Shown here: in pieces, positions 1-64,000 of the stretch
Layout of the letters: the number at the start of each line of letters is the position of its first letter
Position numbering within the stretch: the first letter of the stretch is position 1
Assembly (NCBI GenBank): GCA_036785375.1
Contig: JAWMAR010000021.1
Location: 3,100,001 to 3,164,000, forward strand
Source: Leucoraja ocellata
Lineage: Eukaryota
Length of the DNA: 64,000 nucleotides
Reading direction: 5' to 3'
Program-made: the position numbers and the translations under genes
Notes under the pieces: model-generated
Database searches by the model: none
What the model saw: the letters and a program-made list of their open reading frames with translations, nothing else
Told to the model about the DNA's origin: nothing

Positions 1-240
1 TGGATCTTTTTCTCAAACATTATGGAGGGCACTGTATAATCTATTGATTCCACACTTTGAGCTTTTAGTTACATTCACAAAAAGAGTCATCTGATATTCA
101 AACATGATTTTCCCTTCAAAAATCTATATTGACTGTCTAATCACATTGTGATTTCACCCCATTAGTATTGATGAACTTTTGTAGGTGACAGATGACTGGC
201 CAAGAGTTCTCTTTTTTGCCTTTTGTTCATTTCTTAAACA

Positions 241-517
241 GCAGTGGTACAGTGGTAGAGTTTCTGCTTTACAGTGCCAGAGCCCCAGGTTTGATGCTGT
301 CTGTACAGTTTGCACGTTCTCCCTGTGACCATGTGGGTTATCTCCAGGTGCTCTGGTTTCCCTCCACATTCCAAAGACGTGCAGGTTGGTTGGTTAATCG
401 GGTTCTGTAAATTGTCCCTAGTGTGCAGGATAGAACTGGTATACAGGTGATTGCTGGTCGGCATGGACTTGGTGGGCTGAAGGGCCTGTTTCCACGCTGT
501 ATCTCTAAAATAAACTA
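241..517 (+). mobile_element. tRNA-derived SINE (HE1/V-SINE-like)
   Basis: A/B-box-like head (gtggtacagtggtagag...ggtttgatg), conserved core gagtttgYacgttctccc, and CR1-like tail gaagggcctgtttcc...ctaaa. Confidence 0.85.
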
Positions 518-528
518 AGTAGTACATT

Positions 529-659
529 GCTAGAAGAAGGGTCTCGATGCGAAACGTTGCATATTTCCTTCGCTACATAGATACTGCCTCACCCTCTGAG
601 TTTCTCCAGCATTTTTGTCTACCTTCGATTTTCCAGCATCTGCAGTTCCTTCTTAAATA
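529..659 (+). mobile_element. Solo Penelope-terminus (pLTR-like) unit with a 5'-clipped hammerhead motif
   Basis: 13-bp TSD taagtagtacatt (516-528 and 660-672). Begins gaagaagggtctcgatgcgaaacgtt. Confidence 0.8.
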
Positions 660-679
660 TAAGTAGTACATTTACTATC

Positions 680-1530
680 TTCAAATCTGCTAGATTTTAT
701 CCAGAATATATTTTACTTAAGCGGCCACCGCTTTTGGATACCTTGGAATCTATAAAGGCCAGGAAATTTGTCTGGTATTAATTTCTACATATTTTTTTTT
801 TGGTGATATTTATTACCTTGGGCGTCATTAAACCCTTGGTTCCCTTCCATTTCTGCAACATTTGCTTTCTTGTGTGAAGACTGATATAAAATATTTGAAG
901 CTTAAGCTATTTCTATATTACCATAATTTCTCTTGCCACTTTCTTTATGATTCCCACATTTTCCTGCTCTCTTTTTGCACATTTTATATTTCTTGCCAAC
1001 TTGCAATCATATTCTATTTTGTCTCTCCGTCAGTATTTGGTCATTTGGTATATCTTGCTAAAACCTCTTCAATCGAGCTTCTATAGTTTATAAACTTGGT
1101 TGAATCATAATATTCTTGATATTGTAAGTTAGCTATGGACAGATCATTTCCTTTTGAAGTTATTATTTCTTAAACTTAGTTTATCCAATGACAGATATTT
1201 TAATCTAATTTCCTTTTCTAACTTAGTCAACACACTCCTCATATCTAGATAATTGGTCTCAGTTAAAATCAAGGCATTAATTTCTAACTGAGATGTCACT
1301 TTCTTGAACTCAATATTGCAATCATTCTCTGGAGGATCCCTTAATGAGATTGCTAATTATCTTTGTGATATAACACAAGATAAGATCTCAGACAACCGAT
1401 TCCTCAGTTTGTTTGATGACCTATATTTCCAGAAACACATCCTTAATATACTCAATAACCTGATCCCACAAAATATTTTTGCCAATTTGATTTATCAGTC
1501 GATAGGGCGAATAAACTCTATCTTTATTAT
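680..1530 (-). mobile_element. Highly decayed CR1 LINE fragment (also 1-240)
   Basis: Residual similarity by eye to the CR1 ORF2 sequence at 42679-44138. Confidence 0.45.
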
Positions 1531-1544
1531 TACAAGATGTTCTC

Positions 1545-2120
1545 TATTATATTTTTACACTATAGAAAGCTTACTGTCAGGTTGCATCACAGCTTGGTTT
1601 GGGATCAACTCTGCCCAAGACTGCAAGACATTGCAGAAAGTTGTGGACGCAGCCCAGTCCACCACACAGACCAGAATCCCTACCATTGACACCATCTACA
1701 CTTCATGCTGCCTCGTCATTCCTTCTTCTATCTGCACCTGTCTGGCTGAAGACACAAAAGTTTGAAAGTGTGCACCAGCAGACTCATAAACGGCTTCATA
1801 CCCTATGATCAGACATCTGAACAGTCCTTCCGTAAGCTAGGGTGATGTCCCATTCACCTCTACCCCATTGTGGATATTGAACTTTGTCTATGGAACTGAT
1901 GCACAACATTGCTGAGAATTATATTCACAAGTTATAGAAGTAGAATTAGGCCATTTCTCCCATCGCGTCTACTCCGCTATTCAATCATGACTGATCTTTG
2001 TCTCCTCTGTATCTTCCCCATTGCTCTACCTATTGTACGAGTTTGTCTTGATTGTAATTATGTACGGTATATCTGATCTGATTGGATAGCATGCAAAAAA
2101 AAACTTTTCATGTGATAATA
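1545..2120 (+). mobile_element. Rex1/Babar LINE 3' fragment, interrupted by a short CR1 tail
   Basis: ORF 1304-1765 ends YFYTIESLLSGCITAWFG...CKTLQKVVDAAQS, a Rex1 C-terminal motif. Confidence 0.75.
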
Positions 2121-3236
2121 ATAACTTACACCTGCTATTTCTTGTTTCTTTAATGGTATTGCAAGAATGGAGAATTATTTCAAATGCAGAGAATATCATG
2201 GAAAAGAACACATACTGTTTATTACCTTACAATGACAATTTGTAAATCTTTCTCCCAAGATCAAGATATCAATCTGCACCTTCTACTTTGGTACAGTATT
2301 TAAACTTTGGTTCTAAATTACAATTGGTAATTTATACAAAAGGGCAACTATTGTGTGAAAATTAAGAAAATCTGCAGCTGCTGGAAATCCAAAATCAATT
2401 AGTTTATTAGAGATCAGTCCTGATGAAGTGATTTCAACCTGAAACTGGTTCTCTTTCCACAGACGGTGCTGACCTCACATGTTTTTTTTACCATTTTCTA
2501 TTTTTATTGCAACCATTGTGTGGCGCTTTGATGAACCTTATGCAAAATTGGCCTATGCTACCTAACCTTGGTGAAGGGATGTTAATTTTATTATTGTATT
2601 GTATAAGTGCAATTTGAAACTGGATCTGTGACTGGTGTGCTGTACTATTTTAAGAACCTGCCAAATCTCGGTTGAATAGTTTTATCCAAACTATTTTGAA
2701 TAACGTCAAAGGACGATAAATATGAGTATGACCACCTGCTGGCAATATGTGGGGAATTCATTATTCATTCACCCGGGACAAGAAGGAGAATCAAGTTTGA
2801 ATACCTTTGATTAATGTGAATGCGACAGTCAGCTAGTAGATCAAAGATAACATTGAAAGATTAAATGTTATATCTTCCAATGAAATTCAAAACAGATCGT
2901 GGAGTCCAAAGGATTAAAAAATGTTGCATTTGCTTTGCTATTAATGCTCTTTCACTTTTTCAATGATGCTGGTAATTATGATTTGAGGAATATACATAAC
3001 ATGGAGTCAAACACATTTACTCTATTATTTTGAACATATGGGCGGAAGAAAGTTGTTGAATAATTTAGCGATTTTAAATTTCAACAAATATATCAATTAT
3101 ATTGAATTACCTGACGAAAACCCCAACACAATTTGTGGCCACAGTATTTGCTGGCAATCTTATTTGTTAAATAAATTATTTAATAAACAATTACATTCAA
3201 TGAAACCAGATTGCAGCTATCTTCTGCAAGACTCAC

Positions 3237-3268
3237 CTGCTTTGTCAATTTCTTTGTATTCAGCTTAC
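3237..3268 (-). CDS. MICU2: MICU2 32-nt coding exon (equivalent of human exon 3)
   Basis: ttttattctatttcatccctag|GTAAGCTGAATACAAAGAAATTGACAAAGCAG|gtgagt. In phase 1 it gives (G)KLNTKKLTKQ, versus human RKTSVKKLTKK. Length and phase fit the upstream exon. Confidence 0.88.
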
Positions 3269-3670
3269 CTAGGGATGAAATAGAATAAAATTACATTTAG
3301 ATTAGTGTGTAAATATGAACATGTTATATACTGTCAGATCACCTTCATAGCTGGCATGCTGAAAAGGAAACTAGATGAGGATATCCTTAAAAATAAATGT
3401 GCAAAGGTCATCACTATAGGCAATGGTTCCACAAACTGGATGTCAGTATAGGTAACCCTATTTAATGAGGGAGTAAGAGAACAGAAAATTACAAAACAGT
3501 TATCCTAACAGCGGTGTTAGGGAAAATTCCAGAGTATTATCTATTATCTCAGGATACTGAGATTCATGAAAAGGAAATCGTTATTGACAAATCTATATTT
3601 TTAGGTTGTAACTAGCAGAATAGAGAAGGAGGAAACTGTGCATGTGAAATATTTAGACTGTTACTCTTTT

Positions 3671-3840
3671 GACTTTACTTTAGAGATCCAGCGCAGAAAC
3701 AGCCCTTTCAGCCCACTGAGTCCGCACTTACCAGCGGTCACCCTGTACACCAGCACTATTCCTACACACTAGGGACAATTTACAATTTACACAAGCCAAT
3801 TAACCTACAAACCTGCATGTCTTTGGAGTGTGGGAGGAAA
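3671..3840 (-). mobile_element. HE1-like SINE, 3' half
   Basis: Same core and tail as the other copies. Truncated where the L1 begins. Confidence 0.75.
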
Positions 3841-3844
3841 CATC

Positions 3845-6800
3845 TTTTAAAATCTTTTTATTAGTTTTTCTTCCAAAAAACAAAAACAAAATTTTAAAAA
3901 AGCAAAAAGAATAATGATATTGATAATAATGATATTGATACATGGGGATCAGGATTACATTAATAACAGGTACAACCTAAATATGAGTCCAGTGTCAAAA
4001 TACACATTGAATATAGACCTCCCGGTCTCTATACATAGTTAAATGTTTAAAAGAAAACATATATGTAGTAAAAAACAAAAAGATAAAAAGAAAAAAAAGG
4101 AAGAAACATAAAACCCCCTAAACTAAAGAGAGAAAAAAAAGCAAAACAGAGTCTGAGCAGAGAATTTCAACAATTTAAGTCTGTTTGTCGTCAAGTCCGT
4201 TCCACCATATAGAGGTAAAATAGTTTTTATAACGGTTAGAGAGGGAGCAATTTATGTTGTGTGAATACATTTTCCCCAAGTCTAATCAAATTTAACCAAG
4301 GCTTCAACAATGTCATTCCTGATTTTTTCTAAATTTAAACATTATATCATTTCAGAGTACCAATGGAGTGTGGTTGGAGGGTTGGAGTCTTTCCATTTAA
4401 ATAAAATAGATCTTCTGGCGATTAATGTGGTAAAAGCAATCAACCGATGGGTGGAGCAGGACAAATGAATAGAATCTAATATTGGTAGCCCAAAAATTAC
4501 AGTAATAGGATGAGGTTGTAAATCAATACCTAAAACTACAGAAATAGTATCAAAATTGTCTTTCCAATATTTTTCCAAAAGTGGGCAGGACCAAAACATA
4601 TGGGTCAGTGAGGCCACTTCAGAGTTACATCTGTCACAGGTAGGATTTATATGACCATAAAAATTATCTTTTGACATATGAACTCTGTGAACCACCTTGA
4701 ATTGTATCAGAGCGTGTCTTGCACACATTGAGGAGGTATTGACTAATTGAAGAATCCTCTCCCATTTCTCTATAGATAGAGAAATTTGGAGTTCTCTTTC
4801 CCAGTCATTCTTAATTTTATCAAATATATCTATTTGTAATTTCAAAATCATATATAGTTGTTATTAATCCTTTCTGATAAGGGTTCAAATGTAATTTTTT
4901 TCCAAAATTTCGGTTTGATGTGGTAGCGAAAAAAGGGTAGAGTAGCCTTCAAAAAATGTCTAATTTGTAAATATCTAAAAAAGTGTGAATTAGGTAAATT
5001 ATATTTATTGGAGAGTTGTTCGAAAGACATAAAACAACCATCCAAAAAAAAATCACGAAAAGCTACTAATCCCTTCCTCTTCCATAACAGAAAGGCTTGA
5101 TTAGTACTAGAAGGTTGGAAGAAAAAATTAGATAAGATAGGACTCGAAAAGATAAAATCACTTAGTCCAAAAAAACGTACGAAATTGAAACCATATTCGA
5201 AACATATGTCTTATTATTGGGTTAGTCATATATATTTATTCAATCTCGTAATTGTAAAAGGTAACGAGGCCCCTAGAATAGAAACCAATGATAGCCCTTG
5301 TAAAGAATCACTTTCAAGATTTATTCATCCTGGGCATTGGGTATCTTCTAAATCTTTTGTCCAAAATGTTAGATAATGAACATTAATTGCCCAATAGTAT
5401 AATCTAAGGTTCGGCAATGCCAAACCACCATCTTTTTTTGATTTCTGTAAGTATTTTTTACTTAGTCTGGAATTTTAATTCTGCCATATATATATATATA
5501 TATATGAAGAAATTTTGGAATCAATAATATCAAAGAAAGATTTGGCAATAAAAATTGGTATCGTCTGAAATAAATACAAACATTTAGGCAAAATGAACAT
5601 TTTAATAGCATTGATTCGGCCGATTAAAGATAAGGACATTGGTGACCATTTAATAAACTGTTGTTTGATATGGTCAATTAAAGGCATAAAATTAGCTTTA
5701 AATAAATCCTTGTGTTTCTTGGTGATCTTAATACCTAGATAAGTAAAACTTTCGGTAGTCAATCTAAGTGGAAACTGTCCATAATTCGAAACTAGATAAG
5801 TTTAATGGAAAAAGCTCACTCTTACTAAGATTTAGTTTATAACCAGAGAAACTACTAAATTGATTAAGTAATGCTACTATTGCCGGAATAGATTTCTCGG
5901 GATTAGAAATGAATAATAACAGATCATCTGCATAAAGTGATAGCTTATGTGTCTTATTCCTGTGGACAATACCAAAAATATTAGGGGATTCCCTAATAGC
6001 GGTGGCCAAAGGTTCCAAAGCAATATCAAACAGTAAAAGACTTAAAGGACAGCCCTGTCTAGTACCTCGAAAGAGCCTGAAAAAAGGGAGGCTCTGATTA
6101 TTAGTAATTATAGAAACCTGAGGTATATGATATATCAGCTTGATCCAAGAAATAAATTTTGGACCAATCTTAAATTTTTCAAGTGTATTGAATAAGTATT
6201 CCCAATCTACTCTATCAAACGCCTTCTCGGCATCAAGTGAAATGACATATTCTAGGGGTTTATTTGATGCTGTATATACAATATTCATTAATCTCCTAAC
6301 GTTAAAGTATGAGTAACAATTTTTAATAAAACCTGCCTGATCTTCAGAGATAATTTGCGGTAAAATATTTTCCAATCTCATAGCTAATATTTTGGAAAGA
6401 ATTTTGGAATCTACATTTAACAGTGATATAGGTCTATATGATGTCACTTCAGTAGGGTCTTTATCTTTTTAAAGAATTAAAGAAATAGATGCTTCATAAA
6501 AGGATTGTGGTAATCTATTCCTTAAAAAGGCTTCTTTAAAAACCTTGCATAGCCAGGGAGACAATAAACTTGAAAAATACTTTAAAAATTCTACTGTAAC
6601 CGCATCTAAACCGGGAGCTTTACCAGAATTCATTGAAAGGATTGCTTTCTGTATTTCTTCTTCCGTGATTGGTTAATCTAACAGAGACTCATTATGTGGT
6701 AAATTTGGCGTTCAGTTTCTTTAAAAACTCACGCATTATATTGGAATCAGTAGGAAATTCTGATTGGTATAGTGAGGTATAAAATTCCTGAAAGAATTTA

Positions 6801-8100
6801 TTAATTTTGTCATGGTCTACAGTTAGTGTACCATCCCGTTTACTCACTTTACTCACCGCTCTCAACTGATTAGTGAGTAATTTACCAGATTTTTCGCCAT
6901 GTATATAAAATTGACTTTTGGTTTTAAGTAGCTGGTTCTCAATCGGTGATACTAATAGCAAATCATATCTCAATTGAAGTTCAACTCTATTCTTATAGAG
7001 CTCTAAACAAGGAGTTTTTGAATATTTTTTATCAATTTCTTTAATCTCATCAACCAATATACGTATTTCTTTTTGAATTTGTTTTTTTAATCCCCCGGAG
7101 TATGAAATAAATTGTCCACTAATATATGCCTTAAAAGCATCCCAGACTACACCATTGGATATTTCTTCAGTAGAGTTTGTCAAGAAGGAAAAAACAATCT
7201 GATCTTTAATAAAATAACAAAATTTAAGTCTTGAAGCAAAGTAGCATTAAATCGCCATTGTTTAGCACTAAACTTGGAATCAGGTAGTTTCATTGATAGT
7301 TTCAATGGTGCGTGATCAGAAATAGCAATTGCATCATACTCACATGCAGTGACCGATGATGCTAGCCAAGAATCTACTATAAAGTAGTCAATCCTACAGT
7401 AACTATGATGTACATGAGAGAAAAAAAGAAAATTCTTTGTCATTTGGGTGTAAGAATCTCCAAACTTCTAGCATTCCAGAGTCAAGTAAAAAAGAATTGA
7501 TAAAACTATCTGATTTATTTGGAAGCACATGATCAGATGTAATCTGTCAATCAAGGGGTTCAGACAGCAGTTGAAATCTCCACCCATTATTAAAAAGTGT
7601 TCATTTAAATTAGGAAATGATGCAATTAGCTGTTTAAAAAAACTCAGGGTGATCAATATTTGGTGCTTAAACATTCACCATAACAACTTTTGCTTATAAA
7701 GAACACCAGTAATCACCAAAAATCTACCATATGGATCAGAAATAGAAGAGTCAATAAAAATAGAGACTCCTTTCACTTTAGCCTGTGAATTTGAATGAAA
7801 CTGCTGTCCTCTCCAAAATTTGAAAAATCGTTGATTGTCATCTTGCCTTACATGAATTTCCTGAACAAAAATAATCTGAGCATTTAGTCTGCGAAGAACT
7901 GTTTTCCTCTTAATGGGATGGTTCAAGCCATTCCATGAAAGGAAGTTAATAACTTTATCCATATTGCTTGTAAAAATCATGTGGGATGTAAAGGGTTAAT
8001 TTCTTCAAGCCTAATAGTTCATGATACTGGAAGAAGAAAAATCTAGGGTGGAGCCAGAAGTGATGACATTTCAGACATTTTTGTAGTTAGATTTTGCACA
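3845..8100 (-). mobile_element. L1-clade LINE, frameshifted ORF2 plus 3' UTR
   Basis: APE endonuclease (SWNGLN, GGDFN, RIDYF, ISDHAP; 7180-7980). RT (YRPISLLNVD, GTRQGCPLS, LYADDLL; 5764-6447). C-terminal CDRC..HMFWSC zinc knuckle (4342-4851). T-rich end near 3850. Confidence 0.95.
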
Positions 8101-9166
8101 AATAAAAAACACTAAATAAGAAACAAGAGACCCCTCCCCAGGCATACCTTGAGGACATTTCGAAGTGAGGCACTCAAAATTTAGAACCAAGGAACAGCAG
8201 ATGCTGGTTTACAAAAAGGGACACAAAGTGCTGGAGTAACTCAGCGTGTCAGGCAGCATTTCAATAGAACACCGATAGCAGGAGAGTCACACTTTGTGTC
8301 CTTTTCTTCCCACCCATCACTTACTTGCCAGGATTTATCCCAACCCCACTTCGGTTTTCCAGCTTTCTCCTCTTTACTCCAACCAGACTGAAGAAGGCTC
8401 AATCCAAAACAACATCTGCCCATTCCCTCACCAGATGTTGCCTGACGCTAGGATTTTCCAGCACGTTGTCTTTTGTTCAAGATTCCAGCATCTGCAGTCT
8501 CTTGTGTATCCATCCATCTTTGTTCATGTCCTTCTATCACTCTCCAATCGCACAATCATAAAATCACTTGCTTCGTTTTTCCAGCTGTCAGCGTTCTCCC
8601 AATCCCTTGTATATAAACTTCCTAAATGTCAAATGGTCTAGCCTTTAACCACCTGTTTTCCATGACATTTCAATGTCAACCATCTGCCCACACACTGAAT
8701 TCCACTTCTGAACCCCCAATCCCCATTCAACCCATTATTCCCCCATACCCTATCAGCTCCAGTCCAAGAGACACTGATTTGAAGGATTTAGTAGGAAATT
8801 GGTTACATCAATTATGGCTAGATCTAACAGAACCACTTAAAGCACTTTCTGTCAAAACACTGAGCCGTCAAAACCGGTTAGGCTTTCAAGATAATCTCAG
8901 AATAAAAATGATTTTATTGGACCATTCTCTCCTTTGTTGTTCACTCTATCCTCCAAAAGCAAACGTGAGAAGCTTGTGCACTTATTTGCCACTAAGATCA
9001 CCACGCTTCTCACTACCCGACCTGTTCTGATTGCCAATTGTCTTCCTATACTTGGCCCAGTGATTTTCCCAACTCCTTTTGTTGACCTCTTGTTCCGAAA
9101 GATCATTTTTCCTGCCCCTTTTTTCATCTTGTTCATTGTGTGGCATTTTATCAACAAGGAAGTGAA

Positions 9167-10027
9167 ACAATAGACAATAGGTGCAGGAGTAGGTCATTCG
9201 GCCCTTCGAGCCAGCACCGCCATTCAATGGGATCATGGCTGATCATCCACAATCAGTACCCCATTCCTGCCTTCTTTCCACATCCCTTAACTCCGGTATC
9301 CCTAAGAGCTCTATCTAACTCTCTCTTGGAAGCATCCAGAGAACCAACCTCCACTTCCCTCTGAGGCAGAGAATTCCACACTCATAACTCTCTGTGTGAA
9401 AATGTTTTTCCTCATCTCCGTTCTAAATTGCTTACGACTTATTCTTATTCTTAAACTATGGCCCCTGGTTCTGGACTCCCCCAACATTGGGAACACGTTT
9501 CCTGCCTCTAGTGTGTCCAAACCCTCTCTCATCCTTCTAAATTCCAGAGTATACAAGCCCAGCCGCTCCAATCTATCAACATATGACAGTCCTGCCATCC
9601 CGGGAATTAACCTCGTGAACCTACGCTGCACTTCCTCAATAGCAAGAATGTTCTTCCTCACGTTTGGAGACCAAAACTGCACACAATACTCCAGGTGTGG
9701 TCTCACTCGGGCCTGTACAACTGCAGGAGGACCTCTTTGCTCATATACTCAACTCTTCATGTTATGAAGGCCAACATGCCATTAGCCTTCTTCACTGCCT
9801 GCTGTACCTGCATGCTTACTTTCAGTGACTGATGAACAAGGACCCCTAGATCCCGTTGTACTTCCTCTTTTCCCAACTTGACACCATTTTGATAATAATC
9901 TGCCTTCCTGTTTTTGCCACCAAAGTGGACAACCTCACATTTATTCACTTTAAACTGCATCTGCCATGCATCTACCCACTCACCCAACCTGTCCAAGTCA
10001 CCCTGCATCCTCATAGCATCCTCACAG
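9167..10027 (-). mobile_element. CR1 LINE 3' fragment
   Basis: ORFs MQGDLDRLGEW.. and RPHLEYCVQFWSP..; CR1 3' UTR with a (ctattgt)n tail. Confidence 0.93.
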
Positions 10028-10509
10028 GTCAATATAACACGGGTAGGAAGGAATTGCAGATGCTGGTTTATACTGAAGATAGAAGCAAAATGCTGGAGTA
10101 ACTCAGCAGGTCAAGCAGCATCTCTGGATAAAAGGAATCGGGTTAGAACCGTTCTTCAAACCCTGTATACCACCATCACTTACCTAATGTATGGAAGTGT
10201 ATAAAATAACACAAACTCGAAAGTATAATACATATAGCAATACCTCGACTGGTGAGAAATACAACCTTGTTTAGTTCAGTATGAAGTTTAATTAATGGGT
10301 GTGAGAATCTTTTTCTCCTTGGTTTCCTCCTGCCTTTCCCAAATCCGCATGCTTCTGAGTTCACACCAGTTTGCTGATGATCTGTGTCCATAGGCATGTG
10401 GTAGGGATGCTTTTACCTTGTAGAGTCTCAGATACAGATTGCCGAGAACTTCATCACAGATTGTTCTTAGCAATGAGGAGCAATGCGGAAATTTTGTTTT
10501 TTTTTCCAC

Positions 10510-10740
10510 AAAGGGACACAAATTACCGGAGTAACTCAGCAGATCAGGCAGCATCCATGGAGAACATGGAAAGGTAACGTTTTAAGTCAAGACCATTCTC
10601 CAGACTGTCTGAAGAAGGGTGTCAATCCAAAACATCACCTATCCATGTACTCCATGGATGCTGCCTGACCTGCTGAGTTACTCCAGCACTTGGTGTCCTT
10701 TTGTGTATTAACCAGCCTCTATAGTTCTTTGTTTCTACTT
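10510..10740. repeat. Inverted pair of pLTR/hammerhead units
   Basis: gagtaactcagca..ggcagcatccatggag followed by its reverse complement. Confidence 0.75.
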
Positions 10741-11571
10741 CTATAAATTTCTGCACTTGTTTTTAAAAACCATCATTGTGGTATCTTTTAAATATTTGTG
10801 CAATAGTAATTATTGTTAGTATTTAAAAGAAGCAGGGCAACTATTTAAAAAAAGGCACTATGGTAGTACAATATATTACATTTTCTATCTCTGTCTTTTG
10901 AAAAAGCACAGAAGTCCGCGCGCACACCGTATCAAGTTCATCAGGCGTGCCAAAACCACATTTGAGATGGAGGTGAAGAGTGTATTAATATATTGCAGTG
11001 TTTCTGTGTGTTGGCCTGGCATGTGCGTCTGTGCCTGTGCACTCTGATGGACAGCAAGAGACAGCTCACGTGGAAACACATGTTATAAGATCCTTGGGAA
11101 TGTCAATGGACCAGTGCGAGCAGATCACTGATGAATTCTCCGTATCGCCCTGTCAGGGAGGTTGTTGTAAAGACTTGTGCAGTCTGAGCTCAGAAATTCA
11201 TTAGATAACATCTCCATGGAAACTTTGTTAACATTAGTTAAGACTGGCGGATACAAAGCCAAGAATTTTATTAACATTCCTCTATTAAAACCAAGAGAAT
11301 TCATATTATTGGCGGTACAGTTGCTAATTTTATCTCCTTCTGATACCTTCCAATTAGAAAACCAATGCCCTGGGACAAAGATCTATCTCCCTTCTTCTTT
11401 ATCCCATCACCTTCTAGTTTCTCTCACCCTTTCTGCCTTTCTACCTCCTCTCTTTACTGTGAACATTGTATTCACAAGATCCATCTTCTACTCGTTCCAT
11501 TCTATTTTCATTAAGCTTGCCCACCTGCCTGCCCACCCTTCCTGGTCCTCATTTCGCTGATATTATTATCA

Positions 11572-12050
11572 CAACAACGCCTCTACTTCCAAAGGAGACT
11601 GAGGACATTTGGCATGTCTCCAATGACTCTTGCAAACTTCTACAGATGCACCATGGAAAGCATACTGTTGAGTTGCATCACAACTGGGTTTGGGAACAAG
11701 ACTGCAAGAAATTGCAGAGAGTTGTGGATGTAGCCCAGTCCATCACTTAAACCAGACATTCCACCATTGAATCATGCTGCACTTTATGCTGCTTGGAAAA
11801 GCAGCCAACATAATCAAAGACTTGTACCACCGAGGTTTTCATTCTCCTCCCTGTTCCAATCCAGCAGAAGGTACAGTAACTTAAAAGCATGCACCACCAG
11901 ACTCAGGAACAGCTTCTTTCCCTCTGTTATCAGACTTCTGAACGGTCCTTCTATTAGCTAGGGTGCAGTCTGATTTACCTCAATCCCATTGCAGTCATTG
12001 GACTTTGTGTATGGAACTGATGCATTACAATGCTGACAACTACATTCTGT
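11572..12050 (+). mobile_element. Rex1/Babar LINE 3' fragment
   Basis: QDCKKLQRVVDVAQSIT and TTRLRNSFFPSVIRLLN motifs. Confidence 0.8.
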
Positions 12051-12120
12051 GTCCTCCCCATCCAATTTTGCTGACTCCATGTGTAGAGTTGACAATTCAA
12101 TAGGCTCTGTAATTCCAGAA

Positions 12121-14027
12121 AGAAAAAAGGAAAGAAATTAGAAAAGCTAAAAGAAGATATGAGGTTGCTTTGGCAAGTAAGGTGAAAGTAAATCCTAAGG
12201 GTTTCTACAGCTATATTAATAGCAAAAGGATAACGAAGGATAAAGTTGGTCCATTAGAGAGTCAGAGTGGACAGCTATCTGCAGAGCCAAAAGAGATGGG
12301 GGAGATATTGAACAATTTCTTTTCTTCGGTATTCACCAAGGAGAAGGATATTGAATTATGTGAGGTAAGGGAAACAAGTAGAGTAGCTATGGAAACTATG
12401 AGGATCAAAGAAGAGGAAGTACTGACACTTTTGAGAAATATAAAAGTGGATAAGTCTCCAGGTCCGGACAGGATATTCCCTAGGACATTGAGGGAAGTTA
12501 GTGTAGAAATAGCAGGGGCTATGACAGAAATATTTCAAATGTCATTAGAAATGGGAATAGTGCCGGAGGATTGGCATACTGCGCATGTTGTTTCATTGTT
12601 TAAAAAGGGGTCTAAGAGTAAACCTAGCAATTATAGACCTGTTAGTTTGACGTCAGTGGTGGGCAAATTAATGGAAAGGATACTTAGAGATATATAAGCA
12701 TCTGGTTAAACAGGGTCTGATTAGGAACAGTCAACATGGATTTGTGCCTGGAAGGTCATGTTTGACTAATCTTCTTGAATTTTTTGAAGAGGTTACTCGG
12801 GAAATTGATGAGGGTAAAGCAGTGGATGTTGTATACATGGACTTCAGTAAGGCCTTTGACAAGGTTCCTCACGGAAGGTTGGTTAAGAAGGTTCAATGGT
12901 TGGGGATTAATGGAGGAGTAGCAAGATGGATTCAACAGTGGCTGAATGGGAGATGCCAGAGAGTAATGGTGGATGGTTGTTTGTCAGGTTGGAGGCCAGT
13001 GACTAGTGGGGTGCCACAGGGATCTGTGTTGGGTCCACTGTTGTTTGTCATGTACATCAATGATCTGGATGATGGTGTGGTAAATTGGATTAGTAAGTAT
13101 GCAGATGATACTAAGATAGGTGGGGTTTTGGATAATGAAGTAGATTTTCAAAGTCTACAGAGAGATTTATGCCAGTTGGAAGAGTGGGCTGAAAGATGGC
13201 AGATGGGGTTTAATGCTGATAAGTGTGAGGTGCTACATCTTGGCAGGACAAATCAAAATAGGACGTACATGGTAAATGGTAGGGAATTGAAGAATGCAAG
13301 TGAACAGAGGGATCTGGGAATAACTGCACAGTTCCCTGAAAGTGGAATCTCATGTAGATAGGGTGGTAAAGAAAGCTTTTGGTGTGCTGGCCTTTATAAA
13401 TCAGAGCATTGAGTATAGAAGTTGGGATGTAATGTTAAAATTGTACAAGGCATTGGTGAGGCCAATTTTGGAGTATGGTGTACAATTTTGGTCGCCTAAT
13501 TATAGGAAGGATGTCAACAAAATAGAGAGAGTACAGAGGAGATTTACTAGAATGTTGCCTGGGTTTCAGCAACTAAGTTACAGAGAAAGGTTGAACAAGT
13601 TAGGGCTTTATTCTTTGGAGCGCAGAAGGTTAAGGGGGGACTTGATAGAGGTCTTTAAAATGATGAGAGGGATAGACAGAGTTGACGTGGATAAGCTTTT
13701 CCCACTGAGAGTAGGGAAGATTCAAACAAGGGGACATGACTTGCGAATTAAGGGACAGAAGTTTAGGGGTAACATGAAGGGGAACTTCTTTACTCAGAGA
13801 GTGGTGGCTGTGTGGAATGAGCTTCCAGTGAAGGTGGTGGAGGCAGGTTCGTTTTTATCATTTAAAAATAAATTGGATAGTTATATGGACGGGAAAGGTA
13901 TGGAGGGTTATGGTCTGAACGCAGGTGTATGGGACTAGGGGAGAATACGTGTTCGGCACGGACTAGAAGGGTCGAGATGGCCTGTTTCCGTGCTGTAATT
14001 GTTATATGGTTATATTATATGGTTATA
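12121..14027 (+). mobile_element. CR1 LINE, 5'-truncated (~1.9 kb), relatively young
   Basis: Three long ORF2 pieces (KSPGPD, NYRPVSLTS, GVPQGSVLGP, KYADDTK, LEYGVQFWSP) broken by two frameshifts. Ends in a (ttatatgg)n tail. Confidence 0.96.
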
Positions 14028-17000
14028 TTTATTTCTATTCCCTCCCTCCTTTGTGTTTCTACTGCTTGTCATTAATTGTCCATGCTATTTGCCTCAATTG
14101 TTCTTTGATTAAAGCTGCTAAACTATTTGAGAAATGACCAAAGAGTGAAATTATTTGGCCCCAACAATAAAGTACCATTGAACTGTTAACATTGTTAACT
14201 TGCAAGCAGCTCATTGGAAGCCAAAGGAAGTTGAAGAAAGACTCAGCTTCCTTAGTGCTAGATGGACAATGCTAAGAGGGATGTCAAGGAAATGTATATA
14301 AATTATATAGCATTACTTCCTCCTTATCACAGCCTCAGTTCCATCGGCCTAACCATATTCCCGCACCGTCACTAAGTCAAGCTTTATGCCCCTCCAGCTT
14401 CCTCGTACCCATCAACATACATTTCCAATGCCTCCCTCCTTAATATCTTCAGCTTGTCCTCAAATGTATTTATGCTATTTGCCTCAACTGTTCTTTGACT
14501 AAAGCTGTTAGGTTAGTTCAGAACCGACAAAGTAGTGAAATTATTTGGCACCAACATCCACACCAGTGGATCGTGATTTAGTAAAAGAGGGTTGTAAGCA
14601 CCAGATAAACGTAATAACACGGATCATAAAAAAACCCACAGTGTTTGGGGGCCAAATCCAACCACAACAGAAGCCAACTCAATAACTGAGCGGTTTTCGA
14701 TGGAAATAGTATCTCACATTGAAGTGGCAGAAAGTAACACATAATCTGCAGTATAATCCCCACCAAAACTGTTGTTTTACCTGTTTCTGAAAGGGAGAGG
14801 TGCAGAGAAGCATGAGAATTTGGGCCAAACGTTGGACAGAGTTTGCACATCAACAAAATTTCGGGTTAATTAAAAACCCTTTGTGCATTTTGTGCATGAT
14901 CTCACACGGATGCCAATTGTATTACTCATGTAAAGCTTAAGAAAAGAATATTGTAAAGTCAAACTAAGATTTATGCCATCAAGGAGGCATTTCTGTCAGA
15001 CTGCATAAACTTCATGTTTATCATACAAAAACAATAAATTCACTGGTAACATCATTACTTGTAATTCTTCAGCAGAAAGACAATATACATATAGCTTTAA
15101 ACAAATTGTAATCCAGAGGATTGTACATTTATATCTCCTCTTTTTTCTTTACAATTGCACGTATCTGTGAATTGTGGGGGGGTAAAATAGAGAAAGAAGT
15201 TAGTATAGACAAAGTAGATAAGAGTATAATATCCTAACAACCAGAATTTAACAGGCATTCTAAAAACATGAAGTTATCAGGTTTGGCTAATGATACAAAA
15301 TCAAGCTTTATCACTGCTAGTTTTTATTGGCTTCCATACAGCTGGATGAATTTAGTGCATTTGCAGGGGGAGAAGGATTTACTCGCTGTGGAGCTGCTGC
15401 AATAACAACACAATCTTTGTAGAATTTATAGATTTTGTTTAGAACTCCCTTTTGAAATGTCTTTGATCATTGCCCATGCAGGTCCTGGTTTAATGAGCAC
15501 TTTTAAAAATTTCCAAATATTATTGCTCTTAGTAAATCAAACTCTTCTTTATATTCTATCCCACTCTTATTTATATTCTTTCTCATTCTTCTTTATATTC
15601 TTACTGGTAGAAAATGTTTCCTTATTTAGAATCGTCATGTAGTAAAGATATAAAGTGCTGCATTTTAATGCAGCGTTCCCAATGAGGGAAATGATCCATG
15701 GTATTAACAAAACTTTTTTTTTCTATATCTTACACAGGTGTTTCAAACCCTTTACTGCCACAGGAAAGGTAGACTGCATCACAGAAGGTTGGGGGGGTGA
15801 TGGTTGACTTCCAAAGTTTATTTGGCAGCTTCCATTAGCATTCAACAGGAATAAGGAGTGACTAATTTTCATATGTACCAAAACAGAATAATGAAATGAA
15901 GAACATATACAAAAGCGAGAACCTGCCTAGAATGAGACTTTAGATGATGATACAAATGAAATATAAAACGGCAAGTTTATTTGATGCTACTTTGTGGTAT
16001 TTCAAGAGACTGCCAGTGTGAGGACATTGTAAAACACACTAAAATCCGTGAATATACAATTTTACAGGGTTTTCTTCTGTTGCAATACACATGCATCGTT
16101 TAATTCTAATTCATCAACATATGACAATTGACTGTTGAGCCTTATTTTAAAACAAAACAGCTACATAGCAAGAAGCATGGAGTTTTAAAACCAAGTGGTC
16201 CCAAGGGACAACAATAATGTAAATAATACGCAGTACTGTATTTAACATAGAAAAACATTCAAAATAATTCCACAGGAAAGTTATCAAACAGAAAATTGCT
16301 AGAGTCACAAAATGAGATATAGTAATCAAATGATCAAAAACCTGATTAGGTAGGTTTTAAAGAGTTGGGTTCACAGCATTCAACGGAACAGCAATTAAAT
16401 TTGGGGATGCCAATGAAGAGGCAAGAATTGGATGTTAAGACTAGAGGAGATTACAGAGGAAGGGAGGGGCATGGCCAAAGAGGATGAGAATTAAAACGTT
16501 AAGGAGTTGCTTAACAGGGAGCTGGTGTAAGTCTGAGAGCCAAGTGGTGATAGACACAAAATGCTGGAGTAACTCAGCAGTTCAGGCAGCATCTCCTGAG
16601 AAAAGGGATAGGTGATGTTTTGAGTCGACCCTTCTTCACACTGAGTTAGGGGAGGGGTAAGCTTTTTTTCCAGCCTCCCACAGACCGCCACCAGTGACTT
16701 TGCCGACCCCACCTCCCCGCCTCTTGTCAGCAGCCTGGGTGGGGTGGTGGCTCCAGGCTGCAGGTGGGCGGTGGGGGTCAGCAGAGTCATTAGTGGAGGT
16801 CAGCTGGAGTAAAGAGATGCTAACTGACCTGCTGAGTTACTCCAGCATTTTGTGTCTATCTTTGGTGTAAACCAGCATCTGCAGTTCCTTCCTACACAGC
16901 AAAGTGGTGATGCATTCAGTGTAGTTGAAACAAGTAGTGATGCTCGATGACCTTTGGTTTATTAAGAATAAAGTTGGATTTAAATTAAATTTAGTTATTA

Positions 17001-17282
17001 GGTAGAGATAGGCTGAAGTCAAGTGGATGTCTAAAATAGTTACATTTAAAACCTTACCACATATGCATGAAAAGAGATGTAATGCTGAAAGTGTTTTAAG
17101 TAACGAAGCAGAGCAATGATTAATCAGGATTATTATGCAATAGTGAATCTAAATGCATTTATGTTTTAACTATGTAACTAAACGAAAAATTCAGAATATA
17201 CGGCATTAATTATTTCAATGATGGTAAACTAGTAGATCAAACAGCAGGAATGCACTCTAAAGCATTTTTAAAAACTGGATGG

Positions 17283-17455
17283 AGATACAGGGAACTGCAG
17301 ATGCTGGAATCTTACGCAGTACACAAACTGCTGGAGTAACTCAGCAGGTCCGGCAGCATCTGTGGATGAAAGAAAAGCCCTGACCCAGACGTCACCTATG
17401 CACGTTCTCCAGAGATGCTACCTGACCCGCTGAGTTACTCCAGCACTCTGTGTTC
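17283..17455. repeat. Inverted pair of pLTR/hammerhead units
   Basis: tgctggagtaactcagc...gctgagttactccagca arms. Confidence 0.75.
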
Positions 17456-18469
17456 TAAAAAAAAAAGATTAAGTATACTCCAAGGGCAAAGAAGGTACAT
17501 TGAGATGAGGAATCCCACAGATAAATATTGATCACAGCAAACATGAAATGAATAAAGAGGTACACAATAAATAACAATCATAGAAAAATGTGAATAAGTG
17601 TTATGGAAAAGAAGCTAAGTAAGAGATTGGGATAGGATACTATTTGTCGACAGCAAGGAACTTAAAAGTAAAAAGATACATTTAATGTATTATCAACAGT
17701 TTAGCATTTGAGACTGAAAACAACAAACAATTCCTTATCCCACCATTTTGAGTAGGAACATCTCATATCCATTGTGTTCGAGGGACATTGATCTCATGGA
17801 CCATTGAAGATTTGTGAACAGAGGAAAGAATATGATAGAAGCAGCAATTTTCAAAATAAGCTGTGATATGAAGATTTTTAACAGGTCAAATGGTAAAGGG
17901 AATAAACAAGTTGCTTTGTTTCTGTCAAGCAAGGTAATGCACTGATTCGGAGAGTCGAAGCATGTAATTTTGTATTATCACATGAAGATAAGTTGTACCA
18001 GTTGAACAACTTGAGACAAACCATAAATTGTTGCCTTCTTGACTTGCTATAAAACAAAGTATCTTAAGTAATCTGAATGTGACCTTGATTTACCAACTGT
18101 TTCTGAGTCCAAGAATGGCCGGATGGTTGTTTGGTGTGTAAATAATACAAGTATCAATGGGCATCAAGGGGCAATACTGTTTCACCTTGTTTTATGGCAT
18201 CACGGCGTGGAAAAAGGACAATGTGGGCATATGTAAAGGAACGAGAGAACAAGTTTTAAATTCTGAATGGAAGAGTACTTCTGCAAATTCAATGCTTTCA
18301 AGAAAAGTTAATATTTAATGCTTAAATATTAAGACTTATTTGAAACACAGCTGAACCTAAATCCAGATTTTGATGCTCTGAAAAAGGAGGAACTTCACTC
18401 TTAAGTAGCGACCATGTGAGTAGTACTGCAGCTTTCTCCTTATATATCAATTTAAATATGATTGATTGC

Positions 18470-18780
18470 AAGATACAGCATAGTAACAGGCCCTTCGGCT
18501 CACTGGATCCACGCTGGCCATCAATCATCGGTTCACATTAGTTTAATGTCATCCCACTTTGTCACATACTCTCTACACGCTTGGAACAATTTTAGAGGTC
18601 AATTAGCCTACAACCTCACCCAACTTTGGAATGTGGGAGAGCACAAGGAGGAAACCCACGCGGTCACAGGGAGAACATGGCAAACTCTACACATACAGCA
18701 CAAGGTCACACGGTCAGGATTGAAGCTGGGTATCTGGCGCTGTGAGGTGGCAACTCTACCAGTTACGCCACTATGCCGAC
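18470..18780 (-). mobile_element. HE1-like SINE
   Basis: Reverse complement of the SINE head, core and tail. Confidence 0.75.
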
Positions 18781-19814
18781 CTTAAATGGCTTTAAATTAA
18801 ATTGATTTGGATTTAATGGATTTGGCTATCCTGAGGTCTGAATCGTTTTTAAGAAATATATATTTATAGCCCAGATTTTGTGGCGCTAACTGCAAACAAA
18901 ACCCGTTTCAAAGTTCGAGGAATCTCTGTGGCAAAAAGCTCTTTTCTGACTTCTATCTTTGTTTCTATGTTGCTGTCAGGCATTAGTTTAATGGAGTGTG
19001 TAGCAGCCAGTAGCTGTGATGCGGCCAAGCTGGCCAAGGAGCCAATCACATCAAGAATCCTTGGCCAACACACAAAGGGAAAAGCACAATTTTTAATTAC
19101 TTTATAGATTGTTAAATAAAAACTGGGACGAAGTTTAATTGTTAATTAAATACATCAATCAATGAAATGTTGAAAGTTTATTGCATTTAGAATGCTTTTT
19201 GCCTTTACATTTACTTTATTTTGAAATATTTGGCTGAGCAGGTTACAATTCATAAACAAAGAACTTAAGTAATTATGGTACAGTGTGCCATTAAAAACTC
19301 GCCTGGTCCTTTTATAAAGCATTATATTTTCAGTCGATGTCACAAGGCCAGTTTTTAAACAGCTTAAATTTATGGCAATGCAATGGTGATATTCACAAAT
19401 GATTGCCGTGTTCAGGTCCATTTCAACTCTTCAAATAATGAGGCGGGTTGTGCCCGCATGTAGCTAGACTTGCAAATGTTCAGGCTAAGACTAATGAATG
19501 CTAACATTAGAACATATATAGGATAGTACAGTACAGGAACAAGCCCTTCGACCCACAATATTTAAGCCATACGTGATGCCATTATAATTAATAATCTTAT
19601 TCATTATTAATATGATAATTACCGTAATAATTTCATATTATTAAGATAGTTGTAAATCTTATGAAAGATTTTATATACTGATGTACTAGAAATGATAAAA
19701 AGAATTCAAGTTCAATGCAAACTTGTTATTCCTACCAAAAAGTCAAATTAGTGATTGCCAGATCAAAATTTAGCATTACTAAAATGGACAGATGTAAACA
19801 AATATCTCTGAATT

Positions 19815-20108
19815 TTAGTTTAGTTTAATTTAGAGATGTGGCACAGACACAGGCTCTTCCGCCCACCGAGTTCACAACGACCAGCGATCCACTAACACTA
19901 TCCTCCACACTAGGGACAATTTATGATTCTTACCAATGTCTTACCGATGTCTTTGGAATGTGGAAAGAAACCGGAGCACCCGGGGACAATCTAGGCGGTC
20001 ACGGGGAGAATGTACAAACTCCGTACAGACAGCACCCATAGTCAGGATTGAACCCGGACTCTGGCGCTGTAAGGCAGCAATTCTACCACTGCATCACCGT
20101 GCCACCAC
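19815..20108 (-). mobile_element. HE1-like SINE
   Basis: Full head-to-tail copy with a (ctaaa)n tail. Confidence 0.85.
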
Positions 20109-20171
20109 AAATGTTATAACCATTTTTTAAATAGTGAAAGCATGAATAATAGAGGGCCATTTGTCTCATTC

Positions 20172-21437
20172 ATCAGCTTTACCACCAATTTTCATCCTGC
20201 ACTCAAATTTACTTGAACGGTCTTTGACAACTCCCTCCCCTTTCTTGATCTCACAGACTCAATCACAAGAAATAGACTAGTGACTGACGTCTATTACAAA
20301 CCCGCTGACTCCCACAACTATCTCGACTACACTTCTTCCCACCCTGCTTCCTGCAAAGACTCTACCTACAACCAATTCCTCTGTCTACGCCGTATCTGCG
20401 CCCAAGATGAGGTGTTCCGTACTAGAACATCCGAGATGTCCTCATCCCTTAGGGAACGGGGGTCCCCCTCCCATCATAATTGAGGCCCTCATCGTGTCTC
20501 CTCAGCTCCGCCCTTGCTCCCCCTCCTGGTCGCAACAGAAACAGTCCCCCTGATCCTTACCTTCCACACCATCAGCCGTTACGACACATAATCCTCTGGA
20601 ATTTCCGCCACCTCCAACGGGATACCACCACTAGCCACATTTTCCAATCTCCACCCCTTTCCACCTTCCGCAGAGACCATTCCCTCAGCAACTCCCTGGT
20701 TAACCCATCCCTTTCCACCCAAACCACCCCCTCCCCAGGTACCTTCCAGTGCAACCGCAGAAGTTGCAGCACCTGTCGCTATACCCCCTCTCTCGACTGT
20801 CCAGGGACCCTGACAGTCCTTTCAGGTTAGGCAGAGGTTCACTTGCACCTCCTCCAACCTCATCTACTGTATCCGTTGTTCAAGATGTGGACTCATATGC
20901 ATCGGCGAGACCAAACGCAGACTGGGCAATCGTTTCGCGGAACACCTTCGCTCAGCCCGCGTGAACCAACCTGATCTCCCGGTTGCTGGACACTTTAATT
21001 CTCTTTCCCATTCCTACACAGACCTTTCTGTCCTCGGTCTCCTCCGTTGTCAGTGAGGCTAAACACAAATTGGAGGAACAGCATCTCATATTTTGCTTGG
21101 GCAGCTCACAGCCCAGTGGTATGAATATTGATTTCTCACACTTCAGGTAGCCCCGGCATTCCCTCTCTCTCTATCCCTCCCCCATCCAGCTCGCGCTAGC
21201 TTCTCATTTTCACCCTCCAAACAGTTTACAATGGCCAGTTTCCTTTATCATCCTTACTTTTTGGCATATCTTTCATTCATTGTTTTTTGTATATCTTTCA
21301 TTCACCGTCCTTATCTCTAATTTCCCTTATCCCTAAACAGTCTGAAGAAGAGTCTCGACTCGAAACATCACCCATTCCTTCTCTCCAGAGATGCTGCCGG
21401 TCCCGCTGAGTTACTCCAGCTTTTTGTGTCTATCTTT
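20172..21437 (+). mobile_element. Penelope-like element 3' part (RT thumb, GIY-YIG endonuclease, terminal repeat with hammerhead motif)
   Basis: TDVYYKPADSHNYLDYTSSHPASCK. GIY-YIG region FTCTSSNLIYCIRCSRCGLICIGETKRRLGNRFAEH (~20838-20945). ctgaaga-agagtctcgactc-gaaac at 21342-21369. Confidence 0.9.
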
Positions 21438-21443
21438 TGTCTC

Positions 21444-21930
21444 ATTTATTCCTGGGATGTCAGGACTGTCTTATGAAGAAAGACTGGATAGACTTGGTTT
21501 ATACTCTCTAGAATTTAGGAGATTGAGAGGGGATCTTATAGAAACTTACAAAATTCTTAAGGGGTTGGACAGGCTAGATGCAGGAAGATTGTTCCCGATG
21601 TTGGGGAAGTCCAGGACAAGGGGTCACAGCTTAAGGATAAGGGGGAAATCCTTTAGAACCGAGATGAGGAGAACTTTTTTCACACAGAGAGTGGTGAATC
21701 TCTGGAACTCTCTGCCACAGAGGGTAGTTGAGGCCAGTTCATTGGCTATATTTAAGAGGGAGTTAGATGTGGCCCTTGTGGCCAAGGGGATCAGAGGGTA
21801 TGGAGAGAAGGCAGGTACGGGATACTGAGTTGGATGATCAGCCATGATCATATTGAATGGCGATGCAGGCTCGAAGGGCCGAATGGCCTACTCCTGCACC
21901 TAATTTCTATGTTTCTATGTTTCTATGTTT
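21444..21930 (+). mobile_element. CR1 LINE 3' end
   Basis: IPGMSGLSYEERLDRLGLYSLE...GYGEKAGTGY with a (tttctatg)n tail. Near-identical to the copies at 36149 and 58942. Confidence 0.95.
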
Positions 21931-22538
21931 ATCTTGTTCCACTCATCACCCAGACAAACCTGCACCTTAAATTATTTTTTATTCTCTAATAAATATATTC
22001 AGTTTAGAAGATGGCAACAAGTCAACGTAAGGTCACGTTCATGAACTGAGCAACTTTGGAAGTGTTATATATAGCAATGGATCTAACCGCATGCTTTTAA
22101 GGACTCTTATAGAATTGGGAAATGATATTGTGTCAGGCTACAATATCAGACATTCAACTTTATTTGAGAAAGCCATAGACATTTTTTTGTGGAGCACCAC
22201 ACATTATGTTATACTAAATATAGACTGAATAGTATTCACTGTTCTGCAAAATGTGCTTTTCATTACAAATAAGTGAGACATTTATACTGGGATTGGAACA
22301 GTCACAAGTATTCATGGGAGGTTTTGTTCAACTTTGAAAGCAAACCATAAAAAGTGTTTTGCTGCTATTCTTCTTTAACCCAGCTGTCTATACTTGAATT
22401 TTGTTCTGTAATATGTCAAAGTGAAATCGTCCTGGAATTTGAATTTAAATTAGGTTAATTTACAGCAATTCCTGAAAAATCAGCCAAAACATCTTTCAAA
22501 TAAAATGCGACGTAATTCACTCATATCTCCAGAATTTG

Positions 22539-22840
22539 GCGGTGGCACAGTGGTGCAGCGGTAGAACAGTTGCCTTACAATGCCAGAGACCCGGGTTCGA
22601 TCTTGACTATGGGTGCTGTATGTACGGAGTTTGTACATTCTCCCTGTGACCGTATGGGTTCTTCCGGTTTCTTCCCACATTCCAATGACATGCAGGTCTG
22701 TAGGTTAATTGGCTTCAGTAAATTGTCCTTGGTGTGTTGGATGGAACTATTGCACAGGTGATCATTGGTCGGCATGGATTCAGTGGGCAAAAGGGCATGT
22801 TACCACGCTGTATCTTGAAACTAAGACAAAACTAAATTAA
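22539..22840 (+). mobile_element. HE1-like SINE
   Basis: ggcacagtggtgcagcggtaga...ggttcgatc head, core and tail. Confidence 0.85.
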
Positions 22841-22950
22841 ACTCAATTATGAGATCTGGATTCATCCATAATATTCATGAATAATTCTTACATTACAATG
22901 ATGACTACACTTTAAAATTGGCTTCTAATGCAATTTTGGGATGCCCTGAC

Positions 22951-23126
22951 AAGATCAAGAGTCAAGAGTCAAGAGTCAATTTAATTGTCATTTGGACCCC
23001 TGGAGGTCCAAACGAAATGCCGTTTCTGCAGCCATACAATACACACAAATAGACCCCAGACACAACATAATTACATTTAACATAAACATCCATCACATAG
23101 CTGTGATGGAAGGCCAAAAAAACTTA
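22951..23126 (-). mobile_element. Short Rex/Babar-type 3'-end retroposon
   Basis: atttcgtttgg...aatgacaattaaa end with a (ttgactc)n tail. Second copy at 56822-56990. Confidence 0.6.
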
Positions 23127-23189
23127 GATGAGAGATACACCAGAAATGCATGCACATTTCGTATCTTATTACCAGCCAAACTTATTTTT

Positions 23190-23500
23190 TTAAGTTTAGT
23201 TTAGAGACAGAGCATGGAAACAGGCCCTTTGGTCCTCCGAGTCTGTGCCGACCAGCGATCCTCGTACACTTGCACTGTCCTAGTGTCCCCGTACACTAAC
23301 ACTATCCAACACACTAGGGGCAATTTCCAATTTTACCAAAGCCAAATAGCCGACAAACTTGTTTGTCTTGAGTGTGGGAGGAAACTGGAGCACCCGGAGA
23401 AAACCCATGCAGGTCACGGGGAGAACGTACAAACTCCATCCAGACAAAATCCATAGTCAGGATCGAACCCGGGTCTCTACCGCTGTGCCACCATGTCGCC
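23190..23500 (-). mobile_element. HE1-like SINE
   Basis: Reverse-complement SINE core and tail. Confidence 0.8.
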
Positions 23501-24609
23501 CAAGCCTGAAGCCTTTATGTAAAACCATAAGACAATAGAAGCAGGCCACCAGGACCTTCGCACCTGCCCCACCACTCAATGCTACTGATGTGGCCACTTT
23601 TACTTCGCCAAGATCTTGCCAAACATTTCCGCTCTGCCCAAGGACTGCTGGAGCATGCAGTCAATAAAGATTTTAACTCTCCTTCCAATTCCCATACCAT
23701 CTTTTTTGTCCTTGGTCATATTTGAATCCATCCAATTAGGCTTCCTCACTTTTGTTCGTCAGTGGAGATCACTCTGTCTTCGCTGTTTTTAATGTATTCA
23801 ATCTTTTTGTTTTAACTCTTTTTAATTACCAAATTGCAGATCAGGCAACTTAATACTCCCATCAACTTGAAAGTTCCTGTGGTTTATTTCCCATTAAAAA
23901 AAAAACTAACCGGTTGTGTGTTTTCATTTTGAAATTCCACCATTTATAGTTCATTGGTTTCTATTTGTAAATGGTTCAGTGTCAATCAGGACCTTCCTGT
24001 AGTAAATAACCATTTTATATGCAAGGACTGGTGCTAGATCAAGGCAAGGTCAAGCATGACCTTTCCTAAGTACACGTCATCCAAATCTATGAACCTCACA
24101 CCCCTTTCTGAAGAGCACAAACTGAAAAAGATGTGCCATGGAGTATCAGCTATAATCCTCCAGAAAATAGTTCTGTACTTTCTGAACCTTATGTTATATA
24201 CTTGCACTAGTTCTCATAATTTGAATGATACTTCTATACCATCAATATCTAAAAAATGTTCCAAACAGTTTTCCAAAAATGTAATAGAATACTTTGCAAA
24301 ATATTTTGAGTTCAATTATGTATTTCTGGGTGTGGATTTCCCAGTTGGAAAAGCTCCTGCGTATATACTGGCCTTGTAATAAAAATCCAGTTGGCATTTA
24401 TGATATTATTTCACTACCTGTGTGGGCTTTCCAATGACAATACATTGAAACAAAATCGAAAATACCTATTCCATAAAATGAAAAAAGCTCTAAGTTGGCT
24501 CCATCTGTGTTATAGTTCTTCAACTTCATATTAACTGCTGAGATTATTCCCAACCATCCATTTGTTTGCTTGTTTCTTACCATGAGATTTAAACACAGCA
24601 TCCAAGCAG

Positions 24610-24925
24610 AGTTCAAGATTCAAGAGAGTTTAATGTTATGTGTCTCAGATAGGACACTGCTTTGCTTCAGAATATAGAAGGCATGAATACAGAACAGATC
24701 AGTGTGGCCATATACCATTGTCTAAATATATACACACATGAATAAATAAAACAGATAAGGTGCAAATAAACAGATAATGGACTATTAATGTTCAGAGTAT
24801 TGTTTGAGTTTAGTTCAATAGCTTGATGGCTGTGGGGAAGTAGCTGTTTCTGAACCTGGACATTGCAGTCTTCAGGCTCCTGTACCTTCTACCTGAAGGT
24901 AGCGGAGAGATGAGTGAGTGGCCAA
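24610..24925 (-). mobile_element. Rex1/Babar LINE 3' fragment
   Basis: LPSGRRYRSLKTAMSRFRNSYFPTAIKLLN. Confidence 0.8.
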
Positions 24926-25542
24926 CCGTTGTCAGTATATCAATAAGAATTTGATAGTTGGCAAGAAGAAGAAACTCCTCTTTGAATTGCCACTTTGATG
25001 TTTTATTCTGCCCTGGATACACATTCTTAAACATAAATAAACATACCGCTCAATCACAGGTACTGACCTCCCTACCATCAAAGGGATACATAGGAGGCAC
25101 TGTTTCAAAATGGCAGTCAGCATTCAAAGACCCACTCCTTACCATCAGGTAGATGAAAACCATGACCACCAAGTTCAAGAATAGCTTTTCCCCCAATAAG
25201 CATTAGGCTCTCGAACACTACACAACATGAACCTCAATGAGTATGAACTTTTAGAAACGCTCTTTGGTTGCATTATGGACATCCAATCATATACTAGTAT
25301 TAGTTATTAATTTATTGAATTTAAAAATCTTATCTGTCTGCATTTACGTACCTGCTAAGCTGTGCAGGTAAGAATTTCGTAGAAACAAGGAACGGCAGAT
25401 GCTGGTTTATACCATAGATAGACACAAAGTGCTGGAGTAGTGGGTCAGTCAGCATCTCTGGAAAAAATGGATGGATGACGTTTTGAGTCAGGACCCTTCA
25501 TCAGTCTTTATTTCCAGAGATGCTACCCGACCTGCTGAGTGA

Positions 25543-25863
25543 AGGCCCTGTCCCACTTTCCCCGAGTTACTCACAAACTCTCTCGAGTTTTCCCCTTGAT
25601 TCGAACTCGAGGAATATCGGGGAATGTCCGTAGCGAGTCCGTAGGAGGCCGTAGATATTTCGTAGCGGCTCGTAATGCCAGCCATAGGAACTCGGGGCAT
25701 CAGGTAAGTCGGGACGTTTTTTCAACATGTTGAAAAATGTCCACGAGTTTAAAAAAATAGTCCCGAGTACCTACGAACGACTATTACCGTAATTTTCCGA
25801 GTTTGAATCAAGGGGAAAACTCTGGAGAGTTTGTGAGTAACTCGGGAAAGTGGGATAGGGCCT
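25543..25863. mobile_element. PIF/Harbinger-type MITE (321 bp)
   Basis: ~65-bp TIRs aggccctgtcccactttcccgagttactcacaaactctc.../...gagagtttgtgagtaactcgggaaagtgggatagggcct. 3-bp TSD TGA/TTA, splitting the gagTTActcc motif of a pLTR unit. Confidence 0.88.
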
Positions 25864-25889
25864 TTACTCAAGCACTTTGTGTCTATCTC

Positions 25890-26190
25890 AGTTTTAGTTT
25901 AGATTAATGTCACGTATACCGAGGTACAGTGAAAAGCTTTTGTTGCTTGCTAACCATTCAGCGGAGAGACAATACATGATTACAATCAAGCCATTTACAG
26001 TGTATAGATACATGATAAGGGAAATGACGTTTAGTTCAAGGTAGAGCGATATGGTCACCAATGATATAGATAGTAGTTCAACACTGCTCCCTGTTTGTGG
26101 TAGGATGATTAAGTTGCCTGATGACAGCTGGGAAGAAACTTTGTCTGAATCTGGAGGTGTGCTTATTCAAACTTCTATACCTTTTGCCCA
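25890..26190 (-). mobile_element. Rex1/Babar LINE 3' fragment
   Basis: Same 3' UTR as 30340-30580 and 47553-47850. Confidence 0.7.
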
Positions 26191-27279
26191 AAGTAAGAAT
26201 TTCATTGTTCCGTTGTTGGTATATTCTGTATGAGAATTAAACACTTTGTGAATCTATAATCTTTTTCCAGCCAGGTTTGCTCAAGAAACCATGGTACCTC
26301 TGCTGCTAACTGTTAGGGGAGTCCGAACCTTTGGAAGATACATCTACCGAAGTGCTCAAGGCAGCATTAAATTGAAAATTCTCATCAGTCTTTGTCTGCA
26401 TTTAATCAAGACAAAATGGCTTACAAGCAATATGTAGAAACAAGGAACAGCAGATGCCGGTTTACACAAAAGAACGAAAAGTGCTGGAGTAACTCAGTAG
26501 GTCAAGCAGCATCTCTGGAGAACATGGATAGGTGACGTTTCACTTTCTTCAGACTGATTGCAGGGGAGGAGAGGTTTGGGTGGGAAGGGATCGGTGAAGC
26601 AAGGAGTTGCGTAGGAAGCAGTCTCTGCAGAAGGCGGAAAGGGGGAAAGCAAGGATACTTCAAGGGTCAAGTTTTGCTTTCAGATTTGGATGCTTTCATC
26701 ATGACTAGCTCTTGTGCCTAATTGCAGCAATGCCTAAAAGCACAATGATTTAAAATCAAAACAATTTATGTAGGTAAACTATAATTGAAATGGTCCTGAC
26801 AGTATTTCAGAAAAGTGTAACTCATTCTGAATTATAGACTCAAAATTCTGGAGTAACTCAGTGGGTCTGGCAGCTTCTCTGGAGAAAAGGAATAGGTACC
26901 ATTTTGGGTGGAGACTTCTTCAACTGAGTCAGGGAGAGGGAAACTAGAGGTATGAACAGACTTCTAGACCTTCAGACCCAGCACCAATCAGCAGGAAAAT
27001 GTGGAGCCCACAATGGTCCATTGTTGGCTGTGGAAGACGTGATAATGGAGGGATATATAGGTACAAACAGTGGAACTAGCAGGGTGACTGCAGTGGTGGA
27101 GAGAGAGAGAATGCAAGGATTACTTAAAATTAGAGAAATTAATATTCACACCGCTCTGTACTAATTCTGAATGTTTTGTTGATATGTAATTGATGATCAG
27201 ATAGGCAACTACAAACTTGATGCAAAAGTACATGGGCATCTCTGGGCTCTGCAGAAAGGTGTTTAGCTTAAGATTGGAA

Positions 27280-28190
27280 GTTAAAGAGTCATGTTGATAC
27301 AGCGTGGAAACAAGCCCATCGGCCCAACTTGCTCACACCGGTCAATATCTCAGCTACACTAGTCCCAGCTGCCTGCATTTGGCCCATATCCCACCAAACC
27401 TGTCCAAGCCATGCACCTGTCTGTTTCGTAAACTTTGTGATCGTCCCTGCCTCAACTACCTCCTGTGGCAGTTTATTCCATACACCCACCACCTTTTGTG
27501 CGAAAAAGTTACTCCTCAGATGCCTATTAAATCTTTCCCCTTTCACCTTAAACCTATGTGCTCTGGTCCTCAATTCCCCTATTCTGGGCATGAGACTGCG
27601 CATCTGCCTGACATATTCCTCTCATGATTTTATACACCTCTATAAGATTACCCTCCTGTGCCCCAAGGATTAGAGTCCCTGCCTACGCAACCTCTCCCTA
27701 TAGCTCAGACACTCGAGTTCTGGAAATATCCTTGTGAATCTTCTCTGTACCCTTTCCAGCTTGACAACATCTTTCCCAGAACTTGGTGTCCAGAACTGAG
27801 CACAATGCGGCCTCACCAACATCTTATACAACTGCAACATGACCTCCCAACTTCTATACTCAAGACGCTGACTAATGAAGGTCAATGTGCCAAAAGCTCT
27901 TTTGACCACCCTATCTACCTGTGACTCCACCTTCAAGGAACTGTACCTGCACTCCTAGATCCCTCTGCGCCATAACACTCCCTAGAGCCCTACCATGCAC
28001 TTTGTAGATCCTACGCGTTAGACTTCCCAAAATGCAACGTCACGTTTCTCTGTATTAAATACCATCAGCCATTCCTCAGCCCACCTGGCCAATTGATCAA
28101 GATCCTGCTGCAATTTTTCACAACCATCGTCACTATCTGCAATACCACCCACTTTTGTATCATCTGCAAGCTTGCTAATCTTGTCATGTA
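27280..28190 (-). mobile_element. CR1 LINE 3' fragment
   Basis: KVESQVDRVVKRAFG, LERVQRRFTR and NFFAQKVVGVWNKLP. Confidence 0.9.
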
Positions 28191-28554
28191 CGTTCTAGAC
28201 CTTGCAGGAACAACTGAAAATGCCTGCTATTTCCAGTACATGGTCGTAAAGTCACGTAGTAAAGCAACAACTTTTTTGGCTCATTTGTCAATGCCAACCA
28301 TAACGTACATACCTATACCAAACCCATGTTCAGCATTTGGCCTGCAGCTTTCCTGGCCCTGCCGATTCAAGTGCTCATCTCTATACTTCTTAAATGCTGG
28401 AGGAGTCTCTACCTCCATTACTCCTTCAGACAGTGCGCTCCGTTTTCTAACTAACTTCTAAATTGATTATTCCTCAGTACCCCTCTCCGCTTCCAACCAC
28501 TTACCTTAAATTGAGGAAACAAAGATCTACAAATGCCGATTAATATCAAATATA

Positions 28555-28731
28555 GACACAAAGTGCTGGAATAACTGAGCTGGTCAGGCAGCATCTCTGA
28601 AGGAAATGGATAGGTGACATTTTGGGTCGGAACCCATCTTCAGACTGAAGAAGGGTCCCGACCCGAAATGTCACCTATCCATGTTCTCCAGAGATGCTGT
28701 TTGATCTGCTCAGTTACTTCAGCACTTTGTA
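28555..28731. repeat. Fold-back pair of pLTR/hammerhead units centred on cttcag-a-ctgaag
   Basis: ~85-bp inverted arms. Plus-strand core ctgaaga-agggtcccgaccc-gaaatgtc at 28645-28672. Confidence 0.8.
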
Positions 28732-31589
28732 TTTATGTATAGTATTACCTAATCGGATTGCATGGAATGCTAAACAAAGCTTTTCACTGCACCTCAGTAC
28801 ATGTGACAATAATAAACCTCAATCTAATAAGTAAATAATGAACTGTATGTTTACATGTGGGCTTGGCAACTGGCAACAGCCAACAACTTGAACACTCTAC
28901 CTACGTTATTGTTGGGCTTCTCAAGTTCTTGTCTAATTTACTGAACTGGATTAGAAATAGAAATATATAAAAACAGCTGGTAAGTAAGGAGTCAATTTTA
29001 AAATGTCCACTTTGATCTATATTTTATGGTTTCCTCTCCTATAGACAGTCTGATTTAACACACTTCTCATTATAGCATACTGGGTGTTTCCTAAAGACAG
29101 CTTCAAACAGAAGTACTAAGTACAATTTTAATGAAAAGGAACTGTATTACATGGTTGAGCATTAATTAGAATAGAGACAGTGAAATCTGCCAAGCATCTC
29201 ACCACTGAATTTGGGTACATGGTGATTATTTAAATCATTAAAATGTATTGCCTTCCTTCGGTTTCATTCTCTACATTATTAGGAGAAGGGAGAGTGAAGT
29301 TGAACCAAAAAAGAAATATCAAAAATTAATACCGAGAAAGAACTGAACTTAATGTTCCAATGAAATTGTCCTTTCCCATTGTGTTAGCAGATTTAAAAAA
29401 CTCCCAGGGTGTGTTAAGAAAAGCAGAGCCCAATTTATTTTCCATTCTTCATCTTCCTGAAAAGGTGGAGGTGCAATTGTGATATATTCTCAGAGTGGCT
29501 TCGGTATGAAATTGTACCCATGTTCCTAAGTCAGGACATTCTGTGACTTGGAAGGGAGACTGTGATGGTTCTCCTATAATACTGATTTAGCTCTTTGCGG
29601 TGGTAGAGAATATCGTACTGGAAGGTAGTGTTGGAATAAAGCTGGCACGAGTTTGCATTGCATCCTAGAGATATTGCATGCTGCAGCCAACGTATATTGG
29701 TAGAACAAATTGTTCCTGGAGTCGACAAACAAAGTGCAATTCAGGCATATTACTTTATGGAAATTTAAAAAAAAGACATTAGAAATCCGAAATAATAAGA
29801 AAAAAGAGGCAGAATTTTTCCCACCCATAGATGCTGCCTGATTTGGGGGCGAGCTTCTGTTATTACTTTGTGATGGATGGTGTCATTTACATTAGTTTTC
29901 TGATTGGAGCCTTTACTGGAATCCGGAAGAGGATAGGGAGGTTTTCAGTATTCATTGCAAGATATTTAAAATGGACGTTATTGAGTTCAATTGCCACTGC
30001 CGCATATTGCTTACTTCATAAATTCAGGTTATAGGAGCAGATGAGGCCATTCGACGCATCACATCTATTCCGCCATTCAATTATGGCTGATCTATCTTTC
30101 CTTCTCAACCCAATTCTCCTGCCTTCTCCCCTATAGTCCTATGCCTTTCGTCCTAAACTCTCCCACTAGTGGAAACATCCTCCAAACATCCACTCGATCC
30201 AGGCCTTTCACTATTCACTACTTAATGAAAGCAGCGGCTGTGGATCTCATGTTGAGATGCAAAACAGTGCAGAAGTGTATTGAGGAGGAGATACGTATCT
30301 TCCATGGAAAAAATCTAGTTTACTTTGGTTTAAATTTTTAGTTTTGTTTATTATCATGTGCACCGAGGTACAGTGAAAAGCTTTTGTTGTATGCGAACCA
30401 GTCAGCAGAAACCAATACATAATTATAATCGAGCCATTCACAGAGTACAGCATCGCATGACGAAGGGAATAACGTGAATAAAGTCCAATAAAGTCTGATC
30501 AAAGATAATCCAAGGGTCTCTAATGAGGTAGATAATAACTCAAGACTGCTCTTTAGTTGTTGGTAGGATGGTTCAGTTGCCTTTACTTAGTTTCTCAAAG
30601 CATACTTTTAGGAAATATTTGGACAGTAGAGCAAGTATGTTTGGACAGTTAAAAAATATAGTTAGGATATTTTTGTTCATTTTTTAGTTGAAATATTTTT
30701 CAAAATATTCACTTACATAAAAATCTGACAAGGAGTGTAGGCCCACTCATTTTCTATTTTTTTTCAACAATATACCGTAACTAAAAAATAAATAAATAAT
30801 ATCCTGATAAATATTTTCTGTCTAAACATATTTGTTTAGCTATTTCTTACAAGTATATTTTGAGATGCTTACACTGAGGATATGTAGCTCTTCCCCTAAA
30901 CCCGTGCACTTACACAGCTTCAAATCCCACACAAGACCTTCTTACGTGTCAAAATGAATGTAACCGGTACAACATCAATGATAAACATGGAGCTATTCCT
31001 GGAATATTGTAATAGTCTTCAAAGTAATCAAAACTAAGATGTAAAAAGAGTCAATTTATTTCAGGTCTTCTTCAGAGCCCAATATATATTTGGCATAACA
31101 CAGTGCTGGGGGATCGCAGTGGGTCATCTGTGGAGGGAATGAACACATGACGTTTCGGGTTGGGATCTTTCCTCAGACTGATTGGAACAGTGGGGGAGAA
31201 AGCTGGAAAAGAGAGGTGGGGGTGGAACAAAGTGTGGTGAGTGATAGGTGGATGGAGGTGGGATGGGGGGGGGGGAGGGGGGGGGAGGTGATTGACAGAT
31301 GGGGTAATTCATGTCAAGTTGACATAAGGAATTGATTCGGCTTTAATGTGTGTAAATATACATGTGTAAGCATCAGTCATTTAAGAATTTTAAAATTTTG
31401 ATTAAAAAATTCATTCATACCTACTCTTTATCCTGAAACTTCTAATGATATGCTTGAATTAAACTTTAACTTGTTTATATACTGCAAAGATTAATTAAAT
31501 TCCAAGTAATAATTACAACTTGAAAATATGAAATACTTATCTTGTCAGCCTTGGTTCAAAAGCTGTACTCATACTTCTGAGTGGGAAAA

Positions 31590-31838
31590 TTTAATGAACA
31601 TGTGCAGGACAAGTTTTGTTTACACTGAGAGTGGTGGGGGCTTGGAACGTACAGCTAGGGATGGTGGTGGAAGCAGGTACAATAGTGGCGTGTAAGAGGC
31701 TATTGGATAGGCACATGGAAATGCAGGAAATAGAAAGATATGGATCATGTACAGGCAGATGACACTTGGCATCATGTTCAGCACAAAACATTGTGGGCCG
31801 AAGGGCCCATTCTTGTGCTGTGTGGTTCTATGTTCTAA
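31590..31838 (+). mobile_element. CR1 LINE 3' tail fragment
   Basis: tttacactgagagtggtg...gggccgaagggc...ttctatgttct. Confidence 0.75.
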
Positions 31839-31861
31839 TTGCCTGTGTATTCAATTCCAAC

Positions 31862-32362
31862 ATCAAATCAAATCAAATTTATTTATAAAGCACATTTAAA
31901 AACAACCCACATTGACCAAAGTGCTGCCCAGACCAGAGCAGGTAGTTAAAATCACAAAGAGAAACAGACATACACAGGAATGCGCACAGCACACAGGTAC
32001 AAATAATACATCTCAAAGACACAAAACAAAGATCAGCCACATCAGAGGGATTCAAACGCTAGTGAATAAAAATAAGTTTTGAGCCTGGACTTAAGAGTCA
32101 ATGGAGGGGGCAGGTCTGATAGGGAGGGGGGTGCTGTTCCATAGTCTAGGGGCTACAACAGCAAAGGCACGGTCACCCCTGAGCTTAAGTTTAAATCGCG
32201 GGACAGCCAGGAGCCCCAGGTCAGCTGCCCTGAGGGACCTGGAGGTAGATTAAGGGGTACGGAAGTCTGTGATATAGGGGGGAGCCAGCCCGTTTAGGGC
32301 TTTATAGATAAACAGGAGAACCTTAAAATCAACTCTGAACTGTACTGGCAGCCAGTGGAGAT
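31862..32362 (-). mobile_element. L2 LINE 3' fragment
   Basis: (atttg)n tail, aaagcac...atgtgctttataaataaa terminus, and an L2-type C-terminal coding remnant (RGDRAFAVVAPRLWN). Confidence 0.8.
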
Positions 32363-32437
32363 AGTGGAACATAACCTATTCCACCAACCAGTGCACAGAT
32401 TAATGCAGTGTTTAAGGTGCAACTTTTTGTATGGCAA

Positions 32438-32600
32438 GGTGGATGTAAAAAAGATCATGACACCTTACAAAGACAGCAAAAATGTTCTTCCTTATGCCCT
32501 GGCCAATAGCAATCCCTCAACTTAAATTACTATATTATCTTGCCATCAACTCACATCAGTGTGTGGGACCTTGCGATGGACAGATTGGCTGCATTGTTTT
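32438..32600 (+). mobile_element. Ancient Deu-domain SINE remnant (SacSINE1/AmnSINE1-like)
   Basis: ggatgtaaaa..atcatgacac, ccctggccaata..atccctcaac and gtgggaccttgc..attggctgc blocks resemble the recalled DeuSINE consensus. A second remnant lies near 50590-50670. Confidence 0.5.
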
Positions 32601-33459
32601 TGGAGCTGCATTCCAGAAGCTGGATACCGCAGATGACAACGCAGTCTGATCCGACTGGCACCGATACTTTACCTCAAACATCTCACCCCACCTGCAGAAC
32701 AAGATTGTCGTGTATCCACTTACCATCTCTTAAACTGGAACTCTCCAAGGACATGGGCAACAGGCAAATGGAAACCCAATGACCAGCAAGTTACTATCCA
32801 ATAATCATAACTGTCCTGAGTTCATCACATATTGGTGCTTCTCCAATATCACAGAATCAAAATCTTAGAACTCACTAACTGACTGCATCTTTCCACACGA
32901 ACTTTAACAGTTCAGCACTTCCATCTCTAAGATAATTGTGGATAGGCAATAAATGCTGGCAATATGAGTGGTGCCCAGATTCTGTGCATGAAAAATTAAA
33001 TCAATGCCAATGGACTGAGAGTTGTACAGTACTATGAGCTCTCTCAGTTGTCGCTTCAACAGATCCAGCTATTTCTTTGACACTACTTGTCGTGTGAGGT
33101 TTTCTATTCAAAATGTTGGCCTGAAGCTGATTGTGCCAATTTAGTTGTTCAGCCGAAGTTAGTACAAATATATTTACATTTATAACTGCAAAACTATAAA
33201 ATGTCAGCTACCAAATGTCACAGTAATTCAATGATGACTACAAACCTGTTCTCCCCGTCAAAGATCATCTTTGCAGTCACAGTAATTTGTTTTCCCCCTA
33301 TTGTATGTTATTAGCTGTCCATTTCTGTCAACTTGTGTAGGGAGACATGAACCTTTAAGTTAAACTATGCACTTCTTGCCAACCAAAGAAGCAGTAAAAA
33401 GTTTCTGCTGCAGCATGTGCCATTTATTTGACTGAATACTGAATCAAATAGTTCCTCTT

Positions 33460-33535
33460 GAATGAATGAATGAATGAATGAATGAATGAATGAATGAATC
33501 TCTTTATTGTCATTGCACATGGTACAACGAAATTT
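33460..33535 (-). repeat. (GAAT)n microsatellite, tail of a Rex/Babar 3' end
   Basis: ~10 GAAT units followed by ctttattgtcattgcac...caacgaaat. Confidence 0.8.
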
Positions 33536-34303
33536 AAAAATCAATCCCACGGCACAGAATTTGAATGACCAAGCTGAAACATGGCCAGAAAAAAAATTAG
33601 GATTTCAGTATTCTTTACAAAAAAAACTGTCTCCTTTGGTTTAATATGTTTGAAAGCACTAGACAACCATCAATGACTTGTGTAAATAGGTAGAGTTAAC
33701 TAAAATGTGAAGTGAGTTATGAATGTTAACTTTTTCCCAAATGTGAATTGGGCAATGTGACACTGAATTTCAATGAACACAGTAATTTATATTCTCAAGC
33801 ATGGGAGCCGACCACATTTTCATTACCTTGTATTAATAAATAAGTGCGAATACACATAATTATTTGTGAAAAAATTACTGCTGGTATACAAGTATAATTG
33901 CAAGTTTGGTACAAAATCCCTGTTAATCCTGCCACTTTTGTCATCACTTTTAGTCAGTCGGAGTGAAAAATCATCTAGCAAACAATTTGCGTTTGCAGCA
34001 GTCTATTTTCTTGTAGGCTCATTCAATTGTTTGTTCACTTGTCCTATTGAAATCTCTTGTGGAGAATTATGACCAATTGAAGTCAATAATTGTACAACAT
34101 CAGAATGTATTTCTTTACATGGGACATGACTTCAATCAGTATGTTCAATGGCACAATCATAAAGCAATGACAAATAATGCATTTGAATTGCTCCTTAGTA
34201 TTGGCTTTACATGGTACAGAAATAAAAGCTAAAAGGGGTGGGAATTTTATAATTTCCATTTTTGGAAAGAAAGATCAACAAAAACCACACAGATTCATTG
34301 TGC

Positions 34304-35350
34304 TGTGGCGGGGACTGGCAGGAGTCTAGCCAAAAACTAGTCGGACACAAGTTGTGTGTTCTAGACGTGTTTATTCTACTGCATACAGCTCCCTACTCCT
34401 CACCTGACACGGGCGTTTCCCGGCCTTAAATGACTCAGATACAGAACCCCGTGACTCGCGCCTCCCCCACCAAGACGCCGCCCTCTAGAGCCGATGGTTC
34501 GTCGTGGCCTTGGGTTGCTATCAGGTGCCTCCACATGACCCCCCCCCAGAACCAGAGGCACCGAACCGCACAGGACGTCGCACGAGGCGGCCCAAACGCG
34601 TAGATACAATCCCGCACCCCGGGCGCTTGCTCGGTTCTGAATAATCTCTGGGAGCCCGGAGCGGCGGACGCCCGCGATGGGGAGGTTGAGCCACATGGAC
34701 TGGCTCGCTCAGGTCCAAGTGGGCCTGTTTCAAACGAGCCACAGACACCGTTTCACGCCTGTCTCCCATGTCCAAATCAAATGAAATAGGCCCGTGCCTC
34801 AGCATGCGAAAGGGACCTTCATACGGGTGCTGCAAGGGTGATTTGCGCGAGTCATGGCGAAGAAAAATATATGGGCAACCCATCAATGGCAGTGGCACAT
34901 GAGAAGGGGCCACTCCATAACGTGACATTGGGATGGGAGATAGGGCGCCGACCCTTTCCCGCAAGCGGATCAGCACCGATGACGGGGGTTCATGGGACCC
35001 ATCAGCAGCAGGAACAAACTCCCCGAGAACATTGCGCAGAGCACCATATACCAAGGTGACAGATCCTCCTTGGAGGCCGTCCGAATCCCCAACAGGACCC
35101 ACGGCAACTCGTCCATCCACCCAGGGCCTGTGAGACGAGCCTTCGGGGCGGCTTTCAGACAACGGTGGAACCACTCCATCAACCCATTTCACTGGGGATG
35201 GTACGTTGTCGTGTGGTGGAGCTGCGTCCCCAACAGGCGGGCCATGGAGGACCACAGTTCAGATGCAAACTGGGCGCCCCGGTCAGATGTGATGTGCAGT
35301 GGAACCCCAAAGTGGGCAATCCAGGCTGCTACGAGGGCACGAGTTAACTA
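34304..35350 (-). mobile_element. Gypsy LTR retrotransposon 3' part: integrase, PPT and 232-bp 3' LTR (CsRN1-like)
   Basis: Integrase remnants (HITSDRGAQF, NGLMEWFHRCLK, WMDELPWVLLGIRTA, PLQHPYEGPF). PPT ggggggggg-tca. LTR TGTGG...CCACA at 34535-34304, with AATAAA. Confidence 0.9.
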
Positions 35351-36015
35351 CTGAATGGAAATATTGCAGATTACCTCCATAAAGTATTTTGCGTGTCTTC
35401 ACCATACAATTAGCTTTATGGAGCTACAACATTCATTCTGTGGAGACAGGCCAATCCACTGCTATGTCATAAGTTTACAAATAAATGTGACGTGCGAGAT
35501 GTAGAATAAAAAAGTTGAAAAGGGCATCGATGAGACCACATCTGAAATACTATGTTCAGTATGCATCATCTTACTGAATGTAGAATGCAAGTATGTAGAC
35601 TTACTGGATTGATAGCTGGAATGGGTAGATAATGACTCTTGACTGAAACATTGGATCACAGTTTAAAGGATTGCATTCACAGAGTTTAGAAGATTTAGGG
35701 ACAACCTGATTAAAACCTGTTTACCAACAGCATGCTTATCAATATAAAAGGAGAAACAAAAGTGTTGGAGTAATTCAGCGGGTTCGGCGACATCTCTGAA
35801 GGACCTGGACAGGTGACATTTCAGGTTGAGGCTCTTCTTCAGACTTTGAAAGATTAAAAGTTGAATTGGGGGGGAAAACGGCATTTTGTGCATTTCGATG
35901 CAGCTGTAGTAGTCTGAAGAAGGGCCCTGACCCGAAACATCACTTGTCTTTATACTGCTTGGCCTGCTGTTACTCCAGCACGTTTGTCTTTTCCTTTGGA
36001 AAACCAGCATCTTTA

Positions 36016-37085
36016 GTGTTTAGTTTAGAGATCCAGCGCGGAAACAGGTCCTTCGGCCGACCGGGTCAGCGCCGACCAGCAATCCCCGCACATTAACACT
36101 ATACTCACCCACTAGTGACAATTTTTACATTTACCAAGCCAATTAACCGATTAGGAAAAGGGGAGATGCAACGAGTCCTGGGTGTCATGGTACACCAGTC
36201 ATTGAAAGTATACATGCAGGTGCAGCAGGCAGTAAAGAAAGCAAATGGTATGTTAGCATTCATAGCAAAAGGATTTGAGTATAGGAGCAGGGAGGTTCTA
36301 CTGCAGTTGTACAGCGTCTTGGGGAGACCACACCTGGAGTATTGCGTACCGTTTTGGTCTCCTAATCTGAGGAAGGACATTATTGCCATTGAGGGAGTAC
36401 AGAGAAGGTTCACCAGACTGATTCCTGGGATGTCAGGACTTTCATATGAAGAAAGACTGGATAGACTCGGCTTGTACTCGCTAGAATTTAGAAGATTGAG
36501 GGGGGATCTTATAGAAACTTACAAAATTCTTAAGGGGTTGGACAGGCTAGATGCAGGAAGATTGTTCCCGATGTTGGGGAAGTCCAGAACAAGGGGTCAC
36601 AGTTTAAGGGTAAGGGGGGAATCTTTTAGAACCGAGATGAGAAAAACATTTTTTACACAGAGAGTGGTGAATCTCTGGAATTCTCTGCCACATAAGGTAG
36701 TTGAGGCCAGTTCATTGGCTATATTTAAGAGGGAGTTAAATGTGGCTTTTGTGGCTAAAGGGATCAGGGGGGAAGGAGAGAAGGCAGGTACAGGATACCG
36801 AGTTGGATGATCAGTCATGATCATATTGAATGGCGGTGCAGGCTCGAAGGGCCGAATGGCCTACTCCTGCACCTATTTTCTATGGTTCTATGTTTCTAAC
36901 CTACAAATCTGTACGTCTTTGGAGTGTGGGTAGAAACCGAAGATCTTGGAGAAAACCCACGCAGGTCACGGGGAGAACGTACAAACTTCGTACAGACAGC
37001 ACCCATAGTCGGTATCGAACCCGGGTCTCCGGCGCTGCACTCACTGTAAGGCATCAACTCTACCGCTGCGCCACCGTGACTGCCC
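36016..37085 (-). mobile_element. HE1-like SINE split by a CR1 insertion
   Basis: SINE halves 36016-36148 and 36897-37085 rejoin at aattaacc|tacaaa. Confidence 0.85.
36149..36896 (+). mobile_element. CR1 LINE 3' end nested in the SINE
   Basis: Open 231-aa C-terminal frame and (ttctatg)n tail. taacc direct repeat at 36144-36148 and 36897-36901. Confidence 0.95.
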
Positions 37086-37965
37086 AAAAATCTGCAGTTC
37101 CTTATGTCTCAATGTTTAAGTAGAGTGAAGTGCCATGCAATGTGGATTGGGGTTCTCTCTCAGTAAGGAACAGCAGAATTTTACCTCTCAAGATACTCTT
37201 AAATCAGTGGGTCATTTTTCTAGACTCCCAGGTATCATTACATCCTTTTCAAAATAGACAAGACTAATCCACTATCTTGGTAAACTACATGGGAAACTTC
37301 ATTTTTCTCTCTTAAATCTTGTGTGCAAAATCTTCCATCCATGTCTGGCTTTCTCAAAATTATATTGGTCTCTAGTCAAATTTAAATCCCTGCCATTCAA
37401 TTCTGAGTCACACACTGAGAGGATCCTTATCACATTAAATTTTTTAAAAATCCTTTTATTTTACCATCATCGTTGGCAGCTGTATAACCCATTCTTGCCA
37501 AACTCTCTGATGCTGGCCTCTTCTGCATTTCCCATTCTTTCCTTCAACTTTGCCAGCTGCTTTCAGGTGTTGAGGCTCCATGCTTCAGTCATCCATCTTC
37601 CAGACAGAACAGTCTGCCAGTCCACTCCTGCTCAGTTCCAAAGGTCAGAGTTCAAAATACAATAGCCTTAAAGTGCTTAATGATTACCCAAGTGGTAAGT
37701 GACTCACCTCTTGATTCTCCAGGCCTTTCTGCTATTTACAAGGTACAATTGTGCAGCTCCTATGGCACAAAATGTTGAACGGCACGCAAGACAAAGCAGC
37801 CAGCTTGATTAGCAACGCCTTAAACATTCATTCTTTGCACTACATTGGCAGCACTTTCTAAACCCACGACTTTGATCACGTTGGAAGACAAGCAATACAG
37901 CTGCATGGAAAAAGGTGCTGGACCAGGTGCTGGAGTAACTCAGCGGATCAGGCAGCATGCATAGA

Positions 37966-38190
37966 GAACATAGATAGATGGCGTTTTGGGTCGGGACACT
38001 TTTTCAGACTGAACATAGATAGGTGACGTTTTATGCCAGGACTCTTCTTCAGACTAAACATGGGTAAATGACGTTTCGGGTCGGGACATCCCTTCAGAGT
38101 GAACATGGATAGGTAACATTTTGGATTAGGACACTTCTTCACACTAAACATAGACCGATGACATTTTGGGTTGGGATCCTTCTGCAGACT
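37966..38190 (-). repeat. 5 x 45-bp tandem array of hammerhead-core-derived units
   Basis: Units start at 37966, 38011, 38056, 38101 and 38146. Minus-strand consensus agtctgaagaag.gtccYgacccRaaacgtcacctatcYatgttY. Confidence 0.88.
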
Positions 38191-39043
38191 CTGCTCCAGC
38201 AGCAAGGAAATGCTAAGCACTGCAGTTTTCCCTCCAATTCAGTTTTTAATCTTACATGGAAAAAACACTGCCTTTGCTTCATTGTTGGGTTTAAATACTG
38301 GAACATCCTGCCCAATACTTAACCAGAAGGCATGCAGTACCTGAAGAACACATCCTCTCCACATCCACCCTATCAAGGCCTTTCCATCTTCAGTATCAGT
38401 TCTTAGTTTTCAGTTCTTAACATTTGTTCTTTTGTTTCTAAATAAAATTGGTTTAAGCACTGCTGAACAAAAAAAATAATTTGGGGAGTCCAGATACTAA
38501 TCAACTAAACCTGGGAGCACATTAACACAGAACACTTGTGATCTTTAGGCTTCCTTGCTCAGTTAAAATAATCTGCTTCACTATCCTTGAGCATTTCAGA
38601 TTTAGCAGAGATTTGATATTGATTTCAGATTTTGAGCATATACATTATTTTGTATTTTGAAGGCAGACTAACTTGGATATGAATTTCCATCACTGGGTGC
38701 ATCATTCTGAAGACACAACTTTAATATCAACTGCCACCGTTATTTAAATCCCTCTCACCCTTGTATATTTGGTCAAATTTCAAAGAAACTTAGGTTTGAC
38801 TGCTCATTGCAACCATCAATCTAATATATTATCAGGCACACCAGCAAAAGTATCTTGCAAGCACCAGGTAGTGTCCATCATGCAACAATCTTTTATTTAT
38901 GTTTAGCATTCATTTTTGTCTTCATCCTAATTAGTAGTTCTGCTGCAACAATACAAGGCCTGCATGCAGCAATACAACATGGTATATTTTTTGAAAGAGA
39001 TTACAAAATCTGTTTTTGCTTGAGGTAATAATAGAATTGAGGA

Positions 39044-39433
39044 ATGAATGAATACGTTTAATGTCATTGCACAATACTGTGCAACGAAATTCCATTACAT
39101 CTCCTCCGGTTAAAAAAATACAAACAAGACAACCATTGACACATATGTACACTTATTAGTAAAATAATAAATAAGTATTTAAAAAGAATTAAAAAGAATT
39201 TGGTGGCATTTCTTGGAATTACATTTTGTTTCCCCAGTGTTCTCTGTTGGAATTAAGCTCTTTTATCGCACATGGGTAGAAACTATTTTTTAGTCTACCG
39301 GAGCGAGCCTTCAGAGACCTGAATTGCCTCCCAGAGGGTAGCAGAGTGAAAAGGTGGTTGGCAGGGTGGGGTGTGTCCTGCTTGATATTTGTGGCCCGGC
39401 GCAAGCATCGGGCCCTATATATATATCATCCAA
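39044..39433 (-). mobile_element. Rex1/Babar LINE 3' end
   Basis: HPANHLFTLLPSGR..LKNSFYP. Near-identical to 58368-58746. Confidence 0.88.
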
Positions 39434-39997
39434 GATAATACAAGGATAAGTGTTTCTCATCACATTTAGGCTGGAATAGGCAGTACAAACTCACAGTCTG
39501 TACTTACTGCAAGTACTACATCCTGGCAGGAGGACAGAATTTACAAATCTTGCTCATCCAAAATGTTCACATTCTTACCGATATGACAAATTCCCAACAG
39601 AAATGAAATAGAAACCGAGAACCTGTTGCTGACATTTGATGGGACAGTTATCCAAACCAATTCTTTATTCAGCTGATCTTGGATATGAGCAAAGTATCAG
39701 TCAATGTCTAGTCACTTCCTCATGAACAAACTAGTCCAAGATGTCCTCCTTCTTTAGGGAACGGGGGTTCCCTTCTTCCATCATAGATGAGGCACTCAAA
39801 TAACCCTCTGACATTTTTGCCACCTCCATCGGGATCCCATCACTAGCCACATCTTCCCATCTCCACCACATTCCGCCGTCCGCAGGGACCGTTCCCTCCG
39901 CAACTCCCTGGTTAACTCATCCCTTCCCACCCAAGCCACCCCCTCCCTAGGTACCTTCCCCTGCAAACGCAGGAGATGCAACACCTGTCCCTATACC

Positions 39998-42419
39998 CAG
40001 GGCTGCCAACATTGGGTGAGAGTTGAGAGTGAGAAATTACGAGGGAGCGTAGCGACCGAGGGGGGGAGGGTGTGGGAGGAGGGTGTCCAAGGTAGGGAGC
40101 TTTTGCATTTTTCAGCTTGGTGCAATCTGGTGCATATTGGAGCGAGCCTTTTAACTCCCGAGAATGCGGGCCGGCCCAGGTGCTCCTTGTCCAGCTGGGG
40201 TCCGGGGGAGGTGAGGGTCAGTGACCCGGTAGTCGGGCATCGGAGCGGAGCCTTAGCCCGAGATTCATCCCCGCGGCTCCGGATGCGGAACCGACGCCCC
40301 CACTAACCCGCCCGCACCTGGCTCCGGGCCGGGATTAAAACTCCATGTGGTGTGGATAGGCCGACGGACATAGAGCCGCCAGAGGTGAGGGTGGGAGGTG
40401 TGTGCCATGCCTCGGGGGGGGGGGGGGGGGGGAGGGTAGGGGGATTGGAGCTGGGACCACCGCCGTGTCTCACCTCATCTGCATGGGAGAAACTAAACTA
40501 CTTTTTTTCCCCCAAAATCATCCGGCGGACCGGTAGTTTGACAGCCCTGACCTAAACCAATGCCCTCTAGTTCTTGAATCACATATCCCGGGAAAAAGAC
40601 TATGAATTCACCTTATATTCCCCTCATGGTTTTACTCACCTCTAAAACAATTTTTGCTTTATTTTGAACTTCCAGCATCTGCAGATTTTTGAGTGTGAGA
40701 AATTTGTGATCAACGTGAGAGCATGAGAATTTTGTGAAATGCGTGAGTCTCACACTTAATGCGTGAGAGTTGGCAGCCCAGCCATTTGCTAATAATGCAA
40801 ACATTTTATGCAAGTTCCAATTGTTTGGACAAAAATCACTTATTACTGCTTTATAACAGTTAAGTTACTTTAAGACCATTTCAGAAATTATGGCACTCAA
40901 CGAACAATCAACTAACAAATTAAAACAAACTAAAAAAAATAACGTTCCCTTTCCCGACTCTACCTCATAAGTACTTTAACGCTGTTAACAGAGCAAAGGG
41001 AAATTAATCTCATGGGGGGAAAGTGGGGTCAATTTTGCCTAAATGGTCATTCTAAGGCCATTCAGATCTGCATAGTCAGAGTTGCACAACATGTACACGG
41101 CTGGCCTAATTTGTCCATAATGATCAAGTTGGCATTCTGCGTGCCCCGGGACTGGCTGCAGTTTCCACATCAGCTCGCGTCCCAGGGACTGGCTGCAGAT
41201 CTCATGACGGCTCGCCTGCCCTGACCCCGCAAAACCGAATTGAAAAAAAACCCTGCGGTTTTTCAGGTTACGGGCCGGATTTGGCCTGTTTGCCGTAGGT
41301 TGCCAAACCCTGTCCTAGATGTTTGGCCTCATTGTGGTCCTCCCCATGTTTTACAACTGATTCCCCTGGTTAGTTCTCTCTCCAGCTGCTTCATGTTGTC
41401 AGCGGCTGCACATCCAACCAAGAAAGAAGAGAAGAGAAGAAACGCAACGTCACTCACAACCGTCAACTGACGCGCTTCCCCTGACCGCACAGATCACTCT
41501 GATGTGGCGCAAAGAGACAAACTGCGCAGGGATTGAAGACAGCGTGAGCATTTTGTCATCAGCGTGAGAGCGTGAGAATTGGCTTAAATGAGTGACCCTC
41601 GCGCTCAAAGCGTGAGTGTTGGCAGCCCTGTCTAAGGTCAGGATGTGACAACACACACAGGGAGACACATACACAAAGGAAGACACACACACACACATAC
41701 ACAGGGAGACAGCCAGACACACACAGGGAGGCACACACACACACACAGGGAGGCGCACACACACATACACAGAGACACGCGCACACGCACACACACACAC
41801 ACATGGAGACACACACACACACAAGCACAGGGAGACACACACACACAAGGAGACACACACAGGGAGACAGACACAGACACACACCTTTCCTTTCCCCCTC
41901 CCTCCATCTTTCTCCCCTTTCTCCTTCCCCCCCCTTCATCTCCTTTCTACCTTCCCTCCCCTATCTCTCTTTGCCTCCATCCCTCCCTTTTTTTCTTTCC
42001 CTCTCTCTCTCTTCCTCCCCTCCCTCTCTCCTCCCTCTCTCTCCCGGACGCCCAATAGGGAGACTAGCGGGCACGGTGCAGCGTGAATTGGCGGTGCTGG
42101 CGCTGCCGTGTGAGTTGATGGGCAGGAGGGAGGGAAGGAGTGAGGTTGCCGCTGTAGCCGGAAGCGCAGCGCTCGCAGCCAGCACACGGAGGCTCTGACA
42201 CCCGTTGCCTGGGACCGACGCGCTTCCCCAGACCATGCAGATCGCTGTCATGTGGCGCAAAGAGACAAACTGTGCAGCAAAGATCGTATAACTCCGCTAT
42301 AGGATCTTGACTGTGCAAGGACTAAAGACAGCGTGAGAATTCTGTCATCAGCGTGAGAGAATGAGAATTGGTTGAAATGCGTGACTCTAACGCTCAAAGC
42401 GTGAGAGTTGGCAGCCCTG
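39998..42419. mobile_element. Non-autonomous TIR DNA transposon (P- or hAT-like), composite, 2.4 kb
   Basis: Perfect 13-bp TIR cagggctgccaac/gttggcagccctg. 7-bp TSD ctatacc (39991-39997 and 42420-42426). gcgtgag subterminal repeats. No transposase ORF. Confidence 0.88.
41648..42045. repeat. (CA)n-rich then CT-rich low-complexity tract inside the TIR element
   Basis: acacacacagggagac-type units followed by a polypyrimidine run. Confidence 0.9.
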
Positions 42420-42678
42420 CTATACCTCCTCCCTCGACTTTGTCCAGGAACCCCGACAGTCCTTTCAGGTGAGGCAGAGGTTCACTTGCACCTCCTCCAA
42501 CCTCATCTACCGTCTCCGTTGTGCTTATGCAATGGCGAGACCAAACATAGCCCTACCTGATCTCCCGGTTGCCAAACACTTTAATTCCCCTTCCCATTCC
42601 CACACTGACCTTTCTGTCCTAGGCCTCCTCTATTGTCAGCGTGAGGCTAGACGCAAATTAGAAGAACAGCATCTCATA

Positions 42679-44138
42679 GAAACATCGAAAATAGGTGCAG
42701 GAGTAGGCCATTCGGCCCTTCGAGCCTGCACCGCCATTCAATATGATCATGGCTGATCATCCAACTCAGTATCCTGTACCTGCCTTCTCTCCACTAGTCA
42801 CTGCCTGCCATTCTGAAAAGGACCCGTTTACTCCTACTTTTTGCTTCCTGTCTGCCAGCCAGTTCCCTATCCACATCAATACTGAACCTTCAATACCGTG
42901 TGCTTTAGGTTTGTATGCTAATCTCTTATGTGGGACCTTGTCGAAAGCCTTCTGAAAGTCCAGATATAACACATCCACTGGTTCTCCCTTATCCACGCTA
43001 CTAGTTACATCCTCGAAAAATTCTATAAGATTCGTCAGACATGATTTACCTTTCATAAATCCATGCTGACTTTGCCCAATGATTTCACCACTTTCCAAAT
43101 GTGCTGCTATCCCATCTTTAATAACTGACTCTAGCAGTTTCCCCAGTGCCGATGTTAGACTAACTGGTCTGTAATACCCGTTTTCTCTCTCCCTCCCTTT
43201 TTACAAAGTGGGGTTACATTAACTACCCTCCAATCCTCAGGAACTACTCCAGAATCTAAAGAATTTTGAAAAATTATCACTAATGCATCCACTATTTCTG
43301 CGGCTACTTCCTTAAGTACTCTGGGATGCAGCTTATCAGGCCCTGGGGATTTATCGGCCTTTAATCCATTCAATTTACCCAACACCATTTCCCGGCTAAC
43401 CTGGATTTCACTCAGTTCCTCCATCTCATTTGACCCCCAGTCCCCTGCTATTTCCGGCAGATTATTTATGTCTTCCTTAGTGAAGACAGAACCAAAGTAG
43501 TTATTCAATTGGTCTGCCATGTCTTTGTTCCACATGATCAATTCACCTGTTTCTCTGCAAGGGACCTACATTTGTTTTAACTAACCTTTTTCTCTTCACA
43601 TATCTATAAAAACTTTTGCAGTCAGTTTTTATGTTCCCTGCCAGTTTTCTTTCATAATCTATTTTCCCTTTCCTAATTAAGCCCTTTGTTCTCCTCTGCT
43701 GGACTCTGAATTTCTCCCAGTCCACTGGTAGGCTGCTTTTTCTGGCTAATTTGTATGCTTCATCTTTTGTTTTGATACTATCCCTGATTTCCCTTGTTAT
43801 CCACGGATGCACTACCTTCCCTGATTTATTCTTTTACTAAATGGGATGAACAATTGTTGTAGGTCATCCATGCAGTCTTTAAATGCCTTCCATTGCATAT
43901 TCACCGTCAACCCTTTAAGAATCAATTGCCAGTCTATCTTGGCCAATTCACGTCTCATACCCTCAAAGTTACCTTTCTTTAAGTTCAGGACCCTTGTTTC
44001 AGAATTCACAATGTCACTCTCCATCCTAATGAAGAACTCAACCATATTATAGTCACTCTTGCCCAAGGGGCCACGCACAACAAGACTGCTAACTAACCCT
44101 TCCTCATCACTCAAAACCCAGTCTAGAATAGCCTGCTC
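42679..44138 (-). mobile_element. CR1 LINE with an internal deletion
   Basis: EN/RT pieces (ILDWVL, LGKSDYN, KSPGPD, QHGFMKGKSCLTNL, DFQKAFDKVPH) joined directly to GEKAGTGY and the 3' UTR. tctcata direct repeats at 42672-42678 and 44139-44145. Confidence 0.93.
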
Positions 44139-45654
44139 TCTCATATTTCACGGGCAGTTTACAACCCAGTGGTATGAATATTGATTTATCTAATTTCAAG
44201 TAACCCCTACATTCCCTCTCTCCCAATTCCTCCCCCACCCAAGTCACATCAGCTTCTCGTTCTCACCTATCAAACAGCTAATAATAGCCTGTTTCCTTTA
44301 TCAGTGTTACTTTTTTGCATATCTTTCATTCATTTGTTCTACTTCTCTCTTCATCACTGTCTATATCTCTAGTTTCCCTTTCCCCTGACTCTAGTCCACA
44401 AAGTGTCTCGACCCAAAACATCACCCATTCCTTCTTCCAGAGATGCTGCCTGTCCCGCTGAGTTACTCTAGCTTTTTGTGTCTATCTTCTTTAAATAAGA
44501 CAGAAAATGAGCATTACCCAGTTCACATACTTGAACCTAAGGACCCGAGGGACAATTTTTCTACATAGAAGGTGGTGTGTGTATGCAATTAGCTGCTGTA
44601 AGATATATCTGTGGGAGGTACAATAACATTTGAAGCACATTTGAACATATGCATGAAAAGGAAAGATTTAGAGAGATATGGGCCAAACGTGGGTAATTGG
44701 GATGAGTTTAGTGCAGGAATCTTGGCCAGCATGGATGAATTGTGCCGAAGGGCCTGTCTCCATGCTGTATTGCTCCATGGGTCCATATTGAAGAGATTAA
44801 GGAGAGGCCAGGCATTGTAAAGTGAACCATTGTGGTTTAAAGCTACACTGGAAACATGGAGCTAGAATTGATATCAGTCCATGGATAACGTCCCTGGTTA
44901 CATGCGATTCTGACGGCAGAAACGTGTCAACAGCAGCTGGTGCCATCTGTTGTTGTAAAGCTCTGCTTATTAATAATGTCTATTGCAAAGTAAATGGCAT
45001 CTTTTGAGGATTTGACAACTCCTAAAAAACACGACTGAAAAATTATTTGTTTGTTACTGAGCCATAACCTCAAGCTGGACAGCTTGCTCTAATTCCCCAG
45101 GTCTGAGCTGGCTTTCAAAAGCTTTGATTGTTTCTCACTGGCCTAGATCTTAGTGTTTTAAATGGAACCAATGACGTTTATTCACTTAGAAAGAAGCACA
45201 CTCAGGGTGTCCCCATACGTGCTGTCATATGCTGATGCCCCAGACTCCTGGGGATTGAGTATTTGCTATGATTTCTCTGTGCACACCATGAAAATTGTCT
45301 CTTTGATATTTGTGTCAAGTAAGATGTGGTGCAGGATACAAGACCCCAAATGTTTCGAAAGGGAATTGTAGTTTTCCAGGCCTTTCTGGGGCAGGTTCTC
45401 CTGAATTTTGGTTAAGCCAGCCCAAAGAATCTGTGGAGGACTACCGCAGTCTAGTGTCCTACGTTACAGGACATTAAGAGGCAGTGCCCGGTGGGGCCAC
45501 ACCTCAAACAAGGGTAATGATATCATCCCACGGGGCCACAAGAAAGGAAAGGGTGTTTTGTTTAAAAGCAAGTGCAAATACTACTGAGTATGACACTTTT
45601 GAATGAATAGACACTGCAAATGTATGAAGAGTTTTTGCATATATATATATATTT

Positions 45655-45970
45655 TGGAGATACAGCATATAAACAGGCCCTTCGGCCAACCGAGTCCATG
45701 CCGACCATTGATCATCCGTTTACACGAGTTCAATATTATCCCACTTTCACACCCACTCCCGGTGCACTTGGGGCAATTCACAGATGGCAATTAACCTACA
45801 AACCCGCATGTCTTTGAGAGATTGGGGGAAACCGGAGCGCCCGGAGGAAACCCATGTGGTCACAGGGACAACGTGCAAACTACAGACAGACATCATCCGA
45901 GGGTCAGGATTGAACCTGGGTCTCTAGTGCTGTGACGCAGCAACTCTGCCAGTTGAACCACCAGGTTGCC
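45655..45970 (-). mobile_element. HE1-like SINE
   Basis: Reverse-complement SINE head, core and tail. Confidence 0.8.
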
Positions 45971-46263
45971 CCTATTCTGAAGGAAAGGTTGTCCTCGAAT
46001 AGGAAAAAGCTCCATGAGCAGCCTTGCCACCACTCAGTCAGTCATAATCGCTCTAGACCTGGACTTAAACCACGGGCAATGTCTCTGTGGACCAGGCCAG
46101 CACGATCAAACATGAGTCTGATTATTCAGAATGAATTGAACATTATGTATGAACAGAATGAATGAAGTACTAAATGAACCAAACTATTGAAAGCCACACA
46201 AGTACAGTTTGAAAAAATAATCTTGAAAATGTAAATTTAAAGATACAAAGAAAAATCTTGATA

Positions 46264-46630
46264 TTTAGAGACACAGTGTGGAAACAGGCCCTTTGGCCCA
46301 CCAAATCTGTGCCGACCAATGATCACCCAGTACACTTGCAATATCCTATACACCAGGGACAATCTACAGAAGCCAATTAACATATAGTCTGAAGTCGCCT
46401 ATTCCTTCTCTCCATAAATGCTGCCTCACCCGCTGAGTTTCTCCAGCATTTTTGTCTACCCACAACATATAAACCTGTACGTCTTTGGAGTGTGGGAGGA
46501 AACCAGAGCACCCAGGGAAAACCCACACAGTTACAGGGAGAACATACAAATTCCGTACAGACAGCACCTGTAGTCGAGATCGAACCAGGGTCTCTGCCGC
46601 TGTAAGACAGCAACTCTGCAGCTGCTCCAA
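46264..46630 (-). mobile_element. HE1-like SINE with a nested pLTR fragment (~46385-46462)
   Basis: The SINE is interrupted at aattaaca by ...cctattccttctctccata...atttttgtctac. Confidence 0.8.
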
Positions 46631-47129
46631 TGTGCCTCTTGATTCATCTCTCCCCTTAGTTGCTCACAATTGCTCTCATTCACTGAATTCAATCTGGAAA
46701 ATGTTCATTCTCTGGGACTAATCTGCCGCAGATTGTTTGAGCAGATTCCTCACCATATATTGTGCAAAACTACCACCACTTAGTGCAACCTCACTGGTCT
46801 TCAACATTGGAGCACAGTTGGCATAAAGTTACCATAATTTCAGAAATTCTACATTCAGACTTAATTACCAGAACTGCAATGACATGGGGAAAGCATGACA
46901 CAAATACAAGTATCCAATAACAAATCCACACAAATCAGGTCATCTGCATACACTCGCAGAAGAGGTTCAAACTTAGAAAGTTCTATTTGACATTGTTCAG
47001 TCACGAGTGCAACATGCATTTGCTGGCTAAGTATGCATGTGTAAATGGTGCAAGAAAATCCTAAAGGTGCCAAAATCTAGAAGCAGCTTACCCTATATAA
47101 TTGTTTTGGATTCAATACAACTGTCCAGG

Positions 47130-47381
47130 GGCAAGGCAACTTTACTTTGGCAAGGCAACTTTAATTAGGCAAGGCAACTTTAATTAGGCAAGGCAACTTT
47201 AATTAGGCAACACAGCTTTAGCATTTCCAAACCAAAGGCAACACAGCTAGCATTTCCAAACCAAAGGCAACACAGGTTTAGCATTTCCAAACCAAAGCCA
47301 ACACAGCTTTAGCATTTCCAAACCAAAGGCAACACAGCTTTAGCATTTCCAAACCAAAGGCAACACAGCTTTAGCATTTCC
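47130..47381. repeat. Compound minisatellite: 19-bp x4, then 31-bp x~5.7
   Basis: ggcaaggcaactttaatta and ggcaacacagctttagcatttccaaaccaaa units, with no spacers. Confidence 0.92.
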
Positions 47382-47552
47382 ATCCGGCACCCAAAGTCGC
47401 CTGGACCATTTTTGACATCTCCCTACCGTATCTAGAGCTCACTATCTCCATCGACATCTACTATCCCAGTGGCTCAGCACTTCAACTCCCCCTCCCGGCG
47501 CCGTCAACGCACACCTCCAGATTCAGGGACAGTTTCCTCCCAGCTGCAGAGA

Positions 47553-48320
47553 AGTTTAGTTTGTCATGTGTGTTTTAAACAGGAACAGGTCACAGATACA
47601 GTGAAAAGCTTTTGTTGTGTGATTACAATCGAGCCATCCATAGTGTGCAGATACATGATAAGCAAATAACGTTTAGTGCAAGATCAAGCAAGTGAAGTCC
47701 AATCAAAGATAGTCCGAGGGTCTCCAATGAGGTAGATGGTAGTTTAGGACTGCTCTCTAGTTGTGGTAGGAAGGTTCAGTTGCCTGATAACAGTTGGGAA
47801 GAAACTGTCCCTGAATCTGGAGGTGTGCGGTTTCATACTTCTATACCTTTTGCCCGATAGAAGAGGAGAGAAGAGGGAATGGCCAGAGTGCGACGACCTT
47901 GATTATGCTCCTGGCCTTGCCGAGGCAGCGTGAGGTATAAATGGAGTCAATGAAATGGAGCTTGGTTTGTGCAATGGTCTGGGTTGCGTCCAAAAGTCTT
48001 GTTGTCTTGGATGGAGCTGTTCCAAAACCAAGTTGTGTTGCATCCTGGTAAAATTCCTTCTACGGCGCATCTATAGAAGTTGGTGAGAGTTGTTGGGGGC
48101 ATGCTGAACTTCCAAAGCCTTCTAAGGAAGTAAAGGTGTTAGTGTGCAATTCTGGCCATTGTTTTAATTTGGGTGGTTCAGGAGAAGGTTTTGGCGATAT
48201 TTACTCCTAGGAATTTGAAGTTTTCAACCATATCTACTTCGGCGCCGTCAACGCAAACTGGGGTATGTGTACCGCTTCGCTTCCTGAAGTCGATACTATC
48301 TCCTTTGTCTTGCTGATATA
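47553..48320 (-). mobile_element. Rex1/Babar LINE 3' fragment
   Basis: IDFRKRSGTHTPVCVDGAEVDMVENFKFLGVNI plus the 3' UTR. Confidence 0.85.
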
Positions 48321-51300
48321 ACATACAAATACAAGTAACATACAAACCTATTGAACAGCAAATTTGCGATCCAGCAATCTTGTCTTGCTGAACACAAAGA
48401 GCTGCATAAGATTGATGAGGGATTCTGACCCAAAACATCCTTCATCTTTTTCTCCAGAGATGTTGCCTGACCACTGAGTTACTCCAGCACTTTGTGTCTA
48501 TCTATGGTATACACCAGATTCTGCAGTTTTTTTTTCTACAGCATTTTTGGAGAACATGGATAGGTGACCTTTTGCGTCAAGACCCTTCTTCATGCTAATT
48601 ATGGTGGTGGTTGGGGGAGAAGACAGCTGGAAGAGTGGAGGGGCAGGATAAAGCCTGGCAAGTAATGGGTGGATACAGTTGAGAAGAGTTTTTGATAGAC
48701 AGATGGTTGGACAAAGGCCAGAGATGAAAAGACAAAAGGTGTGAGATATGGATAGAAGAGTTGCAAAACCTGTTTTGTTTCTAAGCACGTTTTGTGAATG
48801 GCAGATTGACAAACACACAATGTGGCTGAGTGACCTATCAAATATTTTAGCCATGAACACATGTACAGTGCTTTGCCCCTTCCAAATTGGACTGAGCCTC
48901 TACCACATTTCTTTCCCAAAACTTCAAAAGCAACATTAATAATTAAGTTATCTAAGAATGTTCAATGATTTTATTCCATTGTTTGATACTGAAAGGTTAG
49001 GTCACGTCTGCGGCAACATCAGTGGCAGCCCTCGCACCTTTCCTGTTCTACATCCTCAATCTTGTCATTTTTCACCATGAGGTAGTCATGGCAACTTGCA
49101 CACCCACACTCAATGCAGAAGACTTACCAACGGAAAAGTCTTCTCAAAATAAATACAGTACAACTTTAAATATCTATATATGTAACATATACTTCATGGT
49201 TAAAAATTGTACCACAAAAATAATTAAACAAAATGGATGTCTTTAAAGCAAGATGAACTGCGACCATACCTCGGACTTGAATTAAAACATACATCAATCT
49301 GTGATACTAATCAATTACATAATCAGTATGACCCTGCATGTTGACACGTTCATTTTTCCACTACAAAACAATCTAGCCCAAATGAAAATTTCCACATTCA
49401 TTCTCAAACACATCATGACTGATTATATATTGAAAGGGAAATACAGTAGCTGGCACAGACAAGAGGACATGTCATAATTCATTCAATCTGTAGATGACAA
49501 ATCTACAAGTGTGTAAATGTTTTTCAAAAAACTGTAAAATTACGGCAGCTGATTTCTTTGGTAGTATTAGTCATCGTCTTCATGGTGATGTCATATTAAA
49601 GGTAAAAATATTTAAGTGATGGAAATATAATTCATTTTTGATTTGTTTAGTGCTGCAAAGCATTCTCTGTGTCAATATGATGAATGCACCTTTTAGAGAG
49701 TTAGCAGTGTATAATAGCATGGCACCACTCCTGCTTAACTTCATATGTGGTAATTGGTCACACTAGTGTAATTTTGTTAGGAAGTGTTCCATCAAGGCAT
49801 TTGTTGTATATCAAATATTAAATTCTGCAAAAAGGATCAAATCTTCAGCTAATCTTTGATAAAAATTTAAAACAAGAACAGAGATTTTTATACATCTTCA
49901 CATATGATACTTTTATATAATTTTTCATCTTCCAGCTTTGATTTCATGGTTATTTATCTGATGCATGTGAATGAAAATAAAACCAATTCTCAAAAATACA
50001 ATCAACAGAGAACATACTTTAGACTTTTAAACAAAATTGCAATATGGTGGTAGAGGGCAGGAGGGTAACTTTCTTTCAGTTACAGAAATACCACAATAAC
50101 ACAATGCAGATGACGGAGACAAAAATAGCAACTTGTATCATGGCACCACTTATAAAAGAATGAACTTGTACAAATATAGTATGTTTTGACCATAACTACA
50201 TCACAAAATGCTGCACAATCAAATAATATACATTTGGACAAATAGATGAATGGGAATGGATTAGAGGCATACGGGCCAAATGCAAGCAAATGTGTCTAGT
50301 CCAGAATGTTAACTTGGTCAGTATGGATTAGTTGGGTCACAGAGCCCATTTCTATGCTGAGTAGCTCTAATATTATACCTCCAAATTCTATTTTTAGAAA
50401 GGGATGCACCAACAAAATGTATAAAATACTGCAACAAATTTCATGCATTTATTTCCTCTAACATCAATGAGATAAAGATTAGAAAACCTTGGAAATGTTG
50501 TCTTAAGTGCAAACATTGGACAATGCACCCAGATGGCACTGGGAGTGAGCTGTCATATTCTTTGAAGATTGCCACAGCCACTCAGTACGCAAACAGGATC
50601 TTGGCTTAGTATCTCATCTGAATGATGACATTGACTATCTTGTGCTCCCACAGTACCGCATTGAAATAACAGCTTGGAACAGATATTAGGAAAAAGAAAA
50701 ATCTTACAACTCAACCTGAAAAACGATACAAGTGTACTCGCATTCCACCAAATTCCCGTTTTGGATATATTGATTGTACTTGTGTGTAATAGATTCAACA
50801 TTAAATGCTTTGAAATATTACTATTTTGTGCCAAAATAACGCGCGTTGCATGCTGCAAATGAAAAGTAACTTTGCCTAATTTAATTAATACCTTCATTCA
50901 AATCTCACTGTTACTCATTACTTCGCTGCAATCAATCATCTTCTAACTCATGATTCTCCTGATTTACCCAAACGATGATGGTGGCCAATGGAAAGTGGCT
51001 TCATTTTATAGCTTATTTTGCACATGAAACAAAGTTCCTCAAACAATTAATTGTTACCTGATGGAACATATGCTTCTGGTCTCAATGTTACAACATGGGA
51101 ATCATCCAAAACAAAAGTGAATTAAATGCACAAGCAAGACTTTACTTAAATAATTTCCTTCTGTCATTGGGAAGCTTAGAAAATTAAAAACATTATTTAA
51201 AACCCGAAGCTGCTTTTTATCTGTTCCATGCAATCTGCACTATTTTCACACACAGAATTAATACTTGTAGTAATATTTCAACTGCTCCATTTAAAATGTA

Positions 51301-51959
51301 TTGCATTCAAGTACAATCAACAAATCAATACCTGGTAAAAGGTGTGTAATATTAGATAAAAAATAGTTACTATTGTTTAAGCTTCTTTGAAATAAATCTA
51401 GTAGGCATTGGAAGAAGTCCAGTTTGGCTAAAATCTAAATATTATTATACAGTACTTTTGTCCAACTTATCAAACAAGAGAAGGGAAATGATCCTCTTAG
51501 CAACCCCCTCCCATCTATGCAACTGACTGAAATGCTTTTGTCAATGAGAATGGCAAGACAGTTGAAATATATGTTGTTAATTGACTTAGTCCATTGCACC
51601 AATGGATTTTTTTAACATCCACTTTTAAAAGGACAGAATTGAAAGGACTAGGAAATGATTTAAGTAAATTCAAATATGATTTATTGAACTGATAGCACTT
51701 CTTCCAGATCTGAGAACAGAACACCATTCCAAAGCTCAATTGCAATACCTGTATTTTGAAGGGCCGTGTCATAACAAACAAAAATATGAATGCGTTAGAC
51801 TATTCTTTCCACAAGAAGAATCCAGTACTCAATGAGGTGATAAATCACTTGTGAAGAGTTGTAAAGATGATGAATTTGGTTATATTTATAAAACGTAGCG
51901 TGATCCACACCAGGATAGATAATATCAAGATACACATCTAATGGAACAAATAGGCTCAC

Positions 51960-51980
51960 CTGCAAGTTGCATTTCATCAT
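51960..51980 (-). CDS. Candidate 21-nt alternative microexon of MICU2 (adds DDEMQLA)
   Basis: tattaacatttttgttttgttttgctttatttccttag|ATGATGAAATGCAACTTGCAG|gtgagc. Branch-point-like TTAAC, long U tract, strong donor, symmetric phase 1, no stop. No transcript evidence available. Confidence 0.45.
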
Positions 51981-52901
51981 CTAAGGAAATAAAGCAAAAC
52001 AAAACAAAAATGTTAATACAATGAATGATTTTGTTTAAAATGTTGGGTTCAACATAGTGAACAATTTGTTTTTACTCTTCATGACAAATATATTCATATT
52101 ATACATTCAAGTTAGATACCCAATTGTTCATAATTACAAGCTACCTTAACTTGCAGGGTATATAGTTATTATTCTGCAAATATCATATTCCTCAAGGAAT
52201 AGCAGAAGGCAAGCTAGTACGTTAGTCTCCATTGTTAACATATTATTGTAACAGTTGTTGATGAGGCTTAAAAAATGTCATATACTTTCAAAGCACGACT
52301 TGGGGTAAGATATGAACATGCAATTACAGGTTACAATTGATAATATGTAGTCAGAAATTTACTGGAGATATTTAGTAAGGCAGCCTTCAATATTTATTGG
52401 ATGAGCACAACGAATGACATATCTAGAACAAGAATGATATCTTTTCCATCTTAAACCCCTGGAAAGCTTTGAAGAGTTAAGTAAATTAATGGATGAAGGT
52501 TACCAATTGATAAACATTAGGATTCGGAAAGCTTTTCACAATATATCACATGATATCAAAACACTTTTCTTAAATTAACACACAATTTAGCTAGTGAAAT
52601 TTAAATTCATTTAAATATAGAAAACAGACAATGCAGGTAAACAGCTGCTTGGACATGTGAATGCAAAGTCATGACAATTTCAGAATTTTTCTTGACAAAT
52701 TATGAAAATAAAAATGGATGTCAGTTAGTTACCACAAATAATTTTACTGTATCTAGGTACTTATGTCTATAAAGTATCTTGGAATGTTATTAGGTTGTTG
52801 TAAAACACAACTATTTCAATATTATCTTTTCAGGAGGAAGACCTGACATGGAATCACAGAAAACGCACGGTCCATTTTAATGTCGGCACAGTGGCGCAGC
52901 A

Positions 52902-53195
52902 GTAGAGTTGCTATCTTTCAAGGCCATAGACCCAGCTTCGATCCTGTCTATGTCCAGGCGCTGTCTGTACGGAGTTTGTACGTTCTCCCTGTGACCACCA
53001 TATTTTCCCAGAGTGCTCTGGTTTCCTCCCACACACCAAAAACGTACAGATTTGGACGTTAATTGGCTTCAGTAAAATTACAAATTGTACCTAGTACATG
53101 TAGGATAGTGCTAGTGTACGGGATAATCGCTGGCCGGCGCGGACTCGTTGGGCCAAATGGTCTGTTTCTACGCTGTATCCCTGAAGTTTAAAGTT
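52902..53195 (+). mobile_element. HE1-like SINE
   Basis: Head begins ~52884 (ggcacagtggcgcagcagtagag); core and tail present. Confidence 0.8.
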
Positions 53196-54146
53196 TTGTT
53201 CAATTCTCATCCTACTCTCTAGCCCTTGACCCATAATCCTGCAGGTCGTGGCTCCTCAAGTACATCCAGGCACTGTTTAAATGTGGTGAGAGGCTGTGCC
53301 TTGAACACTTTTTCTGATGGAGAATTCCTGACCCCCCCAACTAATAGTTTTTATAATTACTTTAAAATCTAAGCCCTGCAGTGTTTGATCCCTGTACACG
53401 ATAACCGGATATTTCCTTTAAGTCTAGCCAGCCCTTGTTGTAGCAGCTGGCTATCAATTTTCAGCTCAATAATTAATAAGATTATGATTTTGACACCATT
53501 CCTCTTATTGATAAAGACCACTGCAAATAAACAGTTAGCCTGGGTTTTGATGTGTTTTTGGCACCAATTTTACATGAAACTGCTGTCAGTTCACAATGAG
53601 AAAGCTGATAAACCCCAGGACATTGCCTGACTCCTCAAGACTATCTGACATTGTTCCTCTACTGACATGTAACTTTAGCTTGTTTACTCAGTCCACTTTA
53701 GTCAACTGCTTCCTCATGTTGTTGTTGCAGGAAAACAAAGGTGCAGTAAGTGGGCTAGGGTCATGCCTCCCGTGCCCCCGAGGACATTCTGGATGCTCCG
53801 AGGTCAGCTATGGGAGGTGCCCGAGGGCAGAGACTGAACGATGGCCACGTGAGGCGAGGGGCAGCGTGTTCATGCGTCGCCGTGTCCGGATAAAGGCATC
53901 AGTGGTATGGGCCGCTGGAGGTCTTGCAGAGCCTGGGACTCGGTTGGATTAGACGCTGCTCCAAGCGCTGGGATTGGACACAGCCTGCAGCCTCGGAGCA
54001 AAGATAGAGGACATCAACATCCTGCAACTCTGACTCAGTGCCACCGCCAAGACAACGGGCCTTTATGGCCAAGTTAAGACACTACATGTTTAACAACTTT
54101 AGACTTGAATCATATAAAATGGCGCCAGATATGTGGTTATTCTTGT

Positions 54147-54274
54147 TTAAGAAAGAACTGCAGATGCTGGAAAAATCAAAGGTAGACAAAAATGCTGGAG
54201 AAACTCAGCAGGTGAGGCAGCATCTATGGAGTGAAGGAATAGGTGACGTTTCGGGTCGAGACCCTTCTTCTTCA
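54147..54274 (-). mobile_element. Solo pLTR/hammerhead unit
   Basis: 11-bp TSD gttattcttgt (54136-54146 and 54275-54285). 5' end tgaagaagaagggtctcgacccgaaacgtcacc. Confidence 0.85.
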
Positions 54275-54700
54275 GTTATTCTTGTGTACTGTCTCAGTGT
54301 TGATCAGCCATGATCACATTGAATGGCGGTGCTGGCTCGAAGGGCCAAATGGCCTACTCCTGCACCTATTGTCTATTGTCATCCACTGTTCTTACACTCT
54401 TGAACTTAAGTATGATTGTGCTTGTATATTAAGATTTTTACTGAACTGTATGCATAAAATGGAATTTCACTGTACCTAGGTATGTTACAATAAAGTACCA
54501 TTGATTGCCTTTATTCAAATTGAAGACATTGCTTAGATATTGCTATGATATTCATCCTCAAATTGCATTTAGAATTTATCATATTGTAATCACTACCCCA
54601 TTGACAATTTTCAACTACAAGATCCCTTATTAATCCTTCAAGTACCCAGCTGATCTGGTAGTATCTGTGGAAGGAAATAGGCAGACAACATTTTGGGTTG

Positions 54701-54969
54701 GTGGGCGACAGATAGCACAATGGGCTAAGAGTTCGGCTGGTGATCGGAAGGTAGCCGGTTCAAATCCCGCTTGGAGTGCATACTGTCGTTGTGTCCTTGG
54801 GCAAGACACTTCACCCACCTTTGCCTGTAATGGAATGTACGGCGGCAGGCGCGGGCACACCGCGACGCCCTGTGTCTCCCTTTCAAGGGAGATGCTAAAA
54901 ATGCATTTCGTTGTCTCTGTACTGTACACTGACAATGACAATAAATTGAATCATTTCATTTTTTATTTT
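54701..54969 (+). mobile_element. Second tRNA-derived SINE family with a Rex/Babar-like 3' tail
   Basis: 14-bp TSD aacattttgggttg (54687-54700 and 54970-54983). A box (tagcacaatgg), B box (ggttcaaatccc), gtgtccttgggcaagacact core, and atttcgttg...caatgacaataaa tail. Confidence 0.85.
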
Positions 54970-55539
54970 AACATTTTGGGTTGTGATCCTTCTTCAGACT
55001 GACTGAAGTATGGGGGAGAAAGCTGGAAAAGAGAAGTGGGGCGTGACAAAACCTGGCAAGTGCTAGGTGGTTACAGGTGAGGGGTGACTGGCAGATGAGT
55101 GGAATAAGTAACAAAAGCTAGAAATTAAGTGTAGACCAAAGGGAGTCAGACAAAAAAAAAGGATTGGGAGTTAAAATGGTTAGCAACGGGGTGCTCCAGC
55201 AGGTCTTGGTGGATGTAGGGACTATATCATAATCTTGTGTTATCTATGCAATCAACTCATCTATCTTGTTGCAAATGCTTCACACAATCAAATAAATAAA
55301 ATTAAGCTTTGATTTTTTTCTATGGATATTCACAACTCTGGATTTGATCTGATGTATATATCTTTGTTTTCATCTTCTGTTTTACCACACACTTTTTCTA
55401 CCTTTTAATTAACCCTTCTATTAAGGATTAACTTATCTTCACTTCCAAGAAAATTGCCCTGTTTTCTGCAGGGACTGTTGCTGGTTCTGTGAATGGAAAG
55501 TCTCAAATCCATTGGTATCCAGATAGTGTATATAACATC

Positions 55540-55840
55540 ACAGTGATGCAGCTGGTACAGTTGCTGTCACACAGAGCCAGGGACCGGGTTCGATCCTGAC
55601 CTCTGGTGCTGTCTGTAAGGAGTTTGCACGTTCTCCCTGTGACTGCATGGGTTTCCTCCAGGTGCTCCTGTTGCGCCCACATCCCAAAGATGTGTAGGTT
55701 TGTAGGTTAATTGGCCCCAGTGTGTAGGGAGTGGATGTGAACGTGGAGTAACATAGAACTAGCGATTGATGGCGAGTGATAGGGGGGGAATTTGGTGGGC
55801 CAAAGGGCCTGTTTCCATGCTGTATCTCAACTAAACTAAA
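55540..55840 (+). mobile_element. HE1-like SINE
   Basis: ggttcgatcc B box, core and ctaaactaaa tail. Confidence 0.82.
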
Positions 55841-56560
55841 TTTCTATTGAATGCCTGGACCAGATGATTTAATTCTTTACATCCGCAAGAAACGGAGATC
55901 CAGCAGCTGTTATGTTTCTGACTGTAAATAGTTTGCCGCTGATTTAAATTTCTTATTAATTGCCATTTCTGGGGGAAAACAGTTAAGCTCTTTAACAGAA
56001 AGAAATCAGGATTCTAATAAGAATTGCTGACCTAAAACACTGGCTGTCTCTACATCTGCTGCTTTACTTGCAGAATGCTTTTAGCACTGTTTTTAAAACA
56101 ACTTTTCTATTTTCTACAGCAGTGAAAGGATTGCAGGCTGCAGCAATAGGACTCTTCCAAGCACAAAATAGGGAAGGTTCAGCAAAGATTTCTCTGAAAC
56201 ACTAAACGGTCAAAATTGCAAAACGGACTGCTGTTATTTGGCAAAAACAATATCAGGAACATGGGAAATTTTACAGAGATGCCAGTTGGCTCAAGGGTTT
56301 TTTGTTATCTCAATAACATCTCCAATCACTGCACCGCAGTCCTCAATTCAGTTGTTTCTTGAACACATTTATATTGTGATTCCATGTTCTGTTTTGGTAA
56401 TTAATTCCATCTGAATTATTACTGTTGTGAAACAGTTCTGTTGAAATTGAATTCCAACTTTTCAATTACTAAACTATATCCCCTCATTTATGAATTGAGG
56501 GTGAACAATTTATAATATCTATTAGATTTCATAGTAATTGCTATGATATTTTGAATTTAC

Positions 56561-56717
56561 CATCCTTGGCTTCCATAACCACAGAGAACATAAAATCTCT
56601 CGGAGTCATATATAATTCCCCTTCGTATTCCATTGAGGCAAATTGCTTGAAACGTTGTTTGCGACTTCCGGCGAATCCATAAAGTTCTCTGGTTTCTTCT
56701 TTATGCGGGCTTGGGTC
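56561..56717 (-). CDS. MICU2: MICU2 internal coding exon (157 nt; equivalent of human exon 2)
   Basis: Minus strand reads tctttttcttcaag|GACCCA...AAGGATG|gtaaat. It translates as DPSPHKEETRELYGFAGSRKQRFKQFASMEYEGELYMTPRDFMFSVVMEAKD(G). This matches recalled human MICU2 RKQRFMQFSSLEHEGEYYMTPRDFLFSVM better than MICU3 (FASIECEGQLFMTPYDF). Phase 0 to phase 1. Confidence 0.93.
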
Positions 56718-56821
56718 CTTGAAGAAAAAGATTTTGCATTAATATTAAAGAAATCATGGGATCCAAGTTAAGCTTAATGAAAAAATGCAATGTTATCGAG
56801 CAACATAAATTGATCAAAAAA

Positions 56822-56990
56822 GATTCAAGATTCAAGATTCAATTTAATTGTCATTTGGACCCCTTGAGGTCCAAACGAAATGTCATTTCTGCAGCCATAC
56901 ATTACAAACAAATAGACCCCAGACACAACATAATTTACATTTTACATAAACATCCATCACATTGCTGTGATGGAAGGCCAAAAAAACTAA
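56822..56990 (-). mobile_element. Short Rex/Babar-type 3'-end retroposon (second copy)
   Basis: High similarity to 22951-23126, with the same 5' boundary. Confidence 0.6.
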
Positions 56991-58367
56991 AAGAGCGATC
57001 AAATGATTTGGATAAGAAGGAACTGCAGATGCTGGTTTATACAGAGGATAGAGACACAACACTGGAGTAACTCAACGGGTCCGGCAGCATCTCTGGAGAA
57101 AAGGAATAGGAGATGTTACGGGTTGGGACCCTTCCTCAGACATTCCTCCATCCCGACATTATCATCAAACCCGCCAACAAGAGAGGTGCCGTTGTAGTCT
57201 GGCGAGCTGACCTCTACTGGGCTGAACTCTCAGACACCACTCTGTACTTACCCCAGGACCATGACCCCAGAGATGAGCACGGCCAAATTAAATGATCTGA
57301 GGAAGAATTCCGACCCTGAATCATCACCTATTCCTTTTCTCCAGAGATGCTGCTTGACTCGCTGAGAATCAAGTGATTTGTGGTGTTGATTCCTCTTTCA
57401 AACAATCACAGTATACCAAATATATTTGAGCTGCATAAGTGGAGGGCACTGGAGGAGCAGTAATGGAGAGAGTTAAGAGGAAATTAGAATACAAAAGTGC
57501 AGGGAGAGGGGTGACAAGGTGATGTGGTGGAAACACAAGGAACTGTTGGTGGTGGAATCTTGCATAGAACACAGTGCTGGAATAACTCTGCGGATCAGGC
57601 ATCTTCTTTGGAGAAACCAACTGAGCTATGGCTTTCAATCATGCAGCATAGACTAGGTTTCGTGTCCAGGAGAGACTGGTACTTCACTGCATCTCCCTCT
57701 CTTCCATCTCTCTGGTGCTCCTGTTGATTCCACAATCCAAACTCATCATGGTTCTCAAGACAGCAAGTTGGAGGATCAACCGTAACAGACAGACAGCATG
57801 GGGTCTGACGTCTGAGGCAAAATGCTCAGTCATGTATCAGGTGAAAGAAAATCAAATTCAATTTACCCATCCCCCCCAATTAGGACTTACAATTAACCTA
57901 TTAATTTGTAAATGCCTTAACTTCATGCATTAAAAACAATTATCTGGCAGCTCTAGTTTTCATACTCCTTATCATCAATGGGAGCTAGGTCAAAAGTGAT
58001 CCATAAAAGGCCTTCCTAGGCATGCTCATGTGATGGAGAATAAACTTTATACCTGGTTCTTGGATGGTTAAAGAGGTTGATATGGGTCCCGTAGACTTTG
58101 GGTGTGTCCGACAGGACGTGGGTTGGTGATGTATGAGGTAGGACAGTCGTTATATCTATGTGTCTCTATGCTCTGCAGTCAGGGACTGATGGTTATCGGT
58201 GTGTAGAAAAGAACTGCAGATGACGGTTTATACCGAAGACAGCCACAAAGTGCTGGAGTAACTTAGCGGGTCAGGCAGCATCTCTGGAGGAAAAGGATGG
58301 GTGATGTTTTAGGGTCAGGGTTCTTGGTGCCCTTTTTCCTGATTAGTCCGAAATTGTGCAGAAATAC

Positions 58368-58940
58368 TGAATGAATACGTTTATTGTCGTTGCACAATAC
58401 TGTCCAACGAAATTCCATTACATCTCCTCTGGTTAAAAAAAATCAAACACGACAACCATTAACACATATGTACACTTATTAATAAAATAATAAATAGGTA
58501 TTTTAAAAGAATTTAAAAGAATTTGGCGGCATTTCTTGGGATTACATTTTGCTTCCCCAGTGTTCTCTGTTGGAATTTAGCTCTTTTATCGCACATGGGT
58601 AGAAACTATTTTTTGGTGCGAGCCTTCAGAGGCCTGAATCGCCTCCCAGAGGGTAGCAGAGTAAAAAGGTGGTTGGCAGGGTGGGGTGTGTCCTGCTTGA
58701 TATTTGTGGCTCGGCGCAAGCATCGGGCCCTATATATGTCATCCAAGGAGGGCAGTTGGGCGTTTGTAATGCTCTGCGCAGTTTTTATAATTCCCTGCAG
58801 CACCCTCCTCTCAGCCACAGTACAGCTAGCAAACCACACCAGGATTCCATAGGAGAGGATACTTTCCACGGCGCATTGGTAGAAGGACAACAGCAGCGGC
58901 TGTGAGACGTTTGCTCTGGAGGTGCTTTCTAAAGATCATC
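58368..58940 (-). mobile_element. Rex1/Babar LINE 3' end
   Basis: SFYQCAVESILSYGILVWFASCT...HPANHLFTLLPSGRR. Confidence 0.9.
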
Positions 58941-58941
58941 C

Positions 58942-59929
58942 GTATATTAATGATTTGGACGAGGGAATTGAATGCAACATCTCCAAGTTTGCAGATGACA
59001 CGAAGCTGCGGGGCAGTGTTAGCTGTGAGCAGGATGCTAGGAGGCTGCAAGGTGACTTGGATAGGCTGGGTGAGTGGGAAAATGCATGGCAGATGCAGTA
59101 TAATGTGGATAAATGTGAGGTTATCCACTTTGCTGGCAAAAACAGGAAAGTAGACTATTATCTGAATGGTGGCCGATTAGGAAAAGGGGAGATGCAACGT
59201 GACCTGGGTGTCATGGTACACCAGTCATTAAAAGTAGGCATGCAGGTGCAGCAGGCAGTGAAAAAGGCAAATGGTATGTTAGCATTCATAGCAAAAGGAT
59301 TTGAGTATAGGAGCAGGGAGGTTCTACTGCAGTTGTACAGGGTCTTGGTGAGACCACACCTGTAGTATTGCGTACAGTTTTGGTCCCCTAATCTGAGGAA
59401 AGACATTCTTGCCATAGAGGGAGTACAGAGAAGGTTCACCAGACTGATTCCTGGGATGTCAGGGCTTTCATATGAAGAAAGACTGGATAGACTCGGTTTG
59501 TACTCGCTAGAATTTGGAAGATTGAGGGGGGATCTTATAGAAACTTACAAAATTCTTAAGGGGTTGGACAGCCTAGATGCAGGAAGATTGTTCCCGATGT
59601 TGGGGAAGTCCAGAACAAGGGGTCACAGTTTAAGGATAAGGGGGAAATATTTTAGGACCGAGATGAGGAAAACATTTTTCCACACAGAGAGTGGTGAATC
59701 TCTGGAATTCTCTGCCACAGAAGGTAGTTGAGGCCAGTTCATTGGCTATATTTAAGAGGGAGTTAGATGTGGCCCTTGTGGCTAAAGGGATCAGGGGGTA
59801 TGGAGAGAAAGCAGGTACAGGATACTGAGTTGGATGATCAGCCATGATCATATTGAATGCCGGTGCAGGCTCTAAGGGCCGAATGGCCTACACCTGCACC
59901 TATTTTCTATGTTTCTATGTTTCTATGTA
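58942..59929 (+). mobile_element. CR1 LINE 3' end
   Basis: YINDLDEGIECNISKFADDTKL through to the (tttctatg)n tail. Confidence 0.95.
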
Positions 59930-60069
59930 AAATAAATACATTAGGATTAGACATCTGGATTCAGTATAGCCGTTTCTGAATCCTCAATCCAGGCATGCGT
60001 TTGATTTTGTGGAGTATTAACACAATTTGTAGCCTTCAACAGAATCAAGGGAAATTGATTCCAAATTTA

Positions 60070-60410
60070 GAGTTAGAGTCATGCAGAGCAGAAACAGGCC
60101 CTTGAGCCCAACTTGCCCACACTGACCAACATGCCTCAGCTACCTCCCACCTGCCTGCGTTTGCCCCATATCCTCCTAAATCTGTCCTATCCATATACCT
60201 GTTGAATTGTTTCTTAAATGTTGCAATACCTCTTCTAGCAGCTCGTTCCATACAACCACCACCCTTTGTATGAAAAAGTTACTCCTCAGGTTCCTATCAA
60301 ATCCTTCCCCCTTCACTTTAAACCTATATCCTCTGGTTCTCGATTTCCCTACTTTAGGCAAGAGACTACCCAATCGTGCATCTACTCAATCTATTCCTTT
60401 CATGAGATAT
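60070..60410 (-). mobile_element. CR1 LINE 3' fragment
   Basis: SRTRGYRFKVKG..NFFIQRVVVVWNEL plus 3' UTR. Confidence 0.85.
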
Positions 60411-60805
60411 GGTTCCAGTTTACGTTATTTCTCCTCGCATAGATGTTAGATCCTTTCTGAGGATGGCATAAATAGGGTAGACAGTCAGAGCTGGGTTCAA
60501 ATGACATGGGTTCAAATGACAACAAATAAATTGTAATTGTAATAATTGTAATTTATTGATCTTTCAAGTTTGGAGTATCAGCAAATATTCACGCTGGGGA
60601 AAATGAGAGTTTAACTTAATGCAAATCAAATGAAAGGTTTCACATGCATGGGAGAAATTGCCAACTGTTGTTTATATAAGTTGATATATTTTTAGCACTA
60701 ACTTCACAATTTGTTCTTGGACATATGTCACAACATCTTTACAGTTGTAGAATTTCAACCATCATTTAATCAACGTGCGAGGTAAATATACACTGGTTAA
60801 ACATT

Positions 60806-61220
60806 GTAGATACAGCGCAGAAACAGGCGTTTCTGTCCACCGAGTCCACGCTGACCAGCAATCCCCATACACCAGCACTGCCCTACACACTAGGGACAAT
60901 TTACAGAAGCCAATCAACCTACAAATCTGTACATCTTTGGAGTGTAGGAGAAAGCCAGAGCATACGGAGAAAACCCACGCAGTCACAAGGAGGGGTGGAA
61001 GATTGCAACCTTCCCTGTTTCGACTAATGCAATCAAATCGACGTGCACAAACGGGAGATCAAATAGAACAAGTTGTCCAACAACTTTAGGCTGTGCACGC
61101 CACAGGAAAGAAGAAGTCACAAGGAAAACGTACAAATTCCATACGGACAGCACCAGTAGTCAGGTTCGAATCTGGGTCTCTGGCGCGGTGAGGCAACAAC
61201 TCTACCGCTGCACCACTGCA
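60806..61220 (-). mobile_element. HE1-like SINE with a nested 123-bp insertion
   Basis: SINE halves flank 60992-61114, which has an 11-bp TSD agtcacaagga. Confidence 0.82.
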
Positions 61221-61849
61221 TCATCCCCGTTACATATGTTCCAAGCTGACAAATTCCCTATATACTGTACAAAAGTACTTAAAGTAGATCTACACTTTCA
61301 TGCCAGCATATTCTGATCAGTGAAGATATAAAAACCTTGTAATTTATAACTGCTCCCAAGCTGAATATATTGGGTCACTCTCTACATACTAATGTGCATC
61401 GATAAATAATGTGGTAATCTGACTGCATTTCCTCTCCTGGCTAGATTTGATGGGATAAATAGAAGGAAGGAGTTCCCATTAGCAGATGGTTTAAAGACTG
61501 GGGCCACAGGGTTGAAATTTTAGGGAAATGTTAAAAGGCTTTTTTTGCGACACACTGATCGTAGTTTTGATCTGGAAAATCACCACCAACCAGAGTTTTG
61601 GAAGAGAATTCCCAACTCCCAGGCACTTGGGAGAGAAACATCGGCAAGGTAATGGGGAATAAAGATAAATAAGCCTGACCAGCTGAGTTTCTCCAACACT
61701 TTGTTGTTTTCTGCTCAAGATCCCAGCATCTGCAGCTTCTGATGGTTTGTTTTACTAGGAACTAGTCAGATGATTGAAACTGAAATGGTTGCAAAAACCT
61801 AAAACCTATGTCTAATATATATAATATAATATAATATATAATATAACAT

Positions 61850-62170
61850 AAAATACTGGAGAAACTCAGCGGGTGAGGCAGCATCTATGGAGAGAAGGAA
61901 TTGGCGACATTTCAGGTCAAGACCCTTCTTCAGACTAATGTCGGGGGTGGGGGAGGGGGGAGGGTATGACAAAGAAAGAATGTAGGCGGAGACTAGTGGG
62001 AGAACTGGGAATGGGGGGGGGGGGGGGGGGGGGGGGGATGAAGAGAGAGCAAGGGCTACCTGAAGTTAGAGAAGCCAATGTTCATTCCGCTGGGATGCAA
62101 ACTACCCAAGCGAAAAATGAAGTGATGTTCCTCCAATTTGCGCTGGGCCTCACTCTGACAATGGAAGATA
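61850..62170 (-). mobile_element. Penelope 3' end (GIY-YIG C-terminus and terminal repeat)
   Basis: Reverse complement of the 21050-21430 region, including agtctgaagaagggtcttgacctgaaatgtc. Confidence 0.8.
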
Positions 62171-62944
62171 GTGGAAACTCGAATGGCTGCAAAAACCTCA
62201 AATCAATGTGTCACAACTTCAATTTTTACCTCAAATTATGTCCCTCTTGAGCCATGAAGAGGGAAGATTTTCACATGGTTAGAGAATAGGCTGGTGTCAG
62301 CAGGGAGACCAGCCCAAAAACTGCCACCGATGCAGAAATGTGGTTTTGTTGTTTTTGAGTTGGCATCCATGGCTTATCCTTCGGGGAGAAAATTGGATTG
62401 AAGTAATGTGCTATGTGACAGAACTAGGATGTGGGTTTATCACCACAATTACCGCAGAGATCTCTTCTTGGTAACTTGTAGATGCTAGGCCCTTTTTTAC
62501 CAGTAGAGGGTTGAACACACAGAGCCAGGCATCCTTGCGCATTTTCTTGTTTGATAGACCAGCAAGGGTCTAATCATTGGCCTCCAATTAACAGTTTTAA
62601 CCAGTGAAATGATGCAAACAAAGTGAAAAAAAATTAAGTATTTTATTGAGCTAAGCTCAAAGTAACCTAGGAAACACACAAGATATGGCTTGGCACTAGC
62701 TTCAAAACATTTTTGAAAACTGACTCACTAAGCTTTGTTTATTGGATCTCAATGCTCCTGGCCAAAATTGATTTTGAGACAGCAGAAACTCGAATGGCTG
62801 CAAAAACCTCAAATCAATGTGTCACAACTTCACAATGCACTTAACAGTATACAACCCAAAATATTTACTTAATTTCTGACTGCTAATAGTTTGCACGCTT
62901 ATCATTTAAATTAATATCAGTTTTGCAAAAAGTCAACTTGTCGA

Positions 62945-63174
62945 AGTCCATAAGCTCTCGGAGCAGAATTCAGCCCATCAAATCTACTCCACCATTCAAT
63001 CATGGCTGATCTATCTTCCCCTCTCAATCCCTCTCCTGCCTTCTCCCTGTAATCCCTGATACCGATACTAATGGAGAATCTATTAATCTCAAAATCCTTT
63101 CAACTTTAAAAATATTAATTCTATAATTCTATATTGCCCCTCCAATAATATAAATAAAAAAATAGATAAATAGA

Positions 63175-63205
<31 letters not shown>

Positions 63206-63400
63206 ATAGGCTCCACAGAATTCTGTGGCAATGAATTCCACAGATTCACTATCCTCTGAGTAAAGAAATTCCTCCTCATCTATTTTCTAAAGGTCGTCCT
63301 TTTATTCAGGGGCTATGGCCTCTAGCCCTAAACTCTCCCACTAGTAGAAACATCCTCTCCACATCCATTCTATCCAGGCCTTTCATTATTCAATGTATTT
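62945..63400 (-). mobile_element. CR1 3' fragment containing an (AAAT)n microsatellite
   Basis: ccattcaatcatggctgatc UTR motif and ctgtggcaatgaattccacagattcac. Confidence 0.75.
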
Positions 63401-63660
63401 TCCAATTGTGTCAAGCTGGAAAGAGTGCAGAGAAGATTTACAGTCTGAAAAGACTGGACCCTTTCCCACCCCAACCAACACTTCACACCCACTCACAGCC
63501 TGACCTCAGTCTGCAAAGACTGGGCACATCTACACCCACTCTTCCCCATTCACCACTTCACACATACTTAGAGCACGACTCCAGTCTGAAAAGATTGTAG
63601 GTATACAAAAATGCTGGAGAAAGTCAGCGGGTGCAGCAGCATCTATGGAGCGAAGGAAAT

Positions 63661-63695
63661 GGGTGACGTTTCGGGCCGAAACCCTTCTTCAGACT
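63661..63695 (-). ncRNA. Minimal type-I hammerhead ribozyme motif (Penelope-type), best-preserved copy
   Basis: AGU-CUGAAGA-A-GGGU(UUCG)GCCC-GAAA-CG-UC^ACC. All core nucleotides are present, with a 4-bp stem II and a tetraloop. Part of pLTR unit 63598-63695. Confidence 0.65.
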
Positions 63696-63699
63696 AATT

Positions 63700-64000
63700 G
63701 TACCCTTTCCCACCCACCCCTCTCCAATCACCACTTAACACCCAATTACCCACACGCTCCGTGCTGAACAACATCACTTCTCCATCAACAATAAAAATGG
63801 AGGAGGTGGAGAGGCTTTTCAGAAGACAGAAATGCCGGAAATCTCCAGGACCGGACAATGTTTCCCCCTCTACTCTCAAGCTCTGTGCCGAACAACTGGC
63901 TACACAGACATTTTTAACCAGTCCCTGCCTACTTCAAAGTCTCCACTATTGTCCCTGTACCCAAAAAGGCAAGGATCTTAATGACTACAGAACTGTCGCA
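63700..64000 (+). mobile_element. Rex1/Babar RT fragment running off the window end
   Basis: RKSPGPDNVSPSTLKLCAEQL, FKVSTIVPVPKK and LNDYR motifs. Confidence 0.85.

Follow-up and report, generated by a model that had tools for sequence, protein, structure and literature searches.

Short terminal copies of a Penelope-like element in Leucoraja ocellata share a 5' start that likely marks the element's RNA start

A short repeat that opens with a hammerhead ribozyme core recurs throughout a 64,000-nucleotide stretch of the Leucoraja ocellata genome (contig JAWMAR010000021.1, positions 3,100,001 to 3,164,000; hereafter the window), both alone and at the ends of Penelope remnants. What produces these copies, and why do so many begin at the same place? 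The reading we favour, and consider reasonably probable, is that they are retroposed terminal units of a Neptune-type Penelope-like element (PLE), for the most part run-off cDNAs from the element's own 5' leader, and not an independent family. The shared 5' start of the copies likely marks the RNA start of the element.

The repeat unit and its parent element

Four profiles identified 37 segments of the unit in the window (two profiles, 33), 23 on the minus and 14 on the plus strand, and the same profiles gave no hits in the reversed window sequence. The core pattern, with up to three mismatches, matched 13 times in the window versus never in 100 shuffles. The segments represent about 27 insertions, among them seven head-to-head pairs and one four-unit tandem (Table 1), in agreement with the 20-30 recurrences claimed initially. 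In 1.4 Mb of random genomic DNA, 688 segments made up 4.6% of bases, which extrapolates to about 1.7 million segments and 4-5% of the genome. The unit, numbered from the C of CUGA as position 0, consists of a minimal type I hammerhead, a hairpin and an optional tail, 95-130 bases in all. It falls into four subfamilies, each of which contains both short and long copies.

Table 1 Features of the window (positions within the 64,000 nucleotides)
Feature	Position	Strand	Remark
Short (solo) copy with tail, core damaged	529..659	+	13-bp TSD at 516-528 and 660-672
Short (solo) copy with tail, extra GAA in core	54147..54274	-	11-bp TSD
5'-truncated Penelope-like remnant, start approximate	20150..21441	+	Broken RT-thumb and GIY-YIG coding (residues at about 20150-21150), 192-nt 3' UTR
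Tailless unit of the preceding remnant	21342-21441	+
Remnant with ORF end, 3' UTR and damaged-core, tailless unit; start approximate	44150..44492	+
Remnant with ORF end, 123-nt 3' UTR and unit at 61933-61847; outer end approximate	61847..62165	-
Fourth remnant reaching the ORF end, absent from the initial annotation; outer end approximate	26833..27150	-
Youngest-subfamily copy, 88/95 identical to a full-length young copy	63589..63702	-	Sole intact core and stem II in the window
Head-to-head pair, tailed and tailless arm, junction at core front edge	10501..10737	.
Head-to-head pair, tailed and tailless arm, junction at TCAG-n-CTGA quasi-palindrome	28518..28739	.
Head-to-head pair, tailed arm cut short near +42	17282..17456	.
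Head-to-head pair, second arm short	25382..25541	.
Head-to-head pair, old and diverged, ~70 nt between arms	35732..36021	.
Head-to-head pair, ~80 nt between arms; may be two insertions	8182..8509	.
Two copies in opposite orientation, 157 nt between them; may be two insertions	57012..57403	.
Old tandem: three to four 44-45-bp core repeats (about -4 to +41) before the unit	37920..38185	-
Reading frame with MICU2 exon (E 9.5e-12)	56544..56738	-	Host gene context, outside the element

The unit is the pseudo-LTR (pLTR) tip of a Neptune-type PLE. It terminates the three Penelope remnants noticed initially, here placed at 21342, 44395/44401 and 61933, and additionally one at 26922, with the open reading frame (ORF) ending 123-197 nt upstream in the window remnants. 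Its retroposition is supported by target site duplications (TSDs), and those proposed around two solo copies were confirmed (Table 1). Intact autonomous copies bear the unit at both ends; in partial tandems it also forms the 5' leader directly before the ORF, whose ATG lies at about +164. The 150 scored matches included many frames free of stops over about 1,233 codons, as well as exact 3,946-bp tandems. A single 900-aa frame holds reverse transcriptase (RT; PF00078, E 1.7e-6) and GIY-YIG (PF01541, E 0.007) domains, both below Pfam's gathering score, and the predicted protein P0001 carries DKG at 306 and, as a feature of the RT-EN linker, the cysteine motif CNRKRCNTC at 767. The linker motif and the vertebrate host point to the Neptune clade.

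EN+ PLEs of that clade, as described in parts of Craig et al. (2021, PMC8557442) and Arkhipova et al. (2013, PMC3846280), likewise have RT followed by GIY-YIG in one ORF, the DKG and linker cysteine motifs, partial tandems, an inverted 5' copy, a 30-40-bp tail at one end only (optional here), TSDs, microhomology at 5' junctions and palindromes at inverted junctions. Unlike in those accounts, nearly all insertions here are the bare unit, piling up at one 5' position.

State of the hammerhead and position of the ends

The majority base fits the hammerhead core (CUGAnGA-n, helix II, GAAA, a palindromic helix III stub, UH) in all four subfamilies, which supports the proposed minimal type I motif with an additional base following position 9; stem I has just 2 bp. 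In a strict test, core and stem II were intact in one of 26 window copies (at 63692), and 44 of 321 cores were intact in the random-genome sample. Neither clean solo copy has an intact core: at 529 an A is inserted and stem II is disrupted, and at 54274 there is an extra GAA. The copy at 21342 has the compensatory pair and has lost the C-G of stem III. The stem II variants cited initially as keeping their pairing are all four present as written, but covariation is absent from helices I and II across the family: compensatory stem II changes numbered 6, 1, 3 and 1 versus 5.5, 1.6, 1.7 and 2.3 expected for independent columns (n=282). A change from U-A to U-G, on one side of the pair, is the sole mark of the youngest subfamily. 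No selection is visible on the inserted cores, which decay. Rfam, which is uninformative for minimal motifs, returned nothing at gathering score for the whole window and no hammerhead family at E<=10 for one young copy, and minimum-energy folds of the young unit, as monomer and dimer, were other than the hammerhead fold. Dimer cleavage was reportedly described by Luense et al. in 2017.

As a family this is ordinary, minimal hammerheads in dispersed, truncated PLE termini having been published since 2014. The PLE motifs treated in the accessible part of Cervera and De la Pena (2014, PMC4209133) include fish Neptune, Poseidon and Xena elements and resemble ours in lacking loop 3, in the palindromic 15.2-16.2 pairs, in the unpaired base between 9 and 10.1, and in occurring for the most part singly and dispersed, which is put down to truncation of PLEs, alongside opposite-strand pairs. 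Typical helices there are longer than the 4-bp helix II and 2-bp helix I found here, although the D. virilis hammerhead likewise has a 2-bp helix I; the 4,000-9,000 motifs per genome are far fewer than here, with a different way of counting; the present family lacks covariation; and 5' ends are undescribed in that part of the paper.

Copies were classed as long or short against 69 cleaned references, four for each of the two oldest subfamilies, a procedure that passed 1 of 200 random positions. The claim that 5' ends are non-random was borne out: 235 of 333 at-risk terminal copies in the 1.4 Mb stop at -8 to +4, while about 30% continue beyond -8. The stop rate is 0.090 per nt at this edge versus 0.0015-0.030 inside the unit and 0.010-0.024 upstream; in the youngest subfamily 39 of 60 copies stop there (0.078 per nt versus 0.002-0.008 upstream). 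At the other end, copies finish near +95 or near +129, two sites separated by about 34 nt, and the stop rate is independent of which is used (104/156 versus 102/141). A fixed-length tether is rejected because copies from both 3' sites share a common stop. TSDs accompany 49 of 156 non-inverted short copies versus 10 of 466 flank-swapped controls. Of the TSD-anchored ends, 20 of 49 lie at -1 to +3 and some lie further upstream than the proposed start, at -6 or -7. The ends spread over ~10 nt, the retained fraction falling most sharply, from 0.52 to 0.25, over the single step from A(-3) to C(-4). The additional G that copying of a cap would leave is seen only weakly, non-C bases at -4 being G in 7 of 14 cases (p 0.07; random non-inverted copies, none TSD-verified).

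Could the peak be an artefact of ordinary random 5' truncation combined with alignment failure in the C/T-rich UTR? That UTR is low in complexity, the two oldest subfamilies have the few references given above, and for Chlamys, a PLE of Chlamydomonas, de novo insertions of median 128 bp are ascribed to 5' truncation in the portion of PMC9977147 consulted, which describes a clade that has no hammerhead and does have a true non-autonomous partner family. The peak nevertheless holds in the youngest, best-referenced subfamily and in TSD-anchored copies, independently of UTR alignment, and we give this explanation hardly any credence.

On the model of the initial annotation, the copies would form a non-autonomous family of their own, of retrozyme or SINE type, that the hammerhead releases and that is mobilised in trans. 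This reading is suited by the clean TSDs, by 5' ends that are not random and by the small number of random segments extending to the ORF end (35 of 688); the genome also has a distinct tandem derivative of 66 bp, and vertebrate pLTR-derived retrozymes, one chondrichthyan included, are described in the available part of a preprint (bioRxiv 10.64898/2026.07.22.740005). Animal non-LTR retrozymes (the same preprint and, in part, PMC7229834) share with our repeat a PLE pLTR origin, a type I hammerhead and dispersed monomers. The preprint defines them as tandem units with complete hammerheads, however, and here we found monomers and head-to-head pairs with mostly broken cores, whose boundaries are not set by the cut site. 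Cores have decayed in the single tandem of the window, and direct repeats of the 5' part precede 6 of 240 edge-stopping copies (raw count). The retrozyme reading fails because 5' ends lie ~28 nt upstream of the hammerhead cut site, stem II shows no covariation (an outcome the initial annotation had itself named as refuting), the window retains a single intact core among 26 and all four subfamilies contain copies of both lengths. Ends at the cut site (+27/+28) number 6 of 607, or ~1%, versus the 235 at -8 to +4, and the cut-site bin is among those with the lowest rates; cleavage-defined ends are rejected on this count. There was likewise no sign of a source lineage for short copies within the limited power of 88 bp: in two subfamilies no column distinguishes the two length classes at p<0.01, and the nearest neighbour is a long copy about as often as expected (14/40 versus 0.30; 7/90 versus 0.13), i.e., copies do not cluster by class. 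An independent retrozyme-like family is largely refuted, and we rate it as very improbable. Separately, a small excess of 5' ends at +20 stems from the 66-bp tandem family, and one at +31 to +33 from a second tandem together with weak old matches.

Proposed run-off from the leader and its competitors

In the run-off explanation, transcription from the pLTR promoter would begin near the A of TCAGTC (-3), a sequence we take to be initiator-like on the initiator consensus as generally known. The RT-endonuclease would cut both target strands about 9-19 nt apart and prime on the leader at two internal sites, one strand per site if both are used, and reverse transcription, some 100 or 130 nt further on, would run off the 5' end of the RNA. 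The cDNA end would then be joined to the target via short microhomology, giving a solo copy, or to the other cDNA, giving a head-to-head pair. The template would be left uncut by the hammerhead, and long copies would require read-through RNA from tandem arrays.

Full-length young copies behave differently from short ones at this edge. Only 2 of 35 stop at the edge of the upstream unit and 33 are copied through, versus 39 of 60 stopping (Fisher p 5e-9); as 23 of the 35 extend beyond the retrieved sequence and may belong to arrays instead of being independent insertions, the comparison was also made for copies with defined ends, of which 2 of 12 stop (p 0.003). Such pass-through disfavours an intrinsic pause at the TCAG-n-CTGA palindrome or in the C-rich UTR, although the palindrome may shape inverted junctions. 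It also bears on the run-off explanation itself, since capped RNA as a main template of long cDNAs predicts more than 2 of 35 full-length copies stopping at the edge.

Head-to-head pairs have one arm from each 3' site in 73 of 97 cases versus 48 expected (p 2e-7), a pattern that suggests priming from both target strands. Outer TSDs surround 33 of 96 pairs versus 3 of 285 controls, and were found for none of the seven window pairs under a strict test. Head-to-head junctions are attributed to self-priming on an antisense template in the part of Arkhipova et al. (PMC3846280) consulted, whereas both-strand priming is suggested here.

PAc, the Poseidon element of Anolis carolinensis, offers a biochemical comparison. 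The sections of Frangieh et al. (2024, PMC11167929) consulted describe a pair of neighbouring internal sites where RT starts, which bracket and define the tail, cutting and extension of both strands, an uncut RNA template, a hammerhead at the pLTR-ORF junction whose cleavage is dispensable, and a binding motif that needs sequence downstream of the start sites. PAc belongs to a different clade, and its ORF starts inside the hammerhead, compared with about 164 nt downstream here; genomic 5' ends go undiscussed in those sections. Its start sites are alike between strands, in contrast to the mixed-arm pairs here, and this counts against one site per strand. Also counting against run-off, transcription of D. 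virilis Penelope and Chlamys starts further upstream, before an intron.

A template boundary, as in telomerase, would explain the stop differently: the RNA would extend upstream, and protein bound to the primed unit, or a protein-assisted hammerhead fold, would halt synthesis at a fixed position. It accounts equally well for pass-through, as upstream units would be unbound and so copied through, and for a stop that stays the same whichever start site is used. PLE RTs form the sister group of telomerase RT, protein assists the PAc hammerhead (PMC11167929), and the roughly 30% of at-risk copies noted above pass -8. Yet synthesis stops only once the entire hammerhead has been reverse transcribed, where the sequence offers just a 2-bp helix; the edge coincides with the initiator-like TCAGTC, which all subfamilies retain although the UTR upstream of it diverges; and there are hints of an extra G. 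We consider such a boundary unlikely.

Processing could also set the RNA 5' side, the pyrimidine tract and CAG before the core acting as a 3' splice site and the copies deriving from spliced or splice-site-cleaved RNA. All subfamilies have this acceptor-like sequence, the D. virilis intron ends at helix I, and at one duplicated locus (L020-L025) the 20 nt before the core resemble the ORF end. No ORF-end/core junction occurred in the 1.4 Mb of random DNA, however, the upstream 60-mers of 206 edge-stopping copies matched the same-strand body in two cases, equal to the control rate (13/1,030), and there is no drop at the AG|T border, which leaves splicing with a very small probability.

In four raw-read RNA runs of a related organism (poly(A), single-cell), the unit was covered 2,000-7,500-fold and the 5' part of the ORF less than 60-fold, an excess expected from passive transcription of dispersed copies. 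No sharp read start or end appeared in these four runs, whose libraries were not built to show ends. The commonest loose-end places listed for bulk RNA reads include -3 and -2; because the reads come from dispersed copies, these reflect DNA ends.

Meaning for PLE integration

A literature search with subscription papers, Repbase and bioRxiv supplements outside its scope found no record of the motif in sharks or skates and no run-off or transcription-start explanation of short PLE copies. What is added here is a mechanism and a scale, which bear on how PLE integration is completed, on why tandems occur and on the role of the hammerhead. For annotation, 4-5% of the genome could be mislabelled as SINE or MITE.

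We see about an even chance that the PLE primes mainly on its own mRNA leader, with one start site per cut strand, and that most insertions are 'strong-stop'-like stubs ending at the cap. The intact young copies and the very large set of junctions give two predictions, an RNA start at -3 and one RT start site per target strand. If the proposal is true, the ~1.7 million segments would be a fossil map of the RNA start, the need for tandem copies to move a full-length unit would be explained, and the hammerhead would sit uncut at the very front of the template.

Copies of the unit in the window and in the genome

The recurring unit reported in the initial annotation is real: its core pattern, allowing three mismatches, matched 13 times in the window and never in 100 shuffles, and profile searches returned 33 to 37 segments (~27 insertions) but none in the reversed sequence. 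The target-site duplications (TSDs) of the two solo copies, 13 bp and 11 bp, were recovered as proposed. Four copies (21342, 26922, 44401, 61933) reach the end of the open reading frame (ORF) of a Penelope-like element (PLE), in agreement with the claim that the unit ends Penelope remnants; the longest remnant retains recognisable RT-thumb and GIY-YIG residues interrupted by stops and frameshifts. The minimal hammerhead layout is present, but the cores of both clean solo copies are damaged, and a strict core test was passed by the copy at 63692 only (1/26). About 42% of the window is matched by repeats of a random genome sample. Minus-strand copies had been described as in sense with MICU2, of which a single exon was mapped, on that strand (see table).

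A random sample (1.4 Mb, in 140 pieces of 10 kb at arbitrary positions) contained 688 unit segments, which occupied 63,752 bases (4.6%) at much the same density whether contigs were large (5.1 per 10 kb) or smaller (4.8 per 10 kb); only 35 of the segments reach the ORF end. Extrapolation to 3.44 Gb gives ~1.7 million segments, an order of magnitude only because the assembly appears to contain duplicated stretches, visible as paired matches. On contigs G000:C220, C501, C10 and C180, one insertion was found twice per contig in opposite orientations, a pattern suggestive of large inverted duplications or of redundancy in the assembly; such duplicates inflate genome-wide counts.

Walking upstream from the unit revealed a single frame with RT and GIY-YIG matches, a DKG motif and, within the linker, a cysteine motif of the kind described for Neptune/Nematis (PMC8557442). 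This sequence evidence points to a Neptune/Nematis-type PLE as the source. Many long young copies share 94–99% identity, and among 150 scored N-terminus matches many have stop-free frames, several of them in tandems (see table); the young element, whose ORF has a proline-rich repeat region of varying copy number, was likely active recently. Full-length copies carry the unit plus tail directly upstream of the ATG (~+164), so that one and the same unit terminates insertions at the 3′ end and precedes the ORF as its 5′ leader. One full-length copy (locus L150:1-460) begins at +1 and is fused to an inverted piece of its own RT region. In the youngest subfamily (subfamily 1, seen at locus L136:413), the predicted cut site is GUU, not GUC, and stems I and II contain U-G wobbles.

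Locations of features in the window and of a young derivative and the young element elsewhere in the genome
Feature	Location	Strand
MICU2 exon (one exon matched within the window)	56544-56738	-
Tandem of 44-45-bp repeats of the core (about -4..+41), old, ahead of a unit	37920-38185	-
66-bp derivative, young	L066:340-690 and 1370-1700; L029:1-390; L219:8840-8960	
Young element, exact 3,946-bp tandems, ~1,233-codon ORF	L136:549-1700; G000:C300:1139587-1147868; C8:5608895-5613230	

Ends of the insertions

Positions are numbered from the C of CUGA (0), which places the predicted cleavage between +27 and +28; a stop at the front edge means a 5′ end at -8 to +4. Of 607 random copies that retain the 3′ body, 333 extend as far as +4, and 235 of those go no further than -8. 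The rate of 5′ ends per nt is 0.090 at the front edge versus 0.0015–0.030 inside the unit and 0.010–0.024 upstream, and 39 of 60 copies in the youngest subfamily stop at the edge. As a 5′ boundary the predicted cut site accounts for only 6 of the 607 ends (+27/+28). TSDs of 9–19 bp flank 49 non-inverted short copies out of 156 (random copies plus further loci, duplicates removed) versus 10 of 466 controls; 20 of the 49 have ends at -1 to +3, often with bases in common with the element start. Between A(-3) and C(-4) the retained fraction drops from 0.52 to 0.25 (n = 117). Edge stops are independent of the 3′ site used (104/156 vs. 102/141), which indicates that their position is fixed by sequence, not length.

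The 3′ ends occupy two zones, about +84 to +106 and at least +118 (the profile itself stops near +131); those anchored by a TSD group at +88 to +96 and +116 to +133. The two zones reflect the known optional tail, which in Poseidon of Anolis carolinensis (PAc) is flanked by a pair of internal RT start sites (PMC11167929). Among head-to-head pairs, 97 of 148 were classifiable, and 73 of the 97 have one arm per zone (48 expected, p 2e-7). Outer TSDs surround 33 of 96 classed pairs versus 3 of 285 controls, so many pairs are single events; in the window an outer TSD was found at none of the seven pairs. A tail on one side only has been published for PLEs (PMC8557442), and we infer one RT start site per target strand, unlike PAc, whose start sites showed no strand difference in vitro (PMC11167929).

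Tests of a separate family and of a spliced template, and tandem derivatives

A separate retrozyme-like family whose stem II variants keep pairing had been proposed. Compensatory changes at the four stem II pairs (6, 1, 3 and 1) are at about chance level (5.5, 1.6, 1.7 and 2.3 if columns vary independently; n = 282), and the compensatory pair at 21342 is a chance double hit. Intact cores were found in 44 of 321 copies, and the youngest subfamily contributes 25 of the 44. Short and long copies are both present in all four subfamilies; no column separated them in the two subfamilies tested and nearest neighbours were unsorted, over 88 bp, a span that small solo lineages could escape. Together with the absence of a boundary at the cut site, these results speak against a separate family, and the tandem intact hammerheads of a retrozyme were likewise not found. 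A spliced template found no support, with 0 junctions in the 1.4 Mb of random DNA. At loci L020 and L022–L025, which carry one duplicated short insertion, the 20 nt separating TSD and core resemble the ORF end; this may be a spliced copy or, equally, UTR of an old subfamily.

Outside the window, and absent from its 64 kb, is a 66-bp head-to-tail repeat (+20 to +85) with one fixed non-native junction. The exact junction occurs 24,824 times genome-wide, on both strands and in dispersed arrays of few units (backwards control 0), showing that a rearranged unit has given rise to thousands of copies. In the arrays inspected, the first 3′ site forms one boundary and the 5′ ends vary; one array begins with native stem II. 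On its own strand the repeat has no CUGAnGA half; it therefore contains no hammerhead and is not a hammerhead retrozyme. Its source may have been an autonomous element with an expanded pseudo-LTR (pLTR) or a non-autonomous master. RNA reads from a related organism contain a similar joint, and a second tandem derivative (~+88 joined to +31, three junctions) occupies one locus (G000:C4:10000001-10010000).

What sets the front edge

Passage through the upstream unit was scored in 44 copies (the first 40 further full-length N-terminus matches among those listed plus 7 others, minus 3 duplicates, with listed tandems represented by their most upstream member): 9 end within that unit, 2 stop at the front edge and 33 run on upstream. 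Edge stops are hence rarer in full-length copies than in the youngest subfamily (2/35 vs. 39/60, p 5e-9; 2/12, p 0.003, for those with a defined junction), so the front edge is no barrier for RT coming from far downstream and matters only to cDNAs started on that same unit. The template RNA would end at the front edge, where a cDNA begun on that unit would run off, and on balance we consider the short copies somewhat more likely than not to be run-off products from the RNA start. Direct repeats of the 5′ part, like the old tandem in the window, precede 6 of 240 edge-stopping copies and could reflect either renewed priming by RT once it has run off or a subsequent local duplication.

The explanation that remains beside a template end is a bound protein setting the boundary. 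The scarcity of edge stops among full-length copies and the copies starting at -6 or -7 count against a template end, and the cap-G signal is weak (7/14, p 0.07). We nevertheless favour a template end, and thus a putative RNA start at the front edge, because the edge coincides with TCAGTC, which we take to resemble an initiator and which every subfamily has preserved despite divergence of the upstream UTR. It is further favoured because PLE transcription starts lie within the pLTR, and because PAc activity requires RNA downstream of its start sites (PMC11167929), a region found in the leader copy alone.

For metazoan PLEs, earlier work reports single minimal hammerheads at dispersed sites, pairs on opposite strands and one additional base following position 9 (PMC4209133); pLTR-derived retrozymes and monomers are known from vertebrates, chondrichthyan families among them (bioRxiv 10.64898/2026.07.22.740005), and PLE insertions with a median of 128 bp from Chlamydomonas (PMC9977147). 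Our literature search did not find run-off at the RNA start as an explanation of short PLE copies. The copies are very probably by-products of the autonomous element.
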